From positions 66,100 through 130,099 of the forward strand of contig CAIJZX010000016.1 in assembly GCA_903825245.1 (NCBI GenBank): a DNA stretch of 64,000 nucleotides, in the 5' to 3' direction. Shown one piece after another: positions 1 through 64,000 of this stretch. Source of the stretch: Candidatus Kerfeldbacteria bacterium (GTDB taxonomy: Bacteria; Patescibacteriota; Patescibacteriia; SBBC01; CAIJZX01). A model generated the notes under the pieces. That model was not told the origin of the DNA. It did not search any database and saw only the letters and a program-made list of their open reading frames with translations. Positions within the stretch are counted from its first letter, which is position 1. Every line of letters begins with the position of its first letter. The translations under genes were made by a program, and so were the position numbers.

Positions 1-339
1 GTCCGTGAATTACTTAATAGCCATCAAGTTCGACACCAGGTGCAAACCCTACAAAACCAAGTGGCCACCGAACAACACCGGCAGCAGCAATTACAAGATC
101 TCATTGACTACCTGGGCAGTCCGACCTTCCAAGAGCAAGAAGCGCGACTGAAGCTGGGCTTGAAAAAAAACGGTGAACAAGTTATTGTCGTACCACCGAC
201 AAATACGACCACTATAAATTCAGCTAGCACTCAGACATCAACTACTACTGACAGTACTGGCGCACCAATGAGTCATCCGGCAAAGTGGTGGCAATACTTC
301 TTTGGATCTCGACCCTCATCAGCTAATTCAAACACATGA
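1..339 (+). CDS. Septum formation initiator (FtsB/DivIC-like), 5'-partial at window edge
   Basis: The frame is open from base 1. It encodes a Gln-rich coiled coil followed by the EARLKLGLKKNGEQVIVV motif typical of the FtsB/DivIC family. Confidence 0.5.
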   Translation, partial: VRELLNSHQVRHQVQTLQNQVATEQHRQQQLQDLIDYLGSPTFQEQEARLKLGLKKNGEQVIVVPPTNTTTINSASTQTSTTTDSTGAPMSHPAKWWQYFFGSRPSSANSNT

Positions 340-1313
340 CAACGTTACCAATCTCTCCGGAAAAGAAACCCACCCGACACTGGTGGCGGATTTCAATTTT
401 GAGTATTCTCAGTGTTGTCGTCGTTTGGTACATTGTTTTGGGAGTCGGTGTCTATTCTGGAACCTGGCGCGGTGGACGAACGGAATCTGTGCTGCGAATA
501 ACACCGCTACCCGTGGCATTCGTCAAATGGCATCCAATCTGGTATAGCGATTACTTGAACCAGCGAACAGCTGTACAGAAATACACCGCTTATCTCGCAT
601 CGAGCACTTCGAGTGGCACTACAAAACCGACAGACGTTGAACTCACGTCCATGACCTTGAACACACTCATGCGAACTGAGCTCAGCAATCAAATCATGAA
701 GACGCTCAATATTTCGGTTGGTACTTCTGATGTTGATCAGGCTTACCAAACGCAATTACTCCAAAACGGTAACGCCGATCAAGTTGCCAGCACCATTAAA
801 CAATTGTACGGTTGGACCCCGGAACAATTCAAAACCAACGTCGTTCGTCCGGCAGTTGTTCGATCATCGATTCAAGAAAAATTGTCATTCGATACAAAAC
901 TGAGTGCGACAGCAAAAACGCAAGCGGATAAAGTTCTCGCCTTAGTCAAGGCCGATCCGAAAAACTTTAGCGACTTGGCAAAAAAGTATAGCGAAGACAC
1001 CTATGGCGCGAATGGTGGCGATCTTGGTTTCGTCGGCAAGAATGAGCAAGATAAGGCGATCGAAGACGCAGCGTTTGGTTTGGAACTCAACACTATCAGT
1101 GATGTCATCCACACCCAATATGGGTTTCATATTCTTGAAGTCACCGAGAAGAAAACCGTTGACGGAAATGACCAAGTTCATCTCTACATGATTACCGTTT
1201 TAGCACCACAAGTCGACACGTATATTACATCGATTGCTAAAAAAACTTCGACACAGGTGTTTGTCCGCGGTGTTCGTTGGGATACCACAAAAGGTCAGGT
1301 CATCGCTCAGTAA
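336..1313 (+). CDS. Membrane-anchored PpiC/parvulin-type peptidyl-prolyl isomerase (PrsA/SurA-like)
   Basis: N-terminal TM helix. C-terminal parvulin motif YSEDTYGANGGDLGFVGKNE...QYGFHILEV. Confidence 0.75.
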   Translation: MTTLPISPEKKPTRHWWRISILSILSVVVVWYIVLGVGVYSGTWRGGRTESVLRITPLPVAFVKWHPIWYSDYLNQRTAVQKYTAYLASSTSSGTTKPTDVELTSMTLNTLMRTELSNQIMKTLNISVGTSDVDQAYQTQLLQNGNADQVASTIKQLYGWTPEQFKTNVVRPAVVRSSIQEKLSFDTKLSATAKTQADKVLALVKADPKNFSDLAKKYSEDTYGANGGDLGFVGKNEQDKAIEDAAFGLELNTISDVIHTQYGFHILEVTEKKTVDGNDQVHLYMITVLAPQVDTYITSIAKKTSTQVFVRGVRWDTTKGQVIAQ

Positions 1314-1340
1314 CTTCGGAGTACTTATTCTATCCTTACC

Positions 1341-1415
1341 TGGAGCCGGTGGTCGGGATTGAACCGACGACCTCTGCTTTACGAAAGCATTGCTCTACCA
1401 CTGAGCTACACCGGC
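1341..1415 (-). tRNA. tRNA-Thr (anticodon CGT)
   Basis: Reverse complement folds as a cloverleaf: acceptor GCCGGTG/CACCGGC, T-stem GTCGG/CCGAC, anticodon loop TTCGTAA, encoded CCA. A 9-bp inverted repeat TATTCTATC/GATAGAATA flanks it at 1326-1334 and 1425-1433. Confidence 0.85.
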
Positions 1416-1480
1416 CCGGGTCAAGATAGAATAGCGAACGAAACGAAAGCACTTGAAATCAGGGTCAAGGATATCGTATT

Positions 1481-2260
1481 ATGCCTTCTTCGTCAATACA
1501 AATCGCACCCGGAGCACAGCCATTTTTCTTTCCTGGGGATTCAACTGGGATTCTCATTATCCACGGCTACGGCGGATCGATCGGTGATTATCGAGACTTT
1601 GGCAATCAACTACATCGTTTTGGCTATACGGTAATGGGAATGCGTTTAGCTGGACACGGTCAAAACTTGCCCATTCTGAAACAAGCCACAATTGCTGACT
1701 GGCAGCAGTCGGTTGATGAAGCGATCGACCATATACGACAACAATGCCAAAATATTGTTATTGTTGGCTCTTCTTTCGGCGGCGTGTTAGCCCTTGATGC
1801 AGTACGGCGAAAAAAAACGATTCACGGGTTGGTTGTCGTTAATACTGCTTTATCGTATCGCGGCGGGGGAGCGATGCAGGGATTTCTTTTACGGTTACTA
1901 CGGTTGTTTACACCATACTATCCGAAATTCGGGATGAGTGGCGCTGAGCGGCGACGCGGACGTGAAGTTGGTTCCTCACCAGCCTGGCCGATTAACGGCA
2001 TACTCGCAACGGCCAAATTTTCGCGTCAAAATATTATCCCAGTTTTACCGACTATTCAAATACCGGTTCTTATTGTATCCAGTAGCAACGATCCAATCGT
2101 TGGTACAGAAAATGGCTCAGTATTGATCGCCAACCTTGGCTCGACAATTAAATCCACAATCGTTGTGCCTGTAGCAACCCATCGTCCATTTCGTGATATT
2201 GCCGCCACGGCATTTCTTGCTGAACAAACTCATGCCTTTATTCAACAGCATCTTGCTTAG
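1481..2260 (+). CDS. Alpha/beta-hydrolase (carboxylesterase-like)
   Basis: GSSFGG nucleophile elbow (GxSxG), with a predicted Asp/His-containing C-terminus. Esterase/lipase fold. Confidence 0.65.
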   Translation: MPSSSIQIAPGAQPFFFPGDSTGILIIHGYGGSIGDYRDFGNQLHRFGYTVMGMRLAGHGQNLPILKQATIADWQQSVDEAIDHIRQQCQNIVIVGSSFGGVLALDAVRRKKTIHGLVVVNTALSYRGGGAMQGFLLRLLRLFTPYYPKFGMSGAERRRGREVGSSPAWPINGILATAKFSRQNIIPVLPTIQIPVLIVSSSNDPIVGTENGSVLIANLGSTIKSTIVVPVATHRPFRDIAATAFLAEQTHAFIQQHLA

Positions 2261-2394
2261 GAAGTATAATTATGGTACAGTACACCAGATGTTAAAACGA
2301 AAAACAGCACAACTATCTCATCGTGAAAAAGAAACAATGCCAAGCACAAGTTTCCGTTTTTTCACACAATCACAAAAAACAGAATGCAGTGTAT

Positions 2395-2415
2395 TGGAGC
2401 GGGTAGGGGGAATCG
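2395..2415 (-). repeat. 21-nt duplicate of the tRNA-Gly 3' end, including CCA
   Basis: TGGAGCGGGTAGGGGGAATCG is identical to the 3' end of the intact tRNA-Gly 136 bp to the right. The upstream body does not fold as a tRNA: no acceptor 5' strand and a degenerate T-loop. Confidence 0.6.
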
Positions 2416-2550
2416 CTCCCATCGTTTCCTCCAAACTCCGTGAGCCGGGGCTCCGGTCGACTGCCACCGGCAATCGTCCTCGCCCGTTCGATTCCCAAGT
2501 CAAACCGAAAATTTCGCCACAGACAAGCATGTTTAGTGAACAAAATATTG

Positions 2551-2624
2551 TGGAGCGGGTAGGGGGAATCGAACCCCCGACTAAACCTTGGGAAGGTCTC
2601 GTTTTACCACTAAACCATACCCGC
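2551..2624 (-). tRNA. tRNA-Gly (anticodon CCC)
   Basis: Cloverleaf: acceptor GCGGGTA/TACCCGC, D-stem GTTT/AAAC, anticodon stem AGACC/GGTTT with loop TTCCCAA, T-stem GGGGG/CCCCC, CCA encoded. Confidence 0.85.
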
Positions 2625-2647
2625 CGACGTCTCGGAGTATACGGATT

Positions 2648-4220
2648 GATGGCACTCTTGGCAAGCCTCATCTTATCTGTTACGCCTGTATTTGCGGACA
2701 ACGCCACGGTGACGACGCATTTTGATGATTCATTAGTTGCGAATGGCTGGACATTGCGATTACCTAACGGAGCGAACGCCACAGTGTTTCCCGGCGTCCT
2801 ACCAAATGCGGCTGATGTTACCTGGTCAGTCAGTTTTGACGCGACACCAACGCTACCGGTAAAAACCGGCCAACTTGGATCGCTCTATCGATTAACTGTC
2901 ACTGGAGCCTCAAGTCTTATAACCACCAAATATAAAATTGCTATCGCCGTGCCGGACGTGACTAGTTACTGGGGTCATGCGTTATGGTATTACGATATAT
3001 CAACAAAAAATTGGACGCAATTATCTACCAAGCTCAATGCCACCACCGGCAAACTTCAAGCTGGCGTAATCAGTCTTGATGGCTATGTCACGATTCTCGA
3101 GGACCATGCCGTCGAAATCGGTAACGCTAGCTGGTACTGCCGCACAAGCTGTTCAAAAAAATATCCAAAACTCCACGCCACCTCCAACGATTTTCCAGTC
3201 GGATCAAAAGTAGTCGTTACCAATCCGACTAATGGGAAATCGGTCACCGTCACCGTCGTGTCAAAGTGGGGTCAGCCGGCTGGTCGTATTATTGATCTTT
3301 CCGGCGCCGCTTATGACGCGCTCAAGCCGACAAACAAAGGTGTTACGCTAGTTCATGTTAGCCTACCATCGGCGATAGTAGTTACGACCCCAAAAACTAC
3401 TCCCGCAACGACACCTGCCGAAACAATTGCCTCACTGACTCCGGTAAAAACCGGTTCGACTGACATTCCTAGCGTCGCCGGAACCGAATACTACGTTATG
3501 GATCAGGGCACAGGTACAGTCTTAGCGTCAAAGAATAGTGCGGCCGCCACGTCGATTGCGAGTCTGACCAAACTGATGACGGCCATGGTGGTTCTCGACA
3601 CTAATCCCGATCTCACGAAAACCGTAACATATTCAAAGGCCGATGTGACCAGCTATGCCTATCTTCGGGTGAATGTCGGCGACAAACTCACCGTCAAAGA
3701 CCTCTTGTTTTCCATGATTGTCGGTTCAGCGAATAATGCCGCGACCGCACTCGTTCGATCAACCGGTATGACCCGTCCACAATTCGTGGCCGCGATGAAC
3801 GCAAAAGCAACGGTTCTTGGTATGACCTCCACGCATTTTGTCGACGTTAACGGACTTGATCCAAATAATGTATCTTCAGCGGCTGATGTAGCAATCATGG
3901 CCGGTCACGCCTTCCACGATTATCCGACTCTACGGAAAGCCGCCGTTGCAACCTCGTACGTCTTTACGACCATCAATACAAAGGTCAAGCACACGCTGTT
4001 AACGACTGATAAAAATCTTCTGAAAAGTGGTTCGCTGGTCATTACCGGTGGAAAAACTGGCTTTCTCAATGAGGCTCAGTATACCTACGCCATGCGAGTG
4101 AAAAATACACAAGGCGCACAAGTCATCGTCGTCATTCTCGGTTCACCGACTACCACCCAGCGCTTTGCCGATGCGGTAAAATTAGCGAACTGGAGCTGGA
4201 ACACCTATAGTTGGAAATAA
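2648..4220 (+). CDS. Fusion protein: signal peptide, RlpA-like DPBB domain and D-Ala-D-Ala carboxypeptidase (PBP5/S11)
   Basis: Start placed at MALLASLILSVTPVFA (signal peptide); the upstream part of the listed ORF reads through two tRNA sequences. DPBB motifs ASWYC...VVVTNPTNGKSVTVTVV...GRIIDLSGAAYDAL. S11 motifs SLTK, SAN and KTG (ITGGKTG). Confidence 0.75.
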
Positions 4221-4226
4221 TCTTCT

Positions 4227-4907
4227 ATGGTCACCCTCGAACATGTCAGTAAGCACTACCAACGAAAGAACGTCGGTTTGGAAGACGTCTCGCTACAAAT
4301 TTTACCCGGTGAGTTTGTTTCGATTGTCGGTCAGTCCGGTTCAGGGAAAACAACGTTAGCAAAATTGATTATCGCTGAGGAACGTCCGGAACGTGGACGT
4401 ATCGTCATTGGTGGCTGGGATATTACCCGCATTAAATACGGCGAAATACCCACACTTCGGCGGCAAATCGGGGTGGTTTTTCAGGATTTTAAACTTTTAC
4501 CGCGAAAGACAATATTTGAAAACGTTGCTTTCGCTCTGGAAGTTGCCGGGGAATCGAATGCTCGAATTTCTTCGGTTGTTGCACAGGTGCTGAAAATTGT
4601 CGGTTTGGAGAAAAAAATGGATCGCTATCCCGACCAAATTTCAGGCGGCGAACAACAACGCGTCGTGATCGCCCGAGCGCTTGTCCATCGACCAAAATTA
4701 TTTGTGGCCGATGAACCAACTGGCAATCTTGATTCAATTAACGCCCAGGAAATTATTTCCTTGCTGCAAAAAATTAACGAGTTTGGCACCACGGTCGTTC
4801 TTGTGACCCACAACCGCGAGATTGTGAACATGCTGAAGAAGCGCGTGGTTACACTTGATCATGGGCACATTATCGCTGATCAGAAAGCTGGCAAATACCT
4901 CCTGTAA
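4227..4907 (+). CDS. ftsE: Cell-division ABC ATPase FtsE
   Basis: Walker [12 protein letters not shown] signature LSGGEQQR, Walker B FVADE. Adjacent to ftsX. Confidence 0.9.
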
Positions 4908-4982
4908 TCCCGTTAGAGCGCCCTATATGTCCTTCACTTTGATGAACCAATCACAATCTCAATTTCTTAACGCTCTAATGAG
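4908..4982 (+). repeat. CCCGTTAGA-family palindromic bridge element (a), between the ftsE stop and the ftsX ATG
   Basis: Arms CCCGTTAGAGCG (4909-4920) and CGCTCTAATGAG (4971-4982) pair 12/13 in the sense RNA including one G-U. The right arm ends directly at the ftsX ATG. Confidence 0.55.
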
Positions 4983-5894
4983 ATGATTACACTGTGGCGG
5001 ATGATTAAATTCGGTTTTCAAGGCTTTGGCCGAAATATTTGGTTATCGGTCGTCACGATTCTCATTGTCGTGCTCAATCTTTTTTTGATGAGTCTGGTGT
5101 CGGGATTGAACGTCGTTGGCCAACAAACACTGACCGCCGTTCGTCAGAAGGTGAACCTATCCGTGTATTTCACGACCACCACGACCGAAGATCGCGTAAA
5201 ACAAGTGCAACAAGATTTGAAAAAATTACCGCAAGTACAATCTATCCGTTACATTAGCCCAGCTGAACATCTTGATGCCTTGAAAAAAGCCAAGGGTGAT
5301 GTGGTCGTCAATGCGATTGCGACGTTAGGAGAAAACCCCTTAGGTGCCGGACTCGTCATATCTGCCACCTCGCTTGATGGCTACACCGCGATTGCTCAAG
5401 CCTTAAAATCTCCGACATATTCCACGATCATTGAAAATACCGGCAATGACTTTTCAACAAATCAATCAATCATCAGCAAACTATCAACGATTGTTGGTCG
5501 TGTCCGTGTCGCTACATATTGGCTGACCGGACTATTTGCCTTTATAGCTATACTCATGGTCTTTAACACCATTCGCGTGGCAATATATTCGCAACGTGAA
5601 GAAATAGCCATCATGAAACTCGTCGGCGCCTCGGATCAATTCGTCCGCGGACCGTTCTTTGTGTCAAGCTTACTCTATGGCATCTTCGCCGGCGTGATCG
5701 TGACCGCCATCCTTGTGCCGCTGCTGACTGTGCTCAATCCGAAATTGCAAATTTTCTTCGCTGGCTACGACATCAACGTCCTTGGCTATGTCCGGGCGAA
5801 CTTATGGGCGATTCTCGGACTTGAAGTTGGTGTTGGTTGTCTGCTTTCTGGATTATCATCGACGCTCGCCATCGGTCGGTACTTGCGCGTGTAA
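4983..5894 (+). CDS. ftsX: Cell-division permease FtsX
   Basis: N-terminal TM, large periplasmic loop, three C-terminal TM helices. Typical FtsX size and position after ftsE. Confidence 0.85.
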   Translation: MITLWRMIKFGFQGFGRNIWLSVVTILIVVLNLFLMSLVSGLNVVGQQTLTAVRQKVNLSVYFTTTTTEDRVKQVQQDLKKLPQVQSIRYISPAEHLDALKKAKGDVVVNAIATLGENPLGAGLVISATSLDGYTAIAQALKSPTYSTIIENTGNDFSTNQSIISKLSTIVGRVRVATYWLTGLFAFIAILMVFNTIRVAIYSQREEIAIMKLVGASDQFVRGPFFVSSLLYGIFAGVIVTAILVPLLTVLNPKLQIFFAGYDINVLGYVRANLWAILGLEVGVGCLLSGLSSTLAIGRYLRV

Positions 5895-5895
5895 C

Positions 5896-6217
5896 TATGG
5901 CCAAACGCAAACAGGATTTGTATGAATCGCTGGACGTCGATACAGTTGATACTCCGGCGGCTAAACAAGTATCGGCTTTTTGTATCTACATTATGCGCAG
6001 TAAAAAAGATGGCCGGCTGTACATCGGTAGCGGCGTTAATGCCGATGAATGCGTGAAACGCCACAACTTCGGCGACTACCGAGCAACCAATGGCCAGCGC
6101 CCATGGAAGCTCATCTACCACGAAGGATTCGCCACCAAACCGGAAGCGGTGAAACGTGAATGGTTCCTCAAGAGCAACGAAGGAAAAGTCTTCGTTGATA
6201 GTTTACATATTAAATAA
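5896..6217 (+). CDS. Small GIY-YIG nuclease-family protein
   Basis: FCIYIMRSKKDGRLYIGSGVNADECVKRHN...EAVKREWFLK matches the GIY-YIG (UPF0213-like) fold. Start moved to the first ATG after the ftsX stop. Confidence 0.65.
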
Positions 6218-6293
6218 CGACACCTTTAGCCAGGTATTTGATACTACCGGGTCTTGATTTAGCATATACGCCGTGGTACACTGGCCGACGTAT

Positions 6294-6367
6294 TCGGGGA
6301 TCGTCTAATGGTAGGACAGCGGCCTTTGAAGCCGTCGATCGGGGTTCGAGTCCCTGTCCCCGAGCCA
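6294..6367 (+). tRNA. tRNA-Gln (anticodon TTG)
   Basis: Acceptor TCGGGGA/TCCCCGA, anticodon stem GCGGC/GCCGT with loop CTTTGAA, T-stem CGGGG/CCCTG with TTCGAGT loop, CCA encoded. Confidence 0.8.
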
Positions 6368-6377
6368 AAAAAATATT

Positions 6378-6455
6378 ATGAGTCGCATCGCCATCATTAT
6401 TATCGCCGCTATGATTATCATCATTGTGGTGTATTTGCTGACGAATCCAAAATAG
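6378..6455 (+). CDS. 25-aa hydrophobic, Ile-rich mini-ORF (MSRIAIIIIAAMIIIIVVYLLTNPK)
   Basis: ATG 10 nt after the tRNA-Gln. No obvious Shine-Dalgarno. A single predicted TM helix. Its 3' end overlaps copy 1 of the 33-bp repeat. Confidence 0.25.
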   Translation: MSRIAIIIIAAMIIIIVVYLLTNPK

Positions 6456-6475
6456 CATTCGATTGGGTGAGGAGG
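6443..6475 (+). repeat. 33-bp direct repeat, copy 1 (GAATCCAAAATAGCATTCGATTGGGTGAGGAGG)
   Basis: 32/33 identical to the copy at 8727-8759. The two copies bracket the beta-helix protein gene. Confidence 0.8.
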
Positions 6476-6521
6476 AGGCATGTGCCATCGACGGCATGGT
6501 AGTTCGATTTTTCGTTAATCG

Positions 6522-8717
6522 ATGATTCAGATACGAACCTTGTTTCCTGATTGGTTTGTATGGTGTATCATCTACATGCATCATATGAAGCACTTAGAAA
6601 CAACAAATCCGACCACCGTCCGCAATCGGTTTACCCTGGCAATCCGGGTGTTTTTCATTGCCACGCTAACATTGAGTAGTGGATCAATTATCCTGGCGGT
6701 TGCACTTATGGTCGCATCGCCTAATGGCGACGGCGGAAGTGGCGGACCGTGTAATGTTCAGATTACCAGTTTGCCGTATAATCTGAATGCAACCGGAAAA
6801 GTTTATTGCCTGGCCAAAAACATTACTGTTACTGCCGCAGCATCAGACTTTACGTTTACCGCTGATAATATCACACTCGATGGTCAGGGATATACTGTTT
6901 CGAGTACGGGTGCGGGTACGAGTAAGATTACTCTATCTGGTCGCCGCCACGTCATCATCAAAGCCCTGACCATTCCTAATGATATTTCGATAACGAATGG
7001 TGACCATAATCAAATACTCAATACCCACAATAGTGGGTTAACAATGACTACCACGAACGACAATACCATTTCGGGGAATACCGTCAATATTCCGGCGGGT
7101 GGTTATGCTGCCCTTCAATTGTCAGGCATCGATAGCAAGTACATTGAAGGCAACACCATTGTCGGGAATACGTTCGGCCAATCATCGACCGGCTACTCTG
7201 ATATGCGTTTTATCCGGATATACTGTGCGCGGAATAATCTCTTTGAGGCCAATACCGTGACCATGACCGGTGGTGGGAATATTATGCAGGCGCATTACGC
7301 GTTTTTTAATACGTTCAAGAATAATATCTATACCGTCAACTACCCGATCACCACGAACGACGGTAGTGAACGATACGGTTGGTACATCCGCGATGGATCA
7401 TCCTATAATACGTTCATTGGTAACACCGTACGTTCCAATCAAGTAGCCGCCCGCATTGGCGGGCCAGGCAATGTAACGGTGCCGTGGGGGCACGATAATC
7501 TGCTGAAAGGGAATAGCTTTTATGGTGGTCTACCGGTATTAGTACCGGGAAAGGCCGATGTTCTATTGCCGACCGCATCGGTTCTAGCACACGACACGAC
7601 GACCGGTAATGATACCTTCGACCATAACCTTTTTTACGCCTATCAAACGGATACAGCAGCGGTGCAAATAGGAGTCGGTGACGTAGGTGCGCCGCCGACG
7701 TATTTTACCAACAATACCATCTACGCCAGACAGGGCACAGGTCTTCGCATTGAAGGATCTGGCAAGGTGTCTAGCCGAAATAATTTGTTTTACAGTTTTG
7801 ATAGCCCCGCTATGTATCTTAAGGACAACGATACCTCGACATATCAAGGGGATAATAACTTATATTGGCAGGTTGGGTCGACCAAGCCGATTACTTGGCA
7901 GCGTAGTTGCTGCGGTCCACAGATCGTGTCCGTACAAACTTTCCGTACTGATAGTGCTAATGCCGGCAAGGATCAAAATTCACTCGGCACAGACCCCTTG
8001 CTGGATCAGACGAACTACACATCACTCGGCTCAGCCAGTCCCGCGATAGATGCTGGTAACCATGCCATTCCGCCGTCGCCGTACGGAGGACCATATATTG
8101 ATATCGGAAAATTCGAATATCCAAAAAATACAGCTCCCGACGTGACACCGCCGACCCTGACTGTTGTCTACCCTGACTTGAATACTCGTTCAACTCCCGC
8201 CGGTCGGTATATTTCATCAACCGGTTTGATAGCCGGCTTGGCTCGCGATAATGGCGACGTCAAGCAGGTGCGAGTGGAGATTGATGGCCGTTGGTATACA
8301 GCCTTAGGAACGAACAGCTGGGGATTATCACTACGGAATGTCTCATTGACGACACTAGCGACACACAACCTGATTGTCCAGGCCATCGATGCCGCCGGAA
8401 ATGCAACCACGAGTCCGGCCATGTCTTTTGTGATCGATGATACACCGCCGACCGGATCAATTACCACCCCAACTACCCCAGCCCTATCAGGGGATGGCAC
8501 CATGTCGGCAGGGGCTAGCGATGCTATTGGAATTGCCTCAGTGCAATTCCATCTTGATGATAATCCGGTCGGCTTCGTTGATTATGATGCGCCATACAGT
8601 GGGGTGACCAATACTAGGATTTATTCCAATGGCACGCATCGGCTGAGCGCCACCATTATGGATACCGCCGGTAATTTCTTCGTCACGCCAACAGTTGTAA
8701 TCACGATTACAAACTAA
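6522..8717 (+). CDS. Large secreted/surface protein with right-handed parallel beta-helix repeats and C-terminal Ig-like domains
   Basis: N-terminal hydrophobic segment. Repeated NxxISGNTV / IVGNTF / NNIYT beta-helix motifs across about 400 aa. C-terminal Thr/Pro linker and Big-like domains. The start may be at 6576 or 6585. Confidence 0.6.
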   Translation: MIQIRTLFPDWFVWCIIYMHHMKHLETTNPTTVRNRFTLAIRVFFIATLTLSSGSIILAVALMVASPNGDGGSGGPCNVQITSLPYNLNATGKVYCLAKNITVTAAASDFTFTADNITLDGQGYTVSSTGAGTSKITLSGRRHVIIKALTIPNDISITNGDHNQILNTHNSGLTMTTTNDNTISGNTVNIPAGGYAALQLSGIDSKYIEGNTIVGNTFGQSSTGYSDMRFIRIYCARNNLFEANTVTMTGGGNIMQAHYAFFNTFKNNIYTVNYPITTNDGSERYGWYIRDGSSYNTFIGNTVRSNQVAARIGGPGNVTVPWGHDNLLKGNSFYGGLPVLVPGKADVLLPTASVLAHDTTTGNDTFDHNLFYAYQTDTAAVQIGVGDVGAPPTYFTNNTIYARQGTGLRIEGSGKVSSRNNLFYSFDSPAMYLKDNDTSTYQGDNNLYWQVGSTKPITWQRSCCGPQIVSVQTFRTDSANAGKDQNSLGTDPLLDQTNYTSLGSASPAIDAGNHAIPPSPYGGPYIDIGKFEYPKNTAPDVTPPTLTVVYPDLNTRSTPAGRYISSTGLIAGLARDNGDVKQVRVEIDGRWYTALGTNSWGLSLRNVSLTTLATHNLIVQAIDAAGNATTSPAMSFVIDDTPPTGSITTPTTPALSGDGTMSAGASDAIGIASVQFHLDDNPVGFVDYDAPYSGVTNTRIYSNGTHRLSATIMDTAGNFFVTPTVVITITN

Positions 8718-8726
8718 CGGCCAACG

Positions 8727-8759
8727 GAATCCAAAATAACATTCGATTGGGTGAGGAGG
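8727..8759 (+). repeat. 33-bp direct repeat, copy 2
   Basis: GAATCCAAAATAACATTCGATTGGGTGAGGAGG lies immediately after the beta-helix gene stop. It contains a -35-like TTGGGT, which with TATAGT (8770-8775) at 17-bp spacing forms a plausible promoter for the antiporter gene. Confidence 0.8.
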
Positions 8760-8775
8760 GGATTTGTGCTATAGT
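8744..8775 (+). promoter_or_regulatory. Putative sigma70-like promoter (TTGGGT-17-TATAGT) for the antiporter gene
   Basis: Hexamers read directly from the sequence. A local palindrome TGTGC-TATAGTAT-GCACA overlaps the -10. Confidence 0.35.
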
Positions 8776-8798
8776 ATGCACAAAGACCAACACTCATT

Positions 8799-8878
8799 CA
8801 TCCCGTTAGAGCGCACCATGCTCAAACCACAAACGAAAATAAACCTACAATGTAACGACGTGCCACTCTAACGGGATG
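8799..8878 (+). repeat. CCCGTTAGA-family palindromic bridge element (b) in the antiporter 5' leader
   Basis: Perfect 13-bp inverted repeat CATCCCGTTAGAG (8799-8811) / CTCTAACGGGATG (8866-8878). The right arm contains the antiporter ATG at 8876-8878. Confidence 0.6.
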
Positions 8879-10558
8879 CATAGCAATATCACCGAATTAG
8901 CAATCCTGTTGTCGGCCACAGCCATCGTGGGCATGGTGGCACGAGTTTTACGTCAGCCAATGATTTTAGCCTACCTGGTGGTCGGCGGCATTATTAGTGC
9001 GTTAGGAATTATTCGTATCAGTTCGAGTCCGCTGTATACGACCTTTGGCGATCTTGGGGTAACGTTTTTATTGTTCCTCATTGGCTTAGAAATCAACGTC
9101 AGTTCACTGAAAAAAGTTGGTCCGGCTTCAATCGTCCTCGGCATCGGCCAAATCGTCATTACCTTTGTCGGCGGATTTTTTCTTGGTCTCTTAATGGGAC
9201 TGAGTCCCATTAGCGCCGCGTACATTGCTATCGCTTTAACATTCTCCAGCACGGTCATTGTCGTCAAATTACTGTCGGAAAAACAAGACATGAATTCTCT
9301 CTACGGCAAACTGTCGCTGGGAATTCTGTTAGTGCAAGACGTCGTTGCAATTTTATTGCTTGTTGTTCTAGCCGGCTTACGCCCGGGTGAGGGGATGACG
9401 TTGGCGCCGGTGGTGTTAACGGTCGGTGAAGCATTATTGTTGTTTGCCTTTACCTACTGGCTGGGACGGACGATCATGCCCAAGCTCTTCGAACAATTCG
9501 CCCGATCAGAAGAATTATTATTCATCACCAGTTTGGCGTGGGTTCTCCTCATGTCTGCAGCCGTGCAAAAACTAGGCTTCTCCATTGAGATCGGCGGATT
9601 CCTGGCCGGACTGTCACTCGCCAATTCATCGATGCATTACCAAATCGCCAGTCGTGTGCGGCCTCTGCGTGATTTTTTTATCGCCTTGTTCTTCATTGTC
9701 CTTGGCAGTTCCGTTGTGTTGTCAAACTTTTCTGATGTCACAATGCCGGTAATTGTTTTTTCACTCTTCGTTCTCATCGGTAATCCGGTGATCGTCCTCA
9801 TCATTATGGGTTTCATGGGCTATCATCGTCGTACCAGCTTTTTAACCGGTATCACGGTCGCTCAAATATCTGAGTTTTCACTTGTCCTAGCCGCGCTCGG
9901 TTTACGACTCGGGCATATTACGAATGCTGATGTGACGATTATTACCGCCGTTGGCGTCATCACGATTGCTCTTTCATCGTACATGATGATCTATGGTGAT
10001 AAGATATATCAGTTCATTACGCCAGTCGTCGCATTTTTTCATCGCGGCCACTTACCGCAGGAACCAATCGAAAAATCATCACTCGATAAACCGATTCTGC
10101 TCATCGGCGCGCACCGCATAGGACGGGCACTCGCTGACCGCTTACACAAAAAAGATTTACTGATTATGGATTTTGACCCCGATGTTATTGTGTCGTTGAA
10201 GCACGATGGCTATCGCACCGTCTTTGGTGACAGTAATGACACTGACTTGATGTCGGAAATACCTTTCAAACACGTGAAATTAATTATTTCTACGTCGCCC
10301 GATGTTGAAGATAATGTACACTTGCTAGCATATTCACGATGCCAACCCGGCGCCAAGAAACGTAAGCTCATTATGCGTGCCGACAACGATTTCGATGCTG
10401 CCACGTTGTACAAACACGGCGTGGATTATGTCCTTCAACCGCAATTGTCGACCGGACAATACCTCGGACGCATGATTCGCAGTGATAAAACATTAAAAAT
10501 TCTCGAACAGCTTCGTACCCACGACCTCTCACTCGCTCACCGCACCGCCCATGAGTAA
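8876..10558 (+). CDS. CPA2-family cation:proton antiporter with C-terminal RCK/TrkA-N domain (KefB/KefC-like)
   Basis: About 12 TM helices followed by a Rossmann-like ILLIGAHRIGRALA motif. Confidence 0.75.
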   Translation: MHSNITELAILLSATAIVGMVARVLRQPMILAYLVVGGIISALGIIRISSSPLYTTFGDLGVTFLLFLIGLEINVSSLKKVGPASIVLGIGQIVITFVGGFFLGLLMGLSPISAAYIAIALTFSSTVIVVKLLSEKQDMNSLYGKLSLGILLVQDVVAILLLVVLAGLRPGEGMTLAPVVLTVGEALLLFAFTYWLGRTIMPKLFEQFARSEELLFITSLAWVLLMSAAVQKLGFSIEIGGFLAGLSLANSSMHYQIASRVRPLRDFFIALFFIVLGSSVVLSNFSDVTMPVIVFSLFVLIGNPVIVLIIMGFMGYHRRTSFLTGITVAQISEFSLVLAALGLRLGHITNADVTIITAVGVITIALSSYMMIYGDKIYQFITPVVAFFHRGHLPQEPIEKSSLDKPILLIGAHRIGRALADRLHKKDLLIMDFDPDVIVSLKHDGYRTVFGDSNDTDLMSEIPFKHVKLIISTSPDVEDNVHLLAYSRCQPGAKKRKLIMRADNDFDAATLYKHGVDYVLQPQLSTGQYLGRMIRSDKTLKILEQLRTHDLSLAHRTAHE

Positions 10559-11948
10559 TCTGACTATCACGTTTTGCGGTGCCGACGGCGCCGTCACCGG
10601 CTCGAAACATTTACTTGATGATGGCCAGCACAAATTGCTGCTCGATTGCGGTCTCGAACAGGGGAGAGATCAGGCACCGCACCAGGATCAATTACCGTTC
10701 AACGCGCAAGAAATCAACGCCGTCGTTATTTCTCACGCCCATCTCGACCATATCGGATTACTCCCGGTACTCGTGAAACAAGGCTTTACCGGAAAAATAT
10801 ATTCTACTGATGCCACCAAAGATTTAAGCGAACAAATTCTTCTCGATGCCGCGCATTTACAGGAACAAGACGCCGCCTATGCCGCGAAAAAAAAGTGGGA
10901 AGGATGGGATCAAATACATCCGTTATATACCGTCGATGACATCGGTCCGGTAATGGAAAAGTGGCAAACAATTCCGTATCAGTTTATCCAATCTGGGTGG
11001 ACAGATGTTTTGCCGAGTGTACAAGTAAAACTGTATGATGCGGGCCACATTCTCGGTTCAGCAGTCACTGTCGTTTCGATGGGCGGGACGACATTAGCCT
11101 ATACCGGTGACTTAGGCCGGTACGATGCACCGCTTTTACGCGACCCAGATCCACTAGCGGAAACAATTGAAACATTGATCATGGAATCAACCTACGGCAA
11201 TCGCTTGCATCATCCCGTGTCGGCAATTAACGATCAGCTCATTCAAGTGGTGAAGAACACCGCGATTCGCGGTGGGAAAATTATCGTCCCGGCATTCTCG
11301 CTCGGCCGAACGCAAGAATTCGTCTACATCATCCACAAACTCACCGACGAAGGATTGTTTCCGCGCATTCCGATTGTAGTTGATAGTCCACTGGCCAGCC
11401 GTATCACAGCAGTTTTCACGAAGCATCAACAGGACTATGATAAAGCCGTCGGCGAAGATTTCTCACGCAAAGGTGAAGATCCTTTGATATTCAGCAACTT
11501 GCGCTACACGCAAACCGTCGAAGAATCGAAAGCGTTGAATACGACACCCGGTCCGTTAATCATTATTAGTGCCTCCGGTATGGCCAGCGGCGGCCGCGTT
11601 ATGCACCATCTCGCGAATAACCTTGCTGATCCAAAAAACACGATTCTCTTTACCGGTTACCAAGCTGTCGGAACACTCGGCCGATCCCTGGTCGAAGGAG
11701 CGAAACAAGTCCACATGTTCGGCCAGAAAATCGCTGTACGAGCCGAAATATCGGTTCTGAACGACCTTTCGGCGCATGCTGACGCTTTAGAGCTTGAACG
11801 GTATTCCGGGGCTATAAACGGCCTCCAGCGCGTCTTCCTCGTTCACGGCGAGCAAGACCGTTCCGAAGCCCTCCGCGACAGCCTCCTGATGCGCCATCCG
11901 CAGTGGAAGGTGATCGTGCCGCATGTGGGGGAAGTAGAGACGATCTAA
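10551..11948 (+). CDS. MBL-fold beta-CASP ribonuclease (RNase J/CPSF-like)
   Basis: HAHLDHIG metallo-beta-lactamase motif. Later beta-CASP region with ESTYG and HADA... motifs. Confidence 0.7.
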   Translation: MSNLTITFCGADGAVTGSKHLLDDGQHKLLLDCGLEQGRDQAPHQDQLPFNAQEINAVVISHAHLDHIGLLPVLVKQGFTGKIYSTDATKDLSEQILLDAAHLQEQDAAYAAKKKWEGWDQIHPLYTVDDIGPVMEKWQTIPYQFIQSGWTDVLPSVQVKLYDAGHILGSAVTVVSMGGTTLAYTGDLGRYDAPLLRDPDPLAETIETLIMESTYGNRLHHPVSAINDQLIQVVKNTAIRGGKIIVPAFSLGRTQEFVYIIHKLTDEGLFPRIPIVVDSPLASRITAVFTKHQQDYDKAVGEDFSRKGEDPLIFSNLRYTQTVEESKALNTTPGPLIIISASGMASGGRVMHHLANNLADPKNTILFTGYQAVGTLGRSLVEGAKQVHMFGQKIAVRAEISVLNDLSAHADALELERYSGAINGLQRVFLVHGEQDRSEALRDSLLMRHPQWKVIVPHVGEVETI

Positions 11949-11961
11949 CAAAAATCTATAC

Positions 11962-12000
11962 AACACGTAGCTGGGGGTTTCAAACCCCCGGCTACGTGTT
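11962..12000 (+). terminator. Perfect 16-bp-stem hairpin after the ribonuclease gene
   Basis: AACACGTAGCTGGGGG-TTTCAAA-CCCCCGGCTACGTGTT. No downstream T-tract. Confidence 0.5.
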
Positions 12001-12156
12001 GACAAAAACCCCGAAATACGCTAGCATCAAGCGTTATTTTGCGTTCTGCAAAATAACCCCGCTAAGGAGCACCAAACGGTGTTCCAGTGTGTCTCTCCCA
12101 GGACACGAGTCATTTCGACGGAGCGGGTTCCGGCTACAACGGCCAGGAGGAACACG

Positions 12157-12618
12157 ATGGGAAACGAGAGACAGTACATTCGCAACTTGGCGCTCAGCTT
12201 GATGGGCGAGCTGAGGGTCGATCAGGAGATCTTCAGTCGGTGGGAAACGTTCCCGCCGCCGATACGGCCAGCGCAAGCGATGAATTCGCACTGCGGTCTT
12301 CTTTTACATCGTAAGATGTGGAAAATGACGCCCACCACATTAGGTCGTATTGCTTCATTTGGCCGACGCGACCTGCGTCCCGAGTTCGAGCCAGTGGGCA
12401 CGACACTGCACGATGTGCTCGGCGAAGACGCGCTCTCGACTTGTCACTGGGGCGGAACGCTTCTTCACATGATCGCTCACGCTACGATCATCGCCGAGAT
12501 GGTCGACATCCTGTTCGAGCAACTGACGCCTGAACAGCGGGAGAGGTTTCGGTCCAAGAGTGATGACAGAATTCCCACTGGTCGTCAGCCTGGGCGCTCA
12601 GTAAACCTGGTCTTTTAA
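12157..12618 (+). CDS. Hypothetical protein encoded by a GC-rich, compositionally atypical gene
   Basis: A strong AGGAGG lies 6 nt before the ATG. Codon usage is visibly GC3-rich, unlike neighbouring genes. No recognisable domain. Confidence 0.45.
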   Translation: MGNERQYIRNLALSLMGELRVDQEIFSRWETFPPPIRPAQAMNSHCGLLLHRKMWKMTPTTLGRIASFGRRDLRPEFEPVGTTLHDVLGEDALSTCHWGGTLLHMIAHATIIAEMVDILFEQLTPEQRERFRSKSDDRIPTGRQPGRSVNLVF

Positions 12619-12645
12619 CCCTTCGGCCTGCAGGCAAAAGCCGGC

Positions 12646-12676
12646 CACCTCGTACGACAGTGCGAGGTGTTTTTCT
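12646..12676 (+). terminator. Rho-independent terminator
   Basis: CACCTCG...CGAGGTG stem followed by TTTTTCT. Confidence 0.6.
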
Positions 12677-12692
12677 GTATCACAAAACGGCG
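12676..12692 (+). repeat. 17-bp direct repeat, copy A (TGTATCACAAAACGGCG)
   Basis: Exact copy at 14068-14084. Both copies sit immediately after terminator T-tracts, and together they bracket the NHL lipoprotein gene. Confidence 0.75.
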
Positions 12693-12821
12693 ATTATGAT
12701 CTTTCAGGAGCATTCTTCTATATGATTGAAAGGATAGCTTCATATATTGACTCCGTATTCACTCAGGTGTAGGGTCGGAATACACCTTGACAATTCACTC
12801 AAACCTCACAGAGGGGGTCGT

Positions 12822-13976
12822 ATGCGCCCGATCTGGCTCTACCTCGTATGGATGTGTTTGGCTACCGTTCTCGTTTGTGGCTGTTCGAAGAAACACCTGA
12901 CGAACCTCACTGAACCAAAGGCAGTCGGGAGTCTTCATGTCTACTGCGCTCCATCAGGGTCAACGATCTATGTCGATGGTCAGGGCGCGGCAAGTGATTC
13001 AGGTTGGTACCGAGACCTTCCGGTTGGACGCCATATCGTTACGGGTCAGGCAAGGTATTTCCTGACCATAAATGATACCGTTATGGTTATGGCTGATTCG
13101 ATTGCGGTGGTTCATCTGCAGCTCGCTCCAGTGATTCGATGGGGGCCAGACGGCACACCGAAATCAGAATTCAGTTATGCCATGGGAATTGCTGTCGATC
13201 ACCATGGAAATATTTTTGTGGCCGACGCCGACGCAAACTTGATTTACAAGTTTGACGAAAATGGCACACCGCTGACAAAGTGGGGAGCAACCGGGAATGG
13301 GGGGACACTCAATTATCCGTTGGCTGTTGCTGTTGACGCCGCAGATAACATCTATGTTGTTGATCACTTCGGCTGGAGCTTGAATAAGTTCTCTAACAAT
13401 GGGAACTGGATAGCTTCTCTCGGCGGATGGATTTCGTATCCACTGGGTGTAGCCCTCGACCCAGCCGGTAACATCTATGTCACCAGCACGCAAGGTTGGA
13501 GTGTAGACGGTGCCGTCATCAAATTCGATCCTACAGGAAAAGTTGTTTCCCGGTGGGGTCCAGAGTCGCTCGGCGTAGGAAGTATGGACTATCCATGCGG
13601 TATCGATCTTGATCGATCCGGAAACATCTATGCTGTAGACATGTTCAAGGGTCGAATCGTCAAGCTCAATCCGAATGGTGCCTACCTGACTTCATTCGGT
13701 ACGCCAGGGACTGGCGACGGTATGCTGACTAATCCTCGTGGAATCGCCATCGATGCCGTTGGCCAAATCTATGTCGCCGACTCCGATAATAATCGGATCG
13801 TAAAGTTCGACCAAAACGGGAAGTTCCTGACCGCGTGGAATGGCGGAGGAGGGGACTTCTTCAGCGATCCGTGTGAAGTAGCGATTGACCCGAGGAATGG
13901 CGACCTGCTGGTGGTCTGTCCTGGCAGTGTCTGGAAGTATCACAAAAATGCCCCACCAATGGCATCAGTACATTGA
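12822..13976 (+). CDS. NHL-repeat (six-bladed beta-propeller) lipoprotein
   Basis: GAGGGGG Shine-Dalgarno before the ATG. Lipobox LVCGC. Multiple NHL-type repeats: GIAVDHHGNIFVAD, LAVAVDAADNIYVVD, GVALDPAGNIYVT, GIAIDAVGQIYVAD, VAIDPRNGDLLVV. Confidence 0.7.
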   Translation: MRPIWLYLVWMCLATVLVCGCSKKHLTNLTEPKAVGSLHVYCAPSGSTIYVDGQGAASDSGWYRDLPVGRHIVTGQARYFLTINDTVMVMADSIAVVHLQLAPVIRWGPDGTPKSEFSYAMGIAVDHHGNIFVADADANLIYKFDENGTPLTKWGATGNGGTLNYPLAVAVDAADNIYVVDHFGWSLNKFSNNGNWIASLGGWISYPLGVALDPAGNIYVTSTQGWSVDGAVIKFDPTGKVVSRWGPESLGVGSMDYPCGIDLDRSGNIYAVDMFKGRIVKLNPNGAYLTSFGTPGTGDGMLTNPRGIAIDAVGQIYVADSDNNRIVKFDQNGKFLTAWNGGGGDFFSDPCEVAIDPRNGDLLVVCPGSVWKYHKNAPPMASVH

Positions 13977-14021
13977 TGGACTACTGGCCCGATTGGAAGG
14001 AAACGAGTATTGCTCCAAGTA

Positions 14022-14057
14022 GACCGATGTATGTACACACATCGGTCTTTTTCTTTT
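14022..14057 (+). terminator. Rho-independent terminator of the NHL gene
   Basis: GACCGATGT...ACATCGGTC stem followed by TTTTTCTTTT. Confidence 0.65.
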
Positions 14058-14067
14058 GAGAATATTG

Positions 14068-14084
14068 TGTATCACAAAACGGCG
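14068..14084 (+). repeat. 17-bp direct repeat, copy B
   Basis: TGTATCACAAAACGGCG merges into the hup terminator hairpin AACGGCGC-TTGC-GCGCCGTT (14078-14097). Confidence 0.75.
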
Positions 14085-14116
14085 CTTGCGCGCCGTTCGT
14101 GGTAAAAACTGCGTAA

Positions 14117-14410
14117 TTACTTACCGAGGATCGAATCCTTGGCTTGTTTGGCGACGCGGAATTTGCAGACCGTCTTGGCTGGGATCTGGATCGTGGCGCC
14201 CGTGGCCGGATTGCGACCTTGGCGAGCGGCGCGATTCTTTTTCATCAGTTTGCCGAGTCCCGGGAGGGTGATTTCGCCGGCAGTCTTAGCCTGCTTATAG
14301 GCGGTATCAACGATTAAATCCCAGAAGGTTGCGACATCCTTCTTGCTCATGTTCGACTTCTCGGCCAGGAAGGCGATGAAGCCCGACTTCGTCATTGGTT
14401 TGTCTGCCAT
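14117..14410 (-). CDS. hup: DNA-binding protein HU
   Basis: About 97 aa with the HU/IHF arm motif RNPATGATIQIPAKTVCKFRVAK. Confidence 0.85.
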   Translation of the reverse strand: MADKPMTKSGFIAFLAEKSNMSKKDVATFWDLIVDTAYKQAKTAGEITLPGLGKLMKKNRAARQGRNPATGATIQIPAKTVCKFRVAKQAKDSILGK

Positions 14411-14545
14411 ACGCGTATGCGTTATTTATTTAGTAAAACCTGAGTTATGCCCAAAGAGTATAGCAAATCCCTAGCAAATTGCCTATGTTTTTACAATCCA
14501 CAACCATCCGATAAAAATACGTGTGCAAGCAATGCAATGAAGAAA

Positions 14546-14561
14546 GCGCTAATCTTAGCGC
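14546..14561 (+). promoter_or_regulatory. Palindromic operator-like site GCGCTAA-TC-TTAGCGC in the divergent hup / trxB control region
   Basis: 7-bp inverted half-sites with a 2-bp spacer, read directly. Confidence 0.25.
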
Positions 14562-14569
14562 AGAGTCTG

Positions 14570-14598
14570 TTTATTTCGTCGATGCAATGTGCTACAAT
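14570..14598 (+). promoter_or_regulatory. Extended -10 promoter (TGcTACAAT) just upstream of the trxB ATG, possibly giving a leaderless mRNA
   Basis: TACAAT at 14593-14598 preceded by TG. The ATG at 14606 lies about 7 nt downstream of the -10. Confidence 0.35.
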
Positions 14599-14605
14599 CA
14601 GGCCT

Positions 14606-15526
14606 ATGAAACACCACAAACTCATCATCATCGGTTCAGGTCCGGCAGGGTATACCGCGGCAATTTATGCCGGACGCGCAGAGTTATCACCACTCGTGGC
14701 GGCTGGTCCGGAACCAGGTGGACAACTCACCACGACCACCGAAGTTGAAAATTTTCCCGGATTTCCGAACGGCATCGTCGGTCCGGATCTCATGCAAGCT
14801 ATGCGCGACCAGGCCACGAAATTCGGAACGGAAGTTGTTGATGCGAGCGTGACGAAAGTCAATTTGAAAAGCACACCACTATCAATCACGATCGGCGACG
14901 AAGAACATACTACCGATTGCGTGATTATTGCTACCGGCGCTTCGGCCTTGTGGCTCGGTCAAACGAACGAGCAACGTCTGCGAGGTAAAGGCGTATCGGC
15001 CTGCGCGACCTGCGACGGATTTTTCTTCAAAGGAAAAGCTGTCGCCGTTGTCGGCGGGGGAGACGCGGCGATGGAAGAAGCGACATTCCTAACAAAGTTC
15101 GCCAATCATGTGACGGTACTCGTCCGCAGTGATAAGCTTCGTGCCAGCAAACCGATGATTAAACGTGCCGAAGAGAATCCGAAAATTACTATTCGGTACA
15201 ACACGGTCGTTACTGATATACTGGGCGAAGCAACTGTCACCGGATTGAAACTGAAACATGTGATTGATAGTACAGAAGAAGAACTTCCGGTTGGCGGATT
15301 ATTCCTGGCAATCGGCCATCGCCCAAATACCGATGTATTCCGCGACCAACTCGAACTCGATCAAAAAGGCTACATCGTTATTCAAAATCAAGTCTTAACA
15401 TCCATACCCGGCGTCTTTGTCGCCGGCGATGTCGCAGATTATCGATATCGACAAGCCATCACTGCGGCCGGTTGGGGATGTATGGCCGCGCTTGAAGCGG
15501 AAAAATTCTTGAGCCACAAGGAGTAG
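14606..15526 (+). CDS. trxB: Thioredoxin-disulfide reductase
   Basis: GSGPAGYTAAIYA FAD motif, redox-active CATCDG, second GGGDAAMEEA NADPH motif. Start moved to MKHHKLIII. Confidence 0.85.
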   Translation: MKHHKLIIIGSGPAGYTAAIYAGRAELSPLVAAGPEPGGQLTTTTEVENFPGFPNGIVGPDLMQAMRDQATKFGTEVVDASVTKVNLKSTPLSITIGDEEHTTDCVIIATGASALWLGQTNEQRLRGKGVSACATCDGFFFKGKAVAVVGGGDAAMEEATFLTKFANHVTVLVRSDKLRASKPMIKRAEENPKITIRYNTVVTDILGEATVTGLKLKHVIDSTEEELPVGGLFLAIGHRPNTDVFRDQLELDQKGYIVIQNQVLTSIPGVFVAGDVADYRYRQAITAAGWGCMAALEAEKFLSHKE

Positions 15527-15527
15527 T

Positions 15528-15833
15528 ATGGCCACTCGGACTGACATTGAAGCCGCACTCAAGAATTGCATCGACCCAGAACTCGGGATTGACATCGTTA
15601 ATCTTGGATTGCTCCGTGACATTCAAATAACTAATGACAAGGTCACGATTACGATGACGCTCACCACGCCTGGTTGCCCATTGATACCATATTTCCATCA
15701 GCAAATCATCGCCATGACGAAGAAAGCTGCCGAAGTTGGTACTGTTGACGTCGTCGTCACATTTGAGCCGCCATGGTCGCCGGATGACATGAGTGCCGAC
15801 GCGAAACGTCAATTGACCATGCTTCGGGGTTGA
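15528..15833 (+). CDS. DUF59/MIP18-family Fe-S cluster assembly protein (SufT-like)
   Basis: DPELGIDIVNLGL...TLTTPGCP motif. Confidence 0.7.
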   Translation: MATRTDIEAALKNCIDPELGIDIVNLGLLRDIQITNDKVTITMTLTTPGCPLIPYFHQQIIAMTKKAAEVGTVDVVVTFEPPWSPDDMSADAKRQLTMLRG

Positions 15834-15867
15834 CGTACACTACACATACACTATTAACACCAACCGT

Positions 15868-16053
15868 ATGAATCATCGCCTTATTTCCATCATCGGACTC
15901 GCCGCCGTGTTGATTGTTCTTGGTGCCGCGTGTTCAAAAAAACAAGCAACCACGACCAATACCGTCGTCAATACCGTTCCCGTGGTAAATACGACACCTA
16001 CGAATTCGATCACGACCGGTACATTTAGCACCACCCCAGAGAACAGCCAATAG
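15868..16053 (+). CDS. Small Thr/Asn-rich lipoprotein
   Basis: Signal peptide with lipobox LGAAC, followed by a low-complexity T/N-rich tail. Confidence 0.4.
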   Translation: MNHRLISIIGLAAVLIVLGAACSKKQATTTNTVVNTVPVVNTTPTNSITTGTFSTTPENSQ

Positions 16054-16055
16054 CC

Positions 16056-16502
16056 ATGATTTATATTGTTTCTGATCACGGCGGATTTGACGCGAAAGGA
16101 CACCTCACGCGCTGGTTAACGTCGCACAAAATTCCGGTCATTGACCTCGGTCCGGAAAAGGTTGACCCAAATGACGATTATCCGATGTGGGCAGCGCGGT
16201 TAGCGAAACAAGTTCAGCGTTCAAAAAAATCATTTGGCATCGCACTCTGCCGATCCGGCGTCGGCATGGCCTTAGTCGCCAATAAATTTTCCGGCATTCG
16301 CGCAGCACAAGCCTTTACTCCGGTTATGGCCGCCCGCAGTCGCCAGGACGAAGACAGTAACGTCTTGGCCTTAGCCGCAGATTATTTATCCCAACGTGAA
16401 TTACGTTCGATAGTTCGCACTTGGCTGACTACGAAGTTTAAAGCCAAGGCACGCTACCAGCGCCGCTTGAAAGAAATTCGCGCGCTCGAACATGGCCGTT
16501 GA
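16056..16502 (+). CDS. rpiB: Ribose-5-phosphate isomerase B
   Basis: RpiB/LacAB fold motifs SDHGG...GIALCRSGVGMALVANKF. Confidence 0.8.
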   Translation: MIYIVSDHGGFDAKGHLTRWLTSHKIPVIDLGPEKVDPNDDYPMWAARLAKQVQRSKKSFGIALCRSGVGMALVANKFSGIRAAQAFTPVMAARSRQDEDSNVLALAADYLSQRELRSIVRTWLTTKFKAKARYQRRLKEIRALEHGR

Positions 16503-17133
16503 ACTCAGTCCGTCAGTTCTCGCGACTACGCCGAAACAATTTCGGGAGCGTTTGAAGCTGGCGCACAAGCTTTCGAAGCACATCCATATTGATATCATGG
16601 ACGGTGTTTTTGTAAAAACCAAGTCGATTGGCATTGGTGCCATGCAAAAAATCACCGTACCGAAGAACTCCAGCATCCACGCTATGGTCGCACATCCCGA
16701 AAACTACCTTGAAGTATTTACAACGTACAAACCGCGTCGCGTTTTTTTACAGGCGGAATTAAAAACAGCATTGCCTCCGGTCATCCAACAACTGCATAAA
16801 CTTCGCATTTCTGTCGGCATTGCAATTTCGCCGAAAACACGATTAAGCCCCGTTCAAAAATTTCTGAATCTCGGCGATCAGGTGCTTATCCTGACCGTTG
16901 ATCCGGGTCACTACCACGGTCGTTATCATCAGCAAATGATCCGCCGCGTTCAACAACTCCGCAAGATCATGCCCAAGACACCGATTGTTGTCGATGGCCA
17001 TATTGATACCGACACATTACCGGCCTACGCCAAAGCTGGTGCAAACGGCGCCGTCGTTGGTTCAGCTGTTATGCTCAACGATCATCCGGCGCAGTCCTGG
17101 CGCGAGCTCAGCAACCTGGCGAAACGACTGTAA
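16492..17133 (+). CDS. rpe: Ribulose-phosphate 3-epimerase
   Basis: HIDIMDGVFV motif plus C-terminal VDGHI...GANGAVVGSAV. Confidence 0.8.
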   Translation: MAVELSPSVLATTPKQFRERLKLAHKLSKHIHIDIMDGVFVKTKSIGIGAMQKITVPKNSSIHAMVAHPENYLEVFTTYKPRRVFLQAELKTALPPVIQQLHKLRISVGIAISPKTRLSPVQKFLNLGDQVLILTVDPGHYHGRYHQQMIRRVQQLRKIMPKTPIVVDGHIDTDTLPAYAKAGANGAVVGSAVMLNDHPAQSWRELSNLAKRL

Positions 17134-17151
17134 TTCTGCTATACTTCGCCC

Positions 17152-17997
17152 ATGCTTTCGACGCTTCAATCTGTTCTCGAAAAGGCACAACGCGGAAAAT
17201 ACGCAGTCGGAGCATTTAATATTTCCGACCTCGAACAAGCCCAAGCAGTCGTTACCGCGGCTGAAATTTTGCAATCGCCGGTGATTATTAACACTTCAGA
17301 AAAAGCGCTCGAATACGCCGGGATTGAAAATTTATCAGCGATTGTTACGTCGCTTGCCAAGCATGTCAAAGTTCCGGTCGTCTTAAACCTCGACCACGGA
17401 CGCGACGTGAAAATCGCTCACCATTGCCTCCAGCAAGGTTGGACGGGGATTATGTTTGACGGATCGAAATTACCGTATGAAGAAAATGTTGCAACGACTG
17501 CCGCGGTAAAAAAATACGCTAAGAAGTTCGGTGTTGGTGTTGAAGGTGAAATCGGTCAAGTGAAATACAAAGAGGACATGAAGATTTCCAAGAAACCAGT
17601 ACTGGCCACACCGGAAGAGGCGGTTGATTTTGTACAACGAACGCATGTTGATGCTCTCGCCGTTGGTATTGGCAATAGCCACGGCCTGCCAGTTCCGGGT
17701 GAACGATTACATTTTGATCTGTTACAGCGAATACATCGAGCGGTCAAAGTACCTTTAGTATTGCACGGCGCCTCAGGCACACCGACGGCGAGCATCAAAA
17801 AGGCGATTCACTATGGCATTTGTAAAATCAACATTGATACCGATCTGCGGCTTGTTTTTACAGCTAGTGTCCGCGAAACATTGAAAGACCAATCGATTTT
17901 TGATCCTCGCGCCTACTTAACTCCTGCTCGACACGCGATCATGGATGAAGTCAAGAAGAAAATAATGATGTTCGGTAGTAATGGCAAAGCCAAATGA
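17152..17997 (+). CDS. fba: Class II fructose-/tagatose-bisphosphate aldolase
   Basis: YAVGAFNI..., LNLDHG and LHGASG motifs. Confidence 0.8.
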   Translation: MLSTLQSVLEKAQRGKYAVGAFNISDLEQAQAVVTAAEILQSPVIINTSEKALEYAGIENLSAIVTSLAKHVKVPVVLNLDHGRDVKIAHHCLQQGWTGIMFDGSKLPYEENVATTAAVKKYAKKFGVGVEGEIGQVKYKEDMKISKKPVLATPEEAVDFVQRTHVDALAVGIGNSHGLPVPGERLHFDLLQRIHRAVKVPLVLHGASGTPTASIKKAIHYGICKINIDTDLRLVFTASVRETLKDQSIFDPRAYLTPARHAIMDEVKKKIMMFGSNGKAK

Positions 17998-18974
17998 AAA
18001 CCTTTGATGTCATCACTATCGGCGCGGCCACTCGGGACGTGTTCTTAAAAAGCAAGGCGATTCGCGTTATTCGTGACGCTGATTTTTCGACCGGTGAAGC
18101 TGAATGTTTTGCCTTAGGCTCAAAAATAGAAGTTGACGATATTATCTTTGAAACCGGCGGCGGGGCGACAAACGCCGCAGTGAGTTTTGCACGGCAAGGT
18201 TTACGATCATCGTTTGCCGGAAAAATTGGAGCACATGACGCGCGCGGTACAGAAATTCTAGCTGCGTTAAAGGCCGAGAAGGTAGATACCTCGCTCGTCA
18301 CCCGCGATACAAAGAAAGCGACCGGGTACTCCGTCTTATTATTGACTCCGCGTGGTGAACGCACGGTTCTCGTCTACCGTGGTGCTTCAGCGGATTTCTC
18401 CATTCATGATTTTCCGTGGTCGCGGATGCATAGCCGATGGATCTATGTTTCATCGCTAGCCGGAAAATTGCCGATTTTGAAAACAATTTGGGAACACGCC
18501 GCGAAACACCATACAAAAATTATCTGGGATCCAGGGAGCGGCGAATTGGCTCACGGACTGGCACGCTTAAAACCGTTCCTGCAACAAACGAGTATTCTCC
18601 ATGTCAATCAGGAAGAAGCGGCGAAAATGATGGGCTATGGGTACGAACAAGATGAAATGAGCTTCGATCGACTACGACAAATTGTCGGCGGTGTCACTAT
18701 TGTTACCGGCGGTACAGAGGGCGCACTTGGCGGCACAACGAAGGAAAGTTGGCGATCCGGAACGCATCCGATTCAGGTTCTTGATACCACCGGCGCGGGG
18801 GATGCATTTACCAGCGGGTTTGCCGCTGCCTTCATTCGTACCAAAGGCGATATACCATATGCCTTGCAGTTTGGTACAGAAAACTCGGAATCAGTTATTC
18901 GCCATCATGGGGCAAAAGTAGGATTACTCAAAACACATCGACTGAGCAAACCGGTTCGGGTCACACGGAGATAA
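17994..18974 (+). CDS. PfkB-family carbohydrate/nucleoside kinase
   Basis: GGGATNAAV and DTTGAGDAFTSGF motifs. Overlaps the fba stop by 4 nt. Confidence 0.75.
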   Translation: MKTFDVITIGAATRDVFLKSKAIRVIRDADFSTGEAECFALGSKIEVDDIIFETGGGATNAAVSFARQGLRSSFAGKIGAHDARGTEILAALKAEKVDTSLVTRDTKKATGYSVLLLTPRGERTVLVYRGASADFSIHDFPWSRMHSRWIYVSSLAGKLPILKTIWEHAAKHHTKIIWDPGSGELAHGLARLKPFLQQTSILHVNQEEAAKMMGYGYEQDEMSFDRLRQIVGGVTIVTGGTEGALGGTTKESWRSGTHPIQVLDTTGAGDAFTSGFAAAFIRTKGDIPYALQFGTENSESVIRHHGAKVGLLKTHRLSKPVRVTRR

Positions 18975-18977
18975 GCT

Positions 18978-20483
18978 ATGCCATTTTTCCTCAACGCTCG
19001 GCGTATCGATATCGACACCGGAGGTGACTCGCAGATTGTCTTACTTCGCGGACGCGATGCAGATTCTTTTGGTATTACGCCAGGTGATCGTATTCGACTG
19101 ACTTCGGGAAAAAATGTCATTACGGTGGCGACCGATGTAACCCACCACTCTATCAGGCACGGTGAAATTGGCATTTTCGCTGATATTTGGAAACTGCTCA
19201 AAACACGCGAACATGCTCCGGTGATTATTGAAGCAATCGCCCGGCCAGCTTCAGTTGAGGCTATTAAAAAGAAACTCCTCGGGCAGGAAATTTCTGACCA
19301 AGAAATTCGGTCCATTATTACGGATATTTCTAAACGTCAACTGAGCACTATCGAAACCACGTACTTTGTCGCTTCCGGGTATGTCAAGCCGTATACCAAC
19401 CGCGAACTTATTTCAATGGTTGCCGCCATGGCAGAAACCGGCGACATGTTCAAATGGGGAAACCGAAAGGTTGTCGATAAACATTCGGTGGGTGGTTTAG
19501 CTGGCAATCGCACCACCATGGTCGCGATTCCGATTATCGCTTCGCTTGGACTACTTATTCCGAAAACATCCTCACGAGCAATTACATCACCATCCGGCAC
19601 GGCCGATACAATGGAGGTACTGGCACCAGTAACCTTTACCGCCGACCAAGTAAAAAATATTGTCCGCCAAGCCGGTGGCTGTTTGATTTGGGGCGGGGGA
19701 TTGAGCATCGCTCCCGCCGACGACCTCATTATTCGCGTCTCAAAACCACTGTCACTCGAACCGTATGATAAAATGATCGTCAGTATTTTAGCCAAGAAAG
19801 TGGCCATGGGCGTACAGTATTTAGTCGTTGATTTACCGTATGGTCCAGGAACGAAAATTCCGAATCGGACGGTTGGAAAATTTATTGAAGATCGATTTCA
19901 GGCGGTTGGTAAAGCATTCCACATGCATATCAAGGTGAAATTTGATGCGGCCAAGCAACCGATTGGTAGTGGTGTCGGTCCAGCGCTCGAGGCCCGCGAC
20001 GTTCTACGTGTCTTGCAACGCTCCGATGATCGACCACTTGATTTAGAACGTAAAGCTATTGGTTTAGCCGCGGAATTATTGGAAATGAGTGGCAACTGTC
20101 GACCAGGACAAGGAACGGCGATCGCCCATCAAGCACTTGCAGATGGTCGGGCATGGAAAAAAATGCAGCAAATTATCGGCTTGCAAGGCGGGCGAACTGA
20201 CATCAAACCAGACGATGTGCTCAAGGGAGCTATAACCTACACCGTGACCGCCAAACACGCCGGCATCATTCGTGAAGTTGACAACCGCGCCATTGATGAT
20301 GTTGCGCGGACACTTGGCGCACCGGATCACAAACTGGGCGGGCTATTCTTACACCGGAAAATTGGACAGCGTGTGAAGATCGGCGATCCATTAGTAATGT
20401 TGTCCAGCCAAAGCGCAGATCGAATGGCGCTTGCTCGACATTCAACAGCATTGCAACAAATTCTGAAATTGCGTGCTGTATGA
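18978..20483 (+). CDS. AMP phosphorylase / thymidine phosphorylase family with archaeal-type N-terminal domain
   Basis: An N-terminal domain of about 95 aa (RRIDIDTGG...IKKKL) precedes a TP-like core with SRAITSPSGTADTMEVLAPV. Length 501 aa. Confidence 0.6.
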   Translation: MPFFLNARRIDIDTGGDSQIVLLRGRDADSFGITPGDRIRLTSGKNVITVATDVTHHSIRHGEIGIFADIWKLLKTREHAPVIIEAIARPASVEAIKKKLLGQEISDQEIRSIITDISKRQLSTIETTYFVASGYVKPYTNRELISMVAAMAETGDMFKWGNRKVVDKHSVGGLAGNRTTMVAIPIIASLGLLIPKTSSRAITSPSGTADTMEVLAPVTFTADQVKNIVRQAGGCLIWGGGLSIAPADDLIIRVSKPLSLEPYDKMIVSILAKKVAMGVQYLVVDLPYGPGTKIPNRTVGKFIEDRFQAVGKAFHMHIKVKFDAAKQPIGSGVGPALEARDVLRVLQRSDDRPLDLERKAIGLAAELLEMSGNCRPGQGTAIAHQALADGRAWKKMQQIIGLQGGRTDIKPDDVLKGAITYTVTAKHAGIIREVDNRAIDDVARTLGAPDHKLGGLFLHRKIGQRVKIGDPLVMLSSQSADRMALARHSTALQQILKLRAV

Positions 20484-21991
20484 ACGTTCGTGTCCGCCGC
20501 CCAGCGTGGGTACAACTGAGTGAATTGACACGATATCGCTGGTTAGAAATGCTGCCAGGATTGAGTGTCTGGGTGACATTAATTACCGCTGTTGTCGTCT
20601 CCATCTTCGCCCCGGTGGTAGCCATTGGCTTTATTGTCGTCTTCGATGTGTTTTGGCTAATTCGCGTACTCTACACGATGAGCTACCTCATTATTGCCTT
20701 CGGCCAGTACCGACGGACAATCACGGTTGATTGGTACCAACGAATGACCACGCTGCCCGATTGGCAAAACATCTACCAACTCATTATAGTTCCGACGGCG
20801 AGTGAGCCATATGAAGTTTTGCGTGGCACGTTTGAATCGTTAGCAAAGGTTGCTTTCCCGCAGCACCACATGATTGTTGTCTTGGCTATTGAAGGACGTA
20901 ACGCTACAACGCTTCGGCCAATCGCTGAGCGACTACGACAGGAATACGAATCCATCTTTACAACCTTTTTAGTCACTGAACATCCCGACTCCATTATCGG
21001 TGAAGTTGCCGGTAAGGGTGCCAACGGGGCTTGGGCGGGCCGAAAAGCCCAAGAGCTGATTGATGCCTTACAGATACCCTACACGAACGTTCTCGTGTCC
21101 ACGTTTGACGCTGATTCCGTCGCTCATCCGCAGTATTTTAGTTACCTGACGTATACCTTTTTAACACATCCGGATCGACATCATACGAGCTATCAGCCGA
21201 TTCCGCTCTTCCACAATAACGTTTGGGATGCCCTACCAATGATGCGCGTCGTGGCAGCGAGCACCACAATTTGGTTGCTCGGTGATGCTGCGAGACCGGA
21301 ACGATTATTAACGTTTTCCTCCCATAGCATGCCGTTTACAGCGCTTGTTGATGTCGGTTTCTGGCAAACGGACTGCGTATCGGAAGACTCACGGATATTT
21401 CTTCAATGTCTTGTACATTATGACGGTCGTTACACGGTTACGCCAATGTTTATACCAATTTCGATGGATACGATTGATGCGCCATCAATCTGGCGTAGCA
21501 TGGTCAACCAATACAAACAAATTCGCCGCTGGGCATACGGTACAGAAAACTTGCCATACATGATCTGGAATTTTCTTTCTAATCCACGAATGCCCCGTCT
21601 GCTGAAATGGCGATATATCTGGAATCAATTTGAGGGCACATACTCTTGGGCCACAGCGCCGCTGTTAATCACCCTTCTCGGCTGGCTGCCGTTTCAATTC
21701 CATAACGCCGCCCTCGACACTTCCGTCTTGGCTCACAATGCACCGATGGTGACCCAACGTTTACTTCTGGGTGCGATGCTCGGCCTCGTGGCCTCAGCCG
21801 TCGTTACTACGGTGATGCTTCCGCGCGAAAACCATCAAGCCCGCTGGTACGAATGGATCATGATGGTTGGCCAATGGTTCTTACTTCCAATAACCATGAT
21901 TGCTTTTGGTTCAATTCCGGCGATTGAAGCACAAACTCGCTTGATGCTGGGAAAATATTTAGGTTTTTGGGTATCAGAAAAAACCCGATGA
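20480..21991 (+). CDS. Membrane processive family-2 glycosyltransferase (CesA/Has/IcaA-like)
   Basis: N-terminal and C-terminal TM helices, DxD (FDADS) and QxxRW (QYKQIRRW) motifs. Start overlaps the upstream stop by 4 nt. Confidence 0.65.
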   Translation: MNVRVRRPAWVQLSELTRYRWLEMLPGLSVWVTLITAVVVSIFAPVVAIGFIVVFDVFWLIRVLYTMSYLIIAFGQYRRTITVDWYQRMTTLPDWQNIYQLIIVPTASEPYEVLRGTFESLAKVAFPQHHMIVVLAIEGRNATTLRPIAERLRQEYESIFTTFLVTEHPDSIIGEVAGKGANGAWAGRKAQELIDALQIPYTNVLVSTFDADSVAHPQYFSYLTYTFLTHPDRHHTSYQPIPLFHNNVWDALPMMRVVAASTTIWLLGDAARPERLLTFSSHSMPFTALVDVGFWQTDCVSEDSRIFLQCLVHYDGRYTVTPMFIPISMDTIDAPSIWRSMVNQYKQIRRWAYGTENLPYMIWNFLSNPRMPRLLKWRYIWNQFEGTYSWATAPLLITLLGWLPFQFHNAALDTSVLAHNAPMVTQRLLLGAMLGLVASAVVTTVMLPRENHQARWYEWIMMVGQWFLLPITMIAFGSIPAIEAQTRLMLGKYLGFWVSEKTR

Positions 21992-22013
21992 TACTGGTCC
22001 GGTTGAGGATACA

Positions 22014-22673
22014 TTACTCGTCTACTGATCCGTATAATGCTTTTTGTTCTTTCTTGTAGTACGCCCAATATCGATCGCCGTATGACCAGTGCCACCATTC
22101 CGCAGGATAATTAACAAACCCAGCTTGAGATAATGCCGAGATTAATATAGTTCGAAATTTTTTTTGCTCCGGCGTTATATTCCGGGAAAGCGTATGCGAA
22201 GTTTCACTATAATCTCCAATTTGAGGTGTGGTATGCGTGGTAGTCCTGAGGTTATATTCCTTTCCCTGGTCATCAACTAACGTAAGATCGACCGCGCCAC
22301 CGGTAGTGTGGGGTGGAATACTCTTCGGTGGGGCAACGAAAATGCTGGCCTCTTTTTCGACTTTTTTCCTAGTCCAATCTGGATGCTCTAGAGATAGTTT
22401 CTGAACATATTCAGCAAAGTATTCTTTCTGCACACGAAGCGGGTGCCAACCTTCATTCACCTTAAAATGAAAATGATTAGGCAACAATAACGATGCAGTT
22501 TTTAACCTTTCTGCCACACCCCGACGTACCTGAAACAGACTAGACGCGTTTTCGGAAGTATCAACAGATATCCAGGATGCATTTTGAAGGTCAACCAATA
22601 TATCGCCATTATCTTGTACAGGTATGGCCAGAATCAATGGATCAGCAATGGATAAAAATGGACCAGGAACCAT
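22014..22673 (-). CDS. Peptidase M15 D-Ala-D-Ala dipeptidase (VanX-like)
   Basis: VanX-type core HTTGGAVDLTL with surrounding His/Asp/Glu residues. Confidence 0.6.
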   Translation of the reverse strand: MVPGPFLSIADPLILAIPVQDNGDILVDLQNASWISVDTSENASSLFQVRRGVAERLKTASLLLPNHFHFKVNEGWHPLRVQKEYFAEYVQKLSLEHPDWTRKKVEKEASIFVAPPKSIPPHTTGGAVDLTLVDDQGKEYNLRTTTHTTPQIGDYSETSHTLSRNITPEQKKFRTILISALSQAGFVNYPAEWWHWSYGDRYWAYYKKEQKALYGSVDE

Positions 22674-22714
22674 TGTAGTTAATATACCTGTAGCAGGTTG
22701 TTACTCAGAGAAGG

Positions 22715-23647
22715 CTACCCTAACAATGCGCCAATAAAGTTCGGATAACTTCCCGGCACAGTTCTTGCGTCTTGTGGTTGGCGTCCGCTGAATTGGATGA
22801 CCGTGGGAATAAAGAGTCCACTGGTGCAGACGATGGCCCACGATCGCTCGTGACGAACAACCGTCCCGGGTTGAGCAATTACTCGCTGCGGCAATGCATG
22901 TGCCTCTAGAATTTTTATTTCCTTACCGTTCCACGATGTCCAAACACCTGGCCATGGGGTATAGGCACGGACATTGCGTTCGAGTTGTAGAGCACTCTTC
23001 CATGTTGCCCGACCATCAGCGCGTTGTAATTTCTGGCAGAGAACAGCACCCTCAACCGGCTGAATTTTCGGTTCAACTTGATCATTGAGCCAACCCAAAA
23101 CAACTTCCTCAAGGTGAGTTGCCGAAAGCTCGGCTAGCCGTTGTTCGAGTTGCGGACGAGTTTCAGTAGGTTCGATGGGTAACGGATACTGTGCAAGCAC
23201 CGGGCCAGTATCGCATCCGGCATCCATCAACATAAATGTCGTACCGGTCACTTGGTCGCCATTAACAATAGCCGCTGCGATCGGACTCGCCCCGCGGTAG
23301 CGAGGAAGAAGTGAGGCATGGATATTAATTGAACCTCGACCCGGCAAATCGAGAATTTCTTGTGGCAGTAGTAATCCATACGCGGCCACCAGAAAAACAT
23401 CAGCTTGTAAGGCAGCGATATCTGCTTGCACCTGATCATCACGTAGTGATGTCGGAGTCAGAACAGGAATATTGTACTGTTGCGCCCATTGAGCTACAGC
23501 TGTTTCCGTTATTGTTTTCTGGCGGCCAATTTCCCGCGCCGGTTGAGTCACCACACCGACAAGGGTTACTTCTTTGCTATTAGCGATCACGTTCAGCGCT
23601 GGAATACCAAATGCACTAGTGCCAAAAAAAACAAGTCGAATACTCAT
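22715..23647 (-). CDS. fmt: Methionyl-tRNA formyltransferase
   Basis: N-terminal VFFGTSAFGIPAL and formyltransferase core. Overlaps def by 4 nt in an operon. Confidence 0.85.
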   Translation of the reverse strand: MSIRLVFFGTSAFGIPALNVIANSKEVTLVGVVTQPAREIGRQKTITETAVAQWAQQYNIPVLTPTSLRDDQVQADIAALQADVFLVAAYGLLLPQEILDLPGRGSINIHASLLPRYRGASPIAAAIVNGDQVTGTTFMLMDAGCDTGPVLAQYPLPIEPTETRPQLEQRLAELSATHLEEVVLGWLNDQVEPKIQPVEGAVLCQKLQRADGRATWKSALQLERNVRAYTPWPGVWTSWNGKEIKILEAHALPQRVIAQPGTVVRHERSWAIVCTSGLFIPTVIQFSGRQPQDARTVPGSYPNFIGALLG

Positions 23648-24159
23648 GGGAGTAAATTTTTTCCTTTAGTAAAACTGGTGGCTCGCGTAATAAACAGAAC
23701 GCCGTCGAGGTGATCCACTTCGTGCTGGATGACCCGTGCCAATAGACCTTCCGCGGACAAGGTAAGCAGTTGAGCTTGTCGGTTATAAGCCTGAACCGTG
23801 ATGATAGTTGGTCGCGGTACATAACCAAACACTCCCGGAATCGACAAGCAGCCTTCTTCCTGAATGTCGTGGTCTACACTTCGCTCAAGAATTGTAGGAT
23901 TCAGTAAAACAAGAGGTTCTTTCAGTCCACTGTCGGCTGAGTCATCAATGACTGCAATTCGAACATTTTGACCAACTTGTGGGGCCGCTAAGCCAATGCC
24001 ATCGGCTTTACGCATGGTCACAATCATACTATCAACCAGTGACTGTGTTACTGATAACTGCAGGTCTGATTCCAAAACCGGACTTGTCGGTTGTTGCAAG
24101 AACGCGTATTCCGCTGGTTCGAATATTTTCCAGATTCGTAATGGTTGCGATCGTTTCAT
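23644..24159 (-). CDS. def: Peptide deformylase
   Basis: GIGLAAPQVG, EGCLS and QHEVDHLDG motifs. Confidence 0.9.
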   Translation of the reverse strand: MKRSQPLRIWKIFEPAEYAFLQQPTSPVLESDLQLSVTQSLVDSMIVTMRKADGIGLAAPQVGQNVRIAVIDDSADSGLKEPLVLLNPTILERSVDHDIQEEGCLSIPGVFGYVPRPTIITVQAYNRQAQLLTLSAEGLLARVIQHEVDHLDGVLFITRATSFTKGKNLLP

Positions 24160-24192
24160 ATAAACAGTGTACCGAATAAAGGAGGTTGGCGT

Positions 24193-25950
24193 CTAGTCTA
24201 ACCACGAGCGAGGAGAGAAATCCACTTGCCACGGATAGGGGAAGTATTCTGACCAAGCAAACTGTGTTTCAGCCTCCGGGGTAAGAAACGTCAGTAGGAG
24301 CCGATGCGGATGTTTTTGAGATACTGGTAGTCGTGTTACCGAAACGCTATCCGATAATGCTGATAAAGCCCGTTGTACGCCTTCCACCGTCGCCATCGGG
24401 CCTCGATACCGAGCAATCCACTGGGTCGTAAACGGTGGTAATCCTAGACGGTGCCGATCGGCTAATTCGTTTTCATACCAAGCACGATCGTCACTGTGCA
24501 GCCAACGCTGCCAAAAAACGTTTTGTGTATCAAACGTTTGAACGAGTATCGTGCTCGTGGGTGACGACGCCTCCAAACGGGACAAAAATTGCCATGCTCG
24601 TTCCGTTGCCGAATAGTCCGGAATGTTTAGTAGGCTGTCACCACTGACAAGAATAATGGCACCGACAGGTTTCATCGATTGTAGATGGTGGTATGCCTGA
24701 TAGGTATCAACCGCAATATCACACAGCACATCAGGACTGACGATCGGCGCCACCGTGTTCTCCGGCCATAATGCCTGCGCCGCGGCCACAATCTGTTCAA
24801 TACCAAGTCCGCGTACTGCCCAACGCGTTCCGCCACAGTTTGGGCAAGCCGCATGAAGTGAAACTGTTGAATGACAATGCTGACAAACTGCATCGTCCTT
24901 CACGCCACGAAACAGCGTCGCTCGTTGTCCACAAATCGGACATCGTTGGACATATTGGCATGACTGACACAATGTCGTACTGGCAAATCCACGCCGGGGA
25001 CCAATGCAAATAACACGTTGATGTGCCGCCAGAGTATCGTTGATTATTTGCCGCGCTTCTTCAGTAAACCATGAGAACGATGCATCCCGATTTAATGAAG
25101 CAATCTGCCGTTGTGGTGAAACCGGCGGCGGAATCGGGTGATTATCACGATAGGTCAGCAGCGTTGGTGCTGATGACGTTATGCTTGCAGTTGCCTGCAA
25201 CGATCGTAAAATTGTTAGTGTATCGTAACGAGGGTGCGCTGCTGTTTGTTTATGACCAATATGTTCTTCTTGATCAAGGAGAATCGTCGGCGTCGAAGGA
25301 AACGGTAAACTCAATGCCCGCAGCGTACCGACAAGAACCAGCCGCTCACCGCAGATGAGTCGTTGCCATAGTTTAGCGATCGCCGTCGGCGTGATTTTAC
25401 TGTGGACAATTTCAGCGACTTGACCTTGTCCGGCAAATACATCAGCAATGGCCTGAATATCTTGAACCGTCGGCGAAAGGATCACTTTTGATTTTTCGGA
25501 CGCTCGAGCTTGTTCAAGCAAATGTTGGATAGCTTGTTGTCGATTGCGATACCAAAAGATGTCCGGTGATGCCGGTACATTTTTGATAGTTGCAAAGATC
25601 GGTACCTCTGAGAAATACTTCGTTAATCCCCGAAGGGTCAGTTTGGGTATACTACCCATCAATACCGTCGTCAAAGACGTCGCTCCAGTATCCGCCATCG
25701 CCTGACTAACACGCATCATCCACGGTGTTATTATTGGTCCAGAGAAATGTACCTGGGAAATTTCTTGAGCGGAATAATTTCCCGATAGTGCCACATTCAT
25801 TTGCCAGACAATGCCAAGAATTTGTCGACCGCGCAACGGTATCGATACCAATTGACCGGGGGCAACTGTCATTGTTGCAGGGCATGTATACGTTAACCAC
25901 TGCCGGTCAGCCGGCAATCGGCGAAGCGGCACGACATTAACGTAGGCCAT
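24193..25950 (-). CDS. priA: Primosomal protein N' (PriA)-like, with apparently degenerate helicase motifs
   Basis: PriA-type N-terminal 3'-DNA-binding region and the CxxC...CxxC Zn-binding insert (CQSC...CPIC...CQHC...CPNC). No canonical GxGKT Walker A. The DEEH box reads DQEEH. Confidence 0.55.
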   Translation of the reverse strand: MAYVNVVPLRRLPADRQWLTYTCPATMTVAPGQLVSIPLRGRQILGIVWQMNVALSGNYSAQEISQVHFSGPIITPWMMRVSQAMADTGATSLTTVLMGSIPKLTLRGLTKYFSEVPIFATIKNVPASPDIFWYRNRQQAIQHLLEQARASEKSKVILSPTVQDIQAIADVFAGQGQVAEIVHSKITPTAIAKLWQRLICGERLVLVGTLRALSLPFPSTPTILLDQEEHIGHKQTAAHPRYDTLTILRSLQATASITSSAPTLLTYRDNHPIPPPVSPQRQIASLNRDASFSWFTEEARQIINDTLAAHQRVICIGPRRGFASTTLCQSCQYVQRCPICGQRATLFRGVKDDAVCQHCHSTVSLHAACPNCGGTRWAVRGLGIEQIVAAAQALWPENTVAPIVSPDVLCDIAVDTYQAYHHLQSMKPVGAIILVSGDSLLNIPDYSATERAWQFLSRLEASSPTSTILVQTFDTQNVFWQRWLHSDDRAWYENELADRHRLGLPPFTTQWIARYRGPMATVEGVQRALSALSDSVSVTRLPVSQKHPHRLLLTFLTPEAETQFAWSEYFPYPWQVDFSPRSWLD

Positions 25951-26726
25951 TACCGTAGGGTAAAAATCGCCGTTAGTAAGCCAACACCAAGCGGTGCCTC
26001 AAACGATAATATCGTGCCGTGCTGAGCGATAGGATGAATGACACTGAGTAGTGTCACCAACGGCCCGAAGCCGCAGGTCGTCGGGTGCGGCGTTATAGCG
26101 ATCGCCGGCGCCGGATCCACTGCCACAATGGCTTGCGACAAAGCGCGTTCTTCCGTCGTCGGTCGACGCTGTACTCCAGGAGTCCGATCACTCCGTCGGC
26201 TCATATCGCACGAGGCAATAATCATCGAGCGCGCGGAAATCGCCTGGAGAAAATCATACAGTACCATTCCCGCCCGCAACAGAATATCCGTCTGCTGAAA
26301 AGGGAGAATGACTGGCAAAACTGGTACATTTGGTAGTGGCGACAAAACAAAGGTTAGCGGTACACTTGTACCGTAATCAAGTTCGGAATAAGTATGCAAA
26401 ACGAGCGACACATGTTCTTGTTCCGCTACAGTTTTTAATTGATGACTATAACCCACCGCACCTCGTGCGGTTACAACAGTGGACATATCGCCAAACTCAG
26501 CGAATCCGCCGTGGTACCGTTCCGCAACATTTACAACAATAGTATCGGTTATTGTTTCGTGATGCGGCGTTAGAACAACCATCAGGTCGGGCTTGGCTGC
26601 ATATCCCATTTCTACCACCTCAGCGATACTTCGTTTTGTTAACGTCAATAATTCACCATGATCCTTCCCAACTCCCGGAATCAGCAGGGGGGTATGAGGA
26701 AGCACTGCCGCGGCGACAATCGGCAT
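25950..26726 (-). CDS. LigB/Memo-like (class III extradiol dioxygenase fold) family protein
   Basis: AAVLPHTPLLIP...LTPHH pattern resembling the AmmeMemoRadiSam protein B / LigB superfamily. Weak assignment. Confidence 0.35.
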   Translation of the reverse strand: MPIVAAAVLPHTPLLIPGVGKDHGELLTLTKRSIAEVVEMGYAAKPDLMVVLTPHHETITDTIVVNVAERYHGGFAEFGDMSTVVTARGAVGYSHQLKTVAEQEHVSLVLHTYSELDYGTSVPLTFVLSPLPNVPVLPVILPFQQTDILLRAGMVLYDFLQAISARSMIIASCDMSRRSDRTPGVQRRPTTEERALSQAIVAVDPAPAIAITPHPTTCGFGPLVTLLSVIHPIAQHGTILSFEAPLGVGLLTAIFTLR

Positions 26727-26734
26727 GGTGGGAT

Positions 26735-28237
26735 TTATTTGCTGGCTACCGTAACCATGTTCGTATCAACGTCGAGGGCTTGTCCTTCCGGATGCACGGC
26801 GAGAGATTTATCGTTGGTTTTAATCAAGTTAGCCATGATTTTATCAAAGCCATACGCCTTAGCGGCTGCAGCTGTTGGAATGGGCAATTTGTAACCATTC
26901 GAAATGAAATACACGGAACCACCAGTTTTATTTTGAACCAATGAACCATCGCGGAACCCAACGTACGCACCCCAAGTATACGTATCAAGTTGCGCGGCCG
27001 TTACTTTGATTGTTTTTTGGGTACCAAATTGGTTCTTGTAAATATCGCTCGTCGGTACCGGATACTTCACACCATCTTTAACATAAAAGACCATGCCGTT
27101 TTTTGTACTCTGCAAAATGGCTCCCGCCGGATACACATCGGCCGTTGTAACCGCTTCACCCTCAGGAAACTGGTTGAGGACATCCCACGTCGTCTTGATC
27201 ACTGGCTTTCCAACTAATCCGGCGGCAATCATAGCCGCTTTTGATTTCACAGGGCGCTTGAGGTCATTGACAAGTAAGTAGACGCCACCTTTCGGCGTCG
27301 ACAACAACGAGTAATTGGCAAAATAAATTGGATTACCTGTGTTGTATTGTGCCAGTGTATCAGCTGTTACAAAAATAATTTGTTTTGTACTAAATTGAGC
27401 CAAGAAACTGGTCTGTGAGGAAAAAGGGCGCTTAATACCGCTTTGGATTATATATACAACAGATGATCCCTTGGCTTGCAGTAAGGTACCATCAGGGTAC
27501 ATCCGATGTTGGTTAAAATTATATCCGTTCCAGATCTTCCAAAAAGAATAATTCCCACCCGGATGCGGCGTATACGTATACAAAATAGACGTCACGTAAT
27601 TGGCCGGGGTAATAGCAATTTTTGTACCCGGAACACAAATGTTTCGACCACCGGCAGCATCACTAGCGATACATAGAATGTTATTTGTTTTTCCTGGCCC
27701 CCATGTATTTGCCACCGCAGTTGTGGTAACACCAATCGTTGCTAAGTTCATCAGATACCGACGCACTAATTGTGCGGCATTGGTAACTTGATTTTCAAAT
27801 CCTTTATATTTTTGGATACTTGGCGTCGTGGTTGTGCAGCTGTCGCAAAAACCATAACCTGTTGCCCAGTCAAGCTGTGTTTGTGATGGACTTGGGTCAT
27901 CAATCAGGCTTTCTTCCTTTTGCAAGGTGGTCAGTAAAAATTTCGCGTTTATTTGGGCACCTTGCGCCGCTTCGTTAATAATCTGGGCCGCACTCTTGAC
28001 CGTACCATCCGCCTCGGTAACAGAATAGTTCTTCAGAATTCCAGGATGGTTGCCTAAATATTCCTGAATAGTACTCTGATCCATACTGGATGTGTCGAGT
28101 AATTGGTCATCGCCAATGATCAGATTTGGATTAAACACTAGTGTTGGTGTCGTTTGAGCTTGAACTGGCGTAACTAAACCCGGCGCAATCATCCCTAGTA
28201 TGAGCGCTGACAACGTTATTGACGCAAAGATACGCAT
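26735..28237 (-). CDS. Secreted protein with repeated modules of about 50 aa (putative cell-wall binding)
   Basis: Signal peptide MRIFASITLSALILGMIAPGLVTPVQA. The motif G(I/V/Y)K(Y/R/L)P(V/I/F) recurs with regular spacing. Confidence 0.4.
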   Translation of the reverse strand: MRIFASITLSALILGMIAPGLVTPVQAQTTPTLVFNPNLIIGDDQLLDTSSMDQSTIQEYLGNHPGILKNYSVTEADGTVKSAAQIINEAAQGAQINAKFLLTTLQKEESLIDDPSPSQTQLDWATGYGFCDSCTTTTPSIQKYKGFENQVTNAAQLVRRYLMNLATIGVTTTAVANTWGPGKTNNILCIASDAAGGRNICVPGTKIAITPANYVTSILYTYTPHPGGNYSFWKIWNGYNFNQHRMYPDGTLLQAKGSSVVYIIQSGIKRPFSSQTSFLAQFSTKQIIFVTADTLAQYNTGNPIYFANYSLLSTPKGGVYLLVNDLKRPVKSKAAMIAAGLVGKPVIKTTWDVLNQFPEGEAVTTADVYPAGAILQSTKNGMVFYVKDGVKYPVPTSDIYKNQFGTQKTIKVTAAQLDTYTWGAYVGFRDGSLVQNKTGGSVYFISNGYKLPIPTAAAAKAYGFDKIMANLIKTNDKSLAVHPEGQALDVDTNMVTVASK

Positions 28238-28276
28238 AGGATTGAATTATAGCATATTCGATGATACACTTCAAGC

Positions 28277-29050
28277 ATGCACCGCCAGACTATCCGGCTT
28301 CTCGACGTCACCTTCGATAATCTGACCCAAGCCGAAGCAATCCATAAAGCTACCGAATTCCTGGAGGAACGACGTTTCCACCTTATCGTCACGCCTGGTC
28401 CAGAATTTTTACTCGAAGCGACCGCTCATCAGCAGTTCCGCGACATCCTAAATCACGCTGATTTATCGATCGCCGACGGCATGGGTATCCACCTTGGCAC
28501 GCGTCTAACTGGACAGCGGCTACGCCAGCGCATTCCCGGCGCTGATTTTGTTCTTGACTTGATGTCAGTTGCGGCGAAAAAAGGATCACGCGTCTTTCTG
28601 TTCGGCGCAAAGAATGGCGTCGCTGAACAAGCGACGAAAAAACTTTTACAGTTGTACCCAACCCTTAATATTGTCGGCATCGAATCTGGCTCGCGCGGTC
28701 ATTGGACAAAACTTCATGACCATCGGATTGTGGAACGAATTCACCTGGCAAAACCGGATATTCTGTTGGTAGCGCTCGGCGCACCGAAACAAGAATTGTG
28801 GATTGATCAACATCGCGCCGCACTACACAATGTCCGCATTGCGATCGGCGTCGGCCGTACCTTTGATTACCTTGCCGGAACGATCAAGCGCGCGCCAAAA
28901 GTTATGCGCGACACGGGATTCGAATGGCTCCACACCTACCTCAATGCCGGGAAATATTACCAACCGGAACATCGCCGTCAACGCGTCACCAATGCCACCG
29001 TCCGATTTATTATAGAACTAGCCAAACATCACCGTGCCCCACGATACTAA
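28277..29050 (+). CDS. WecB/TagA/CpsF-family (GT26) glycosyltransferase
   Basis: GT26 signature region LSIADGMGI.... Confidence 0.7.
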   Translation: MHRQTIRLLDVTFDNLTQAEAIHKATEFLEERRFHLIVTPGPEFLLEATAHQQFRDILNHADLSIADGMGIHLGTRLTGQRLRQRIPGADFVLDLMSVAAKKGSRVFLFGAKNGVAEQATKKLLQLYPTLNIVGIESGSRGHWTKLHDHRIVERIHLAKPDILLVALGAPKQELWIDQHRAALHNVRIAIGVGRTFDYLAGTIKRAPKVMRDTGFEWLHTYLNAGKYYQPEHRRQRVTNATVRFIIELAKHHRAPRY

Positions 29051-30497
29051 TATTCGCGTTCGCTTCGCTCCGTCACCAACCGGCGATCCGCATATCGGCA
29101 GTATGTGGACGGCGCTGTTCAATTGGTTATTCGCCAAACATGTTGGCGGAACATTTATGTTACGCATCGAAGATACCGATCAAAAAAGATTTGTCGAAGG
29201 CTCAACGGAAAAGATTTTTGAAGCGCTTGATTGGTACGGCTTAACACCCGACGAAGGACCTCAGCAAGGTGGCCAGTTCGCACCGTACGTGCAAAGCGAA
29301 CGACTTGATCGTTATCGCCAATATGCCGAACAACTCGTCACCAATGGCAAAGCGTATTACTGTTTTTGCACGCCGGAACGACTCGATCAACTGCGCGCCG
29401 CACAAACAGCCGCGAAACAACAACCGAAATATGACAAGCATTGTGCGACGCTTACATCAGATGAGGTCGCCACCCACAAACAAGCAGGGGAAACATATAC
29501 GATCCGCATGAAATTGCCGGAGTCGGGAATTCTCGTACACCACGATATTATTCGCGGCACGGTAAAGTTCCAGTACAATGTACTCGACGATAGTGTCATC
29601 CTCAAAACGGACGGGTACCCGACATACCATTTGGCGAACGTCGTTGATGATCACGACATGGGCATCAGTCATGTCATCCGCGCCGAGGAGTGGTTGCCGT
29701 CGGTACCGAAACACCTGTTTCTTTACGAGGCATTCGGTTGGACGCCGCCAGTCTTTGCTCACTTGCCGTTACTGCTCGGCACTGACCGGGCGAAGCTTTC
29801 GAAACGCCACGGCGCAACCTCTGCACTATCGTTCCGCGATGAAGGATACTTGCCGGAAGCGTTAACGAATTTCTTAGCGCTCATGGGTTGGCATCCGAAA
29901 GATGAGCAAGAAATTTTTACCCGCGAAAAACTGGTTGAACAATTTTCGCTCGAAGGCATCAATCCGTCCGGTGCTGTCTTTGATCGCACGAAGCTCGATT
30001 GGATGAACGGCATGTACATTCGCGCACTCAGCGTCGAACAGCTCCTTGAACGACTTCGCCCGTTTTGGAAATTGCCTGATGAAAAACACGAAGATTCCGA
30101 ATTACTGAATATCGTTCGATTGATACACGATCGTTTAGTTCGACTAACCGACATTAACGACTTTGCAAATTTTATGTTCCCGTCGGTATGGGACACTGAA
30201 TTGCCAACCATTGATCGCGCAATCTTCGTACCGAAGAAGGGGACAATTGAGGCGACGAATCATCACCTCGAACAAACGGCGAAATGGCTATCAGCCTACA
30301 ACGGCGAATGGAAATCAGCGACACTAAAAGAGCAAATGATTGCTGCGATCGCCAGCATGGGAAAAAAGAACGGCGAAATTTTGTGGCCCTTACGGGCAGC
30401 ACTGAGCTTACGTGCCGCCAGTCCTGATGTTTTTGACCTACTCGAGGTATTAGGAAAAGAAGAAAGTATTCGGAGAATTGAGCATGTTTGCAGATAA
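29034..30497 (+). CDS. gltX: Glutamyl-tRNA synthetase
   Basis: RFAPSPTGDPHIGS class I HIGH motif, KLSKR (KMSKS-type) motif. Confidence 0.9.
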   Translation: MPHDTNIRVRFAPSPTGDPHIGSMWTALFNWLFAKHVGGTFMLRIEDTDQKRFVEGSTEKIFEALDWYGLTPDEGPQQGGQFAPYVQSERLDRYRQYAEQLVTNGKAYYCFCTPERLDQLRAAQTAAKQQPKYDKHCATLTSDEVATHKQAGETYTIRMKLPESGILVHHDIIRGTVKFQYNVLDDSVILKTDGYPTYHLANVVDDHDMGISHVIRAEEWLPSVPKHLFLYEAFGWTPPVFAHLPLLLGTDRAKLSKRHGATSALSFRDEGYLPEALTNFLALMGWHPKDEQEIFTREKLVEQFSLEGINPSGAVFDRTKLDWMNGMYIRALSVEQLLERLRPFWKLPDEKHEDSELLNIVRLIHDRLVRLTDINDFANFMFPSVWDTELPTIDRAIFVPKKGTIEATNHHLEQTAKWLSAYNGEWKSATLKEQMIAAIASMGKKNGEILWPLRAALSLRAASPDVFDLLEVLGKEESIRRIEHVCR

Positions 30498-30568
30498 TTG
30501 CGTTCAGTTCAAGTTCAGACAACGGTATTGACTACAATGCTGATTTTTGCTATGATTGTCACGTCAGT

Positions 30569-31996
30569 ATGAATATAAAACGAAATACAAAACAGCATAT
30601 TTTAGCGCTACTCGCCATCGGCGGGCTGGTTGTTTTACCGTATCAAACAATCGCCCAAACACCACCGGTTAGCCCGGCGGATAACTCATTCAATCGAACG
30701 GCTGACCCGAATCAAGCCGGAACCGGTTGTGTCAACAATCCAACAGCTTGTGCTGAAATCAACGCCCAAATTGCTGAGAATCAACAGAAATTGGACACAT
30801 TGAATCAGCAGAAAAGCCAATACCAGCAACAAATCGATCAAGCGCAGGGCGAAATTTCCACTATCCAATCACAACTCAATGACATCAGCAACGAAATTGC
30901 CTTAACCGAGGTAAATATTCAACAGAGCCAAACGCAAATTGATTCATTACAACTCCAAGTAAAATCACTGCAGCTTTCGATCGACGAGAAAAATGCCCAG
31001 ATTGAGCAGGGGAAGGGAAATTTAGCCGACATGATCCGAGAGCTTGACGCGAACTCTAGAACATCGACACTATCCTTGGTCTTGCAGAACAACAGTTTCA
31101 ATGAATTCTTTAGTGTTGCCCAAGCACAAGCCCAGCTCGGTGATTCATTGAACGCCAGCATTACCACTATCAAACAAGCCAAGAATGATTTGGTCAGCAA
31201 GCAGCAGGATGTAGCCGATCTGGAATCACAAAAACAGGCCGACCAAGCTCAGCTTAAAGTCCAGGAGCAAAGCGCCCAGCAACAAGCGGACTATAAACAA
31301 CAACTGCTTGGAGATTCAAAAAAGAGTGCCTCACAATACCAGCAACTCTTATCTGAGAGTGTTGATGAATCAAATCAAGTTAATGCGGCCATTGATCAAC
31401 TCCAGGTCAACCTCAGCCAGGTTCTCAGTGGTGCCGCTATCGCCGAAGCGCAACAACCAAGTCCAAAAGGATTCATCTGGCCCATCTCACCTGGTGCCAC
31501 CGGCATTTTGATTAACGCCTATTTTCATGAACCAGGCTACTCCAATCACCAAGGAATCGATCTTGATGCCGATCAGGGAACGCCGGTACTCGCAGCGGCG
31601 AGCGGTTATGCTTACCGTGTCAGTGAACCTACAAGTGACCCTCATCAACTGAGCGTCTTCGCTATTCAACACGGTGGAAATATCGCCACGCTCTATCTCC
31701 ACCTTACTGCTTTTGCTCCAAGCATAAAAACCGGTGACTATGTCGTCGCCGGTCAAGTCATCGGCTACAGCGGCGGTATCCGCGGCACGAGTGGCGTCGG
31801 CTGGTGTGGTAGTAATTGGTGTTCAACCGGAGCCCACCTTCACTTTCAAGTGAATGCCGGAGCCGACCTGAGTAAATTACAATCATCGGGACACAGCGCA
31901 CTCGGGTATCCAGTCAAACCGCTTTCGTATTTACCGAGTGGCAGTATTGCTAACCCCAGCATGACTAATCCCGTTCCGGATCCGGTTAACGATTAA
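30569..31996 (+). CDS. Coiled-coil M23 peptidoglycan endopeptidase (EnvC-like)
   Basis: Signal peptide, long Gln-rich coiled coil, C-terminal M23 core HQGIDLDADQGTPVLAAASGYA...HLHFQV. Confidence 0.75.
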   Translation: MNIKRNTKQHILALLAIGGLVVLPYQTIAQTPPVSPADNSFNRTADPNQAGTGCVNNPTACAEINAQIAENQQKLDTLNQQKSQYQQQIDQAQGEISTIQSQLNDISNEIALTEVNIQQSQTQIDSLQLQVKSLQLSIDEKNAQIEQGKGNLADMIRELDANSRTSTLSLVLQNNSFNEFFSVAQAQAQLGDSLNASITTIKQAKNDLVSKQQDVADLESQKQADQAQLKVQEQSAQQQADYKQQLLGDSKKSASQYQQLLSESVDESNQVNAAIDQLQVNLSQVLSGAAIAEAQQPSPKGFIWPISPGATGILINAYFHEPGYSNHQGIDLDADQGTPVLAAASGYAYRVSEPTSDPHQLSVFAIQHGGNIATLYLHLTAFAPSIKTGDYVVAGQVIGYSGGIRGTSGVGWCGSNWCSTGAHLHFQVNAGADLSKLQSSGHSALGYPVKPLSYLPSGSIANPSMTNPVPDPVND

Positions 31997-32292
31997 CAGG
32001 TTAGGCCATACGAAGTCCTTAGCGGGCTTTTTGATATCCCTACAACCCCATGCGGGGGAGTACTATAATTACGATATTCAAAAATCAGAATATTTTTTGA
32101 TTTATTATTTAAGTATTCAAATTAAAAAAAGTACACACAACAACAATGAGTACATTATTCACCTCTAGTCTTTCACTATAAATTAAACCCCACATATTCG
32201 AGGGGAGTGCCCGTTTTCCTTATGTTTCCTGAACACTATGCGTCGCAGAATATACCTTTTACGTCACTAGAGAAGAGCGTTGAGAAGTATCG

Positions 32293-33303
32293 CTATTGCA
32301 CGTACGCCCGTCCCGCGAAACGAACATCAATGATCTTATAGTTCTCGTTCGGCATTGCCATCACCCGATGTAATGTCTGTACAGCTTGTTGTAGGTCTCC
32401 GTGACGGTCAAAATACGCTATTGGCCCTTTCTCGACCTGTACGCGTATTTCGTCGCTGCTGAACTTGAGGGCTGCCACATCACATGGCGGCGTCTCCGGC
32501 GTCGTCGTAACGTTCGTATTGAGGTTGAGAATGCTCACATTGGTATTTGTAGCGTTCATATTAGTGTTGACAATCGAACTATTGGTATTCGCAATGTTTG
32601 TATTGGTTACCACTGGAACCGGCTCAGGACAGGTTGGCACTGGGATAATGAAGTTTTGAATGGGAACATTTACCGTCTGCAAATACCCTGCTAGATCTTG
32701 TACGGCCGTCATCACTTCATGTTTTACGACACTAGCATCAACAGTAAATAGTGCCGACGATGCATCAACGATAAGCGGCAGACGTTCAACAGCTGTCGCA
32801 CGCATATCAATGATAACACCCTGACGATCGATTGAGCCGAACGTCGTTCCGTTCGACCACGTCGCCACCGGTGTTCGTTCAGCCACGACTACGTTTATTG
32901 TATGCGGCGCTTGCTTGGTGATGGTCACGCCCTCGATGGAAAGGCGTTTTCGAATTGCCGTTTCTAAATCTTTCTGTAACCCACTAACCGATAGCACCCA
33001 CATCGTCCGGTTCGGCAGAACCAGCAACCGTGAGCGATCGAGATACTGCTCCGTCACCGTCTTCACGCTCTTCGGTGTAATGAGTCGCGTACCACTGACC
33101 GTGACGGTTGTTATGTGAAATAACGGACCATACGTGAGCCAGCCTGCACCCGCTACTAATAAACAAATCACTGTTGCGGTAATGACTTGCTGTCGAAACG
33201 CTGACCACTTCCCCGGCTCAGTCACGTACATTGGCGTCGCTGATTGGTGCGGTCCAATCAGCTCAGGCTTTGGTACGATGCGTTTTTGTTTTCCGAAAGC
33301 CAT
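32293..33303 (-). CDS. ftsQ: Cell-division protein FtsQ/DivIB-like with an Asn/Thr-rich low-complexity insert
   Basis: N-terminal TM, POTRA-like region (FHITTVTVSGTRLITPKSV), beta domain. Insert NTNIANTNSSIVNTNMNATNTNVSILNLNTNVTT is encoded by degenerate tandem repeats. Confidence 0.55.
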   Translation of the reverse strand: MAFGKQKRIVPKPELIGPHQSATPMYVTEPGKWSAFRQQVITATVICLLVAGAGWLTYGPLFHITTVTVSGTRLITPKSVKTVTEQYLDRSRLLVLPNRTMWVLSVSGLQKDLETAIRKRLSIEGVTITKQAPHTINVVVAERTPVATWSNGTTFGSIDRQGVIIDMRATAVERLPLIVDASSALFTVDASVVKHEVMTAVQDLAGYLQTVNVPIQNFIIPVPTCPEPVPVVTNTNIANTNSSIVNTNMNATNTNVSILNLNTNVTTTPETPPCDVAALKFSSDEIRVQVEKGPIAYFDRHGDLQQAVQTLHRVMAMPNENYKIIDVRFAGRAYVQ

Positions 33304-33306
33304 AGG

Positions 33307-34425
33307 TTAGACGAGAATGCGCGGTAGTGACCAATTGATGCGGGTCGTCACTTCATACGGAATCGTACCACACAACTCAGCCATCGTCGCGGCATCATTC
33401 TTTTCGCCAATGAGGGTGACGACATCATTCGCTTGTGCGCCGGGAATCTTGGTTACATCGATCATACACAAATTCATGCAGATCCGTCCGACAATCGGCG
33501 CGCGCTGTTTACGGATAATGACAAAGCCGCGATTCGATAGTCGCCGATCATACCCGTCGGCATACCCGACTGGCAGAACGCCGATACGCATGGCCTGTTT
33601 GGCAATGACGGTTGAACCATACCCAATACCGGTTCCTGGCGACACAGTTTTCACTTGCGCTAACCTCGCGTACCAGGACAACACCGGCTGGAGTTTTACC
33701 GTGCCTAAATTTGCTCTACACCAATCGCGAGATTCCTGACTAGGCCAAATACCATACAGACCAATACCAAGCCGTACAAGGCCAAATCTGGCCTCTGGAT
33801 AGCGTAAAATAGCCGCGGTACAGGCAATATGCCGCTCTCCTCCCCCATCCGCCCCCACCTCATTTGCCAGTGTCGTAAAACGTTTTAATTGTTCTTGAGT
33901 TCGTTTAGATACTCGTTCCTCGGCATTAGCAAAATGCGAAAACGTTCCAGCAATATTGAGTGCCGAATTCTTCAACGCAGACTTGATAAGATTCACTTGA
34001 TTTGGTAAAAAACCAATGCGTGTCGTACCAGTATCAATTTTGATGTGAACTTGTGGGCGTATCTGGAATTTTTTTCCAGAGCGTACCACTGCTCGTAGTG
34101 ACGATTGGTCCCATACCACAAGTTCGATGCGATTTTTTATCAGTTCTGGTAGCTCCTTTGTTTGCCAGTTACTCAAAACCACAACGCGACCGCGATACCC
34201 GATTGCTCGCGCCTGTAATGCTTCATCACCGTAAGCAACGCCAATACCCCACTGCGATTGTCCACGCAGTGACGACACTATCTCCGCCACGCCATGTCCA
34301 TAAGCATTAGCTTTCACTACCGGCATGATCTTCACCGACGGACCAACCACGCGCTGGATTGTTCGAAGATTGTGCCGCTGTGCTGAGCGCGAAATCTCGA
34401 TCCAGGTTCGTGGCGAATTGGACAT
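33307..34425 (-). CDS. alr: Alanine racemase
   Basis: PLP site VVKANAYGHG. Confidence 0.85.
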   Translation of the reverse strand: MSNSPRTWIEISRSAQRHNLRTIQRVVGPSVKIMPVVKANAYGHGVAEIVSSLRGQSQWGIGVAYGDEALQARAIGYRGRVVVLSNWQTKELPELIKNRIELVVWDQSSLRAVVRSGKKFQIRPQVHIKIDTGTTRIGFLPNQVNLIKSALKNSALNIAGTFSHFANAEERVSKRTQEQLKRFTTLANEVGADGGGERHIACTAAILRYPEARFGLVRLGIGLYGIWPSQESRDWCRANLGTVKLQPVLSWYARLAQVKTVSPGTGIGYGSTVIAKQAMRIGVLPVGYADGYDRRLSNRGFVIIRKQRAPIVGRICMNLCMIDVTKIPGAQANDVVTLIGEKNDAATMAELCGTIPYEVTTRINWSLPRILV

Positions 34426-34433
34426 GCGAAACG

Positions 34434-35684
34434 TTATGGCTTGATAACCTTCAACCCGTGCATGTACGGCTGGAGGACTTTCGGAATTTTGATTGAGCCG
34501 TCCGGCTGTTGGTAGTTCTCAATAATCGCAATCAACGTCCGGCCGACGGCGAAGGCAGTACCGTTCAACATGTGGACGAATTCTTTTTTGCCATTTCGCT
34601 CAATTTTAATATTTAAGGCACGCGATTGATAATCCGTCGTCGTCGATGTTGACGACACTTCGCGATATTCATTCTGCCCCGGCATCCAAGCTTCAATATC
34701 GTACGTTCGCGCGCTTGGCCAGCTGATATCGCCGGTGCAGAGATTGAGTACGCGGTACGGAATATCGAGCCCTTGCCACAATTTCTCCTCAAGCGACAGA
34801 ATGAGCAGATGTTCTTGGTCGGATTGCTCCGGCGTGGTGAACGAAAACATTTCCAGTTTATCAAATTGGTGGACGCGGAGAATTCCTTTCGTGTCCTTGC
34901 CGTAGCTTCCCGCTTCGCGGCGGAAACATGTGGAGAACGACAGATAGCGTTTTGGCAGGTCCGATTCTTGAAATACTTCATCGCGATGCATCGGCCCGAC
35001 GGATTGTTCCGACGTACCGACGAGGTACAGTTTATCTTTGTCGAAGTGGTAGGTTTCATCCTCGCCGCCGCCATTCAAATAACCCATGGCCGCCATATTT
35101 TCCTCTTTAATCATCACCGGCGGCACGACCATGGTAAATCCTTGTTTCAAAATCACCGACTGCGCATACTGCACGAGGGCAAATTCAAGCTGAGCAATCG
35201 GGCCAAGCAGATACCCGAATCGTGAACCGGAAACTTTACTCGCCCGGCGGACGTCAATCAACTCTGCCGGTTCCGTCAGCGCCAAGTAGTCTTTCGGATC
35301 TGCGATGTTTTTTTTCTTGCCAACATCGCGCAGGACAACATTTCCCGCTTCATCGTCCCCTGCCGGTACGTCATCGCGCGGAATATTCGGCATGACAATT
35401 TCCTCGACGCCATTCTTGGCTTTCTTCAAAACAGTAATGCGATCAGAAATAGGTTTTAGTTCAGCGATTTTTTTCTTTTTTTCTTCAACCGAAAGCGTCG
35501 GGATGATTTTGCTGGCTTCATTTACCTGGGCCTGCAATTGTTCGAGTTCCTGCTGGGAATCCGATTGCCCATGGGCAGAATCTGCTTTCAGCGCGCTGAG
35601 TAAACCGACAAACTTTTTTCCCCGACGTGAAATTGCCTGGTAGTATTTTTCCGGATTGTCGCGGTAGTCTTTGAGATCAATCAT
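34434..35684 (-). CDS. serS: Seryl-tRNA synthetase
   Basis: N-terminal coiled-coil arm. Class II motifs FRREAGSYGKDTKGILRVHQFDKLE and GTAFAVGRTLIAIIE. Confidence 0.9.
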   Translation of the reverse strand: MIDLKDYRDNPEKYYQAISRRGKKFVGLLSALKADSAHGQSDSQQELEQLQAQVNEASKIIPTLSVEEKKKKIAELKPISDRITVLKKAKNGVEEIVMPNIPRDDVPAGDDEAGNVVLRDVGKKKNIADPKDYLALTEPAELIDVRRASKVSGSRFGYLLGPIAQLEFALVQYAQSVILKQGFTMVVPPVMIKEENMAAMGYLNGGGEDETYHFDKDKLYLVGTSEQSVGPMHRDEVFQESDLPKRYLSFSTCFRREAGSYGKDTKGILRVHQFDKLEMFSFTTPEQSDQEHLLILSLEEKLWQGLDIPYRVLNLCTGDISWPSARTYDIEAWMPGQNEYREVSSTSTTTDYQSRALNIKIERNGKKEFVHMLNGTAFAVGRTLIAIIENYQQPDGSIKIPKVLQPYMHGLKVIKP

Positions 35685-35820
35685 CCCGTTAGAAGTGAAT
35701 TATAATAATCTATACTTGTCACCATGCTGTACCCTATTGTATTTTCTACTATCTACGAACGATTCATATCGTTTGGGAATTAGAGGTCTGCCTAACTTTT
35801 TTCTTCACTTCTAACGGGAT
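35683..35820 (-). repeat. CCCGTTAGA-family palindromic bridge element (c), between the rdgB-like 3' end and the serS ATG
   Basis: Perfect 17-bp inverted repeat ATCCCGTTAGAAGTGAA (35683-35699) / TTCACTTCTAACGGGAT (35804-35820). The left arm abuts the serS start codon, read on the minus strand. The right arm lies inside the last codons of the upstream gene. Confidence 0.65.
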
Positions 35821-36424
35821 CATGGTAGAACTGTTGAATGTGTGGAAGAAGTTTTAATAATGCTTGACGACGATGATTCAGTTCGGGATGTTCTTTTTTT
35901 GCTTGAACATACCACTGCTGAAACTGCGGTAAGTATAGAAGAACATCGAACGGATAGCCAGGTGTCATCTGTAGGTCGCTTGGCTGTAATACCCCCGGAA
36001 CGACGCCTTCAGCCTGTGCAAACTGATCATCACCAAACATAAACGTTACCACATTCCGAAGTTGCATCTGCCGTTGATCGGCCGGAATAGCTTTCGTTGC
36101 CGCGATGGCCTTGGTTCGAATAACCTCGTCCGTTAATTCTTCCTCACTATCCCAACGCCGCGTTCTAACACCTGGTGCGCCATGGAGAAAGGCAATTTCC
36201 GCTCCGCTATCGTCAGTCAGACAAGGCACGTGCACTCGTTCCCAATAGAATGTCGCTTTGGCTAACGAATTTTGTTCAAAAGTTGACGCATCTTCCGCCG
36301 GTGAATCAGTAATTCCACATTCAACGGGCGTGATGAGTTCAAGATCAAGTCCACCAAGAATAGCTTGGAAATCTTTAAGCTTCTGAGGATTATTCGTGCC
36401 AATCAACAAACGACGGTCCTTCAT
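35792..36424 (-). CDS. Non-canonical purine NTP pyrophosphatase (RdgB/Ham1 family)
   Basis: LLIGTNNPQKLKDF N-terminus and Ham1-like core. Confidence 0.6.
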   Translation of the reverse strand: MKDRRLLIGTNNPQKLKDFQAILGGLDLELITPVECGITDSPAEDASTFEQNSLAKATFYWERVHVPCLTDDSGAEIAFLHGAPGVRTRRWDSEEELTDEVIRTKAIAATKAIPADQRQMQLRNVVTFMFGDDQFAQAEGVVPGVLQPSDLQMTPGYPFDVLLYLPQFQQWYVQAKKEHPELNHRRQALLKLLPHIQQFYHDPVRSEEKS

Positions 36425-37029
36425 AATCCGAGCTGTTCGTGAATAGATTGCATGGCGGTTAAAACAATTTGAAAATGTTCGTCTTCAGAAAGACCGAGCA
36501 GCGCAACGCCTTTCGTGATATCGTCGCGACTGACATTCCCCGCAAACGATTTCTGCTTGAGTTTCTTCTTGATGGATTCGATAGTAACATTAGCCAACTT
36601 TTTATCCGGCGTGACTAAAGCACAAGCGACAATCATTCCCGTCAGCTCATCGACTGCAAAAATGCATTTCTCCATCATCGATTCCGCTACCACACCGGTA
36701 TGCGGCGCATGAGCCAGAATTGCTTGGCGGATTTCTTTTGGAACTCCCCTGCTCTCAAGAATTGCCTGACCTTTCGTCGGGTGCTCTTCGAGCGACGGAT
36801 GGATTTCCCAATCAAAGTCGTGCAACAATCCGACTATGCCCCATTTTTCCGTGTCGCCACCAAACTTCAACGCATACACTTTCATCGCCGCTTCGCAGGC
36901 GTACATATGACGACGCAGATTTTCGTTTTTGACGAACTCATGAACGATCGCTAGCGCTTGGTCGCGGCCAAATCGCGGCTGTGCGGCAACCGCTGTCGGC
37001 CACGGTGAACGCACAACGTACGGACTCAT
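36421..37029 (-). CDS. HD-domain phosphohydrolase
   Basis: H...HD...D motif (LLHDFDWEIHP). Confidence 0.55.
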   Translation of the reverse strand: MSPYVVRSPWPTAVAAQPRFGRDQALAIVHEFVKNENLRRHMYACEAAMKVYALKFGGDTEKWGIVGLLHDFDWEIHPSLEEHPTKGQAILESRGVPKEIRQAILAHAPHTGVVAESMMEKCIFAVDELTGMIVACALVTPDKKLANVTIESIKKKLKQKSFAGNVSRDDITKGVALLGLSEDEHFQIVLTAMQSIHEQLGL

Positions 37030-38498
37030 GGTTGTTCCGGTTTCAAGGTCGGAAAGAGAATCACATCCTTCAGCGCTTTCTGACCGGTGAATATCGCCGT
37101 CAACCGATCGATGCCGATACCGAGTCCGGAGGTCGGCGGCATACCGTACTCCAACGAGCGAATGTACGTTTCATCGATATTTTGGGCTTCGTCATCACCG
37201 CCAGCACGTAACTGCTCTTGCGCCTCAAACCGTTCGCGCTGATCAACCGGATCGTTGAGCTCACTAAACGCGTTGCCAAGCTCTGTCCCGGCCATGAGCG
37301 GCTGAAAGCGCTCTGTATAGTTTGGCTGATCGACCTTCTTTTTCGCGAGTGGGGAAAGTTCAAGTGGGTAATCGTAGACAATAGTTGGTGCAAGAAGTTT
37401 CGGTCGAACGTGCATTTTAAACAGTTCATCAATCATTTTCGGTCGCGACATACCGTCCGGTAAATCGGTTCCTTTTTTGCGGCCGAGTGTCCGTAATTCT
37501 TTACCATCAACGATATCAATATCAATACCGGTAGCATCAAGAATTGCCTGGTGATAGGAAAGACGCGGCCACGGTCGATCGAGTTGGTATGTCGTCTCAC
37601 CAATCGTGACTTCCGGTTTGCCGTTGATAGCTACTGCGACCGCACAAATCATTTTTTCCGTAAAATCCATCATCCAGCGATAATCGGTAAAGGCCGCGTA
37701 ACACTCCATCATGGTAAATTCTGGATTATGGTCGCGGTCGATACCTTCGTTGCGAAAGTTCCGTCCGATTTCATACACCCGACCAAGTCCAGCGACGATG
37801 AGGCGCTTTAAGTACAGTTCCGGTGCGACACGTAAAAACAAGTCGATATCCAAAGCATTGTGGTGGGTAACAAACGGTTTGGCTGTTGCACCTCCGGCAA
37901 TCGCATGTAAGGTTGGTGTTTCAACTTCGATGAAAGATTGTTCATCAAAGAAAGTACGCAATGCACGAAGAATTTTACTCCGAGCGATGAAAACTTTTTT
38001 TACTTCCGCGTTTGTCAGAATATCAAGTTCACGGTAACGGTACCGCGTTTCGACATCGGCTAATCCATGCCATTCTGACGGCAATGGTCGTAACGCTTTC
38101 CCCAGCCAGGTAATTTCCGACGCATCAACCGTCTGTTGTCCGCGCTTGGTGACAAAAGTTGAACCGTGAACACCGATAAAGTCACCGAGGTCGAGAGTTC
38201 CGGTTAGTTCGGCGAACGTGGCAATATTTTTCTTCTGCAAGAATATTTGTACCTCATCAGTTTCATCTTCGATACGTAAAAAGGCTGAACCGCCTTGTAA
38301 GCGAATAGCACGAACGCGTCCAGCTACAACCACTGATTCCCCATCGCTCCATTTCGACAACAATTGTTGAATCGTCGTCGTCCGTTGACTACGCGCTGGG
38401 TAGACATCAATACCGTCGTTGAGTAACTGTTCTCGGCGTTCAACACGAAGTTGTTCTTGATCTAGGCGTGGTTCGTTCATGGGATCAGAATACCGCAA
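37026..38498 (-). CDS. lysS: Lysyl-tRNA synthetase (class II)
   Basis: N-terminal OB fold. Class II motifs FRNEGID..., GLGIGIDRL. Confidence 0.9.
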   Translation of the reverse strand: MRYSDPMNEPRLDQEQLRVERREQLLNDGIDVYPARSQRTTTIQQLLSKWSDGESVVVAGRVRAIRLQGGSAFLRIEDETDEVQIFLQKKNIATFAELTGTLDLGDFIGVHGSTFVTKRGQQTVDASEITWLGKALRPLPSEWHGLADVETRYRYRELDILTNAEVKKVFIARSKILRALRTFFDEQSFIEVETPTLHAIAGGATAKPFVTHHNALDIDLFLRVAPELYLKRLIVAGLGRVYEIGRNFRNEGIDRDHNPEFTMMECYAAFTDYRWMMDFTEKMICAVAVAINGKPEVTIGETTYQLDRPWPRLSYHQAILDATGIDIDIVDGKELRTLGRKKGTDLPDGMSRPKMIDELFKMHVRPKLLAPTIVYDYPLELSPLAKKKVDQPNYTERFQPLMAGTELGNAFSELNDPVDQRERFEAQEQLRAGGDDEAQNIDETYIRSLEYGMPPTSGLGIGIDRLTAIFTGQKALKDVILFPTLKPEQP

Positions 38499-38538
38499 AA
38501 CAGGCTATTCAGCAATCCCAAACGAGTCCAAGTTGCAC

Positions 38539-39003
38539 TTACTCGACCTTCGTGATCGTATAGACTACTTGACCGCGTGGCGTATTGACGCTGACAGTAT
38601 CGCCAACTTTCTTCCCCAACAACGACTGACCGAGTGGCGATTCGTTGGAAATTTTTCCGGCTATTGGGTCCGCTTCGCTTGAACCGACGATGTGGAGTGT
38701 GTGGTGTTGACCATTATCAGCCTGCACAGTAGAGCCAACACGAATAACACCATTCCCCCCGGCATCCTCATCAATGATGCTGACATTTCGTAACGTTGAT
38801 TCGAGATCGGCAATACGGCCTTCGTTGTAGGCTTGCTCGTTCTTCGCTTCTTGGTATTCTGCGTTCTCGGAAAGATCACCGAGTTCTTTGGCTTCTTGAA
38901 TACGCGCCGCAATTTCCTTCCGACGAGTATGCACCAACAAGTTAAGCTCCAGTTCGAGTTTTTCGCGACCATCTTTGGTCAGATAGGTGACTTTATCGGA
39001 CAT
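38539..39003 (-). CDS. greA: Transcription elongation factor GreA
   Basis: N-terminal coiled coil with DLSENAEY, C-terminal FKBP-like domain. Confidence 0.85.
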   Translation of the reverse strand: MSDKVTYLTKDGREKLELELNLLVHTRRKEIAARIQEAKELGDLSENAEYQEAKNEQAYNEGRIADLESTLRNVSIIDEDAGGNGVIRVGSTVQADNGQHHTLHIVGSSEADPIAGKISNESPLGQSLLGKKVGDTVSVNTPRGQVVYTITKVE

Positions 39004-39186
39004 ACGTTTTACGTTTCAAATACGTCCCAAATGGGACGGCAGGGTCTGATGATACTCGTTCTTTATTCGGTTGTCAACAGCCGTGCTGGATAAGGAAAAG
39101 TCTTCTGGACAACTGCCCTGATAGCACAACAAACTTCTGTTCTTTGGTGTTTCAGGTTATCCACAGCACACCTTCACGATATCAGG

Positions 39187-41112
39187 CTATTGCGATTTCC
39201 CATCACCTTGTGTGAAGTACCATTCTAACCCAGCTTTCGCTACCGGCTGAGCAGCAAAATTTCCTTCACCGCCCGCTTCAACTAAAACTACGATCAAGAT
39301 TTGCGGCTTATCATATGGCGCATAAGCGGCATACCAAGAATGAGTTAAACCCTTATTGCCAAACTGAGCAGTACCGGTCTTTCCAGCGCTCGTTACTGGA
39401 AGTGTCAATAATGATTTTGAGGTTCCCGTAAGAACACCTTGGCGCATCCCCTCTTGAACCGTGCTTAACACACTCGCCGGAACAATATGGTCGTTAAGAA
39501 TAGTCGCTTGTTTTGTCTCAATGGTTTTTCCGTCGATATTCTTAACCGACATTTCTAGGTGCGGCTGATAGAGCGTCCCGCCATTCGCCACAGCACTCAA
39601 TGCGGCCGCAATTTGCAGCGGCGTCACCTCAAGATCGCCTTGGCCAATCGACAAGTGGTATGTATCGCCAAGTTTCCACGGCGAGGCGCGTTTTGTGGTC
39701 CGCCACTCCTTCGTCGGTAGGAGTCCGGCAACTTCAGACGGTAAATCGATACCTAACTTTTTACCCCAACCAAATTTTTGCAAGTAGCTGACAATGCGAT
39801 CAACTCCCAAGCCCGTAATGTTATCCAAGCCGCCACCGACCGCATAGAAAAAAGTATTTACCGAATCGGCCAGCGCTTTCGTCACATTGGTAATACCGTG
39901 ACCGCCAGCTTTCCAATCAGGAAAAAAGTCATTACCAACTTTAATACCACCGACGCTGTTTACGGTTGTGTTTGGTGTAATAGTTTTTTCAGTCAGCGCG
40001 GCTGAAGCAAGTAACGGTTTTATTAACGACCCGGACGGGTATTTTCCGGAAATTGCACGATTCAGTAATGGCTGGGAAGCCCCTTGAAGGAGAGATGTTA
40101 TTTCCGCGCTATGGCCAGAGGTAACAAACCAGTTGTCATCATAATTCGGTGCACTGACCATGGCTAACACTTCTCCGTTATTGGGATTGAGCGCAATTGC
40201 TGCACCACCAGGGCTTTTCAAGGAGCTGACCATCGACTGTAGTTGATCAGATAACACCTGTTGCAGGCCGAGATCGAGAGTAGTGATGACGGTATTCCCA
40301 GTTTGTGGGTCATGCTGGGCAATAACCCGCTGAATTTGATTGTGCACATCTCGTTCGACTTGATTAATGCCATCGATACCGGTTAGTGTACTGTCGTATT
40401 GGCGTTCCAAACCCGTCTTCCCGACAATATCGAGCGGATTAGCCGATGGATTCTGCTCCAGTTCAGTCGATGATATTCGGCCAGTATACCCAAGCACATT
40501 CGCACATGTGTTTGCTGTTGGATAGGAACGATTCGGTAAACTGATAATATTGACGCTCAGCATGGCGGCGGTCGAAATTATGTCGCGCATTGCTTCATCA
40601 TACGGAATATGTTCACGAATTGTAATTGGATCTGTCGAACGACGTTGCTTCGAAGCTAATGCTGTTGTGATGTCCATTAACGATGTACCGGTTGCTCCGC
40701 TGATATCCTGCAACATTTTCGAACGTTCAGCGACGTCTGTAGGGAGTTGAGCTGGTGTAATCGTCAAAACAAGATTCGGTGTATTATCTGCCAATACCGC
40801 GCCATGTCGATCAGTGATAACCCCACGCGGCGCCGGTGTGGTAACCGTACGAATACTGTTTCCCGCAGATCGGACGCGATACGTATTTCCTTGGGTGATT
40901 TGCAATTGGGCTAATCGACCAAGTAAAAAAAGGAGCAGGATGAAGCATCCAATAAACATCCCGGCGACGGAACGATGGCTGCGCAACGACATTAAGGATA
41001 TCGTTTCGGTCCCTGACCCGGCGACATCAAGTTCAACAGCATGACGGTATGCCGATCGCTGGAAACGCTCAACCGGGACACGGGTATCGGGTAAAAAGGG
41101 GTCGTGACGCAT
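39187..41112 (-). CDS. mrdA: Penicillin-binding protein 2 (peptidoglycan D,D-transpeptidase)
   Basis: N-terminal TM, dimerisation domain, transpeptidase motifs SLIKP, SxN and KTGTA. Directly upstream operon partner of mreDCB. Confidence 0.8.
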   Translation of the reverse strand: MRHDPFLPDTRVPVERFQRSAYRHAVELDVAGSGTETISLMSLRSHRSVAGMFIGCFILLLFLLGRLAQLQITQGNTYRVRSAGNSIRTVTTPAPRGVITDRHGAVLADNTPNLVLTITPAQLPTDVAERSKMLQDISGATGTSLMDITTALASKQRRSTDPITIREHIPYDEAMRDIISTAAMLSVNIISLPNRSYPTANTCANVLGYTGRISSTELEQNPSANPLDIVGKTGLERQYDSTLTGIDGINQVERDVHNQIQRVIAQHDPQTGNTVITTLDLGLQQVLSDQLQSMVSSLKSPGGAAIALNPNNGEVLAMVSAPNYDDNWFVTSGHSAEITSLLQGASQPLLNRAISGKYPSGSLIKPLLASAALTEKTITPNTTVNSVGGIKVGNDFFPDWKAGGHGITNVTKALADSVNTFFYAVGGGLDNITGLGVDRIVSYLQKFGWGKKLGIDLPSEVAGLLPTKEWRTTKRASPWKLGDTYHLSIGQGDLEVTPLQIAAALSAVANGGTLYQPHLEMSVKNIDGKTIETKQATILNDHIVPASVLSTVQEGMRQGVLTGTSKSLLTLPVTSAGKTGTAQFGNKGLTHSWYAAYAPYDKPQILIVVLVEAGGEGNFAAQPVAKAGLEWYFTQGDGKSQ

Positions 41113-41113
41113 G

Positions 41114-41641
41114 TTAAAATGATTGATAGAGTGACGTCGTCACTCGACCGTAGCGATCACGGCCGAGCACTCTCCAAAGTATCGACAAGAGCACGGGGTG
41201 AGTGACACATTGGCAAAGTGTCGCATACAACATGGTCACCGTATCGACATGGATATGTTGATGGTTGAGTGCCGCTTCGAGTAGACCGATACCGATTACG
41301 AGACCACCGTAGGTCACGGTCCCAGCAATAATTGAAGCCAAAAAACTCGCCGTCGAACGACTGGTCACGACGCGCTGACTTATCAGCCACGTGATAATAG
41401 TTGCACCGAGACAACCAATGACATACATACTCCCGCCCACCGCTGTCACGTACGAAAATAGTAGCCCTATAACCACCGCGGCTATTGCACCGATAGTTAG
41501 TCCATCAAGTACGGTGATAACAATGAGCACTAATACCGGTACATTGATAATCATTCTCCAACCAGAAAACATTCCACCCCAAGCAATATCACCACCAATA
41601 CACAGGAGTGCAACACCATATCCGTACCAACGTCGGTTCAT
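41114..41641 (-). CDS. mreD: Rod shape-determining protein MreD
   Basis: Polytopic membrane protein of about 176 aa. Start placed at the ATG at 41639-41641 (MNRRWYG...), 4 nt after the mreC stop. The longer listed ORF overlaps mreC out of frame. Confidence 0.55.
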   Translation of the reverse strand: MNRRWYGYGVALLCIGGDIAWGGMFSGWRMIINVPVLVLIVITVLDGLTIGAIAAVVIGLLFSYVTAVGGSMYVIGCLGATIITWLISQRVVTSRSTASFLASIIAGTVTYGGLVIGIGLLEAALNHQHIHVDTVTMLYATLCQCVTHPVLLSILWRVLGRDRYGRVTTSLYQSF

Positions 41642-41645
41642 GATA

Positions 41646-42458
41646 TTATCCAATAATAACCGCAACTGTTTGAAGTCCTTGGAGTGACGATGCGGGGTTG
41701 AGAGCGGCGCTCTGAAATAATTCTCCAACTCGTAGAGATATAGCGCTGATAGTACCGATAAGCACTCCAGGCGGGATACCTGCATCCGTGCCACTTGTGA
41801 CGATGGTCTGACCAACCTTAATACTATCGGTTTTTGGGATGTACTCCATCTGGAGCGTTAACCCGTGTTCTCCGTAAACGATACCTGGGCTCTGGACATC
41901 GTTTTGAACACGGGCACTAATAACCGATTGCCGATCAGAGATGAGCAACACCGTACTGGCAGCCTGATGAACGGCAACAACTTTCCCGACAACGTATCCA
42001 TTTTGATTGACCACAACCTGTCCGAGCTGAATACCAGCGGATGTTCCGTGGTTAATGATAATGCTTTGAATACCTGGATCCGGACTTGAAGCGATGACCG
42101 CTGCCGGGACGAGCTGGTGTTGAGTGGATTTCCCATACGCCGTGAGTTCTTGTAGGTTATGCGAAACTTCTATTTTCTGGTTTGCTTCAAAAAGTCGAGC
42201 TGTCAGATCGTCGACTTGATGCTGGAGTTGTTTGTTTTGTTTTTGGATCGACGAAGCCGACGGTGTGAATTGGAAAACTGAATGAATCCAATTGCCAACT
42301 CGGGCGATTGGTTGCAGAGTGCCAACCGCCGCCTGACCGATGAACCCACGAACCAGCGCCAGACTCAATCCGCCGACGATCACGATAACTATCACCAACC
42401 AACGCCAACGAAACCTTGGTCGGATAGCCATGTCAGATTCCCACTGCTTGGTCGTCAC
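41646..42458 (-). CDS. mreC: Rod shape-determining protein MreC
   Basis: N-terminal TM, coiled coil, beta-rich C-terminal domains. Confidence 0.75.
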   Translation of the reverse strand: MTTKQWESDMAIRPRFRWRWLVIVIVIVGGLSLALVRGFIGQAAVGTLQPIARVGNWIHSVFQFTPSASSIQKQNKQLQHQVDDLTARLFEANQKIEVSHNLQELTAYGKSTQHQLVPAAVIASSPDPGIQSIIINHGTSAGIQLGQVVVNQNGYVVGKVVAVHQAASTVLLISDRQSVISARVQNDVQSPGIVYGEHGLTLQMEYIPKTDSIKVGQTIVTSGTDAGIPPGVLIGTISAISLRVGELFQSAALNPASSLQGLQTVAVIIG

Positions 42459-43488
42459 TCGACATCACGAGGACATTCTTCATGACATTTAAATCCTCAA
42501 GTACAATTCCTGTCCCGCGAACAACCGCCGTGAGTGGGTCATCGGTAACATGAACGACCATGTGCGTCTCCGCATGAATAGCGTTCGACAATCCCCGCAG
42601 TAGCGCCCCACCACCAGATAGGACAATCCCCCGCTCGTAAATATCAGCCACGAGCTCCGGCGGCGTACTTTCAATGGTGGCTTTAATGTTTTCCACCATT
42701 TGTCGAACTGTTCGTTGCAAGGCGTCGTACACTTGTTTGCTGGTAATCGTTACTTCTCGCGGTAAGCCAGTGATAAGATCCCGCCCACGAACACGTGTTT
42801 CGACAACATTGCCATCGTCCCAAACTGTACCAATTTTTAGTTTAATTTCTTCAGCACTGCGTTCGCCAACTAATAAATTATATTGTTCACGAGCATATTG
42901 AATAATATCCTGATCCAACTTATTGCCGCCAATCCGAAGCGAACGCCAAGAAACTACACCACCGAGAGAAATAACAGCTATTTCCGTTGTTCCGCCGCCG
43001 ATATCGACAATCATCGTGCCAGAAGCTTCTTGAATTGGTAACCGGGCACCGATTGCCGCCGCCATAGGTTCTTCAATCAGGTAGACTTCGCGAGCACCAG
43101 CGTTGAGCGCCGCATCTTCTACCGCTTTTCGTTCGACTTCCGTAACTCCTAACGGTATGCCGACCACCACTCGCGGACGCGGCGCGAAGCCCATTGCTGG
43201 GCGCTGAACTTGATCAATAAAATACTTCAACATTTTTTCGGTTACTTCAAAATCTGAAATAACTCCGTCAACCAGTGGCTTAGTTGCGACAATATGACCA
43301 GGTGTTTTTCCCACCATGCGGCGAGCTGCTTCACCAACAGCTAGTACTTGATTCGTTTTGGTATTAATCGCCACAACCGATGGCTCGTTGATAACGATTC
43401 CTTTATCACGAACGTAGACCAGCGTATTTGCGGTACCTAGGTCAATTCCGAGATCGTGAGAAAAACGACTAAAAAGGTTATTCAACAT
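42433..43488 (-). CDS. mreB: Rod shape-determining protein MreB
   Basis: Actin-fold motifs DLGTANTLVYV, DIGGGTTEIAV. Confidence 0.9.
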   Translation of the reverse strand: MLNNLFSRFSHDLGIDLGTANTLVYVRDKGIVINEPSVVAINTKTNQVLAVGEAARRMVGKTPGHIVATKPLVDGVISDFEVTEKMLKYFIDQVQRPAMGFAPRPRVVVGIPLGVTEVERKAVEDAALNAGAREVYLIEEPMAAAIGARLPIQEASGTMIVDIGGGTTEIAVISLGGVVSWRSLRIGGNKLDQDIIQYAREQYNLLVGERSAEEIKLKIGTVWDDGNVVETRVRGRDLITGLPREVTITSKQVYDALQRTVRQMVENIKATIESTPPELVADIYERGIVLSGGGALLRGLSNAIHAETHMVVHVTDDPLTAVVRGTGIVLEDLNVMKNVLVMSSDDQAVGI

Positions 43489-43491
43489 ATA

Positions 43492-44586
43492 TTACCGGAA
43501 GAGTAAGCGAATTTGTTCAAGCAATCGGAATTTTGAAACATCACGAATACTCAAGAGAATTATGACCAGTAACAAGCCATAAAATCCGATAGTATGAACC
43601 GTGTTTTCAATTTTTGTGTCAACAGGACGCCCACGAAATTTCCCGATCACGAGAAATAGCGCTCGCCCACCATCAAGCGCCGGCAACGGCAAGAAGTTTA
43701 CGACCGCCAAACTAATTGATAGTATAGCCATAAATTGTACGGTCGCTGCGAAACCATACTGAATGACCTGCCCAGTCAAAACGGCAATCCCCACTGGACC
43801 AGAAACGTCCGAACTAACGCTGGCCGTAACCACGAGATCATGAAGGAGTTTCCAAAAACCTTGCAAGGTCTGACCAATTAATTGGCCAGTCGATTGTAAG
43901 CCATACCAGGGGGCGATGTACCACGCATACCGCACCGTCGTAACATTTTGAATTCCTAAACCGTACCGGGGAAGATTCGGATCCGTGTGTGGCGTGACAA
44001 TAATTTCTTTCGTTCTGCTTGCCCGCTGAACAACAATATGAAATACGGGATAATTATTGGCCTTGGCGTAGGTAATAATCTGGTCGGTCGTAGTAAAATG
44101 TTGATCATTGATGCTCACTACAACATCGCTCGATCGAAGACCGGCAGCAATAGCTGCCCCGCCATCACTAACTTGCACTTCCACGTGAGTGTTACTTTGA
44201 TGGGCGTAACGGTCATGCGGAACGGTCGTGGCGTCAGTTCGAACACCAAGTACGAGGGTAAAAGAAATTAACACCCAGGCCAGCAGCGCATTCATGGTTA
44301 CGCCCGCCGCCATCACAGCCAACTGCCGTGAAAATCGCGCTTGCGAAAAACTATCGGGTCGCTGTTTTTCATCGCCCGCTTCACCCTGCAGTCGCACAAA
44401 ACCGCCAAATGGTATCCAGTTTAACGTGTATTCCGTACCTCCACGTTTCCAACCGATAATACGCGGCGGAAAACCGAACCCGAATTCTTCGACCGCAATG
44501 CCTGAACGGCGAGCAACAACAAAATGCCCTAACTCATGAACGAAGACTAAAATGCCAAGGATGATGACGAACGCCAGAATAGTCAC
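43492..44586 (-). CDS. rseP: RIP metalloprotease RseP (site-2 protease, M50)
   Basis: HELGHF zinc motif, PDZ domain, LDGG motif. Confidence 0.85.
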   Translation of the reverse strand: MTILAFVIILGILVFVHELGHFVVARRSGIAVEEFGFGFPPRIIGWKRGGTEYTLNWIPFGGFVRLQGEAGDEKQRPDSFSQARFSRQLAVMAAGVTMNALLAWVLISFTLVLGVRTDATTVPHDRYAHQSNTHVEVQVSDGGAAIAAGLRSSDVVVSINDQHFTTTDQIITYAKANNYPVFHIVVQRASRTKEIIVTPHTDPNLPRYGLGIQNVTTVRYAWYIAPWYGLQSTGQLIGQTLQGFWKLLHDLVVTASVSSDVSGPVGIAVLTGQVIQYGFAATVQFMAILSISLAVVNFLPLPALDGGRALFLVIGKFRGRPVDTKIENTVHTIGFYGLLLVIILLSIRDVSKFRLLEQIRLLFR

Positions 44587-44587
44587 G

Positions 44588-45133
44588 TTATATCAGCGTC
44601 AGTTCATCATGCTTTTTTTTGACGATCGTTTCGATCAACCGCAATTGCTCCTCAACAGATTGTTGAAGTTTTTTTAATTCTACCTCGAGTACGTCTTCTG
44701 AAATTTCCGACTGATCCTTCGCTTTTCGTAATTGTTTTATAATGTCTTCCCGAATCGATCGAATCCGAACTCGAGCACTTTCGCCAAGTTCATTCGATTG
44801 TTTGGTCATCAGTATTCGACGTTCTTCGGTCATCGACGGGAATGGTAATCGAATAGTTTTTCCGTCAACGACGGGCGTGATGCCAAGCTGCGACTTCGTC
44901 AACGCCTTCTCGATGTCCTTTGTAATACTTGAATCCCAAGGCTGAATCACAATCAGACGCGGTTCTGGTGCCGCAATCGCCGCCAATTGCTGAAGCGGCG
45001 TCATCGTGCCGTAGGCTTCGACCATCAGATCCTCTACTAACGACGGATTGGCTCGCCCGGTACGGATGGACTGCAATTCGTGCTGAAGATGCTCAACGGC
45101 TTTATTTGCTTGTTCGGAAAAATCGTGAACCAT
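44588..45133 (-). CDS. frr: Ribosome recycling factor
   Basis: Typical 181-aa RRF with the C-terminal helical bundle sequence. Confidence 0.9.
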   Translation of the reverse strand: MVHDFSEQANKAVEHLQHELQSIRTGRANPSLVEDLMVEAYGTMTPLQQLAAIAAPEPRLIVIQPWDSSITKDIEKALTKSQLGITPVVDGKTIRLPFPSMTEERRILMTKQSNELGESARVRIRSIREDIIKQLRKAKDQSEISEDVLEVELKKLQQSVEEQLRLIETIVKKKHDELTLI

Positions 45134-45138
45134 AAGAA

Positions 45139-46194
45139 TTATTTTTTGGCAGTAAAGGTAGCGAAGTACAATCGATCTTTGACATTCGGATCAAACGTCA
45201 ATAGCACCGGCAAACGCGAGGTCGGCAACGACACGACTGACCAGTTTTGACCACCATTCGTCGTGTGCTGAATCTGCTGTCCGGAGGTAATAAATATCTC
45301 GGAAGCATTATTGGGATTCACCGCTACGGTTTGAATGGCCACACTACCGTTTGTCACTAAATTATGAATGCTCGCCCAGGTTCCACCATGATCCGTACTC
45401 GCCAACAAACCGTAGGCTGTGGCTAAATACCACCCATGCGGCGTAATATCAATCTGGCGAATATCTGTAGCCCCAGCAAAAGTTTGTAAGGCCGGCGTCA
45501 TGTCCACCCATTCTTGTCCGAGCCTGAGACTATGAAAAATGCCGTTGGTTCGAGTGAAGATATAGAGTTGGTCTGGAGCCTCGGGTGGAATATAGAGTAA
45601 TCGCGGTTGAATTGCGGCCAGTGTATGGATAAGCGTCCAATGGAGCCCATAATCCGTACTCAGAATAATTTTTCCACCTGACGTCGTTGCCCAAATAATA
45701 TTGCCATTTGCCGGACTCACTTGTACGCAGTTCACCGCCTGACCTGGTTGAGGTTCGGTGTAGACCGTTGACCACGATTGGCCACCATCAATGCTCTTGA
45801 GTATAATTTGCCCAGCCGTCGTGTACATCACTTGTGAATTCAGTGGGTCAAAGGCTAAACATTCATAATCACCAGCACGAATGGATGTCGACTTCCAGGT
45901 ATCGCCGCTATTCGTGGTTGACCAAATACCATTCGCCAGGGTCCCAATATATATAGTCCCACTGGCTGAGGGAATAAAATTGAGTGTCCGGGTTGTGACA
46001 TTGCCGATATTTACTTGGCCATTTTTGTTCGTCCCAACGTAATTTTTCTGTTGCCACGTTTGTCCGTGATCATCGGACCTAAAAATACCACCGTCAAGAC
46101 GAGTTGTGCCACCGATGTTGATTGAACAACTTTGCCCCATCAGCACTAAGCCGACGCTGAGCAGTGCAAGTTTAGACCATGTGGAGGTCGTCAT
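45139..46194 (-). CDS. Secreted BNR/Asp-box repeat beta-propeller protein
   Basis: Signal peptide. Repeated S/T-x-D-x-G-x-T/S-W Asp-boxes: DHGQTW, SGDTWK, DGGQSW, DYGLHW, DHGGTW, NGGQNW. Confidence 0.6.
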   Translation of the reverse strand: MTTSTWSKLALLSVGLVLMGQSCSINIGGTTRLDGGIFRSDDHGQTWQQKNYVGTNKNGQVNIGNVTTRTLNFIPSASGTIYIGTLANGIWSTTNSGDTWKSTSIRAGDYECLAFDPLNSQVMYTTAGQIILKSIDGGQSWSTVYTEPQPGQAVNCVQVSPANGNIIWATTSGGKIILSTDYGLHWTLIHTLAAIQPRLLYIPPEAPDQLYIFTRTNGIFHSLRLGQEWVDMTPALQTFAGATDIRQIDITPHGWYLATAYGLLASTDHGGTWASIHNLVTNGSVAIQTVAVNPNNASEIFITSGQQIQHTTNGGQNWSVVSLPTSRLPVLLTFDPNVKDRLYFATFTAKK

Positions 46195-47137
46195 AAAGTA
46201 GTTGTGGTTGAAGCGAATCGGAAAAGGATGAACGTTGGAGGTAGGCTTCGGCGATACGTTGAAGTTTTTTCAGTGGCAGCCTGGTTAACGATATAACAGT
46301 CTCCTCAGGCCACAGTCGGCGCGTGGTACAACCAATGCCCGCTAACAGTACCTCGCGCACGATGAGTTCTTCGTATTCGAGCTGGTGCAAGAGTATATCT
46401 CGTCGATCGGCTGCGGAGCGAGCTGGTGCCGATAAGGTTCCGTTCATAAATCCCGTGCTGAACTCCCGTACACGTTGTCGCTCGTCTGCCGCTTGATCGA
46501 CGTTTTCGACATAGCGCCGTAACCACCCCGGACGACCCGCTGCGCGCTGAGCCGCAACAGATGTTGCTCCCTGGCGCAGGGTTTTTGGATTCACTAATGA
46601 CCATTGGAAGTGCGTCAACCGTGAACGAAGTGTCGGCAGAAGTTGTTCCGGCACTGAACTCGTCATAAGCACACGAACATGCGGTGGTAATTCTTCAAGA
46701 AATTTTAACAACATGTTGCCGGCTTGTTCCGTAAGTCGTTCTGCATCCGGAATGAACAGCCAGCGCTCTTCACTACCCCACGCTACAGTCATATATGTCC
46801 GCAGCGTGGTGCGAATCTCTTCGACACCAATGGAGGCCGCCGATGTCATTCCCAATTCCGCCACGTTTGGATGCTGATGACTAAGGCGTTGTCGGCAATC
46901 CGAACAGGTACCACACGGTCGCAGATGATCACTGTGACACAGGGCATACTGAATGACCCATTGCGCGAAAGTAGCTTTACCTAGCGATCGTGGGCCGCAG
47001 AAGAGAACCGCTTTTGGTAAGCGTTCGTCATCCAGTAAACCAATAAAACGCTGAATAAGTTCTTCGTTGCCGACGAAGTGAAAAGGTCGTGCTTGAGCAG
47101 TCGTAGGAGTCTTCACAGAACGAAATGACTGTACCAT
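46172..47137 (-). CDS. holB: DNA polymerase III delta' subunit
   Basis: AAA+ clamp-loader fold with a degenerate Walker A (GPRSLGKATFAQ), Zn module C..C..CxxC, SRC-less delta' pattern. Confidence 0.65.
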   Translation of the reverse strand: MVQSFRSVKTPTTAQARPFHFVGNEELIQRFIGLLDDERLPKAVLFCGPRSLGKATFAQWVIQYALCHSDHLRPCGTCSDCRQRLSHQHPNVAELGMTSAASIGVEEIRTTLRTYMTVAWGSEERWLFIPDAERLTEQAGNMLLKFLEELPPHVRVLMTSSVPEQLLPTLRSRLTHFQWSLVNPKTLRQGATSVAAQRAAGRPGWLRRYVENVDQAADERQRVREFSTGFMNGTLSAPARSAADRRDILLHQLEYEELIVREVLLAGIGCTTRRLWPEETVISLTRLPLKKLQRIAEAYLQRSSFSDSLQPQLLYDDLHMV

Positions 47138-47147
47138 ATTTGTCAGC

Positions 47148-48350
47148 TTATTGCAATCCAGCGGCCATAAGCACTGCCCGCGTCTCCATAGCAGTGTTTT
47201 CCCAAGTATAACGTCGAACTAGCACTCCACCCCGACGAATAAGTATCTGACGAAGTTCTTCGTTATGATCAATATCCTGTAATGCGGCTACGACAGTCGA
47301 TATATTTTCCGTATCCACAAAGCATGCAGCCTCACCGAGCACTTCGGGTAATGATCCATGACGACTGGCCACCACCGGCACTCCGGCACTGAGTGATTCT
47401 AAAGCCGGAATACCAAATCCTTCATATTGGGAAATAAAGAGCAATGCTCGAGCTGACACTTGTAAAACCGCCACATCATCATCGGATTGCCAGCCAAGAA
47501 CATGAATGAATTCCACAACTGCTGGATCTGTTACCACTGACCGCATAGCGTCCCAACCAAATCCCGGCCGTCCGACTAATACCAGGTCGATTGGATGCGC
47601 TGATTGTTTTCGATACGTAAGATACGCCTGGACTGTGAGGGCGATGTTTTTTTTCGTCTCCAATCGTCCGAGAAACAAGAAGAATGGCCGCGTCAATCCT
47701 AACCGCTTCAATGTTGAAGCACGTGCAACTACTTTCAATGATTGAAAATACTCCGCTTGACGTACGCCTAACGGTGTGACAGTTATACGTTCCGGTTCAA
47801 CCTTGAGGGTGTCAATAATTTCTCGTTTGGAGAATTCCGATACGGTCAGTATTCGACGGCACGCCCGGATCGCCTGTCGCACTGACCAGCGATGATAATC
47901 GCGCTCCGATGCATTGTAACGGCCAAACGTAGCGATTCGTACACACAGTAAGACAAGTGGCCGAAACCAACCCAACCGTCGCTGTATCCGATCCTGATAT
48001 AACTCCGGAAATCGTTCAAAAGCAACATCATGAATCGTGGTTATTGTATTCTTCGGATGGAAAATCGGTACGGTATCAGCCGGAACAAAAAGGATGTCCG
48101 GACGACACCAAAGCATTTCCCACGACAACCGAAGATGCGACCACAAAAATCCTAACCGCCAGTGCAACACTCGCACCTCTGTGTGTATTCCGAGATCGCC
48201 AAAATCATTCCGTAACGGTTCACGAACATACAAACGGACAATATGGTTATTCAGCGTCGGAACAATTCTCCGAATCACTTCCCACGCGTACCGTTCCGTG
48301 CCGGTTCGTTCGGCGACGTTTGCCCGCGAAGCATCAATGCCGATAATCAT
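47148..48350 (-). CDS. Family-4 (GT-B) glycosyltransferase
   Basis: EGFGIPALESLSAGVPVVAS signature. Confidence 0.75.
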   Translation of the reverse strand: MIIGIDASRANVAERTGTERYAWEVIRRIVPTLNNHIVRLYVREPLRNDFGDLGIHTEVRVLHWRLGFLWSHLRLSWEMLWCRPDILFVPADTVPIFHPKNTITTIHDVAFERFPELYQDRIQRRLGWFRPLVLLCVRIATFGRYNASERDYHRWSVRQAIRACRRILTVSEFSKREIIDTLKVEPERITVTPLGVRQAEYFQSLKVVARASTLKRLGLTRPFFLFLGRLETKKNIALTVQAYLTYRKQSAHPIDLVLVGRPGFGWDAMRSVVTDPAVVEFIHVLGWQSDDDVAVLQVSARALLFISQYEGFGIPALESLSAGVPVVASRHGSLPEVLGEAACFVDTENISTVVAALQDIDHNEELRQILIRRGGVLVRRYTWENTAMETRAVLMAAGLQ

Positions 48351-48352
48351 TT

Positions 48353-48495
48353 ACCCCGTTAGACAATAGTGAATAAAAATGATGACGCCGGCAACAACTC
48401 TTAGTACTCGTTGTTTTCCACTTACCGCCTTGCTTGATAGGTGAACCCCCCTGCTCTCCGTACAGAAAACTTTTAATTGTATTGTCTAACGGGGT
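48353..48495 (-). repeat. CCCGTTAGA-family palindromic bridge element (d), between the mreB-paralog stop and the GT4 ATG
   Basis: Perfect 16-bp inverted repeat ACCCCGTTAGACAATA (48353-48368) / TATTGTCTAACGGGGT (48480-48495). The left arm lies 2 nt from the GT4 start codon. The right arm abuts the stop of the upstream gene. Confidence 0.6.
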
Positions 48496-49509
48496 TTACC
48501 GGGTAGCTAAAATACTGCGCTTGTAGGACTCTAAATTATCCAAGGCTATGCCGGTACCGCGCGCGACGCACAACAATGGCTCGTCCGCCACGTACGCCGG
48601 CACGCCGATGGCTTGCGCTAGTAATTTATCAATCATCCGCAATTGCGATGAACCGCCGCTTAAGACCATACCCTTATCCATCACGTCGGCTGAGAGTTCC
48701 GGCGGCGTATCCTGCAAGACGTTCTTTACCGCCTGTATAATACCGGCCAACTCATTTTGAATGGCTTCAGTAATATCATCAGACACAATCACCACCGTTT
48801 TCGGTAAACCGGAAATCATGTCGCGACCACGCACTTCCATGGATAACTTTTCTTCTAGCGGCAAGGCGCTGCCAATGCTTATCTTCACTTCTTCCGCCGA
48901 GCGTTCGCCAATAGCTAGTCCATACTTTTTTCGCACGTATTCCTGAATCGCATAATCCAATTTATTTCCGCCAATGCGAACGGAAGTGTTGACCACAATA
49001 CCGCCGAGAGAAATTACGGCAATTTCCGACGTGCCACCACCGATATCAATAATCATGTGCCCCGACGGCGAACCGATGGGAATGTTTGCGCCGATTGCCG
49101 CGGCGATCGGTTCCTTAATGATGTAGGCTGCCTTGGCTCCGGCCGCGAGCGTCGCGTCAATAACCGCGCGTCGTTCGGTTGAGGTAATGCCGCCCGGTAC
49201 GGCGATCATGACTTCTGGTCGAAAAAAACGAACACCACCGAGCGCCTTATTAATGAAGTATCGCAACATGGCTTCGGTAATCCGGTAATCGGCAATCACG
49301 CCGTCTTTCAACGGACGTGAAGCAACAATAGTATCCGGCGTACGGCCGATCATTTCTTTCGCCTCATCGCCGACTGCCAACACCTTTTTATCAATCAGCG
49401 ACATCGCCACCACCGACGGTTCGTTCAAGACAATACCGCGGCCCGGAAGATGGACCAATGTATATGTCGTACCCAGATCGATGCCGACGCGGCGAGTAAG
49501 AAAACTCAT
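48496..49509 (-). CDS. Second MreB/Mbl-like actin homolog
   Basis: Same actin-fold motifs (DLGTTYTLVHL, DIGGGTSEIAV), about 45% identical by eye to the mreB at 42433-43488. Confidence 0.8.
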   Translation of the reverse strand: MSFLTRRVGIDLGTTYTLVHLPGRGIVLNEPSVVAMSLIDKKVLAVGDEAKEMIGRTPDTIVASRPLKDGVIADYRITEAMLRYFINKALGGVRFFRPEVMIAVPGGITSTERRAVIDATLAAGAKAAYIIKEPIAAAIGANIPIGSPSGHMIIDIGGGTSEIAVISLGGIVVNTSVRIGGNKLDYAIQEYVRKKYGLAIGERSAEEVKISIGSALPLEEKLSMEVRGRDMISGLPKTVVIVSDDITEAIQNELAGIIQAVKNVLQDTPPELSADVMDKGMVLSGGSSQLRMIDKLLAQAIGVPAYVADEPLLCVARGTGIALDNLESYKRSILATR

Positions 49510-49521
49510 GTCGAACGATGA

Positions 49522-51498
49522 TTAGAAGTTAACTGAGATGGATCGATCTTGACTGAGCGAACCGGTAAACGAGAGTGCACCTTGACTGAATTTCGATTGA
49601 TTGTCAAGTCCGTCCGTTGATTTTGGTCGCGCCGATAATCCGGTCACCGACAGATTAATTGTGGGCGTTAACATCCCGGCTTCTTTTTGCCATGCTAACT
49701 TGTACGCGCTTTGTTTAAATTGTGCGGTTACGTTATCTGGCAATTTGTACACCAATTTCAAATCGGAAGTTGTTCCCGGCTCGATTGACTTGAAAGCCGA
49801 GAAGACCGTTTTTCCTAATTCCGTCGTCGTCGTCACCTGCCCAGCAGCGTTCGACTGTTGACGAATTTGCGCACCGGAACTACTAACGAGTGTCGAGCCG
49901 CTCGGAACGTAGACGCGAACAAACGTGTTATACCTCGTTATCAGATAACTTGTTCGCCAATCAAACTTGCCGGTGTTGTGGTAATGAATCGTCAAGGTCG
50001 CAGTTCCCGTTTTCGCGTCGACTTGATAATCGTACGTGCGTTGCATAACGCTATCAGTTTTTAAACTGGCTAAGTTCGCATCCGCGACCAAAATTGAATC
50101 AACGGCCGGTGTTTGGCTGATAGCTCCCCCCCAATTTTGCTGGACAATCAAACCCTGCAGTGCCGTATCGTTCATGTACATCAGGAATTGTTTTTCATTC
50201 AGCTGTTGGCTAAGTACCAGGAATACATCCTTCCATTGGGCAATTGGTAATTTCATTAATCGATCAACCAATTCCTTGGTCATATTGCCGATAATATCCT
50301 TGCGCTGAGCATCGGTTAACCCGGCGACTTTAAAATCCTTATCGACATACTGTTGTAAACGGTCGGTAAAGTTGTCGGCGGTAAATTGTATGCCACTAAC
50401 CGTGATCGGACCTACCAGTTTAAGCAGGGCACTAATCATCGTCGGGGTAATAGCAATCACGCCGTCAACATTTTTCTGTCCGCCTTCACGCTGGTAGAAG
50501 AATAGCGCCTGTGCCGCTGACGTCGGAAAATCAGGCGACCAGTTACTATCACGGAAATACCACACGTTTTGTTTTAGGTATTTCTGCAAGGCATCCGGCG
50601 GCTTGATGACTGATAAACTTTTGGCATTGTCGTCAAGATTGTAACTGTTATCGGTCTTCATGGATACGATTTCTCCCGACGCGACTTTCATGATGCCGTA
50701 GGTGCCAATGAATCCTCCACCCGGACGAATTTCCGTGTTATTTTCGAGTAAGAACAAATACGTCTTTTGCGTTGGATACCCGAGCACCGCTGGTAAAATG
50801 TGCGTGGCTGGAATTGCTTGGTCAAAGGCTTGAAGAATTGCCGGGAATTGCTGTTTGAACGGTACAATGACTTTTTTCAACGGACCGGCTAATCCCTTAC
50901 TCGGAACGTTGTCCAATTTTTTTCCGGCTTCGTGCATCGCGTCGCGCGCGGCTTGCAAATCCCCTTCTTGCGAAGCCATATTGCCAAGCAATATTCCTTT
51001 TTGCTCGGTGGAAATTGTGGCTAAGCTGATTTTCCCCTGACCGGCGAACGGTGCAAATAAATGCACCATGAAGTCAATTAACGGCGTGGCCGCATTAAGC
51101 GACTCTTTCCCGACGTCGACCAGCGCCACGCCGGCTTTGTACTGTGTGCCGATATATGGCCAGTATTGTAATCCCTTGGCTTGTTGCAAATGTTTACCGA
51201 TGACTGCGACATTATTCTGCAATGATTTTGTATCGGCTTTCGCTGCGTCAAAATTTTGTTCACTGACATGCGACGAAAGCAGTTTGGCTGTTACTTTCGC
51301 CTTCTGCGCCTCGTCGTACACAGGTTTCAGCTTCGGATAGTAATATCCGGCAATAATCAGGAACAAGCCTAATACGCCGCCAATGCCGATTGACGTCCAT
51401 TTCATCCACGGTCGCCAGCGACGACGCGAACTTTTCGGAGCTGAAGGATTCAGTCGGAGATTCGGTTTACGGAAGAAGCGTCGCCAAAAGGGAATCAT
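49522..51498 (-). CDS. DUF4012-like membrane-anchored extracytoplasmic protein
   Basis: Single N-terminal TM helix, with the YLFLLENNTEIRPGGGFIGTYG motif recalled for the DUF4012 family. Confidence 0.5.
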   Translation of the reverse strand: MIPFWRRFFRKPNLRLNPSAPKSSRRRWRPWMKWTSIGIGGVLGLFLIIAGYYYPKLKPVYDEAQKAKVTAKLLSSHVSEQNFDAAKADTKSLQNNVAVIGKHLQQAKGLQYWPYIGTQYKAGVALVDVGKESLNAATPLIDFMVHLFAPFAGQGKISLATISTEQKGILLGNMASQEGDLQAARDAMHEAGKKLDNVPSKGLAGPLKKVIVPFKQQFPAILQAFDQAIPATHILPAVLGYPTQKTYLFLLENNTEIRPGGGFIGTYGIMKVASGEIVSMKTDNSYNLDDNAKSLSVIKPPDALQKYLKQNVWYFRDSNWSPDFPTSAAQALFFYQREGGQKNVDGVIAITPTMISALLKLVGPITVSGIQFTADNFTDRLQQYVDKDFKVAGLTDAQRKDIIGNMTKELVDRLMKLPIAQWKDVFLVLSQQLNEKQFLMYMNDTALQGLIVQQNWGGAISQTPAVDSILVADANLASLKTDSVMQRTYDYQVDAKTGTATLTIHYHNTGKFDWRTSYLITRYNTFVRVYVPSGSTLVSSSGAQIRQQSNAAGQVTTTTELGKTVFSAFKSIEPGTTSDLKLVYKLPDNVTAQFKQSAYKLAWQKEAGMLTPTINLSVTGLSARPKSTDGLDNQSKFSQGALSFTGSLSQDRSISVNF

Positions 51499-52304
51499 AA
51501 GCTATGGGGTGGGTTAGGTTGACCGCGATACTTGCGGAAGTATTTTACCCAACTTTTGACATGAAGTCGAGCCGGATAGGAGAAGAGAACACCAAATGCG
51601 CCGACAGAGGCCGATGGACGTTGATGATAATGCACCATTTCCGCCGTCGGCACATATTCCACCGACCACTCTTTCAGCCAAAAGCGCCGACATACGTCAG
51701 TATCCTCGACAAAGAGGAAGAAGTGTTCATCAAATCCACCCACCTCGTCGAGCGCCGACCGGCGCATAAATAGCGCCGCACCGAGTGCCCACCCAACCGG
51801 CCGTTGATCGGCATGATTCCATTCTTTCATCAAAAAACGATTGATTGCTTTCCGCGGACCGGGTAGGTTACCAAACGGCGTGCGCCGCCACAAGGCCATA
51901 AAAAAGTTCGGGAAACGGTAGACCGACAGTTGTGTCGTGCCATCAGGATTAATGAGTTTCGGCACGGCAATTCCCGCTCGCGGATGTTCGTCCATGAATC
52001 GATGCAATGCCACCAGTGCTTCAGGAAAAACCGCCACATCGGAATTGAGGGTCATGACATATCTTCCCGTCGCGATAGCAAAGCCCTTATTCATACCGGC
52101 GCCAAAACCGACATTGCTCGGCGATACGACCAGCCGCACGTGCGGAAAGTGCTGTTGCACGAGTTCGACACTGCCGTCTTGTGAATCATTATCAACGACG
52201 ATTATTTCATACTCAAATGGTAACGAACATTCGCTAATGCCGCGCAGACACTGCTTGAGCAAGCCTTTCGTTTTATAATTGACGATGACAATCGAAAGTT
52301 CCAT
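51495..52304 (-). CDS. Family-2 glycosyltransferase
   Basis: LSIVIVNYKT...VDNDSQDGS GT-A N-terminus. Confidence 0.75.
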   Translation of the reverse strand: MELSIVIVNYKTKGLLKQCLRGISECSLPFEYEIIVVDNDSQDGSVELVQQHFPHVRLVVSPSNVGFGAGMNKGFAIATGRYVMTLNSDVAVFPEALVALHRFMDEHPRAGIAVPKLINPDGTTQLSVYRFPNFFMALWRRTPFGNLPGPRKAINRFLMKEWNHADQRPVGWALGAALFMRRSALDEVGGFDEHFFLFVEDTDVCRRFWLKEWSVEYVPTAEMVHYHQRPSASVGAFGVLFSYPARLHVKSWVKYFRKYRGQPNPPHSL

Positions 52305-52318
52305 AGTTGTGTCTTGTT

Positions 52319-53356
52319 CTAGCTCTGTTCGCCGATAAACCAGCGTCGGACCTCAAGCGCCGAACGTTTGGCTTGGTGATTGATAACCTTTGCTTTGCGA
52401 CGCATTTTTGGCCATAACCGGATCGCATCCAGTATAGCATTGATACTTGGCTGGCGGGTAAAGGTTAGAAAAACGAATTTCTTCACCTCATACACCTTCA
52501 TCCATAACATATCACGCCACAATGTTGACCATCGTTCGTTCTTCATCAGTACCAAATAATGATTTCGATAGGAGTAGTAACTATTCAACCGCGTTCGACT
52601 GCGATGATTCTTCGCTATCAGTCGATCGCTCGTCGCGGAAACGCCTTTGATGCCGCGATAATGCCGCGCCACCGCTCGCGGATCGTACCAGGCATTCCAA
52701 CCCATACGTTGCAATCGCCAGCTCAAATCAAGGTCGTCTTTGTAGGCGAAGATGTCATTATCAAACACTTCATCAAGATACGTCACGCTTTCGAGTGCCG
52801 ATCGGCGATACATAACGCAAGCGCCGCTGAATCCGAATACTTTTCCCGCTGTGTCATACTGGCCATGATCTGTTTCCCCGCTTCCCCGGTCGGTCGTGTG
52901 ACGATTGCGGCGGACGAGCAATCCGCAACTGTCTATTATATCGGATGGCACTACATCTTTCATATCGTCGATGGTATACGAAAAACGTAACGTCTTGCCA
53001 CCAAACGAACTTGCGGTTGCATCATGTTTCAGAAATTCTAAACCGCGCTGAATCCAATTGTCGCCCAGAATAACATCCGGGTTGAGCACCAAAACAAATT
53101 CACTTGAAGTCAATCGCAGCGCTTGATTGTGGCTCCGGCAGTAATGCCAGTTTCGCGTATTTCGCAGGAGGTGAAATTGCGGATAGTGTTCGGCAATCCA
53201 CGGCACCGTTCCGTCAATCGATGCATTATCGACAATCATCACCTGCATCTCCGGCGTCAATTGTTTCGCCACCGCATCAAGGCAAGCCGCAATGTGCGTC
53301 ATGCTGTTCCAGGTAACGATGTGGATGGAAAGAGTAAACTTAGACGCCATAGGCAA
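52319..53356 (-). CDS. Family-2 glycosyltransferase
   Basis: LSIHIVTWNS...VDNASIDGT GT-A N-terminus. Confidence 0.75.
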   Translation of the reverse strand: MPMASKFTLSIHIVTWNSMTHIAACLDAVAKQLTPEMQVMIVDNASIDGTVPWIAEHYPQFHLLRNTRNWHYCRSHNQALRLTSSEFVLVLNPDVILGDNWIQRGLEFLKHDATASSFGGKTLRFSYTIDDMKDVVPSDIIDSCGLLVRRNRHTTDRGSGETDHGQYDTAGKVFGFSGACVMYRRSALESVTYLDEVFDNDIFAYKDDLDLSWRLQRMGWNAWYDPRAVARHYRGIKGVSATSDRLIAKNHRSRTRLNSYYSYRNHYLVLMKNERWSTLWRDMLWMKVYEVKKFVFLTFTRQPSINAILDAIRLWPKMRRKAKVINHQAKRSALEVRRWFIGEQS

Positions 53357-54734
53357 AAATCGCGGTCAACATCAGCCAACCCAATCCAAGCGGATGATTG
53401 AGGTACGGCGTAGTCAAGTGAATGACTAGTAATGCAATACCGCCAATCATGAGCGGCAACGCCCAAGCTTTCGTTTTCATTTTTCGAAAGAGCGTGAACA
53501 GCCACCACACATACAGCACCATCCCGAGCAATCCGATCTTCAGCCACAGATCCAGATAACCGAGCTCGAAGGCAAATGTCGTGCGCCAGCCGTGAACAGT
53601 CGGATCGGTGCTGAAGTATGTAACGGTTTGGCCAAAGCCACTGCCGATAACCGGATGGCGGCCAATCGCTTTCAGTAACGGTTTGAATTGCTTCGTCCGA
53701 GCGGTCGCCGCATTTTCCGATCCGGAACCGTTGAATCGCGAACCGACCGCAGCGTCACTGCCGTGAAGAGAAAATGCCGGCCAGCTAATCGCCCAGACCA
53801 TCATCGCCCACGCAAATATTCCCAGCGGCACGACAATCCACCATTTTTTCAGTTCGCGCCATGAACGGCGACGTAAACTGATGACGATAAGCACGATTCC
53901 AGCCGCCGTTAAACCAAGCCAAAAACTTCTCGACAAACTGATGTACACCGCCAACGCCGAAAACGCCATCGGCACCAACCACCACCGCGGCGTACGCTGA
54001 CGTAGCCAAATGGCCAATGAACCGAGCACAACAAGCACGCCATAAATTTGGCTCTGCAAAAAAACCCGATAAATATTGTTATTGATGTACGTCACTTCAC
54101 CTAAACCACTGTTACGAATCCAAGAGTACCAATGATGAATGTTCGGCAATGTTCGGGCGAACAGCAACACGAATACCCAGCTCATAAGTCCAACAATTGT
54201 TGCTCCACCGAGCAAGACCGCGATGACCAGTTCTTTCCATCGTTCGTCTTGGCGAAGCAATACCCACCACGCCGGAAGCAATGCCAGAAACACAAACGCA
54301 TTCGCATCGCTGTAGATTGCACCGAGATGAATCCCGCGAACGAGCGCAACGACAATGGCAACAATTAACCAACCGATAAAAGCAAGAAAAGCATTCGAAA
54401 GAATACTTTTCCGTAATTCACTCCATTGCTTCAGCACCAAAGGAATCGCTGTAATCAGAACGATCGCAAATACTATCATCCGCAGTGAAATGTTCGTACT
54501 GCCAAGATGCAGTGACAATACATATCCTTTCCCGCCAGTCACTAGTTCACCGATCGACATCAATGCTAACCACGCCGGTCGTTTCCAAGCCACAACCGCA
54601 CTTGTCAAAATTGCCAGTATAGCAATCGATTGCGCCCAAACAAACCCATACGTACCAATCCACGACAAAATCAACAGCAACACTGCAACACCAATCACCA
54701 TACAATACTGTTTGAATGAAGGAAGTCGAATCAT
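53340..54734 (-). CDS. O-antigen ligase/polymerase-family polytopic membrane protein
   Basis: About 11 TM helices plus a large loop with Wzy_C-like periodicity. Overlaps both flanking GT genes. Confidence 0.55.
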   Translation of the reverse strand: MIRLPSFKQYCMVIGVAVLLLILSWIGTYGFVWAQSIAILAILTSAVVAWKRPAWLALMSIGELVTGGKGYVLSLHLGSTNISLRMIVFAIVLITAIPLVLKQWSELRKSILSNAFLAFIGWLIVAIVVALVRGIHLGAIYSDANAFVFLALLPAWWVLLRQDERWKELVIAVLLGGATIVGLMSWVFVLLFARTLPNIHHWYSWIRNSGLGEVTYINNNIYRVFLQSQIYGVLVVLGSLAIWLRQRTPRWWLVPMAFSALAVYISLSRSFWLGLTAAGIVLIVISLRRRSWRELKKWWIVVPLGIFAWAMMVWAISWPAFSLHGSDAAVGSRFNGSGSENAATARTKQFKPLLKAIGRHPVIGSGFGQTVTYFSTDPTVHGWRTTFAFELGYLDLWLKIGLLGMVLYVWWLFTLFRKMKTKAWALPLMIGGIALLVIHLTTPYLNHPLGLGWLMLTAIFAYGV

Positions 54735-55591
54735 CGCGGTTTAAACAAACTCTGTATGATAGTTAGTACATAACTGATTGGCATTAACACATACAACACC
54801 GCGACTTCCCATGGTTGCCAATATTTTTTTGCATACCGTAATAAGCTTTTCAGTAGCCAGACGTGTTTTGCTAGGCTGACGTGTTGAATAAAGCTTTTTC
54901 CACCGTGATGAATAATCTGGGCAGTCGGGAGATAGACAATATCCTTGCCTGATTGTTGAATTCGACTGCAGAGATCAACTTCTTCAAACCAAATCCAGTA
55001 GCCTTCATCAAACGTGTTACCGGCGAGCAGAACACCACGCGGTATAAACAATGCCGCGCCCATCAATTGCTCAACAATTTTCGGCTCCTTGTCGGTCATC
55101 GGCACATCCGCCATGTACCGTTTCAACGGCGGAATAATTTTGTAGAGCATCCGCAGTTTCAATAGCACAAAGAACTGATCAGCGAGGCGCGGAAATCTTC
55201 GCACCGACGGTTGATGCGTTCGATCGCTATTCAACAACTCCGGTCCGATACAACCCGCTTTCGGATGCGTGGACGCATATTGTACCAGCGCCGGAAACGG
55301 ATCGTTGATAAACTCGGTATCCGGATTGAGGAAAAAGACATACTTGCCTGACGTTCGTTCCCAACCTTGATTATTCGCGCGCGCAAAACCGGCATTGGTG
55401 GCGTTAGCAATGACCGTAACGTTTGGAAATTTCTGGCGTACCATCTCGACCGTCTCGTCGGAGGAATGGTTATCTACCACAACAACCTCGTGCGGCGTCC
55501 GTACGAACCGTTCAATGGACTGTAGGCAATCGATCAGGAGATCGCGGACATTCCAACTGACAATGACGATACTGACCTCGGGATCAGACAT
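54731..55591 (-). CDS. Family-2 glycosyltransferase
   Basis: VSIVIVSWNV...VDNHSSDET GT-A N-terminus. Confidence 0.75.
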   Translation of the reverse strand: MSDPEVSIVIVSWNVRDLLIDCLQSIERFVRTPHEVVVVDNHSSDETVEMVRQKFPNVTVIANATNAGFARANNQGWERTSGKYVFFLNPDTEFINDPFPALVQYASTHPKAGCIGPELLNSDRTHQPSVRRFPRLADQFFVLLKLRMLYKIIPPLKRYMADVPMTDKEPKIVEQLMGAALFIPRGVLLAGNTFDEGYWIWFEEVDLCSRIQQSGKDIVYLPTAQIIHHGGKSFIQHVSLAKHVWLLKSLLRYAKKYWQPWEVAVLYVLMPISYVLTIIQSLFKPR

Positions 55592-55633
55592 GCTGAAGCC
55601 ACTTTAGCACGCCATAAGCCTTTCGGCAAGTCA

Positions 55634-55736
55634 ACCCAGCACCACAATGGGGACGGCTATGGTCATCAAATTAGGAGATTTAAAAACAAAATACACATTT
55701 TTTGAAAAACACAAATTTTGCATTGTGGTGCTGGGT
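55634..55736. repeat. Perfect 16-bp inverted repeat (ACCCAGCACCACAATG / CATTGTGGTGCTGGGT) around a 71-bp AT-rich spacer
   Basis: Arms at 55634-55649 and 55721-55736 are exact reverse complements. The repeat sits at the left edge of the AT-rich island. Confidence 0.8.
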
Positions 55737-55802
55737 CAAGCTAGCACCACTATGGCTTAATTGAAATGACGTACTAACGATTCCCTTTTTGCTCGGTTAT
55801 GC

Positions 55803-57377
55803 TTATTCCAGCCGATCTTTAAAAAACTGCCTTAACTCAGGATCAACAATATATACATATGTTCCTTCAATTCCACGAGTCAAAAGAGTTTTATATATAT
55901 TGATTATATATCGCTCAAGTTCTTTTGGGTCATCTGTTCCACGCTTACCATTCATATCAAAATATTTTTCGACGTGTATTTCAAATTTTCGATATGTCTT
56001 GTTGTAACTAATCTCTGGGCCAATAATCACTCCGGCATAATTTAAATCGTAGCCCTGAACCGTATGAATACAACCCACTTCATTAATAGCGTTTTTAGAA
56101 TTAACCCAGTTTTGATTAACACTATTCCACTTTAATTGCACTCCATCAATTTCAATGTCATGCATACTTGGATCTTTTTTTGAAATCCAAGGCCAAGCAT
56201 ATCCGGAAATAACCCTGCATAACTCCATTTCTCTATCGCGATGCTTAATATCTGACACCATTTTCTCAATATTGTCGTAAATCTGAAAATCATATTTGGT
56301 AAACGTCTCGGGTTTAGCGTCAACAACGTCAAATATATTTTGAATAAAGCTTATGTACTTTTCACCTTCTTCCCCCGCTCCAACTCTCATTTGAGTATTC
56401 AGAGTATACTGCTTAGCTTTTAACCTAGGATAAATTTCGTGATTGATGTCGGATGGTCGAACATGTTGGCCTTTATCGTAAAACAGGATTTGTTGTTTTG
56501 AGGAGCGCAGAATCCAATCAAGTTCGTTGCCATTATTTCCTAACCCAAGTTTTTTATTAGTAATATCAAAACTGGCGTAATTGGTGATATTTTTTCTTTG
56601 ACGTAAACGATGTGCTTCGTCAATAAGCAATAAATCATATTTTTTGTTAACTACTTCGTTCGGCCCAATAACCATGTTCGATTTCAATCCAGTAACATTT
56701 TGGAATACTTTTTTTAGTGTTTGACGCAAAGACGTCATTGGCACTACTAATGCAATTTCAAGATTTTTTGTTTCTTGAATTTCCTTTAGCGATTTCATAA
56801 GAAAGGTCGCCAAAATAGTTTTTCCCGTGCCAGGGCCACCGTTGATGATAAAAGTCGATGATGTACCCATTCGGATTTCTTCGAGTAGTGAAGTAACAAT
56901 CTCTCTTTGATCGTCTGTAAGTGCTTTATACGGTGAATATTTAAATACGTCACTATTCTTTATTTGCACTAAATCTTTCTTTGCTAATGACATTTCTTGT
57001 AACTGAACCCATAGCCGTTCAAACTTAGCCTGGTACTTCTGGCGATCAAAATAATTATGGTTTAACAATCCCTGATTTCCATTCTGCAACGTAAAAAGTC
57101 CATCAGCAGCCATAAACTGTATAAGCGATGATTCTATATCAAGTGTTGCGGATTTATTGTATTCTTCATCGGTTATTATATGCATTCTGTCGAGCTTGCG
57201 ACGCTCGGGATTATCATAGTGTTGATTGCCTCGGTTGAACGCATTTACAGTTTCTCCGATGTAAATCTCTTTTTTATTTTCTAATATATAAACAACGGGC
57301 CAGTTGCGCCCGAAAGTATACGAACGAATTTTCTCGAATTGCTCCTTGCTGAAGGAAAATGTTTCTATCTGAGACAT
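55803..57377 (-). CDS. GIY-YIG nuclease domain fused to a DUF2075/SF1-helicase-like P-loop ATPase
   Basis: N-terminal WPVVYILENKKEIYIGETVNAFNRGNQH (GIY-YIG). Walker A INGGPGTGKT, Walker B LLLIDEAHRL, C-terminal helicase-like region with HTVQGYD. About 33% GC against a window background near 50%. Confidence 0.7.
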   Translation of the reverse strand: MSQIETFSFSKEQFEKIRSYTFGRNWPVVYILENKKEIYIGETVNAFNRGNQHYDNPERRKLDRMHIITDEEYNKSATLDIESSLIQFMAADGLFTLQNGNQGLLNHNYFDRQKYQAKFERLWVQLQEMSLAKKDLVQIKNSDVFKYSPYKALTDDQREIVTSLLEEIRMGTSSTFIINGGPGTGKTILATFLMKSLKEIQETKNLEIALVVPMTSLRQTLKKVFQNVTGLKSNMVIGPNEVVNKKYDLLLIDEAHRLRQRKNITNYASFDITNKKLGLGNNGNELDWILRSSKQQILFYDKGQHVRPSDINHEIYPRLKAKQYTLNTQMRVGAGEEGEKYISFIQNIFDVVDAKPETFTKYDFQIYDNIEKMVSDIKHRDREMELCRVISGYAWPWISKKDPSMHDIEIDGVQLKWNSVNQNWVNSKNAINEVGCIHTVQGYDLNYAGVIIGPEISYNKTYRKFEIHVEKYFDMNGKRGTDDPKELERYIINIYKTLLTRGIEGTYVYIVDPELRQFFKDRLE

Positions 57378-57382
57378 CAGGA

Positions 57383-57769
57383 TTACAGTTCGTTGTACTT
57401 TTTATCACTATCCTTCGCCTTCTCAATAGGATATTTCTTTGCGTTCAATTCCATTTTCTGTTTAAACGCCGATTTAATATCAATACCGAGGTCGTGGCTG
57501 AGGAGCAATACCCAATACAAAACATCACTTAGTTCCTCACCAAGATCTGTTTTATGTTCTTTTAGATATTTTTCTAAATGTTCGTTATTTTTCCACTGAA
57601 AATGTTCTAATACTTCGGTCGCCTCAAGTACTAAAGACAACGCCAAATCCTTCTCGTTATGAAACTGCTTCCAGTTCCGATCGTTTCGAAACTTGAGGAT
57701 AATATCGGTCAGTTCCTGAATATCAGTCATACTGCGTAAAGAACTCGTCGTTCTTTGCCCGTTTGGCAT
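57383..57769 (-). CDS. MazG-like all-alpha nucleoside triphosphate pyrophosphohydrolase
   Basis: EATEVLEHF and ELSDVLYWVLLLSHDLGIDI motifs of the MazG/HisE-like NTP-PPase fold. Ends 5 bp before the downstream ATPase gene on the same strand. AT-rich. Confidence 0.6.
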   Translation of the reverse strand: MPNGQRTTSSLRSMTDIQELTDIILKFRNDRNWKQFHNEKDLALSLVLEATEVLEHFQWKNNEHLEKYLKEHKTDLGEELSDVLYWVLLLSHDLGIDIKSAFKQKMELNAKKYPIEKAKDSDKKYNEL

Positions 57770-57912
57770 TGGTGAGATTGCTGTTAGCCATAAGGAAATG
57801 GTACGCCTTTTTCGCTAAGAAATCAATAAAAACTACTTATTGACAAGCCGATGCTTTTGGTGTATCATTCCTCTACTAAACGTAGGCCGGATATCTCGTA
57901 TGTCCGGCCGGT

Positions 57913-58542
57913 TTATTTGTGCTCAAATTTGAGTTCGTGTTCAAGACGAACGAAGTCTCGAAAATTTGATCCGGCGAACTGCTTAATCTCTCGTGCCGTA
58001 CGCGGCCCACGAGCGAGAACGATAACTTCTTTACCTTGCTGTTGAATGTGTTTCAAGACCGCTAAAAAATCGCCATCTCCGGAAAGCACAAGTACTCGAT
58101 CATAGTCGGGCAAATCGCGCATCATGGCGAAGGTCATGTCAACATCGCAATTCGCCTTTCGTTTTACCGAACCATCGTCTTGATGATAGGTCTTCACTGG
58201 TTTGAGCACGAGATGGTAACCAAACTGTTCAAGCAGTAAGTAAAACCGGACGCGCTGAAGGTGTTTGCCAGCAATCAGTAACTCAGCTTCATTCAAGTTT
58301 TTGCCTTGGCGCTTGATATTGTCGGCGAGATGACGTTCTAGGTCTTGTAACGGTACGGTCTCATAATGAAGATAGTCATTATGAAAGTTATTCGTTTCAA
58401 CGCCACCAAAGTAATAAACCCGCGTAACATCGTACTTCTTTCGTAAATATAGTAGGAGTTTTTTGTAATCGATTTTCCAGCCTAAACTTTTCTCTCCGCC
58501 ATAGAAGAGGTTTGAGGCATCAATATAGACGTAGGTTTTCAT
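57913..58542 (-). CDS. NYN-domain (LabA/DUF88-like, PIN-related) predicted ribonuclease
   Basis: YIDASNL...VLVLSGDGDF acidic motifs of the NYN fold. Confidence 0.6.
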   Translation of the reverse strand: MKTYVYIDASNLFYGGEKSLGWKIDYKKLLLYLRKKYDVTRVYYFGGVETNNFHNDYLHYETVPLQDLERHLADNIKRQGKNLNEAELLIAGKHLQRVRFYLLLEQFGYHLVLKPVKTYHQDDGSVKRKANCDVDMTFAMMRDLPDYDRVLVLSGDGDFLAVLKHIQQQGKEVIVLARGPRTAREIKQFAGSNFRDFVRLEHELKFEHK

Positions 58543-58653
58543 GTTTTTATGATACCCGAAGAAATACCGAATGTCAAATAGTTCCCTACGTTAACCAAAA
58601 TGCCTATATTGAGTACAGGGTATGTGAATAAATAACAAGGCGTATTTGAGAAT

Positions 58654-60438
58654 TCATACGTAATGCAAACCATGCTTCTCTCGGATCACCCGTTCCGCTT
58701 CCCGATACTTGGCAATATTTTTGTTGCCTTTCCCCTGCCCGATAAACGGTAAGCGATAGACGAATGATGGCACCCATGCGCTCATGCCGATCTTTTGATC
58801 ACGCTGAGTAACGGTGAAAAGCATTTCCGGAATCCACATTGCCTGCTTCTTGTGCTCAGCCATCGTCAGCCATAAATCCCAATCCTGAAAACGTTTCAAG
58901 GTTTCATCAAATCGCGGAAAGGCCGATCGTCGCATCAGGCTTGAGGTGTGAATATAATTCATTTTTTTCAAATCCGAAACAGAGTATTCATGTAGATGAA
59001 ATTTTTTCCAGCCGAACGTGAAATCGCTATATACCATGTCGATTTTTGGATGCGCATCGAGGGCACGAACCATATGTTCAATCGCTTTCGATTCAAGCAC
59101 AATGTCGGCATCGAGAAAAATAACATAGTCACCATGGCTGGCATCAAAACCGGTGTTTCGGGCTTGCGGCGCGCCGCCGTTTTCCTGACGAATGTATTTC
59201 ACCGAAGATGCAAAGGGTTTCAGTGCGGCCGCAAGATCATCAGTAGAACCGTCATCAACAACGATGATGTCAATATTTTTATACGTTTGTGATTGCACTG
59301 ATTGCAACGTGGCGGCAATCGTTGAAGCGGCTTGGTATGCCGGAATAATAATGGAAACCTTATGTTGTTGCTCAGAAATTATGAGCTGTTTCAACCGCGC
59401 GACGCGAACGGTATCGGTGAACTCTTTCAGAACGCGCTGTCTCCCCTGTTCGCCGATTCGATGCGCATCACTCGGCACATCAAATAACTGTGCAACTTTT
59501 TTTACAATAGCATCAGTATCGTTTGATTGGACGAGAAAACCTGTGACGCCGTCAGCAATGGCATCGCGAATACCGCCGGTATCACTGCCGATCACCGGCA
59601 AACCAACCGCTGAGGCTTCAATATACACTAATCCAAATCCTTCAATATCGCGACCGCCTGCTTCAATCGTCGGCGTCATGATAAAAACATCCGCATGCGA
59701 AAGCAATTTCCACTTTTCATCCTCATCAATAAAACCATGAAATGTCACAGCATCACCAATGCCAAGTTCCTGAGCTTTTTGCTCTAACGCTTCGCGTTCC
59801 GGTCCATCGCCGATAACATCGAGCGTACAATCGGGATACGCTTTTCTCAGTTGAGATACGACATCTAAAAGCGTGGTGATATTTTTTCGTTTCACTAATC
59901 GCGCGGCGGTGACGAGCTTGCGACCCGCGACTGCGGAACGCGATTCCAGCAAAACGCGATTAGCGCTGACATACGGATGCGCCTCAACAATACGCGCTTT
60001 CGGAACGCCATGATGATGGACGCGGTTAGCCATAAATGAGCTATTGACGGCAATCCACCGCGCGCGTCGTAACAGGTAATTCATGATCGGCCGCATGTAC
60101 CAGCGCCGCTCATCTTCAAGCAGATCGTTACCGTGGACAAATATGGCAAACGGTATACCGGCAATACCAGCCGCCAACACTGCACGGCTCCAATGGCCGA
60201 AAATAGCGAGCTCGAGCCCATCTGCTTTCGCGCTGTTGAACCAACTTACCAGCCACCACCAACTCGGTCGCGACGTGCCGGAAAATAACGACCGGCGGAT
60301 ATGCTGTTCGTCAGATGCAACATGCGGTGCGATTACCGTTACATCGTCGCCGAGACTTCGCGCAAATAGTTCAAGGGTCGATTGAATACCGCCGATATCC
60401 GGCGGATAAAATTCACTGAGCAAGGCAAACCGGGTCAT
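58654..60438 (-). CDS. Bifunctional GT4 (N-terminal) and GT2 (C-terminal) glycosyltransferase
   Basis: GT4 signature EASAVGLPVIGSDTGG, followed by the GT2 block VSIIIPAYQ...VVDDGSTDD. Confidence 0.7.
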   Translation of the reverse strand: MTRFALLSEFYPPDIGGIQSTLELFARSLGDDVTVIAPHVASDEQHIRRSLFSGTSRPSWWWLVSWFNSAKADGLELAIFGHWSRAVLAAGIAGIPFAIFVHGNDLLEDERRWYMRPIMNYLLRRARWIAVNSSFMANRVHHHGVPKARIVEAHPYVSANRVLLESRSAVAGRKLVTAARLVKRKNITTLLDVVSQLRKAYPDCTLDVIGDGPEREALEQKAQELGIGDAVTFHGFIDEDEKWKLLSHADVFIMTPTIEAGGRDIEGFGLVYIEASAVGLPVIGSDTGGIRDAIADGVTGFLVQSNDTDAIVKKVAQLFDVPSDAHRIGEQGRQRVLKEFTDTVRVARLKQLIISEQQHKVSIIIPAYQAASTIAATLQSVQSQTYKNIDIIVVDDGSTDDLAAALKPFASSVKYIRQENGGAPQARNTGFDASHGDYVIFLDADIVLESKAIEHMVRALDAHPKIDMVYSDFTFGWKKFHLHEYSVSDLKKMNYIHTSSLMRRSAFPRFDETLKRFQDWDLWLTMAEHKKQAMWIPEMLFTVTQRDQKIGMSAWVPSFVYRLPFIGQGKGNKNIAKYREAERVIREKHGLHYV

Positions 60439-61910
60439 GATCGGCGTATGCGCGCAGCTAAATGCTCAACATCCTGACGGGAAATAATCTGGAATACAAA
60501 CAGTAGCACCAGGTACACCGCGCCAAGAGTTGCTGCAACGAAGAAAACCCCGGACATGTTTTTTGTGTAGGCCAGTAGTCCTAAACCAATCGCACCGAGA
60601 ATTAATCCAGCCGCGATTGTTTTTCCGAAGGTGAAGAGTAGTTCGCGAATCGGAAATTGAATTGTTTTTCGCGCATAATAGAAACCGAGGGAAAATAACA
60701 GCAACGATGTACAAACGGAAATAATCGCCACCGAATAGTACGAATATTGCCGAATAAAAATTAGGTTTAATCCGATATTGACCAACACCGTGATCGCAAT
60801 ATTCCACGTATTCCGCGTTTGTCGATTGGCGGCATTCAATAAATAGCCGATCGGATAATGTAAGAATAAGAACGGCAAGCCGATTGATAAAATACGCAAC
60901 GGCCAGACAGCGTCAATCCATACTTTTTTGTAAAGCAACAGGACGAGCGGATGCGCCAGAAGAATAATCACCACCATGATCGGGACGAAGACAATAATCA
61001 AATATCGCATAGCATCGAGGAAAAGACGCTGCAGTTTTTTGCGATCATTGATAAACGCAGCGCTCATGGCCGGATAGATAGCACCGACGAGCGCGGCCGG
61101 AACAATTTGGAAAGCAATCGCCATTTTGCTTGCCGTGCCGTAGAGACCGACGTCGCGATGCGTTTTAAAGATTTGCAATAGGAATGTGTCGCTGTTCGCG
61201 TATAGCGCCGTGAAGAGCGCCGCGACGGCGAAAGGAAAAGCAATTTTCAGCAATCGCTTCATGACTGTCGTATCCCATTTCGGGCGCCAGCTCATTCCCT
61301 GGCGCCACAGATGGAACGAAACATATAAGAAGTTAGCGGTACTACCAGCAACGAGCGCGATGATAACCACAATCGGCGGGGCGCCGAGATGAAGCGCTAA
61401 TAATCCTACCAGCATCACCACCACGCGGTGAAGCACTGTTCCGACCGATTCGAACTCTAGACGCTGTAATCCGCGGAAAAAACCGTACCCGGTGGCCGTA
61501 ATGGCGTCGATGGCCATGCCAATTGCCGCCCATACGAGATATTGGGATGCCGGATGCGATAAACCGGCCTTGGAAAAAATATAAACCGTCACCGCTAACG
61601 CACCAGAAACGACCACCGCCATCAGTATCTTAAACGTAATAATGATATTGTACTCGTTTTTTCCTTCCGTTGGATCGCGAGCCACCTGGCGAATGAAGGC
61701 CGGGAGTAATCCTAAGTCGACGAAAATGGCGAAGATATTGATAAACGACAACGCGCCCAAATATTCGCCGATCGCCGACGGACCAATCAGTACCGCCACG
61801 ACCGGAATATACAACGCCGACAACACCTTTTGCCCGAGTAGGGCTAAAGTTAAGTAGGTCGTGTTTCTTGCGACCCGTCCGCCGTTGACCGTCGTCGGGG
61901 CTGCCGTCAT
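60435..61910 (-). CDS. Wzx-like oligosaccharide flippase (MOP superfamily)
   Basis: About 12-14 TM helices. N-terminal TYLTLALLGQKVLSALYIPVVA matches the polysaccharide biosynthesis protein pattern. Confidence 0.65.
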   Translation of the reverse strand: MTAAPTTVNGGRVARNTTYLTLALLGQKVLSALYIPVVAVLIGPSAIGEYLGALSFINIFAIFVDLGLLPAFIRQVARDPTEGKNEYNIIITFKILMAVVVSGALAVTVYIFSKAGLSHPASQYLVWAAIGMAIDAITATGYGFFRGLQRLEFESVGTVLHRVVVMLVGLLALHLGAPPIVVIIALVAGSTANFLYVSFHLWRQGMSWRPKWDTTVMKRLLKIAFPFAVAALFTALYANSDTFLLQIFKTHRDVGLYGTASKMAIAFQIVPAALVGAIYPAMSAAFINDRKKLQRLFLDAMRYLIIVFVPIMVVIILLAHPLVLLLYKKVWIDAVWPLRILSIGLPFLFLHYPIGYLLNAANRQTRNTWNIAITVLVNIGLNLIFIRQYSYYSVAIISVCTSLLLFSLGFYYARKTIQFPIRELLFTFGKTIAAGLILGAIGLGLLAYTKNMSGVFFVAATLGAVYLVLLFVFQIISRQDVEHLAARIRRS

Positions 61911-61920
61911 AGATTTTCGA

Positions 61921-62451
61921 TTAACGTTTTTGCCACTGTGGCGCGCGTCGGGCGCGCTTGAGGCCGTATTTTTTGCGTTCTTTCGCCCGCGGATCGCGGC
62001 GCATGAAACCGGCGCGCTTCAAAACGAGGCGTAAATCCGGATCACCTTTGACGAGGGCGCGCGCAATACCGAGACGAACCGCTTCTGCTTGGCCGGCGAC
62101 GCCGCCACCATTCACTTTAGCAGTCATATTACCGACCGTCGTGTTGTTCGTCGCGACTAATGGTTGCATGACGGCGAATTGAAGTTCGAGCGTCGGGAAG
62201 TACTGCGTCATCGGCCGTCCGTTGACGGTAAAAGCCGGGGCATCGTTGGCGTGCCAACGAACGCGAGCGACCGCTTCTTTTCGGCGTCCAACAGCGAAGA
62301 TGTATGTCGTCTTAGCGTGCGGGGTTGTCGGCTTGCTGATGACATGGTGCGCCACTTTTTCGGCCACAGGTTTCGCAACTGTCTTGCGGACAGTCGGTTT
62401 GCGGGTCGTTACTTTCTTGGCCGTAGGTTTTTTCTCAGCGGTTGTAGGCAT
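61921..62451 (-). CDS. rpsI: Ribosomal protein S9 with a Lys/Thr-rich N-terminal extension
   Basis: C-terminal GGGVAGQAEAVRLGIARAL...RRAPQWQKR. About 45 extra N-terminal residues. Confidence 0.85.
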   Translation of the reverse strand: MPTTAEKKPTAKKVTTRKPTVRKTVAKPVAEKVAHHVISKPTTPHAKTTYIFAVGRRKEAVARVRWHANDAPAFTVNGRPMTQYFPTLELQFAVMQPLVATNNTTVGNMTAKVNGGGVAGQAEAVRLGIARALVKGDPDLRLVLKRAGFMRRDPRAKERKKYGLKRARRAPQWQKR

Positions 62452-62453
62452 GA

Positions 62454-62801
62454 CTATTGTACTTCGAGGATGAGTCGTTTCAAAATGCGATCGCGGAGCT
62501 TATTGTCCGGTAACATCCGCTTGACGGCCAGTTTCAATAACCGTTCCGGGTGTTTCTCACGGACTTCAAACAATTTCTTCTTTTTTAAGCCGCCCGGATA
62601 GCCGGAGAAATTGTAATACATTTTCGTGCGTTCTTTGGTGCCACTAACAACAACTTTATCGGCATGATGAACAACAACTGTTATATCAGCTTCTCGATCA
62701 GGTCGATAGGCGGTCGTTTTTTTCCCGCGAAGCGTAATTGCGATGTCCGACGCTAATCGGCCGAGGATCTTATTGGTAGCGTCAAATTCGATGGTCGTCA
62801 T
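62454..62801 (-). CDS. rplM: Ribosomal protein L13
   Basis: IDATNKILGRLAS... conserved N-terminus. Confidence 0.85.
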   Translation of the reverse strand: MTTIEFDATNKILGRLASDIAITLRGKKTTAYRPDREADITVVVHHADKVVVSGTKERTKMYYNFSGYPGGLKKKKLFEVREKHPERLLKLAVKRMLPDNKLRDRILKRLILEVQ

Positions 62802-62803
62802 GG

Positions 62804-63160
62804 CTATTCGGTAATGAATTCAAGCAACACTTTTTCCGCGCCATCGCCGGATCGAAATCCGACTTTGATACTGCGCAGGTAACCGCTCTGGCGTTTCGCG
62901 TAGCGCGGTCCAAGCGTCATGATGAGCTTATCGGCGGCTTTGGCGTTGTTCAACGCGGCCATCACCTGTCGGCGAGCGTGTAACGTTTTCGGTTTCGCCG
63001 CGGTCACTAAGCGCTCCACCATCGACTTCGTCGCTCGCGCTTTGGCCGCCGTGGTGGTAATGCGTTCATGCGTAATCAAGCTAATCGCCAAATTGCGCAT
63101 TAACGGTACCCGCTGTTTAGCGGTTCGGTCGAGCGTTAGTTTATTCTTACGGTGTCGCAT
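62804..63160 (-). CDS. rplQ: Ribosomal protein L17
   Basis: MRHRKNKLTLDRTAKQR...HERITTT signature. Confidence 0.85.
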   Translation of the reverse strand: MRHRKNKLTLDRTAKQRVPLMRNLAISLITHERITTTAAKARATKSMVERLVTAAKPKTLHARRQVMAALNNAKAADKLIMTLGPRYAKRQSGYLRSIKVGFRSGDGAEKVLLEFITE

Positions 63161-63169
63161 GGGAAAATA

Positions 63170-63985
63170 TTAGGCTTCGTCTTCGTCAGATTTCTTCTTG
63201 GCAGTCTTTTTCTTCTTCGGTTCGTCATCAGCTGATTCGTCTGTTGTTTCAACCGGTTCTTCCACCGTTTCGACTACCGCTTCCGTGGTGACCATGCCAG
63301 CGGCATTGTCGAGGACGAAACTAAAGTGATCGACGAGGATTTTGGCCGCCTGTTGCAATGCTTCTTGCGGCGTCACGGTACCATCGGTCGTAATATCGAG
63401 TAACAATTTATCGTAGTTGGTCATTTGGCCGACGCGGACGTTCTCGGTCGTGAAATTCACGTTCTTCATCGGCGTGTAAATCGCATCGAGAGAAATCGTA
63501 CCAAGCGGCAGGCGTTCTTTTTCGCGATTTTCTACCGGGACATAGCCGCGGCCTTTGCCGACGGTCAATTCCACTTCGAACTTGGCTGCTTTATCGGTTA
63601 AGGTGGCGATGTGTTGCTTCGGGTTGAAGACTTCAACATCAGCATTGCCTTTAATATCGGCGGCCGTCACGTCGCCGGCTCCGGTCTTGGAGATGGTTAC
63701 CGTTGTCGGTTCGTCGGTATGAATCTTGAGGCGGACGAGTTTCAGGTTCAAGAGAATATCAACCACGTCTTCCTTCACGAACGGTAGGGTCGAAAATTCA
63801 TGCGTCACGCCTTCGAATTTGACCGCGGTAATCGCGCCGCCAGCCAAGGACGATAGTAAGACGCGTCGCAAGGCGTTGCCGACGGTCATACCATAACCTG
63901 GGTAAAGCGGTTCGACGGTGAACGTGGCGCGGTGATTGCGCTGTTCGTCCTGCGTCAGGGATGTTGGGAGTGGTAACGTTTCCAT
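63170..63985 (-). CDS. rpoA: RNA polymerase alpha subunit (N-terminal domain with charged tail; no canonical alpha-CTD)
   Basis: Alpha-NTD dimerisation motifs (EPLYPGYGMTVGNALRRVLLSSL). Ends in an acidic/Lys tail after about 240 aa. Confidence 0.75.
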   Translation of the reverse strand: METLPLPTSLTQDEQRNHRATFTVEPLYPGYGMTVGNALRRVLLSSLAGGAITAVKFEGVTHEFSTLPFVKEDVVDILLNLKLVRLKIHTDEPTTVTISKTGAGDVTAADIKGNADVEVFNPKQHIATLTDKAAKFEVELTVGKGRGYVPVENREKERLPLGTISLDAIYTPMKNVNFTTENVRVGQMTNYDKLLLDITTDGTVTPQEALQQAAKILVDHFSFVLDNAAGMVTTEAVVETVEEPVETTDESADDEPKKKKTAKKKSDEDEA

Positions 63986-64000
63986 AGTTCTGACCCTTTA

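Follow-up and report, generated by a model that had tools for sequence, protein, structure and literature searches.

The window analysed here, a 64-kb stretch of DNA taken as a whole, contains four intergenic elements that probably belong to a non-autonomous, non-coding, MITE-like DNA transposon family, 50 to 200 bp in length and widespread in Patescibacteria (CPR). These elements are termed family A. We interpret their conserved ends as the terminal inverted repeats of a transposon, and the elements themselves as mobile DNA rather than as a conserved regulatory hairpin, because orthologous junctions in relatives are empty and target-site duplications are present. Our verdict is a new MITE-like family, and no prior description of such elements in CPR bacteria was found in the literature. 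The four copies (el1 to el4) and a copy of a second family (family B) are located as follows.

4908..4983, plus strand: el1, family A, between ftsE (stop TAA at 4905-4907) and ftsX (ATG at 4983-4985)
4908-4920, plus strand: el1 left arm, T-CCCGTTAGAGCG
4971-4983, plus strand: el1 right arm, decayed, CGCTCTAATGAG-A, its final base being the A of the ftsX ATG
4904-4908 and 4983-4987: el1 flanking repeat, decayed, GTAAT versus ATGAT
8801..8876, plus strand: el2, family A, in the leader of the Na+/H+ exchanger gene, T-CCCGTTAGAGCG ... CTCTAACGGG-A
35685..35818, minus strand: el3, family A, between two minus-strand genes, Ham1/rdgB-like and serS; arms perfect over 17 nt
48354..48494, minus strand: el4, family A, between the mreB-like and GT4 genes, C-CCCGTTAGACAATA ... 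TATTGTCTAACGGG-G
55635..55735, no strand assigned: family B copy, CCCAGCACCACAATG ... CATTGTGGTGCTGGG, with 16-nt perfect arms

The exact 9-mer CCCGTTAGA/TCTAACGGG occurs seven times in the window, and all seven occurrences fall inside the four intergenic elements, consistent with the original prediction of a real family with conserved termini. The pattern CCCGTTAGA-N(56-116)-TCTAACGGG matches el2 and el3, against an expectation of 0.00 from 100 shuffles; the arms of el4 are separated by a 121-nt gap, beyond the range of this pattern, and the right arm of el1 has decayed to CTCTAATGAG. Flanking genes were assigned by ORF table and Pfam as ftsE/ftsX, a Na+/H+ exchanger, Ham1 (rdgB-like)/serS, and mreB/GT4. 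Each element had been described as spanning from the stop or last codons of one gene to the next start, which is the case for el1, el3, and el4; el2 is start-adjacent but does not bridge, as it sits in a 5′ leader 80 nt past the previous stop. The start codon follows the CGGG/GAG end at 0 nt in el1, el2, and el3 and at 4 nt in el4. The interiors of the four window copies are unrelated, as had been stated, except for an arm extension, GAGCGC, common to el1 and el2. The family B copy, which was not among the four elements originally predicted, has the ends CCCAGC...GCTGGG and lies in the spacer separating a GT2 gene from one for a Schlafen-like helicase, flanked by a TCAA duplication (55631-55634 and 55736-55739).

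Direct repeats also border the family A copies el2, el3, and el4. The duplication at el2 is identical at three of four positions (TTCA at 8797-8800, TGCA at 8877-8880), and the terminal A of this element (8876) is the first base of the exchanger ATG (8876-8878). El3 lies between perfect copies of the 5-mer ATCAT (35680-35684 and 35819-35823; ATGAT in the gene sense), with the serS ATG beside it at 35684-35682, and the Ham1-like ORF continues for eight sense codons within the element before its TAG stop at 35794-35792. The duplication at el4 is also perfect (TTTA at 48350-48353 and 48495-48498; TAAA when read with the genes): the mreB-like stop TAA (48498-48496) lies in the right duplicate and the A of the GT4 ATG (48350-48348) in the left one.

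Pattern scans revealed additional copies by the hundred: at least 160 distinct copies were found across metagenomic, viral, and related genome contigs, with at least 120 copy-bearing stretches in metagenome contigs and 14 in viral contigs. Copies share the layout [TNNA] Y-CCCGTTAGA-nnn ... nnn-TCTAACGGG-R [TNNA], that is, a 13-nt terminal inverted repeat, Y-CCCGTTAGA-nnn, bracketed by a 4-bp (at times 5-bp) target-site duplication. Among the copies listed, length ranged from 51 to 214 bp, the 12-nt inner arm was perfect in 97 of 160, and the two outer pairs were present in 109 of 160. Watson-Crick pairing in the listed copies was found at position −1 in 152 of 161 and at positions 10, 11, and 12 in 150, 147, and 130, dropping to 35 at position 13 and 23 at position −3. 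Pairing amounts to 78 to 94% over positions −2 to 12 and is random outside, as given by arms of 13 nt and one further pair that the target supplies. Three variable arm positions remain complementary in about 20 different versions, which requires transposase recognition that differs between lineages, correction of one arm against the other, or selection for pairing. Interiors of the listed copies are mostly unrelated (140 clusters, 120 of them singletons), which is not usual where MITEs have spread from a single master copy; interiors are nevertheless shared within several subfamilies, and subfamily members about 90% identical were found between unrelated flanks, as independent insertions would produce. 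Nested and tandem copies exist, as do tight hairpin versions of 27 to 36 nt and occasional arrays between consecutive genes (loci L087 and L104). Copies occur in housekeeping operons (ftsEX, serS, rpmE-prfA-prmC, and murG), and some lie inside coding regions or beside tRNAs; in locus L097, in-frame copies were found inside murD and at the murG start.

Left and right flanks matched at four or more of five positions in 100 of the 160 listed copies, as compared to a mean of 26 and a maximum of 37 for permuted pairs. The per-position match over TNNA was 0.81, 0.72, 0.71, and 0.79, with the middle two bases differing between copies and targets being mostly TGAA/TTCA and TAAA/TTTA. A clear duplication was missing in several viral-contig copies. 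Interiors were tightly linked in orientation to the target-duplication strand (67 versus 3), a bias not expected from symmetric cut-and-paste insertion without selection. Orientation coupling is typical of single-strand mechanisms, and is one point in favor of an alternative in which a recombinase or some DNA-binding protein uses the elements as its sites on DNA, for example as attC-like cassette boundaries or REP/REPIN palindromes moved by a RAYT (HUH) enzyme on single-stranded hairpins. The elements resemble these systems in forming hairpins, in conserving ends and structure over sequence, and in size; conserved ends around variable centers over approximately 50 to 160 bp and occasional arrays (as at L087 and L104) are reminiscent of attC, and the tight hairpins recall REP sequences. 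However, attC sites have the core order RYYYAAC...GTTRRRY, whereas the order here is reversed (GTT...AAC, as GTTAGA...TCTAAC), and the neighboring genes are those of housekeeping operons (ftsEX, serS, rpmE-prfA-prmC, and murG). Neither an integrase nor a RAYT, nor any other gene, recurs near the copies, and attC or HUH mechanisms do not yield direct repeats like those seen here, which are variable, 4 bp long, and change together on the left and right within a subfamily. Integron-like arrays were ruled out, the genes concerned being housekeeping genes or tandem paralogues. We therefore regard a recombinase-site or REP origin as most improbable.

Orthologous junctions in relatives are consistent with insertion of a transposon. 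The ftsE-ftsX junction has no family A element in L169, L172, L174, L176, or L178, where the genes are joined by an ATGA overlap or a 2- to 3-nt gap; the antiporter start is empty in L002 (...CAACACCC ATGCA TAAT), L170, L176, and L178; and in L165 to L168 the serS junction lacks the element, the serS start and the upstream stop overlapping as ATGA. Spread is patchy, with copies in only L028, L002, and L003 among 30 ftsX-centered loci. These orthologous sequences show that the copies have inserted in particular lineages, at junctions where relatives carry no element. In L001/L170 and L002, the ftsE-ftsX junction is occupied by family B, and a related family A copy is also present at this junction in L002. 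The arms of that copy and el1 are identical at 23 of 26 positions, with interiors about 50% identical, a contrast that might suggest purifying selection on the arms; we do not uphold this argument, because closer relatives have empty sites and the two copies may be independent insertions of one subfamily.

The position of copies between a stop and a start codon is a consequence of insertion geometry. Where the target is the TGAN of an ATGA overlap, or TAAA at a stop, the left duplicate retains TGA or TAA for the upstream gene, and the left arm additionally supplies TAG in another reading frame; the terminal purine and the TG of the right duplicate restore ATG or GTG for the downstream gene. 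Stop-to-start spanning thus arises because the insertion rebuilds both codons. Upstream stops are most numerous within the left duplicate (21) and at the arm TAG (17), and an ORF of at least 80 codons begins exactly at the terminal purine in 51 of 152 copies, such that approximately one-third abut a start codon. A bridging ORF, running from the duplicated upstream start and ending 4 nt before or overlapping the real start, was found in 18 of 39 copies, as compared to 7 of 39 after in silico flipping of the element. The host genome is almost without Shine-Dalgarno sites, and several genes appear leaderless. A role for the elements as portable Shine-Dalgarno sequences was rejected, GGAGG preceding the right arm in a few copies and similar motifs being unenriched (7 versus 6 of 56).

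The original prediction instead read the elements as a conserved regulatory or processing RNA motif. In such a model, the arms are conserved since a long-range helix controls the downstream start codon; it would act through occlusion, through translational coupling or shunting that begins at the upstream stop, or through cleavage by an endonuclease to leave a leaderless mRNA. Arms at all four loci pair in minimum free energy and centroid folds on both strands (z −2.4 to −5.5), and the predicted helix at the termini takes in the first two bases of the start codon, as anticipated. The sharp boundary of the 14-bp helix with its variable yet complementary inner positions, the coupling of interior orientation to gene direction, and the excess of bridging ORFs in native over flipped elements are compatible with such a function, and unusual initiation is plausible in a genome with almost no Shine-Dalgarno sites and several leaderless-looking genes. 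Neither a terminator nor a sense-strand promoter was found inside the four window copies, which are therefore probably co-transcribed. However, close relatives use a plain ATGA overlap at the same junctions, target-site duplications are signs of insertion events, and two-thirds of copies lie away from start codons, some in coding regions or beside tRNAs. Folding is also equally good on both strands. The el1 mismatches, thought to become a G-U pair only in the sense strand, give one G-U and one A-C on each strand; its antisense fold is at least as stable as the sense fold; and across 145 oriented copies, with crude orientation calls, core-arm G-U pairs did not exceed A-C on the sense strand (20 versus 36). 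The lack of enrichment of Shine-Dalgarno-like motifs likewise counts against this reading. A search of the window against Rfam 15 returned only tRNAs at the gathering score, and eight copy-rich loci (∼15 copies) gave only chance miRNA-like hairpin hits at E ≤ 1. A cis-acting RNA hairpin as the cause of arm conservation is thus distinctly unlikely, although the predicted hairpin may have a secondary effect on translational coupling.

Under the preferred transposon reading, junction insertions would be the survivors of selection in compact, Shine-Dalgarno-poor genomes with many overlapping genes. A DDE-type transposase, possibly related to IS1380/piggyBac, would mobilize the elements in trans through a staggered cut of 4 bp. 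In co-transcribed RNA, the 14-bp terminal helix may aid tolerance by bringing stop and start together, and would be a by-product of the inverted repeats rather than the cause of their conservation. No transposase was detected in any locus examined, nor an autonomous element with the same ends in ∼1.6 Mb of sequence; ∼0.9 Mb of loci contained neither a transposase enclosed by distant copies of these ends nor a recurrent neighboring protein, and no recurrent ORF family was present among 769 ORFs in or near copies. Solo arms all pair with nearby degenerate partners. Two long-range inverted repeats considered as autonomous elements were rejected, one enclosing murG/ftsW (L097) and the other a sigma/anti-sigma pair (L111). 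A broader, and as a whole rather unlikely, reading joins these strands: the elements would be suited to silent insertion at overlapping stop/start junctions, with the purine and duplicated TG rebuilding the start and the left duplicate or arm TAG/TAA rebuilding stops in other frames; the 14-bp RNA helix would loop out the insert, so that the terminating ribosome re-initiates across its base in a bacterial analogue of ribosome shunting; and an undescribed piggyBac/IS1380-like transposase would move what would be the first bacterial MITEs of piggyBac-like type to be described.

Although the genomes of Patescibacteria are considered streamlined, an abundant mobile family resides inside their essential operons (ftsEX, serS, murG, and rpmE-prfA-prmC). 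Parasitic DNA can thus persist with almost no non-coding space, by landing on stop/start junctions and rebuilding both codons. The copies lead to systematic gene-calling errors, as N-terminal extensions (MNPVRN...) and C-terminal read-through, and provide inexpensive markers with which to type strains and lineages in metagenomes. Should the terminal helix indeed preserve translational coupling, it would represent a new bacterial route of re-initiation.

Among known systems, MITEs are the closest. These elements, including MITEAba12, are small and non-coding with inverted ends and target duplications, and can fuse with neighboring coding sequences (PMC6382973). Family A shares with Correia elements of Neisseria, MITEAba12, and Nezha a size within ∼50 to 600 bp without a transposase gene, terminal inverted repeats, target-site duplications, an ability to fuse with adjacent coding sequences, and many dispersed copies that are often intergenic and co-transcribed; its presence or absence at orthologous sites is likewise a MITE trait. 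Transcripts of Correia elements also form hairpins. In contrast to these MITEs, family A has a 4-bp TNNA duplication and Y-CCC ends, only ∼13 nt per end in common with most interiors unrelated, no parent insertion sequence in the ∼1.6 Mb examined, a terminal purine that rebuilds start codons, and a strong orientation bias. PiggyBac transposons target TTAA, with rare TAAA, TCAA, and GTAA variants, and have CCC termini, with IS1380 as the prokaryotic outgroup (PMC10813416). Family A is similar to both in its 4-bp target duplication and short repeats starting with CCC, and differs in its TNNA target (mostly TGAA or TAAA, rather than TTAA) and in having no DDD/E transposase in any locus examined. 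IS1380 elements produce 4- to 5-bp duplications and have CC ends, and the piggyBac end CCCTAGAAAGATA resembles the element end CCCGTTAGAAAG; we treat this likeness as a lead only. Rickettsia palindromic elements (RPEs) are palindromic repeats tolerated in frame within genes, as are the murD and murG copies in L097, but RPE interiors are conserved, and to our knowledge start-codon rebuilding has not been reported for them. Mycobacterial MIRUs are direct repeats in tandem and lack both inverted ends and target duplications; as intergenic operon units with small ORFs that reach over the stop upstream and the start downstream, they are nonetheless mirrored by the bridging ORF of family A.

The four palindromic elements of family A were confirmed by reading the sequence at each locus, and the predicted neighbouring genes were likewise borne out by the ORF table and Pfam. 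With their target duplications, and with the window copy of a sister palindromic family (family B), they are as follows.

4908-4983, plus strand: family A, between ftsE and ftsX; decayed duplication GTAAT/ATGAT
8801-8876, plus strand: family A, in the leader of a Na+/H+ exchanger (antiporter) gene that also carries a TrkA-N domain (Pfam); duplication TTCA/TGCA
35685-35818, minus strand: family A, between a Ham1 (rdgB-like) gene and serS; ATCAT on both sides
48354-48494, minus strand: family A, between an MreB-family gene and GT4; perfect duplication TTTA
55635-55735 (with duplications 55631-55739): family B, CCCAGCACCACAATG...CATTGTGGTGCTGGG; TCAA duplication

In the 64-kb window, the arm sequence CCCGTTAGA is present seven times in all, counting its complement, and always inside the four family A elements; the one remaining arm, at the right end of the ftsE-ftsX element, has decayed to CTCTAATGAG. 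Shuffled sequence gives an expectation of 0.00 for two such arms 56-116 nt apart, a pattern that the antiporter and serS elements match; in the mreB-like/GT4 element the inter-arm gap is 121 nt. In all four elements, and on either strand, the arms are paired in both the minimum-energy and the centroid fold. Three elements stretch from the stop (or last codons) of one gene to the start codon of its downstream neighbour on that strand, as originally predicted; the antiporter element lies within a leader, 80 nt downstream of the preceding stop.

Pattern scans detected further copies beyond the window, 14 stretches in viral contigs and at least 120 in metagenome contigs, giving at least 160 distinct copies of 51-214 bp when pooled. 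Because both ends had to match exact 9-mers, intact copies are over-represented; outside those 18 bases the measurements are unbiased. Among the matches listed, the inner perfect arm is exactly 12 nt in 97/160 copies, and two extra pairs lie outside it in 109/160. Watson-Crick pairing among the matches listed (161 copies) is found in 23 copies at position -3, 126 at -2 and 152 at -1, and in 150, 147, 130 and 35 at positions 10, 11, 12 and 13, respectively. About 20 symmetric triplets occupy arm positions 10-12 across copies, complementarity nonetheless being kept. The six bases outside the ends follow the patterns N-T-N-N-A-Y (left) and R-T-N-N-A-N (right), with left/right matches over TNNA of 0.81, 0.72, 0.71 and 0.79 (among the matches listed), even though the two middle bases vary from copy to copy. 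Flanks agree at four or more of five positions in 100 of 160 copies among the matches listed; permuted pairs average 26 and reach at most 37. The pairing profile and flank matches thus define a 13-nt terminal inverted repeat and a 4-bp target-site duplication, such that family A has the structure [TNNA] Y-CCCGTTAGA-nnn ... nnn-TCTAACGGG-R [TNNA], the left duplicate contributing its A and the right duplicate its T to a fourteenth base pair.

Orthologous sites were compared with numbered loci from other genomes. At the antiporter start, L002 lacks the element and reads ...CAACACCC ATGCA TAAT, whereas the filled window site reads ...CAACACTC ATTCA T[element]A TGCA TAGC; L170, L176 and L178 are likewise empty. 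At the ftsE-ftsX junction the two genes simply overlap by ATGA in L169, L172 and L176, and in L174 and L178 they lie 2-3 nt apart; the FtsX proteins of these five loci are 71-79% identical to that of the window. The serS start and upstream stop form an ATGA overlap in L165-L168. Because these junctions are empty in relatives, the window copies are lineage-specific insertions in otherwise conserved junctions. The ftsE-ftsX junction is occupied by family A in the window, by family B in L001 and L170 and by both in tandem in L002, with ATGA/TATGA duplications around family B. Between the window and L002, the family A copies agree at 23/26 arm bases and have diverged interiors. This likeness had been read as selection on the arms, a reading now withdrawn: closer relatives are empty, so each copy may have inserted independently from a single subfamily, and their likeness does not demonstrate selection on the arms. 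The original prediction also took the ends to be conserved as an RNA regulatory motif; the target duplications and empty sites indicate instead that their being transposon ends explains the conservation, and family A is likely a mobile element.

Judged by the relatives of its FtsX, the window belongs to Patescibacteria, close to MAGs of "Candidatus Kerfeldbacteria" and Uhrbacteria. Distribution is patchy: of the 30 loci centred on ftsX, just two carry exact arms, namely L003 (once) and the Uhrbacteria MAG L028, where 21 kb contain five copies if degenerate ones are included; L002 has a single degenerate copy. Among the matches listed, 120 of 140 interior clusters are singletons; several subfamilies are ~90% identical though their flanks are unrelated, and nested, tandem and tight 27-36 nt hairpin copies exist. 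Copies also lie between rpmE, prfA, prmC and gmk. A 75-nt copy at the murG start (L097 8377-8451) can be translated in frame (MNPVRN...SNGV), which leads ORF callers to extend MurG, and a mini copy of ~36 nt lies in frame within murD (L097 9739-9768; ..VNPVRNQKSSNGVN..). No transposase was found near copies or between ends, nor any recurrent protein family near copies; each solo arm has a degenerate partner nearby, and long-range repeat pairs enclose ordinary genes. A 2-kb sigma-factor/anti-sigma operon in L111 (7073-9249) is flanked by two copies of the same element in inverted orientation, both with a TCAA duplication, and the whole may be a composite mobile unit. One subfamily (L124 7823-7942, L076 6857-6975, L113, L055, L059, L100) has two GC-rich internal hairpins and a second CCCGTTAGA inside, with nested insertions in some copies; the internal CCCGTTAGA could pair with the right arm and displace the outer left one, forming mutually exclusive helices.

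The stop-to-start span results from the geometry of insertion. For a target TGAN within an ATGA overlap, the left duplicate would preserve the upstream TGA, and the terminal purine with the right duplicate would rebuild ATG (T...A ends) or GTG (C...G ends); for a target TAAA at a stop, TAA would be preserved in the left copy. Other-frame stops lie within the left arm (TAG) and right arm (TAA). Among the matches listed with enough flank (152 copies), an ORF of at least 80 codons begins exactly at the terminal purine in 51, the commonest upstream ORF stops are the left duplicate (21) and the arm TAG (17), and in 23 the element spans a stop and a start on one strand. For ftsX, the antiporter gene and serS of the window, the A of the start codon is the final base of the element; the Ham1-like ORF extends 8 sense codons inside its element, and the stop of the mreB-like gene sits within the duplicate of the mreB-like/GT4 element. 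In the older ftsE-ftsX and antiporter copies the duplicated upstream ATG has mutated to GTA and ATT, respectively, and the ftsE stop is retained (TGA to TAA). Shine-Dalgarno sites are almost absent from window genes, many genes overlap, and several or many have a -10-like box 6-8 nt upstream of ATG (e.g., starts 17152, 22673, 28237 and 58542), a pattern that suggests leaderless or coupled initiation. In such genomes, insertions that survive would be those at junctions that restore both codons.

A primary RNA function of the hairpins was weighed against this evidence. No promoter or terminator was found on the sense strand of the four window copies, which are therefore probably co-transcribed. 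Among the matches listed, copies with similar interiors have the same orientation relative to the duplication strand in 67 cases and the opposite in 3, with unrelated flanks and neighbouring genes. The duplicated upstream start opens an ORF through the element with a bridging end in 18/39 copies, as compared to 7/39 when the element is flipped in silico; such ORFs stop at a UAA lying 4 nt short of the real start or at a UGA that overlaps it, or else run on in frame. Orientation coupling and bridging ORFs are unexplained by a purely passive element and point to orientation-dependent selection or orientation-specific insertion; on these sequence patterns, translational coupling is a possible secondary role. 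Conversely, the elements match no Rfam family, G-U pairs in the core arm (20) are no more frequent than A-C (36) in 145 neighbour-oriented copies among the matches listed, and Shine-Dalgarno-like motifs are not enriched before the right arm (7 versus 6 of 56). A G-U pair confined to the sense transcript had been proposed for the ftsE-ftsX element; either strand has one G-U and one A-C, so the argument does not single out the sense transcript, and the antisense strand folds no less stably. A primary RNA function is improbable.

Other features of the window and its relatives were also observed. A 731-aa beta-helix/Ig-domain gene (6522-8717), flanked by a ~33 nt direct repeat GAATCCAAAATANCATTCGATTGGGTGAGGAGG (6445-6477 and 8727-8760), is missing from L002 (window 6380-8760 compared with L002 11676-11810), and a hydrophobic 25-aa ORF (6380-6457) is kept in L002 and L176 directly 5' of the antiporter gene. 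A GIY-YIG nuclease-like small ORF 3' of ftsX (window 5895-6293; L176 4931-5245), not flagged as a gene in the 90-aa ORF list, is conserved in relatives. The window tRNA-Thr is flanked by an 18-nt inverted pair (1326-1343/1416-1433; 83% complementary), and at L028 10929-11024 a tRNA acceptor stem is lengthened by TCCCGCCCTCTTC/GAAGAGGGCGGGA. Tight perfect palindromes follow genes at 11961-12001 and 14021-14048, one with arms of 20 nt around a 1-nt loop, the other terminator-like with 14-nt arms followed by a T run.

Bacterial MITEs are defined by small size, inverted ends, a target duplication and lack of a transposase (PMC6382973); family A has all four features, and no parent element was found in searches. 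Hallmarks of piggyBac are CCC termini and a 4-bp duplication, and its prokaryotic relatives are IS1380 elements (PMC10813416). The piggyBac target is TTAA, whereas that of family A is TNNA. The likeness of their ends (CCCTAGAAAG versus CCCGTTAGAAAG) we take to be a lead rather than a test, and a piggyBac/IS1380-type mechanism is conceivable but doubtful. In attC sites the motif order is opposite to that of family A and the gene context differs; REP/REPIN sequences make no target duplication, in contrast to family A; and the likeness to MIRUs and Rickettsia palindromic elements is functional analogy only. Family A is a new MITE-like family of Patescibacteria, with an unexplained orientation bias and a geometry that rebuilds codons.

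Follow-up and report, generated by a model that had tools for sequence, protein, structure and literature searches.

Introduction

The nuclease-helicase Nhi of Staphylococcus epidermidis (SERP2475; Bari et al.) has proven activity against phages, and a 'Nhi-like' protein was described by Millman et al. (2022). These proteins have an N-terminal nuclease and a C-terminal SF1B helicase with the DUF2075 domain (PF09848), as does a protein encoded in the 64-kb stretch of DNA analysed here (the window), and the resemblance in architecture pointed out in a first-pass annotation of this DNA is a true analogy. However, the Nhi nuclease is of the PD-(D/E)xK type whereas that of the window protein is GIY-YIG, Nhi is a single-gene system whereas the window family has an adjacent MazG-like partner gene, and half of the window family carries an S24 autoprotease that is unmentioned in the descriptions of Nhi consulted here. 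Membership of the pair in Nhi was considered and rejected because of the different nuclease and the obligate partner.

Human SLFN11, which also contains PF09848, gave the best structural match to the helicase core of the window protein (7zep, E 9e-11), at a sequence identity of ~12-13%. According to published accounts quoted in PMC13056530, the helicase of SLFN11 binds to ssDNA under replication stress, and this is conceptually parallel to the putative RecA-ssDNA-sensing S24 module in the long form of the window family. The N-terminal effector of Schlafen proteins is an AlbA_2-type tRNA endoribonuclease, in contrast to the GIY-YIG DNase-type domain of the window protein, and published work on bacterial Schlafen defence covers the RNase domain only.

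A nuclease and helicase protein encoded beside a small NTP pyrophosphohydrolase gene is an arrangement that the window pair shares with SauUSI systems. MutT-type pyrophosphohydrolase genes adjoin homologues of the type IV nuclease-helicase SauUSI, as quoted from PMC7641849, and DUF2075 NTPases adjoin modification-dependent endonucleases (PMC6765204). The enzymes are unrelated, with a PLD nuclease and a Nudix protein in SauUSI systems versus a GIY-YIG nuclease and an all-α MazG protein in the window. Furthermore, SauUSI has a defined modified-cytosine specificity, whereas no modified-base reader domain was recognisable in the window nuclease-helicase, so that modification dependence of the latter is speculative. 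GIY-YIG defence nucleases such as PD-T4-3 (PADLOC candidate PDC-S14) are small proteins that consist of a single domain or are fused to a reader and, unlike the window pair, have neither a helicase nor a MazG partner.

DCTPP1/RS21-C6 enzymes are house-cleaning dNTPases. The window MazG-like protein, DCTPP1/RS21-C6 and the archaeal protein 4qgp are all-α and have an identical EELSDVL metal-binding motif. DCTPP1 (mammalian dCTP pyrophosphatase 1) is a housekeeping enzyme without a nuclease-helicase partner, whereas the window MazG-like protein is a 115-aa stand-alone protein, of predicted substrate, locked in an operon with the nuclease-helicase. No description of the MazG-like/nuclease-helicase pair was found in the searchable literature and PADLOC v2 contains no model for it, in agreement with the earlier opinion that the gene combination matches no described system.

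Results

Foreign DNA in a glycan operon

The region ~55631-58638 is horizontally acquired foreign DNA of ~3.0 kb, located in a spacer of a conserved envelope-glycan operon of a tiny, uncultured member of the Patescibacteria (CPR) (Table 1). The site is empty in four syntenic relatives of the host (L120-L123), in which the gene order S13-S11-S4-RpoA-L17-L13-S9-flippase-GT4/GT2-GT2-Wzy-GT2-GT2-DUF4012-MreB is kept whole and no gene separates GT4/GT2 from GT2, the spacer being 40-322 nt long. In junction alignments with these relatives, the native spacer picks up again at ~55630 on the left, and the ancestral 3′ end of the GT4-GT2 gene (CAAATACGCC) breaks off at ~58639 on the right. The block had been placed at 55592-58653 by the first-pass annotation; its foreign nature and its position within the glycan operon were confirmed, but its limits were narrowed, to an accuracy of only a few nt because the relatives are ~55% identical at the protein level. 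The native segment 55592-55630 can be aligned to the spacers of 40-42 nt in L120 and L123 (CTTGTCGGG...TTATGGCGTGGTAAT[GA]T), and the promoter-like element of the GT2 gene was left undamaged by the insertion. The host GT4-GT2 protein is only ~55% identical to its nearest orthologues, and the window helicase shares 64-68% identity with those encoded in Shapirobacteria, Falkowbacteria and Gammaproteobacteria MAGs.

The insert is the sole compositional outlier in the 64 kb, with a GC of 0.36 versus 0.48 and a GC3 of 0.33 versus ~0.53. In 1.5-kb intervals the mean GC was 0.484 (sd 0.027), with a minimum of 0.359 at 55751 (~4.6 sd low), and all intervals more than 2 sd low fell within 55001-57501. 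In 400-nt intervals, the GC was 0.34-0.39 over 55600-57800 versus ~0.48-0.54 in the flanks, and the tetranucleotide deviation over the whole 64 kb was highest at the insert (z ~4). The GC of 33-36% reported previously was essentially right, if slightly low, for the helicase and MazG-like genes (GC/GC3 of 0.359/0.331 and 0.368/0.431), the NYN gene is intermediate (0.435/0.457), and the flanking glycosyltransferase genes have values of 0.48-0.49/0.49-0.57. The pair is also AT-richer than its own flanks elsewhere (mean GC 0.341 versus 0.401), being more than 5 points below them in 42 of 76 loci and above them in none.

The perfect 16-bp inverted repeat noted previously at the left edge was found; its arms, at 55634-55649 and 55721-55736, enclose a loop of 71 nt, and 55739-55754 is a third copy, which is partial. 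This repeat belongs to a longer minus-strand hairpin (dG -63.8 kcal/mol, z -2.65) that separates the helicase stop from the native promoter of the GT2 gene, and no further copy was present in 140 loci except in a fragment from the same population (L085). The repeat may serve as an operon-end terminator or insulator.

Table 1. Features of the insert and its left flank (positions in the window).
Feature	Position	Strand	Basis or context
Native spacer with conserved GT2-gene promoter-like element TTGCCG-17-TAAAGT	55592..55630	-	Alignment with L120, L123
Insertion	55631..58638	no strand	Between GT4-GT2 gene and 286-aa GT2 gene
Inverted-repeat region, left end of insert	55634..55754	no strand	16-bp perfect arms plus partial copy
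GIY-YIG nuclease fused to SF1B helicase, 524 aa	55803..57377	-	PF09848, E 7e-66
SF1B helicase core, residues ~174-512	55842..56858	-	PF09848 stretch 174-512
GIY-YIG nuclease domain, residues ~25-100	57078..57305	-	Fold and catalytic residues
MazG-like all-α dNTP pyrophosphatase, DCTPP1/RS21-C6 type, 115 aa from M14	57383..57730	-	PF12643, E 6e-18
Self-contained NYN cassette: promoter, near-leaderless ORF, terminator hairpin, antisense promoter-like element	57838..58579	-	Homology with L136, L140
Promoter-like TTGACA-17-TATCAT aimed into hairpin	57840..57868	+	11/12 consensus positions
G+C-rich hairpin just 3′ of NYN, followed by T-tract on + strand	57885..57909	no strand	Terminator scan
NYN/LabA-like predicted RNase gene, 209 aa	57913..58542	-	PF01936, E 1e-22
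Near-consensus promoter TTGACA-17-TATCAT	58549..58577	-	11/12 consensus positions

Domains of the nuclease-helicase and its partner

The three ORFs that had been called are present on the minus strand, the middle one reaching 57769 (128 aa) in its longest form. The DUF2075, MazG-like and NYN assignments passed the Pfam thresholds (PF09848, 223 bits versus a cutoff of 24; PF12643, 65 versus 27; PF01936, 81 versus 24). The GIY-YIG assignment did not (PF01541, only 16.7 bits versus 22.6), but this domain was confirmed by a fold test and by catalytic residues that are invariant in the family. In the helicase, residues P182, G183, T184, G185, K186 and T187 of the Walker A motif GPGTGKT (181-187) and D253, E254 and H256 of the DEAH motif (253-256) are likewise invariant. 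The AF2 model (pLDDT 82.7) had human SLFN11 helicase, Dna2, RecD, Upf1 and RecD2 as its best Foldseek PDB matches, and the GIY-YIG domain had UvrC and Slx1 among its best matches by structure. The PADLOC Nhi and AbiO profiles matched at E 4e-16 and 4e-15, over residues 143-373 only, which is the first RecA-like half of the helicase. More than 7,400 homologues were found at 58-90% identity and full coverage, and the mean column identity of the family is 67%. Such a degree of conservation is unusual in a defence gene, and a housekeeping or repair role fits it at least as well.

The metal-binding residues E36, E39, E42, E66 and D69 of the MazG-like protein (EXXE...EXXD) are at least 95% conserved among 76 partner proteins, and its PDB sequence matches were 4qgp (1.8e-18) and mouse/human DCTPP1 (9e-16). 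It shares 53% identity with WP_080546736.1, its counterpart on the Bacillus thuringiensis plasmid pIS56-233, where the pair is completed by WP_000947885.1. Because homologues mostly start aligning at residues 12-19 of the longest ORF, the true start is probably M14 (57730). The gap between the NYN and MazG-like genes would then be ~182 nt and not the 143 bp noted previously. The spacing of 5 nt from the MazG stop to the helicase start was correct.

The two-gene unit and its distribution

The conserved unit consists of two genes, MazG-like followed by the nuclease-helicase. We compared 83 loci, one from each of different species, ranked by similarity to a CPR query, and the apparent CPR bias of the loci may be an artefact of this ranking. 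The MazG-like gene adjoins the helicase gene in 82 of the 83, the sole exception being truncated by a contig end, and is directly upstream on the same strand in 80. No third conserved gene was found in these loci using a simple ORF caller and single-linkage clustering, which small or fast-evolving partner genes could escape. The pair is also adjacent on 6/6 viral/phage contigs, on every Bacillus-group plasmid record compared, including megaplasmids, and in Priestia, a Ligilactobacillus plasmid and the haloarchaeon Halalkalicoccus, with a helicase identity of only 28-29%. It is present in hundreds of species and has spread horizontally.

A small gene followed closely by a large gene, set in an intergenic spacer without a recombinase in the vicinity and often plasmid-borne among other toxin-antitoxin genes, would also suit a selfish addiction or toxin-antitoxin-like cassette, with the nuclease-helicase as toxin and the small upstream protein neutralising or regulating it, or a homing-type mobile gene. 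Post-segregational killing or nuclease-driven spread, and not benefit to the host, would maintain such an element. Free-standing homing endonucleases such as I-TevI have GIY-YIG as their catalytic domain, and at one locus (L140) the MazG-like gene persists without the helicase, as expected for an antitoxin outliving its toxin. However, the conservation of all catalytic metal ligands in the MazG-like protein favours enzymatic action over mere binding, and typical toxins are far smaller and less conserved than the helicase. Moreover, neither target-site specificity nor a repeated insertion site was seen across the loci, because all contexts differ. We regard an addiction or homing element as improbable.

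The NYN cassette

Although the first-pass annotation had grouped all three genes as one module, the insert consists of two independent units, the pair and an NYN cassette. The PADLOC NYN model and PDB 2qip match the NYN protein at 8e-16 and 3e-10, and ~2,800 homologues (64-86% identity) occur across CPR lineages. The cassette is 75% identical at the nucleotide level to positions 5966-6662 of L136, where it adjoins an MmeI-type R-M gene in another genome, and 70% identical to positions 6022-6705 of L140, with homology ending at the cassette ends. The NYN promoter ends 6 nt before the ATG, implying that the mRNA has little or no leader. In L136 the promoter is likewise conserved ahead of NYN, and in L140 it has been reused in front of a methyltransferase gene. 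The strong hairpin previously noted on the right side has 10 pairs, 6 of them G-C, and is conserved in L136, with a compensatory C-G to G-C change in L140. The plus-strand promoter-like element has an invariant -35 and a -10 of TATCAT, TATACT or TACACT in three diverged copies, and predicts a ~45-nt RNA antisense to the NYN 3′ end.

NYN is present in 4 of the 83 loci, and all four NYN genes among their 1,435 ORFs are immediate same-strand neighbours of the pair, in one case just 19 nt downstream of it. The NYN-to-MazG junction is kept in L140 (NYN gene then MazG fragment, 73% and 61% identity), and contigs from the same population as the window keep all three genes together. These observations are what would be expected if the three genes formed one obligate system with the NYN RNase as a second effector. 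However, the pair occurs without NYN in 79 of 83 loci, among them its closest relative, L001 (90% aa and 81% nt identity), in which nucleotide homology is confined to 55842-57723 and thus excludes NYN. Furthermore, the window NYN gene has its own promoter and terminator and a GC of 0.435 versus 0.36, and the same cassette adjoins the MmeI R-M gene elsewhere. An obligate three-gene system is thus largely refuted, and we give it very little credence. Because of its adjacency to the pair in all four cases and the junction kept in L140, NYN is not a random neighbour, and we see it as a facultative companion that stands outside the core.

The long form and the neighbourhoods of the pair

The nuclease-helicase of 42 of the 83 loci is a long form with a LexA/UmuD-type self-cleaving C-terminal S24 domain. 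The GDSM motif is present in 41 of these 42, and conservation reaches 90% or more at the CG site and the TIK lysine. The window nuclease-helicase is a short form that lacks this domain.

Within two genes of the pair, Fic (6), NERD, NYN, GIY-YIG, SocA/Panacea, PemK, MrcB_N-NucS, Zeta, DpnI and YgjP were enriched, and control genes at least 7 positions away were housekeeping genes. Toxin-antitoxin, Fic and restriction genes dominate the immediate neighbours. On a Priestia plasmid, a restriction endonuclease, MutT, a MrcB_N-MazG-DUF2075 operon and a type I R-M system lie side by side, a SauUSI-like context in which MutT and the MrcB_N modified-cytosine reader protein precede the pair. Some neighbours of the pair are stress or repair genes (MsrA/B, TspO, NUDIX, methyladenine glycosylase), an observation that speaks against a defence function.

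The pair could instead act in genome maintenance, the DCTPP1-like enzyme cleaning non-canonical dNTPs and the GIY-YIG-helicase processing damaged or stalled replication intermediates, under SOS-like control by RecA-stimulated S24 self-cleavage in the long form. The relationship of the partner to house-cleaning dNTPases, the structural matches to the repair nucleases UvrC and Slx1 and to Dna2 and RecD, the LexA/UmuD-type module, the very high conservation of the nuclease-helicase and the occasional MutT/NUDIX, methyladenine glycosylase, photolyase-related and MsrA/B neighbours are all consistent with such a role. In contrast, the patchy distribution (including the four syntenic relatives that lack the pair), the clear horizontal transfer with persistently foreign composition, the carriage on megaplasmids and a few viral contigs, and nearest neighbours drawn mostly from toxin-antitoxin, Fic and restriction genes and not from repair operons argue against it. 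We consider a maintenance role unlikely, although less so than an addiction or homing element.

Discussion

The explanation that we prefer, with a confidence somewhat above even, is that the insert is foreign DNA in which the pair is a nucleic acid-targeting defence with a dNTP-sanitising or dNTP-depleting partner, and that NYN is separate. In its favour are the insertion and horizontal spread, the constant pairing of the two genes, their intact catalytic residues, the neighbourhoods rich in conflict genes, the S24 switch of the long form, and the precedents of SauUSI with MutT and of DUF2075 NTPases beside modification-dependent endonucleases. In this proposal, the helicase would load on foreign or aberrantly replicating DNA and translocate along the strand, and the GIY-YIG domain would cut the DNA so engaged, as in Nhi-like nuclease-helicases. 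The obligate pyrophosphatase partner, which may interact physically with the nuclease-helicase, would hydrolyse dCTP-type nucleotides, either depleting dCTP as a co-effector or removing modified dCTPs. The latter activity would starve modified-base phages, and would also keep salvaged modified nucleotides out of the host DNA, so that no self-cleavage is provoked.

In the long form, about half of the family, a Ser-Lys autoprotease of the LexA/UmuD type with a Cys-Gly site may couple activity to RecA-ssDNA filaments through RecA-dependent cleavage, whereas the short form in the window would act without this switch. The pair is thus probably an undescribed anti-virus system.

Results

A low-GC insertion in a conserved envelope-glycan operon

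The first-pass annotation had placed three minus-strand ORFs in a low-GC block, and an ORF check confirmed their positions (see the table below). The GC content was 0.34-0.39 across 55600-57800, compared to about 0.48-0.54 on either side (400-nt windows). In 1.5-kb windows over all 64 kb the mean GC was 0.484 (sd 0.027), the lowest value was 0.359 at 55751, about 4.6 sd under the mean, and all windows more than 2 sd low in GC lay within 55001-57501. In tetranucleotide composition, too, the three 2-kb windows that deviate most (z 3.6-4.0) fall in the island. GC3 was lowered as well as GC, and therefore the compositional difference reaches synonymous sites, with the NYN gene intermediate between the pair and the flanks in both measures. 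The block that had been noticed for its composition is thus marked by windowed GC, GC3 and tetranucleotide deviation alike.

Features of the island and its surroundings (window positions)
Feature	Position	Strand	Remarks	GC	GC3
Envelope-glycan operon	about 49500-64000				
Flanking glycan genes				0.48-0.51	0.49-0.57
GT2 promoter-like element	55592-55630				
Perfect 16-bp inverted repeat	55634-55649 / 55721-55736		3 nt inside left end of insert		
Nuclease-helicase gene	55803-57377	-	524 aa ORF	0.359	0.331
MazG-like gene	57383-57769	-	ORF, 5 nt upstream of nuclease-helicase	0.368	0.431
NYN cassette	about 57838-58579				
G+C-rich hairpin	57885-57909				
NYN gene	57913-58542	-	ORF	0.435	0.457
NYN promoter	58542-58579	-			

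The host is a Patescibacteria (CPR) bacterium, and the nearest orthologues of its GT4-GT2 protein, the named ones from Patescibacteria and Kerfeldbacteria MAGs, are about 55% identical. A metagenome contig scan with the GT4-GT2 protein gave distant GT2-domain matches only and no usable empty site, and the empty site was located through protein homologues and context look-ups. It was found that four relatives keep the gene order S13-S11-S4-RpoA-L17-L13-S9-flippase-GT4/GT2-GT2 (261-286 aa)-Wzy-GT2-GT2-DUF4012-MreB whole, with the GT2 gene directly after GT4/GT2 and a spacer of 40-42 nt in two of them and 322 nt in the other two. On the question, raised in the first-pass annotation, of whether the block is variably present at this locus, these four syntenic relatives lack it and have an empty site. 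In junction alignments the ancestral GT4-GT2 3′ end (CAAAYACGCC) breaks off at about 58639 and the native spacer, in which a promoter-like TTGNCG-17-TAA(A/T)GT is conserved, restarts at about 55630; therefore, the insert is about 55631-58638, and the GT2 promoter-like element was undamaged by the insertion. An exact-sequence look-up of the window helicase gave no match, and searching for the flanking GT proteins and for NYN led only to short contigs of the same population.

The envelope-glycan operon itself (flippase, GT4-GT2 fusion, three GT2, Wzy-like polymerase and DUF4012), present in the window and in the same four relatives (L120-L123), is immediately flanked by the S13-S11-S4-RpoA-L17-L13-S9 ribosomal cluster on one side and by mreB on the other. 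The linkage of this surface-polysaccharide locus to core genes is unusually stable in this CPR lineage, in which the relatives are only about 55% identical. The GT2 promoter-like element and the NYN promoter (58542-58549) both end 6-9 nt before an ATG, and these distances suggest leaderless or near-leaderless mRNAs in this organism.

Edges of the island

The 16-bp inverted repeat and the strong right-hand hairpin described in the first-pass annotation were both found in the sequence. On the minus strand, the inverted repeat would form a long hairpin between the helicase stop and the GT2 promoter-like element (dG -63.8 kcal/mol, z -2.65), which plausibly acts as a terminator or insulator. A role as a transposon-like terminal repeat was rejected, the repeat being internal to the left end. 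Neither the rest of the window nor the 140 loci compared contained a further copy of it, the same-population fragment L085 excepted, and no convincing terminal inverted or direct repeats were found around the whole island. Among the loci compared there was no recurrent integrase or transposase beside the pair, and Rfam at permissive E-values gave no match in 54500-59500. A phage or prophage origin of the island was rejected because only 5 of 2.9 million viral contigs match, because homologues (24-39% identity) occur in only 4 of 50,697 phage records, and because the island flanks are without phage genes.

Every independent metagenome assembly of the same population is interrupted where the island begins on the left. 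Contigs L084 and L087 both end at the identical base, window 55925, in the helicase 3′ region, and L085 and L086 end at window 55674 and 55645, within the inverted-repeat region, so that some 250 nt (55675-55924) are missing from the assemblies of those samples. The break could be caused by strain heterogeneity, by repeats shared across organisms in the conserved 3′ part of the helicase gene, or by the palindrome.

The MazG-like and nuclease-helicase genes form a mobile two-gene unit

The search for helicase homologues gave more than 7,400 at E<=1e-10, of which the 120 best were 58-90% identical to the window protein over essentially the full length; therefore, this is a very tight family. A species-genome scan gave at least 576 matching stretches confirmed as relatives, and the best 80 of these were mostly from Patescibacteria, with Gammaproteobacteria, Bacteroidota, Clostridia, Bdellovibrionales and others also represented, although, since these 80 loci are those most similar to a CPR query, taxonomic enrichment cannot be claimed from them.

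The pairing of the two genes was evaluated in 83 loci of different species, with genes called by a simple ORF picker. A MazG-like gene was adjacent to the nuclease-helicase gene in 82 of them, the exception having only 48 nt of upstream sequence, and in 80 of the 83 it immediately preceded that gene, in the same orientation and separated from it by a short gap. No third gene was conserved beside the pair in the loci compared. Homologues on viral or phage contigs (40-45% identical) were paired in six out of six cases. Megaplasmids of the Bacillus cereus group carry a gene annotated "nucleotide pyrophosphohydrolase" (its protein 53% identical to that of the window) immediately before one annotated "DUF2075 domain-containing protein" (33-34%), and the two genes were neighbours in every compared plasmid record common to both match lists; among the paired records are those of a Ligilactobacillus plasmid and of the archaeon Halalkalicoccus. 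No DUF2075 gene adjoined the MazG-like genes of 37% identity or below (Polaromonas, Streptomyces plasmids), and therefore the linkage belongs to a sub-clade rather than to MazG-like genes at large. The gene geometry would be compatible, as geometry only, with a type II toxin-antitoxin pair, and we consider it improbable that the unit is a selfish cassette of this kind.

The closest relative of the pair (L001, 90% aa identity) has 81% nt identity to the window only over 55842-57723, which is exactly the pair, and its context differs, with a second DUF2075 gene and a Fic gene beside the pair. Across the 76 loci with enough flanking sequence, the GC of the pair was 0.341 compared to 0.401 in the flanks; the pair was more than 5 GC points under the flanks in 42 loci and above them in none, and where the host GC is as high as about 0.60 the pair still has 0.35-0.40. 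This AT-richness relative to the flanks points to ongoing horizontal spread of the pair. The window copy is one ordinary member of an uncharacterised family.

Some further arrangements were seen at individual loci. At L001 184-4132 the second DUF2075 protein, which is 658 aa long and has a different N-terminus, precedes the pair. In plasmid p1 of Bacillus sp. PGP15 (L124, 2036-6662) a GIY-YIG-KAP NTPase gene and a MazG fragment lie between the MazG and DUF2075 genes, and in both inspected Bacillus plasmids an HNH (HNH_2) endonuclease gene lies two to three genes upstream of the MazG gene.

The neighbourhood was characterised by comparing 148 proteins encoded within two genes of the pair to 148 encoded at least 7 genes away. 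The near set was led by Fic (6), followed by extra DUF2075, NERD, NYN, GIY-YIG, SocA/Panacea, PemK/MazF and MrcB_N-NucS type IV-like nucleases (3 each), and also contained Zeta toxin, DpnI and YgjP, whereas the distant set was housekeeping (ABC transporters, SMC, ClpB, IF3, sigma-70, topoisomerase and GatB). The pair is a mobile operon embedded in conflict-gene neighbourhoods. On a Priestia plasmid a restriction endonuclease and MutT are followed by the MazG-DUF2075 pair, preceded by an MrcB_N protein, and then by a type I R-M system; it is only in this divergent locus that the MrcB_N protein is co-operonic with the pair.

Domains of the two proteins

The domain calls of the first-pass annotation held in Pfam for the helicase, MazG-like and NYN domains, and the GIY-YIG call, which fell below its Pfam cutoff, was supported by fold and residues instead. 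PF09848 (DUF2075/Schlafen group 3 helicase) matched the nuclease-helicase at 223.3 bits (cutoff 24) over profile positions 2-354 of 354. PF01541 (GIY-YIG) reached 16.7 bits, under its cutoff of 22.6, over residues 28-64 only, and a Bacillus homologue was likewise sub-threshold at 21.8, and so this domain was tested separately. A profile of residues 1-135 was led in the PDB by T4 EndoII, I-TevI and UvrC at E 0.08-0.3 only, and a PDB sequence search with the full-length helicase gave no match; because PDB sequence and profile matches were absent or sub-significant, a fold search was needed, and the N-terminal domain was found to have the alpha/beta fold of GIY-YIG nucleases. The catalytic set (Tyr of 'GIY', Tyr-x-Gly of 'YIG', Arg, His/Tyr, Glu and Asn) is present, and Y30 (VVY), Y39-I-G41, R49, H53, E82 and N99 are invariant in the family alignments, even with Bacillus (about 30%) and fecal-virome (about 40%) homologues added. 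The full-length model (pLDDT 82.7) had human SLFN11 as its best structural match in Foldseek, followed by Dna2, RecD, Upf1 and RecD2; therefore, the ATPase is an SF1B helicase. Its Walker A (GPGTGKT) and DEAH motifs are invariant in the family alignment, and the catalytic residues of the window nuclease-helicase are intact.

The MazG-like protein matched PF12643 at 65.3 bits (cutoff 27) and is specifically related in the PDB to DCTPP1/RS21-C6 (E 9e-16) and to the archaeal pyrophosphatase 4qgp (E 2e-18), with which it has the EELSDVL metal-binding motif in common. The EXXE...EXXD motif is present, with E36, E39, E42, E66 and D69 at least 95% conserved in 76 partner proteins, and this pyrophosphatase too has its catalytic residues intact. 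Most homologues begin aligning at residues 12-19 of the 128-aa ORF, which puts the true start probably at M14 (57730); the relative in genome L140 aligns across all 128 residues.

A long form of the nuclease-helicase (about 672 aa), found in 42 of the 83 loci (L003, L009, L014 and 39 others), carries a C-terminal extension of about 150 aa with a Peptidase_S24 domain. The window protein, which ends with the helicase at residue 524, lacks S24 and is a short form. A Cys-Gly site, a GDSM serine and a TIK lysine are hallmarks of the self-cleavage of LexA and UmuD that is stimulated by RecA-ssDNA. GDSM is present in 41 of the 42 long forms, and the Cys-Gly site and TIK lysine are at least 90% conserved. 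These hallmarks suggest that the long form may be cleaved or activated in response to RecA-ssDNA. We found no description of a nuclease-helicase with a LexA/UmuD-type S24 autoprotease in the literature searched. This SOS-type domain, and the very high conservation of the family, would also favour a mobile repair or sanitation module, a function that we regard as unlikely, though less so than a selfish cassette.

The NYN gene is an occasional neighbour

The first-pass annotation had grouped all three genes in one module; the pairing of the MazG-like and helicase genes stands, and the NYN gene is not a regular member. The window protein matched PF01936 (NYN, LabA-like RNase) at 81.4 bits (cutoff 24.2). 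Among 1,435 ORFs (1.28 Mb) of the 83 loci, the NYN profile gave four matches, all directly beside the pair on the same strand, two just upstream of MazG and two downstream of the helicase at 19 and 135 nt. A rough calculation, with the two places next to the pair taken as about 12% of ORFs, put the chance of all four being adjacent at about 2e-4. NYN was thus rejected as a chance neighbour, since all four NYN genes in the loci adjoin the pair, and as an obligate member, being found in only 4 of the 83 loci.

The window NYN belongs to a highly conserved family of its own, with about 2,800 matches, the 120 best at 64-86% identity. The gene lies in a self-contained cassette, with its own near-consensus, near-leaderless promoter, that is 75% identical in nucleotides to a copy adjoining an MmeI-type R-M gene in genome L136 and 70% identical to a copy in L140, where a MazG gene fragment, then methyltransferase and Fic genes follow. 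In genome L140 (GCA_040960375.1) the MazG-like gene at 4429-4812 is intact but has no helicase; the genome also has a NYN gene 73% identical to that of the window at 6001-6627, and the MazG fragment (residues 13-35) just downstream of NYN at 6831-6899. This looks like a decayed NYN-MazG-helicase arrangement beside the methyltransferase and Fic genes.

The three diverged copies share several elements 3′ of NYN (window 57838-57920, plus strand; L136 about 6620-6700; L140 about 6630-6710), namely an invariant TACGTTTAGTA, a hairpin in which L140 shows a compensatory change from C-G to G-C, and, antisense to NYN, a promoter with an invariant -35 TTGACA and a -10 of TATCAT, TATACT or TACACT. Transcription from this promoter up to the hairpin and its T-tract is predicted to give a convergent RNA of about 45 nt (57875-57918, plus strand), and this RNA may regulate the NYN RNase in an antisense or antitoxin-like way. 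The NYN promoter, TTTGACATTCGGT.TT.CTTCGG.TA..AT, has a TTCGG direct repeat in its spacer and recurs with 87% identity at L140 7106-7143, upstream of an N6/N4 DNA methyltransferase gene, which suggests a portable promoter/operator shared by mobile defence-type genes in CPR genomes.

Discussion

We infer that the pair is a nucleic-acid-targeting defence, in which the helicase-nuclease would degrade invading or replicating phage DNA in an Nhi-like manner and the pyrophosphatase partner would remove modified dCTPs or deplete dCTP. There are two precedents in the literature: MutT-like pyrophosphohydrolases adjoin SauUSI-type type IV nuclease-helicases (PMC7641849), and DUF2075 NTPases adjoin modification-dependent endonucleases (PMC6765204).

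Nhi and the window protein are alike in having a C-terminal SF1B helicase that overlaps DUF2075. However, the Nhi nuclease is of the PD-(D/E)xK type, whereas the window N-terminus has the GIY-YIG fold and motifs and no PD-(D/E)xK Pfam match; Nhi is a single gene, whereas the window family has its MazG-like neighbour in 82 of 83 loci and in all inspected viral and plasmid copies; and the PADLOC Nhi profile matches only residues 143-373 (profile 174-366 of 470, E 3.6e-16). Because the nuclease type differs, the partner is obligate and the profile match is partial, the pair is not a member of Nhi, and we infer a module that would work like Nhi and Nhi-like systems yet stand outside Nhi. Type IV restriction couples a reader domain to a nuclease, whereas Pfam found no modified-base reader (SRA, EVE/PUA, MrcB_N, DUF3427 and similar) in the window proteins, and the papers on bacterial Schlafen defence concern an RNase domain and not the window type of helicase. 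PADLOC v2.0.0 has no model for the pair. The open-access literature searched gave one passing mention of GIY-YIG-DUF2075 fusions, no link of DUF2075 to MazG or of DCTPP1 to phage defence, and no description of the pair, whether as MazG with Nhi or as pyrophosphohydrolase with GIY-YIG and helicase. For that release and that literature, the first-pass annotation, which did not recognise a described system here, is borne out. What is new is a candidate nuclease-helicase defence, predicted from sequence, with an obligate partner and an optional LexA-like switch.

In its fullest form this reading is tentative, and we hold it to be possible but doubtful. A DCTPP1-type pyrophosphatase and a GIY-YIG/SLFN11-type helicase would make up a new, very widespread prokaryotic immune system, in which the helicase, whether or not it carries the LexA-like autoprotease, would detect ssDNA, RecA filaments or modified DNA from phage replication and destroy DNA, and the obligate dNTPase would reshape the dCTP or modified-dCTP pool. 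It would be a major defence of the CRISPR-poor CPR and a prokaryotic counterpart, as one unit, of the human genome guardians SLFN11 and DCTPP1.

For annotation, pairs of "nucleotide pyrophosphohydrolase" and "DUF2075 domain-containing protein" are to be taken as one functional unit. The Schlafen-type helicase domain and DCTPP1-like enzymes are both medically relevant in humans, and in the pair they have a tractable model in bacteria, with annotated copies at hand on B. thuringiensis and B. cereus plasmids. If its function is instead repair or sanitation, it would be a mobile DNA-maintenance cassette, which would be unusual too. If it is defence, it would add a widespread module with more than 7,400 close homologues and at least 576 species-genome matches, and with Bacillus cereus-group megaplasmids, lactobacillus plasmids and a haloarchaeon among its carriers. 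The hard-wiring of a nuclease-helicase to a nucleotide-pool enzyme would be unusual, and the LexA/UmuD-type switch in half of the members suggests activation by RecA-ssDNA. CPR/Patescibacteria have small genomes and, to our knowledge, few recognised defence systems, and such a module would help explain how they protect themselves.

Follow-up and report, generated by a model that had tools for sequence, protein, structure and literature searches.

Within the 64,000-nucleotide stretch of Candidatus Kerfeldbacteria DNA analysed here (the window), a single ORF combines GIY-YIG nuclease motifs with those of an SF1-like motor. This raises the question of whether the gene is a self-contained antiphage effector, as a preliminary description of the sequence had proposed, or belongs to a larger unit. 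We utilized translation, Pfam and PADLOC profile searches, AF2 modelling with Foldseek comparison and the fetched loci of 82 relatives to characterise the gene, its partner, its mobility and its possible role. The region 55803-57730 (-) of the window is a mobile two-gene cassette, which we infer from its genomic context to act most likely in defence against foreign DNA (a probability of about 0.6).

Domain architecture of the nuclease-helicase gene

The ORF claimed in the preliminary description is present, with an ATG start and a product of 524 amino acids, and translation placed all of the motifs quoted there at the expected residues (Table 1). On its profile match the C-terminal two-thirds of the product is unambiguously assigned to the DUF2075/Schlafen-group-3 helicase domain, PF09848 matching with an E-value of 7.1e-66 (223 bits against a cutoff of 24) over positions 2-354 of the 354 in the Pfam profile. 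The full-length AF2 model (pLDDT 87.1, pTM 0.81) places the Walker A/B motifs and motifs V and VI of the window protein in a predicted two-RecA-lobe SF1B fold, and Foldseek matched this model to RecD, SLFN11, Upf1, Dna2, RecD2, Dda and nsp13 with probability 1.00 and E-values of 1e-8 to 1e-10. Sequence searches of the PDB, with the window protein and with a 46-sequence profile as queries, returned no informative match, the best being RecG at an E-value of 0.002. In an alignment of 83 sequences the Walker A and B motifs, Q304, Q329, R331, motif V and R501 are conserved at 95-100 %, and ATP-dependent unwinding or translocation by the helicase is predicted.

Table 1 Features of the cassette region, in window coordinates
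Feature	Position	Strand	Basis or detail
Downstream spacer element	55630..55755	-	Perfect 16-nt inverted repeat 55634-55649 / 55721-55736 and a third near-copy
Fusion gene of GIY-YIG nuclease and DUF2075 (Schlafen group 3) SF1B helicase	55803..57377	-	ORF, PF09848, AF2, Foldseek
N-terminal domain, residues 1-150	56928..57377	-	GIY-YIG core, residues 26-100 (57078-57302), then helical linker
Helicase region, residues 152-524	55806..56924	-	Coordinates checked by translation
Walker A of helicase region	56817-56840	-	Translation
Walker B of helicase region	56610-56633	-	Translation
Helicase motif V, GCIHTVQGYD	56046-56075	-	Translation
Helicase motif VI, KTLLTRG	55872-55892	-	Translation
MazG-like all-alpha NTP pyrophosphatase, DCTPP1-like, 115 aa	57383..57730	-	PF12643, PDB matches

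The GIY-YIG assignment was at the outset the least secure part of the domain reading. PF01541 scored 16.7 bits on the window protein, below its Pfam cutoff of 22.6, and Foldseek searches with the isolated head gave E-values without significance (UvrC, 0.065). More distant members of the family pass the PF01541 cutoff (P0359, 31.3 bits; P0292, 27.6 bits; P0279, 26.4 bits). Residues 1-150, modelled separately with AF2 (pLDDT 82.9), show the canonical beta-beta-alpha-(alpha)-beta-alpha core, and the catalytic set of Tyr (GIY), Tyr-x-Gly (YIG), Arg, Glu and Asn is complete in the head, with Y30, Y39, G41, R49, E82 and N99 each 100 % conserved and H53 99 % conserved across 83 sequences. The modelled core, the invariant catalytic residues and the Pfam matches of distant members together establish the GIY-YIG fold, and metal-dependent DNA cleavage by the head is predicted. 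The preliminary description's fusion of a GIY-YIG nuclease to a DUF2075/SF1-like motor was thus borne out at both ends of the protein, by the fold and residues of the head and by the profile and structural matches of the helicase. The gene is a real and intact feature under purifying selection.

An exhaustive search with residues 1-150 returned 616 clusters at 50 % identity. The head is N-terminal in nearly all of the 150 proteins listed, beginning at residue 65-75 in three of them, and 75 of these 150 are at least 500 amino acids long, while the shorter ones may be fragments. Since the head is N-terminal and often found in long proteins, this GIY-YIG subtype is largely dedicated to the nuclease-helicase architecture, with the exception of the same head carried on a KAP NTPase on a Bacillus plasmid.

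Length variation among the relatives is due to an optional C-terminal module. The long form, found in 47 of the 82 relatives, is of about 670 amino acids and ends in a Peptidase_S24 domain matching LexA (6e-13) and UmuD (1e-9). A UmuD-like Cys-Gly site is present in 41 of the 47 under a strict pattern and the GDSM serine in 46, together with a conserved lysine. All 10 of the tested distant members longer than 700 amino acids carry the domain, and the neighbour-joining tree requires at least 13 switches between short and long forms. The window protein is a short form lacking the S24 domain. We rejected the possibility that it is a truncated long form, as no S24 sequence is present in the protein or anywhere in the 64-kb window and 35 of the 82 loci hold genuine short forms.

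Pairing with a MazG-like pyrophosphatase gene

The gene directly upstream encodes the pyrophosphatase listed in Table 1, its stop codon lying 5 nt ahead of the ATG of the nuclease-helicase gene. Mechanical calling extends this ORF to 57769; the 115-amino acid form agrees with homologues and is exactly on record. PF12643 matches the product with an E-value of 6e-18 (65.3 bits against a Pfam cutoff of 27), and full-length homology was found to the PDB entry 4qgp (3e-18), mouse RS21-C6/DCTPP1 (8e-16) and human DCTPP1 (9e-14). The acidic metal-binding residues E49, E52, E55, E79 and D82 are each conserved in at least 95 % of sequences. DCTPP1 cleaves dCTP with a preference for 5-modified dCTP, so that modified cytosines stay out of DNA, and a comparable activity on dCTP or 5-modified dCTP is predicted for the partner by homology.

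In 81 of the 82 fetched loci a MazG-like gene directly precedes the nuclease-helicase gene on the same strand, with a median gap of 2 nt, and the remaining locus, which ends at a contig edge yet keeps the C-terminal part of MazG, brings the pairing to 82 of 82. No further neighbour is shared by more than 12 of the 82 loci; a housekeeping context was looked for and no housekeeping operon was found, the partner gene being the only constant neighbour. In a blastn comparison with the locus of a 90 %-identical relative (P0001) homology was restricted to 57723-55842, approximately the two genes, at 81 % identity. The constant pairing and the limitation of DNA homology to both genes identify the two-gene cassette as the unit of inheritance.

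The pairing recurs well outside the immediate relatives, on the Bacillus thuringiensis plasmid pIS56-233 (33-34 % identity), on a high-GC contig where the pair adjoins a PLD-helicase restriction-type protein (38.6 % identity), and on a plasmid of Bacillus sp. PGP15 where a GIY-YIG/KAP NTPase gene lies between both partners. In Ligilactobacillus salivarius (28.5 % identity) the order is reversed, with MazG 5 nt downstream, and the pair adjoins a type I R-M system and an integrase. For two DUF2075 genes that lack the GIY-YIG head, taken as controls, the annotation shows no adjacent MazG. None was annotated near three distant GIY-YIG-bearing relatives in the PLSDB gene tables, which are incomplete, and given these relatives the partner may be dispensable for the core activity.

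These observations bear on the single-gene framing of the preliminary description, the part of its overall reading that did not stand beside the sound domain assignment. A stand-alone effector of Nhi type, beside which the MazG-like gene happens to lie, would accord with the resemblance of the architecture to Nhi and Nhi-like proteins and with the few distant homologues that lack an annotated MazG. It is however contradicted for this clade, where adjacency in all of the loci with near-zero gaps, transfer of both genes as a unit and the same pairing in other phyla, also in reversed order, exclude a chance neighbour and make this reading highly improbable.

We expected the two genes to co-evolve, but the correlation between MazG-like and helicase distances was weak (Mantel r 0.12), which leaves a physical complex of the two proteins unsupported. 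Two MazG subtypes, about 53 % divergent and found in 67 and 13 loci, are both catalytically intact and are scattered over the helicase tree, which is itself poorly resolved; together with the weak correlation this scatter could reflect either partner exchange or a star-like tree without resolution. In either case the pattern suggests that the partner is an enzyme acting in trans rather than a co-evolving binder.

It bears likewise on a toxin-antitoxin (TA) or abortive-infection reading, in which the nuclease-helicase would be a self-toxic effector and the MazG-like protein its antidote, by binding or by nucleotide destruction, until infection frees the toxin and the cell dies. The order of a small upstream and a large downstream gene with a gap of 0-5 nt is similar to that of TA operons, TA modules are frequent among the neighbours of the cassette, and Nhi slows host growth (bioRxiv 10.1101/776245). 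Against this, the strict conservation of the MazG catalytic residues identifies the protein as an enzyme and not merely a binder, the two subtypes are dispersed over the helicase tree with no co-evolution signal, no MazG is annotated near some of the distant relatives and the gene order is reversible, so that we consider this reading distinctly unlikely.

Other elements close to the cassette were considered as additional members. The spacer downstream of the nuclease-helicase gene contains the repeats listed in Table 1, and the predicted RNA fold of 55600-55810(-) has an energy of -62.7 kcal/mol (z -3.4). It is possibly a terminator or a cassette-boundary structure, and whether it belongs to the cassette is uncertain. 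The NYN gene of the window was rejected as a member of the system, as NYN homologues occur in only 3 of the 82 loci. It also shows a promoter-like site of its own, and a hairpin follows its stop codon.

Distribution, mobility and genomic neighbourhood

The family comprises more than 7,400 matches, the best of which are full-length at 58-90 % identity, and is carried by at least 585 species genomes, overwhelmingly of Patescibacteria. RpoA of the window host has its nearest named relatives in Patescibacteria, Kerfeldbacteria and Veblenbacteria, which makes the host a CPR bacterium as well. The AT-richness noted in the preliminary description was confirmed, the cassette having a GC content of 0.363 against 0.489 for the remainder of the window. 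The same holds across the family, where the GC content of the cassette lies below that of its flanks in 70 of 76 loci (mean -6.3 points, Wilcoxon p=2e-13). The cassette is horizontally mobile and its flanks vary. In the window the cassette and the separately transcribed NYN nuclease gene stand inside a glycosyltransferase cluster.

Mobility of this kind could also be that of a selfish element, either a GIY-YIG homing-endonuclease-like gene that cuts empty sites or phage-derived DNA-metabolism genes left as a prophage remnant. We scanned 2.9 million viral contigs (IMG/VR) with the family-specific motif V pattern GCIHTVQGYD and obtained 0 matches, while a phage collection yielded four weak matches only. 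The absence of the motif from viral contigs and the few weak phage matches indicate that the cassette is cellular and not phage cargo. Further, the window island showed neither an integrase nor a nearby tRNA, and no convincing direct repeats or target-site duplication at its flanks, and the helicase/ATPase motifs, superfluous for a homing nuclease, are strictly conserved, leaving a selfish origin the most improbable of the readings considered here.

The neighbourhood of the cassette is rich in genes of genetic conflict. Among 150 immediate neighbours the most frequent families were SocA_Panacea (antitoxins with HTH; 6), Mrr_cat (5), Fic (5), MrcB_N (3), RhuM (3) and NYN (3), and matches were also obtained to the PADLOC type IV REase, SoFic, PDC-S41, PDC-S23, PDC-S05 and PDC-S02 models. 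The PDC-S41 protein proper (a DUF2075 protein of 658 amino acids, E 1e-290) adjoins the cassette in 3 loci. In all, the immediate neighbours matched 165 PADLOC families against 37 for 133 control genes at least 4 kb away, which were of housekeeping type (tRNA synthetases, sigma-70, FtsW, phosphoglucomutase, dUTPase); the control is a rough one, with smaller ORFs and counts without formal statistics, and its direction is clear. Distant relatives on plasmids adjoin McrC/AAA, a UvrD-helicase protein or DUF3578.

The principal rival to a defensive role is an accessory module for DNA repair and nucleotide-pool sanitation tied to the SOS response. CPR bacteria are thought to depend on nucleotide salvage. 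In such a module the DCTPP1-like enzyme would clear non-canonical pyrimidine dNTPs, the GIY-YIG helicase would excise or process lesions or stalled forks in the manner of the GIY-YIG incision domain of UvrC, and the S24 domain would couple the enzyme to RecA* as in UmuD. Repair and SOS would be served equally well by a 'house-cleaning' enzyme of DCTPP1 type and a domain like that of LexA/UmuD, and the identity of 55-70 % across CPR classes is unusually high for defence genes and counts against defence. The distribution of the cassette is however patchy, the cassette alone has moved between unrelated flanks at a GC content below that of its host, its neighbours are mostly restriction, TA and Fic genes and not repair genes, and plasmid copies adjoin R-M/McrBC systems. 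On this evidence we regard a repair module as rather unlikely. The neighbourhood of restriction, toxin-antitoxin and Fic genes fits the logic of a defence cassette.

A candidate defence mechanism and its relation to known systems

If the cassette is defensive, by analogy with Nhi the ATP-driven SF1B helicase would load onto ssDNA or onto replication or recombination intermediates of the invading DNA and deliver to them the GIY-YIG head, which would nick or cleave these intermediates (compare Nhi, with another nuclease head). Acting in trans, the pyrophosphatase would change the pool of pyrimidine dNTPs, either by depleting dCTP or 5-modified dCTP required by the invader, or by keeping modified dCTP from host DNA such that a modification-sensitive nuclease would spare self. 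In the long forms the S24 domain probably holds the enzyme latent; RecA-ssDNA filaments, which have this effect on LexA and UmuD, or a comparable trigger would then induce self-cleavage at the Cys-Gly site and detach the S24 domain. The short form in the window would be without this S24 lock.

A fuller version of this proposal, which we put forward only tentatively, is an undescribed immunity that combines a Schlafen-type nuclease-helicase with a nucleotide-pool enzyme. The partner would starve invaders of dCTP or modified dCTP, or would protect self from a modification-dependent nuclease by preventing salvaged modified cytosine nucleotides from entering host DNA, and the effector in its ancestral or long form would be licensed when RecA* induces the LexA-like domain to cleave itself. 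Were this the case, the cassette would represent a bacterial counterpart of the logic of SLFN11 (damage-triggered) and SAMHD1/DCTPP1 (acting on the dNTP pool), and, among the defence modules of CPR bacteria, one of the most widespread. A defensive cassette would bring together, in a compact and readily testable unit, the editing of nucleotide pools, the sensing of DNA damage and a Schlafen-type motor, and would offer a prokaryotic model for the coupling of Schlafen helicases to nucleases.

Very few defence systems have so far been identified in Patescibacteria (PMC12366544), and the cassette is not among the systems in a functional-metagenomics paper on the defences of this group. The combination of GIY-YIG and DUF2075 domains received a brief mention in 2019 (PMC6765204). 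No description of the cassette in terms of its MazG pairing, S24 fusion or CPR prevalence was found in the literature, of which journals were covered in part. The invariant two-gene pairing with a DCTPP1-like enzyme, the LexA/UmuD-type domain in more than half of the members and the abundance in Patescibacteria thus appear to be unreported. Neither the window protein nor the long form P0003 nor the Bacillus relatives gave a full-length match in searches of PADLOC-DB v2.0.0. PDC-S14 models match the N-terminal 145 residues (E 1.5e-7) and PDC-S41 weakly matches the C-terminal part of the helicase region (3e-6); these matches are partial and at the level of domains, and neither model describes this architecture or a two-gene unit.

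The components of the cassette each have counterparts in other settings. DCTPP1/RS21-C6, with which the partner shares its full-length homology and acidic metal-binding motifs, is a stand-alone housekeeping enzyme, whereas here its homologue is firmly tied to a nuclease-helicase as part of a mobile cassette. LexA and UmuD share the Cys-Gly site, the GDSM serine and the lysine with the long-form relatives, in which however the S24 domain is the tail of a nuclease-helicase and not of a repressor or polymerase subunit. SLFN11, SLFN5 and SLFN13 (Schlafen group 3) have PF09848 in common with the window protein, and SLFN11 is among its top structural matches (E 1.2e-9) despite a sequence identity of 12-13 %. 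SLFN11 also joins a nuclease to a helicase of this family and acts at sites of replication stress and DNA damage, and the S24-bearing relatives likewise suggest a coupling to DNA damage. The SLFN nuclease, in contrast, is an N-terminal tRNA/RNA endoribonuclease fold and not GIY-YIG, and SLFN proteins have no MazG partner.

The closest parallels are with Nhi (SERP2475) of Staphylococcus epidermidis, an antiphage protein that degrades phage replication intermediates (Bari et al., bioRxiv 10.1101/776245). Nhi and the related AbiO, like the window protein, combine a nuclease at the N-terminus with an SF1-type DUF2075 helicase in one fusion. The comparison with the Nhi family drawn in the preliminary description holds only in part. 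The PADLOC models of Nhi (E 3.6e-16) and AbiO (3.8e-15) both correspond to the first half of the helicase region, residues 143-373 aligning to positions 174-366 of the 470 in the Nhi model, and the head of Nhi is PD-(D/E)XK/HsdR-like whereas that of the window protein is GIY-YIG. Nhi is encoded by a single gene and no S24 domain has been reported for it, in contrast to the constant MazG-like partner of the window clade and the S24 domain of its long-form relatives. With a different nuclease fold, a partial helicase match and two genes, the window system is not a member of Nhi. [quoted passage not shown] 2022, bioRxiv 10.1101/2022.05.11.491447); it is of the same architectural class, likened by description and not by sequence or nuclease type, and was described as one protein without a pyrophosphatase partner. 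By these analogies the nuclease-helicase and its pyrophosphatase are best read as a probable variant of the Nhi-like nuclease-DUF2075 theme.

Partner genes and domains of the nuclease-helicase

We compared MazG-like subtypes with the nuclease-helicase tree using the 80 loci that carry an untruncated MazG-like gene, drawn from the related cassettes L001-L082 and the window. Two subtypes of the MazG-like partner can be distinguished, with 67 and 13 loci and approximately 53 % divergent, which are spread near-randomly on the nuclease-helicase tree (10 changes versus 12.3 ± 0.8 with random labels). The Mantel correlation between the two genes was only 0.12. Such a pattern means either that partners have been exchanged or that the phylogeny is an unresolved star.

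A LexA/UmuD-type S24 self-cleavage domain, including its Cys-Gly site, forms the C-terminus in over half of the nuclease-helicase's close relatives (L009, L016, L019 and 44 other loci; residues ~525-676 in the long-form relative P0003), with at least 13 gains or losses of the domain among relatives. This would put a Schlafen-type nuclease-helicase under a switch of the DNA-damage type, an arrangement that seems not to have been described previously. At the more distantly related locus L083 the same GIY-YIG head is fused to a KAP-family P-loop NTPase in place of DUF2075, and this gene lies between the MazG-like gene and a GIY-YIG-DUF2075 gene, suggesting that the nuclease head can be swapped between proteins as a module.

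Features neighbouring the cassette and elsewhere in the window

Coordinates of the features discussed
Feature	Location	Strand	Details
NYN-domain (LabA-like) nuclease gene	window 57913-58542	-	209 aa; Pfam NYN 1e-22
Inverted-repeat spacer	window 55630-55755		downstream of nuclease-helicase gene
RpoA	window 63170-63985	-	271 aa
GIY-YIG + KAP-family P-loop NTPase	L083 3513-5573		686 aa; Bacillus sp. PGP15 plasmid p1
Distant GIY-YIG-DUF2075 homologue	L090 1-2481		F. sanfranciscensis pLS1
DUF2075 protein, PDC-S41 type	L001 184-2160; L032 6051-8027; L057 5813-7786		658 aa

The NYN gene, whose product also matches the PADLOC models NYN (8e-16) and HEC-09 (5e-7), adjoins the cassette within the same low-GC island. 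It has a promoter-like site of its own (TTGACA-17-TATCAT, 58577-58549) and a GC-rich 10 bp hairpin 3′ of its stop codon (57885-57909). Just 3 of 82 loci have an NYN homologue beside the cassette, so the gene is more likely a conflict gene in its own right than part of the cassette.

The spacer contains a perfect 16-nt inverted repeat (55634-55649 and 55721-55736, arms 71 nt apart), found nowhere else in the window (chance expectation 0), together with a third near-copy. The transcript fold of this region reaches -62.7 kcal/mol (z -3.4). The element may represent a terminator, a small RNA or the scar of an insertion.

RpoA of the window has only 271 residues; the ~120 CPR proteins closest to it are of similar length (232-282 aa) and, like it, end in an acidic/lysine-rich tail. 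Canonical bacterial RpoA also has a C-terminal domain model, which is not among the precomputed Pfam matches of these proteins; those are to the N-terminal domains PF01000/PF01193, with PF13656 also matched by one relative.

Gene neighbourhoods of related loci

The distant homologue at L090 adjoins cytosine deaminase and cytosine permease genes, with no MazG annotated at that locus. This cytosine-metabolism setting is curious, since other homologues have a dCTPase-like partner. In three loci the cassette is immediately adjoined by a second DUF2075 protein, a full-length match to the PADLOC candidate defence-system model PDC-S41 (E 1e-290), which shares DUF2075 with the cassette nuclease-helicase but differs from it in the N-terminal region.
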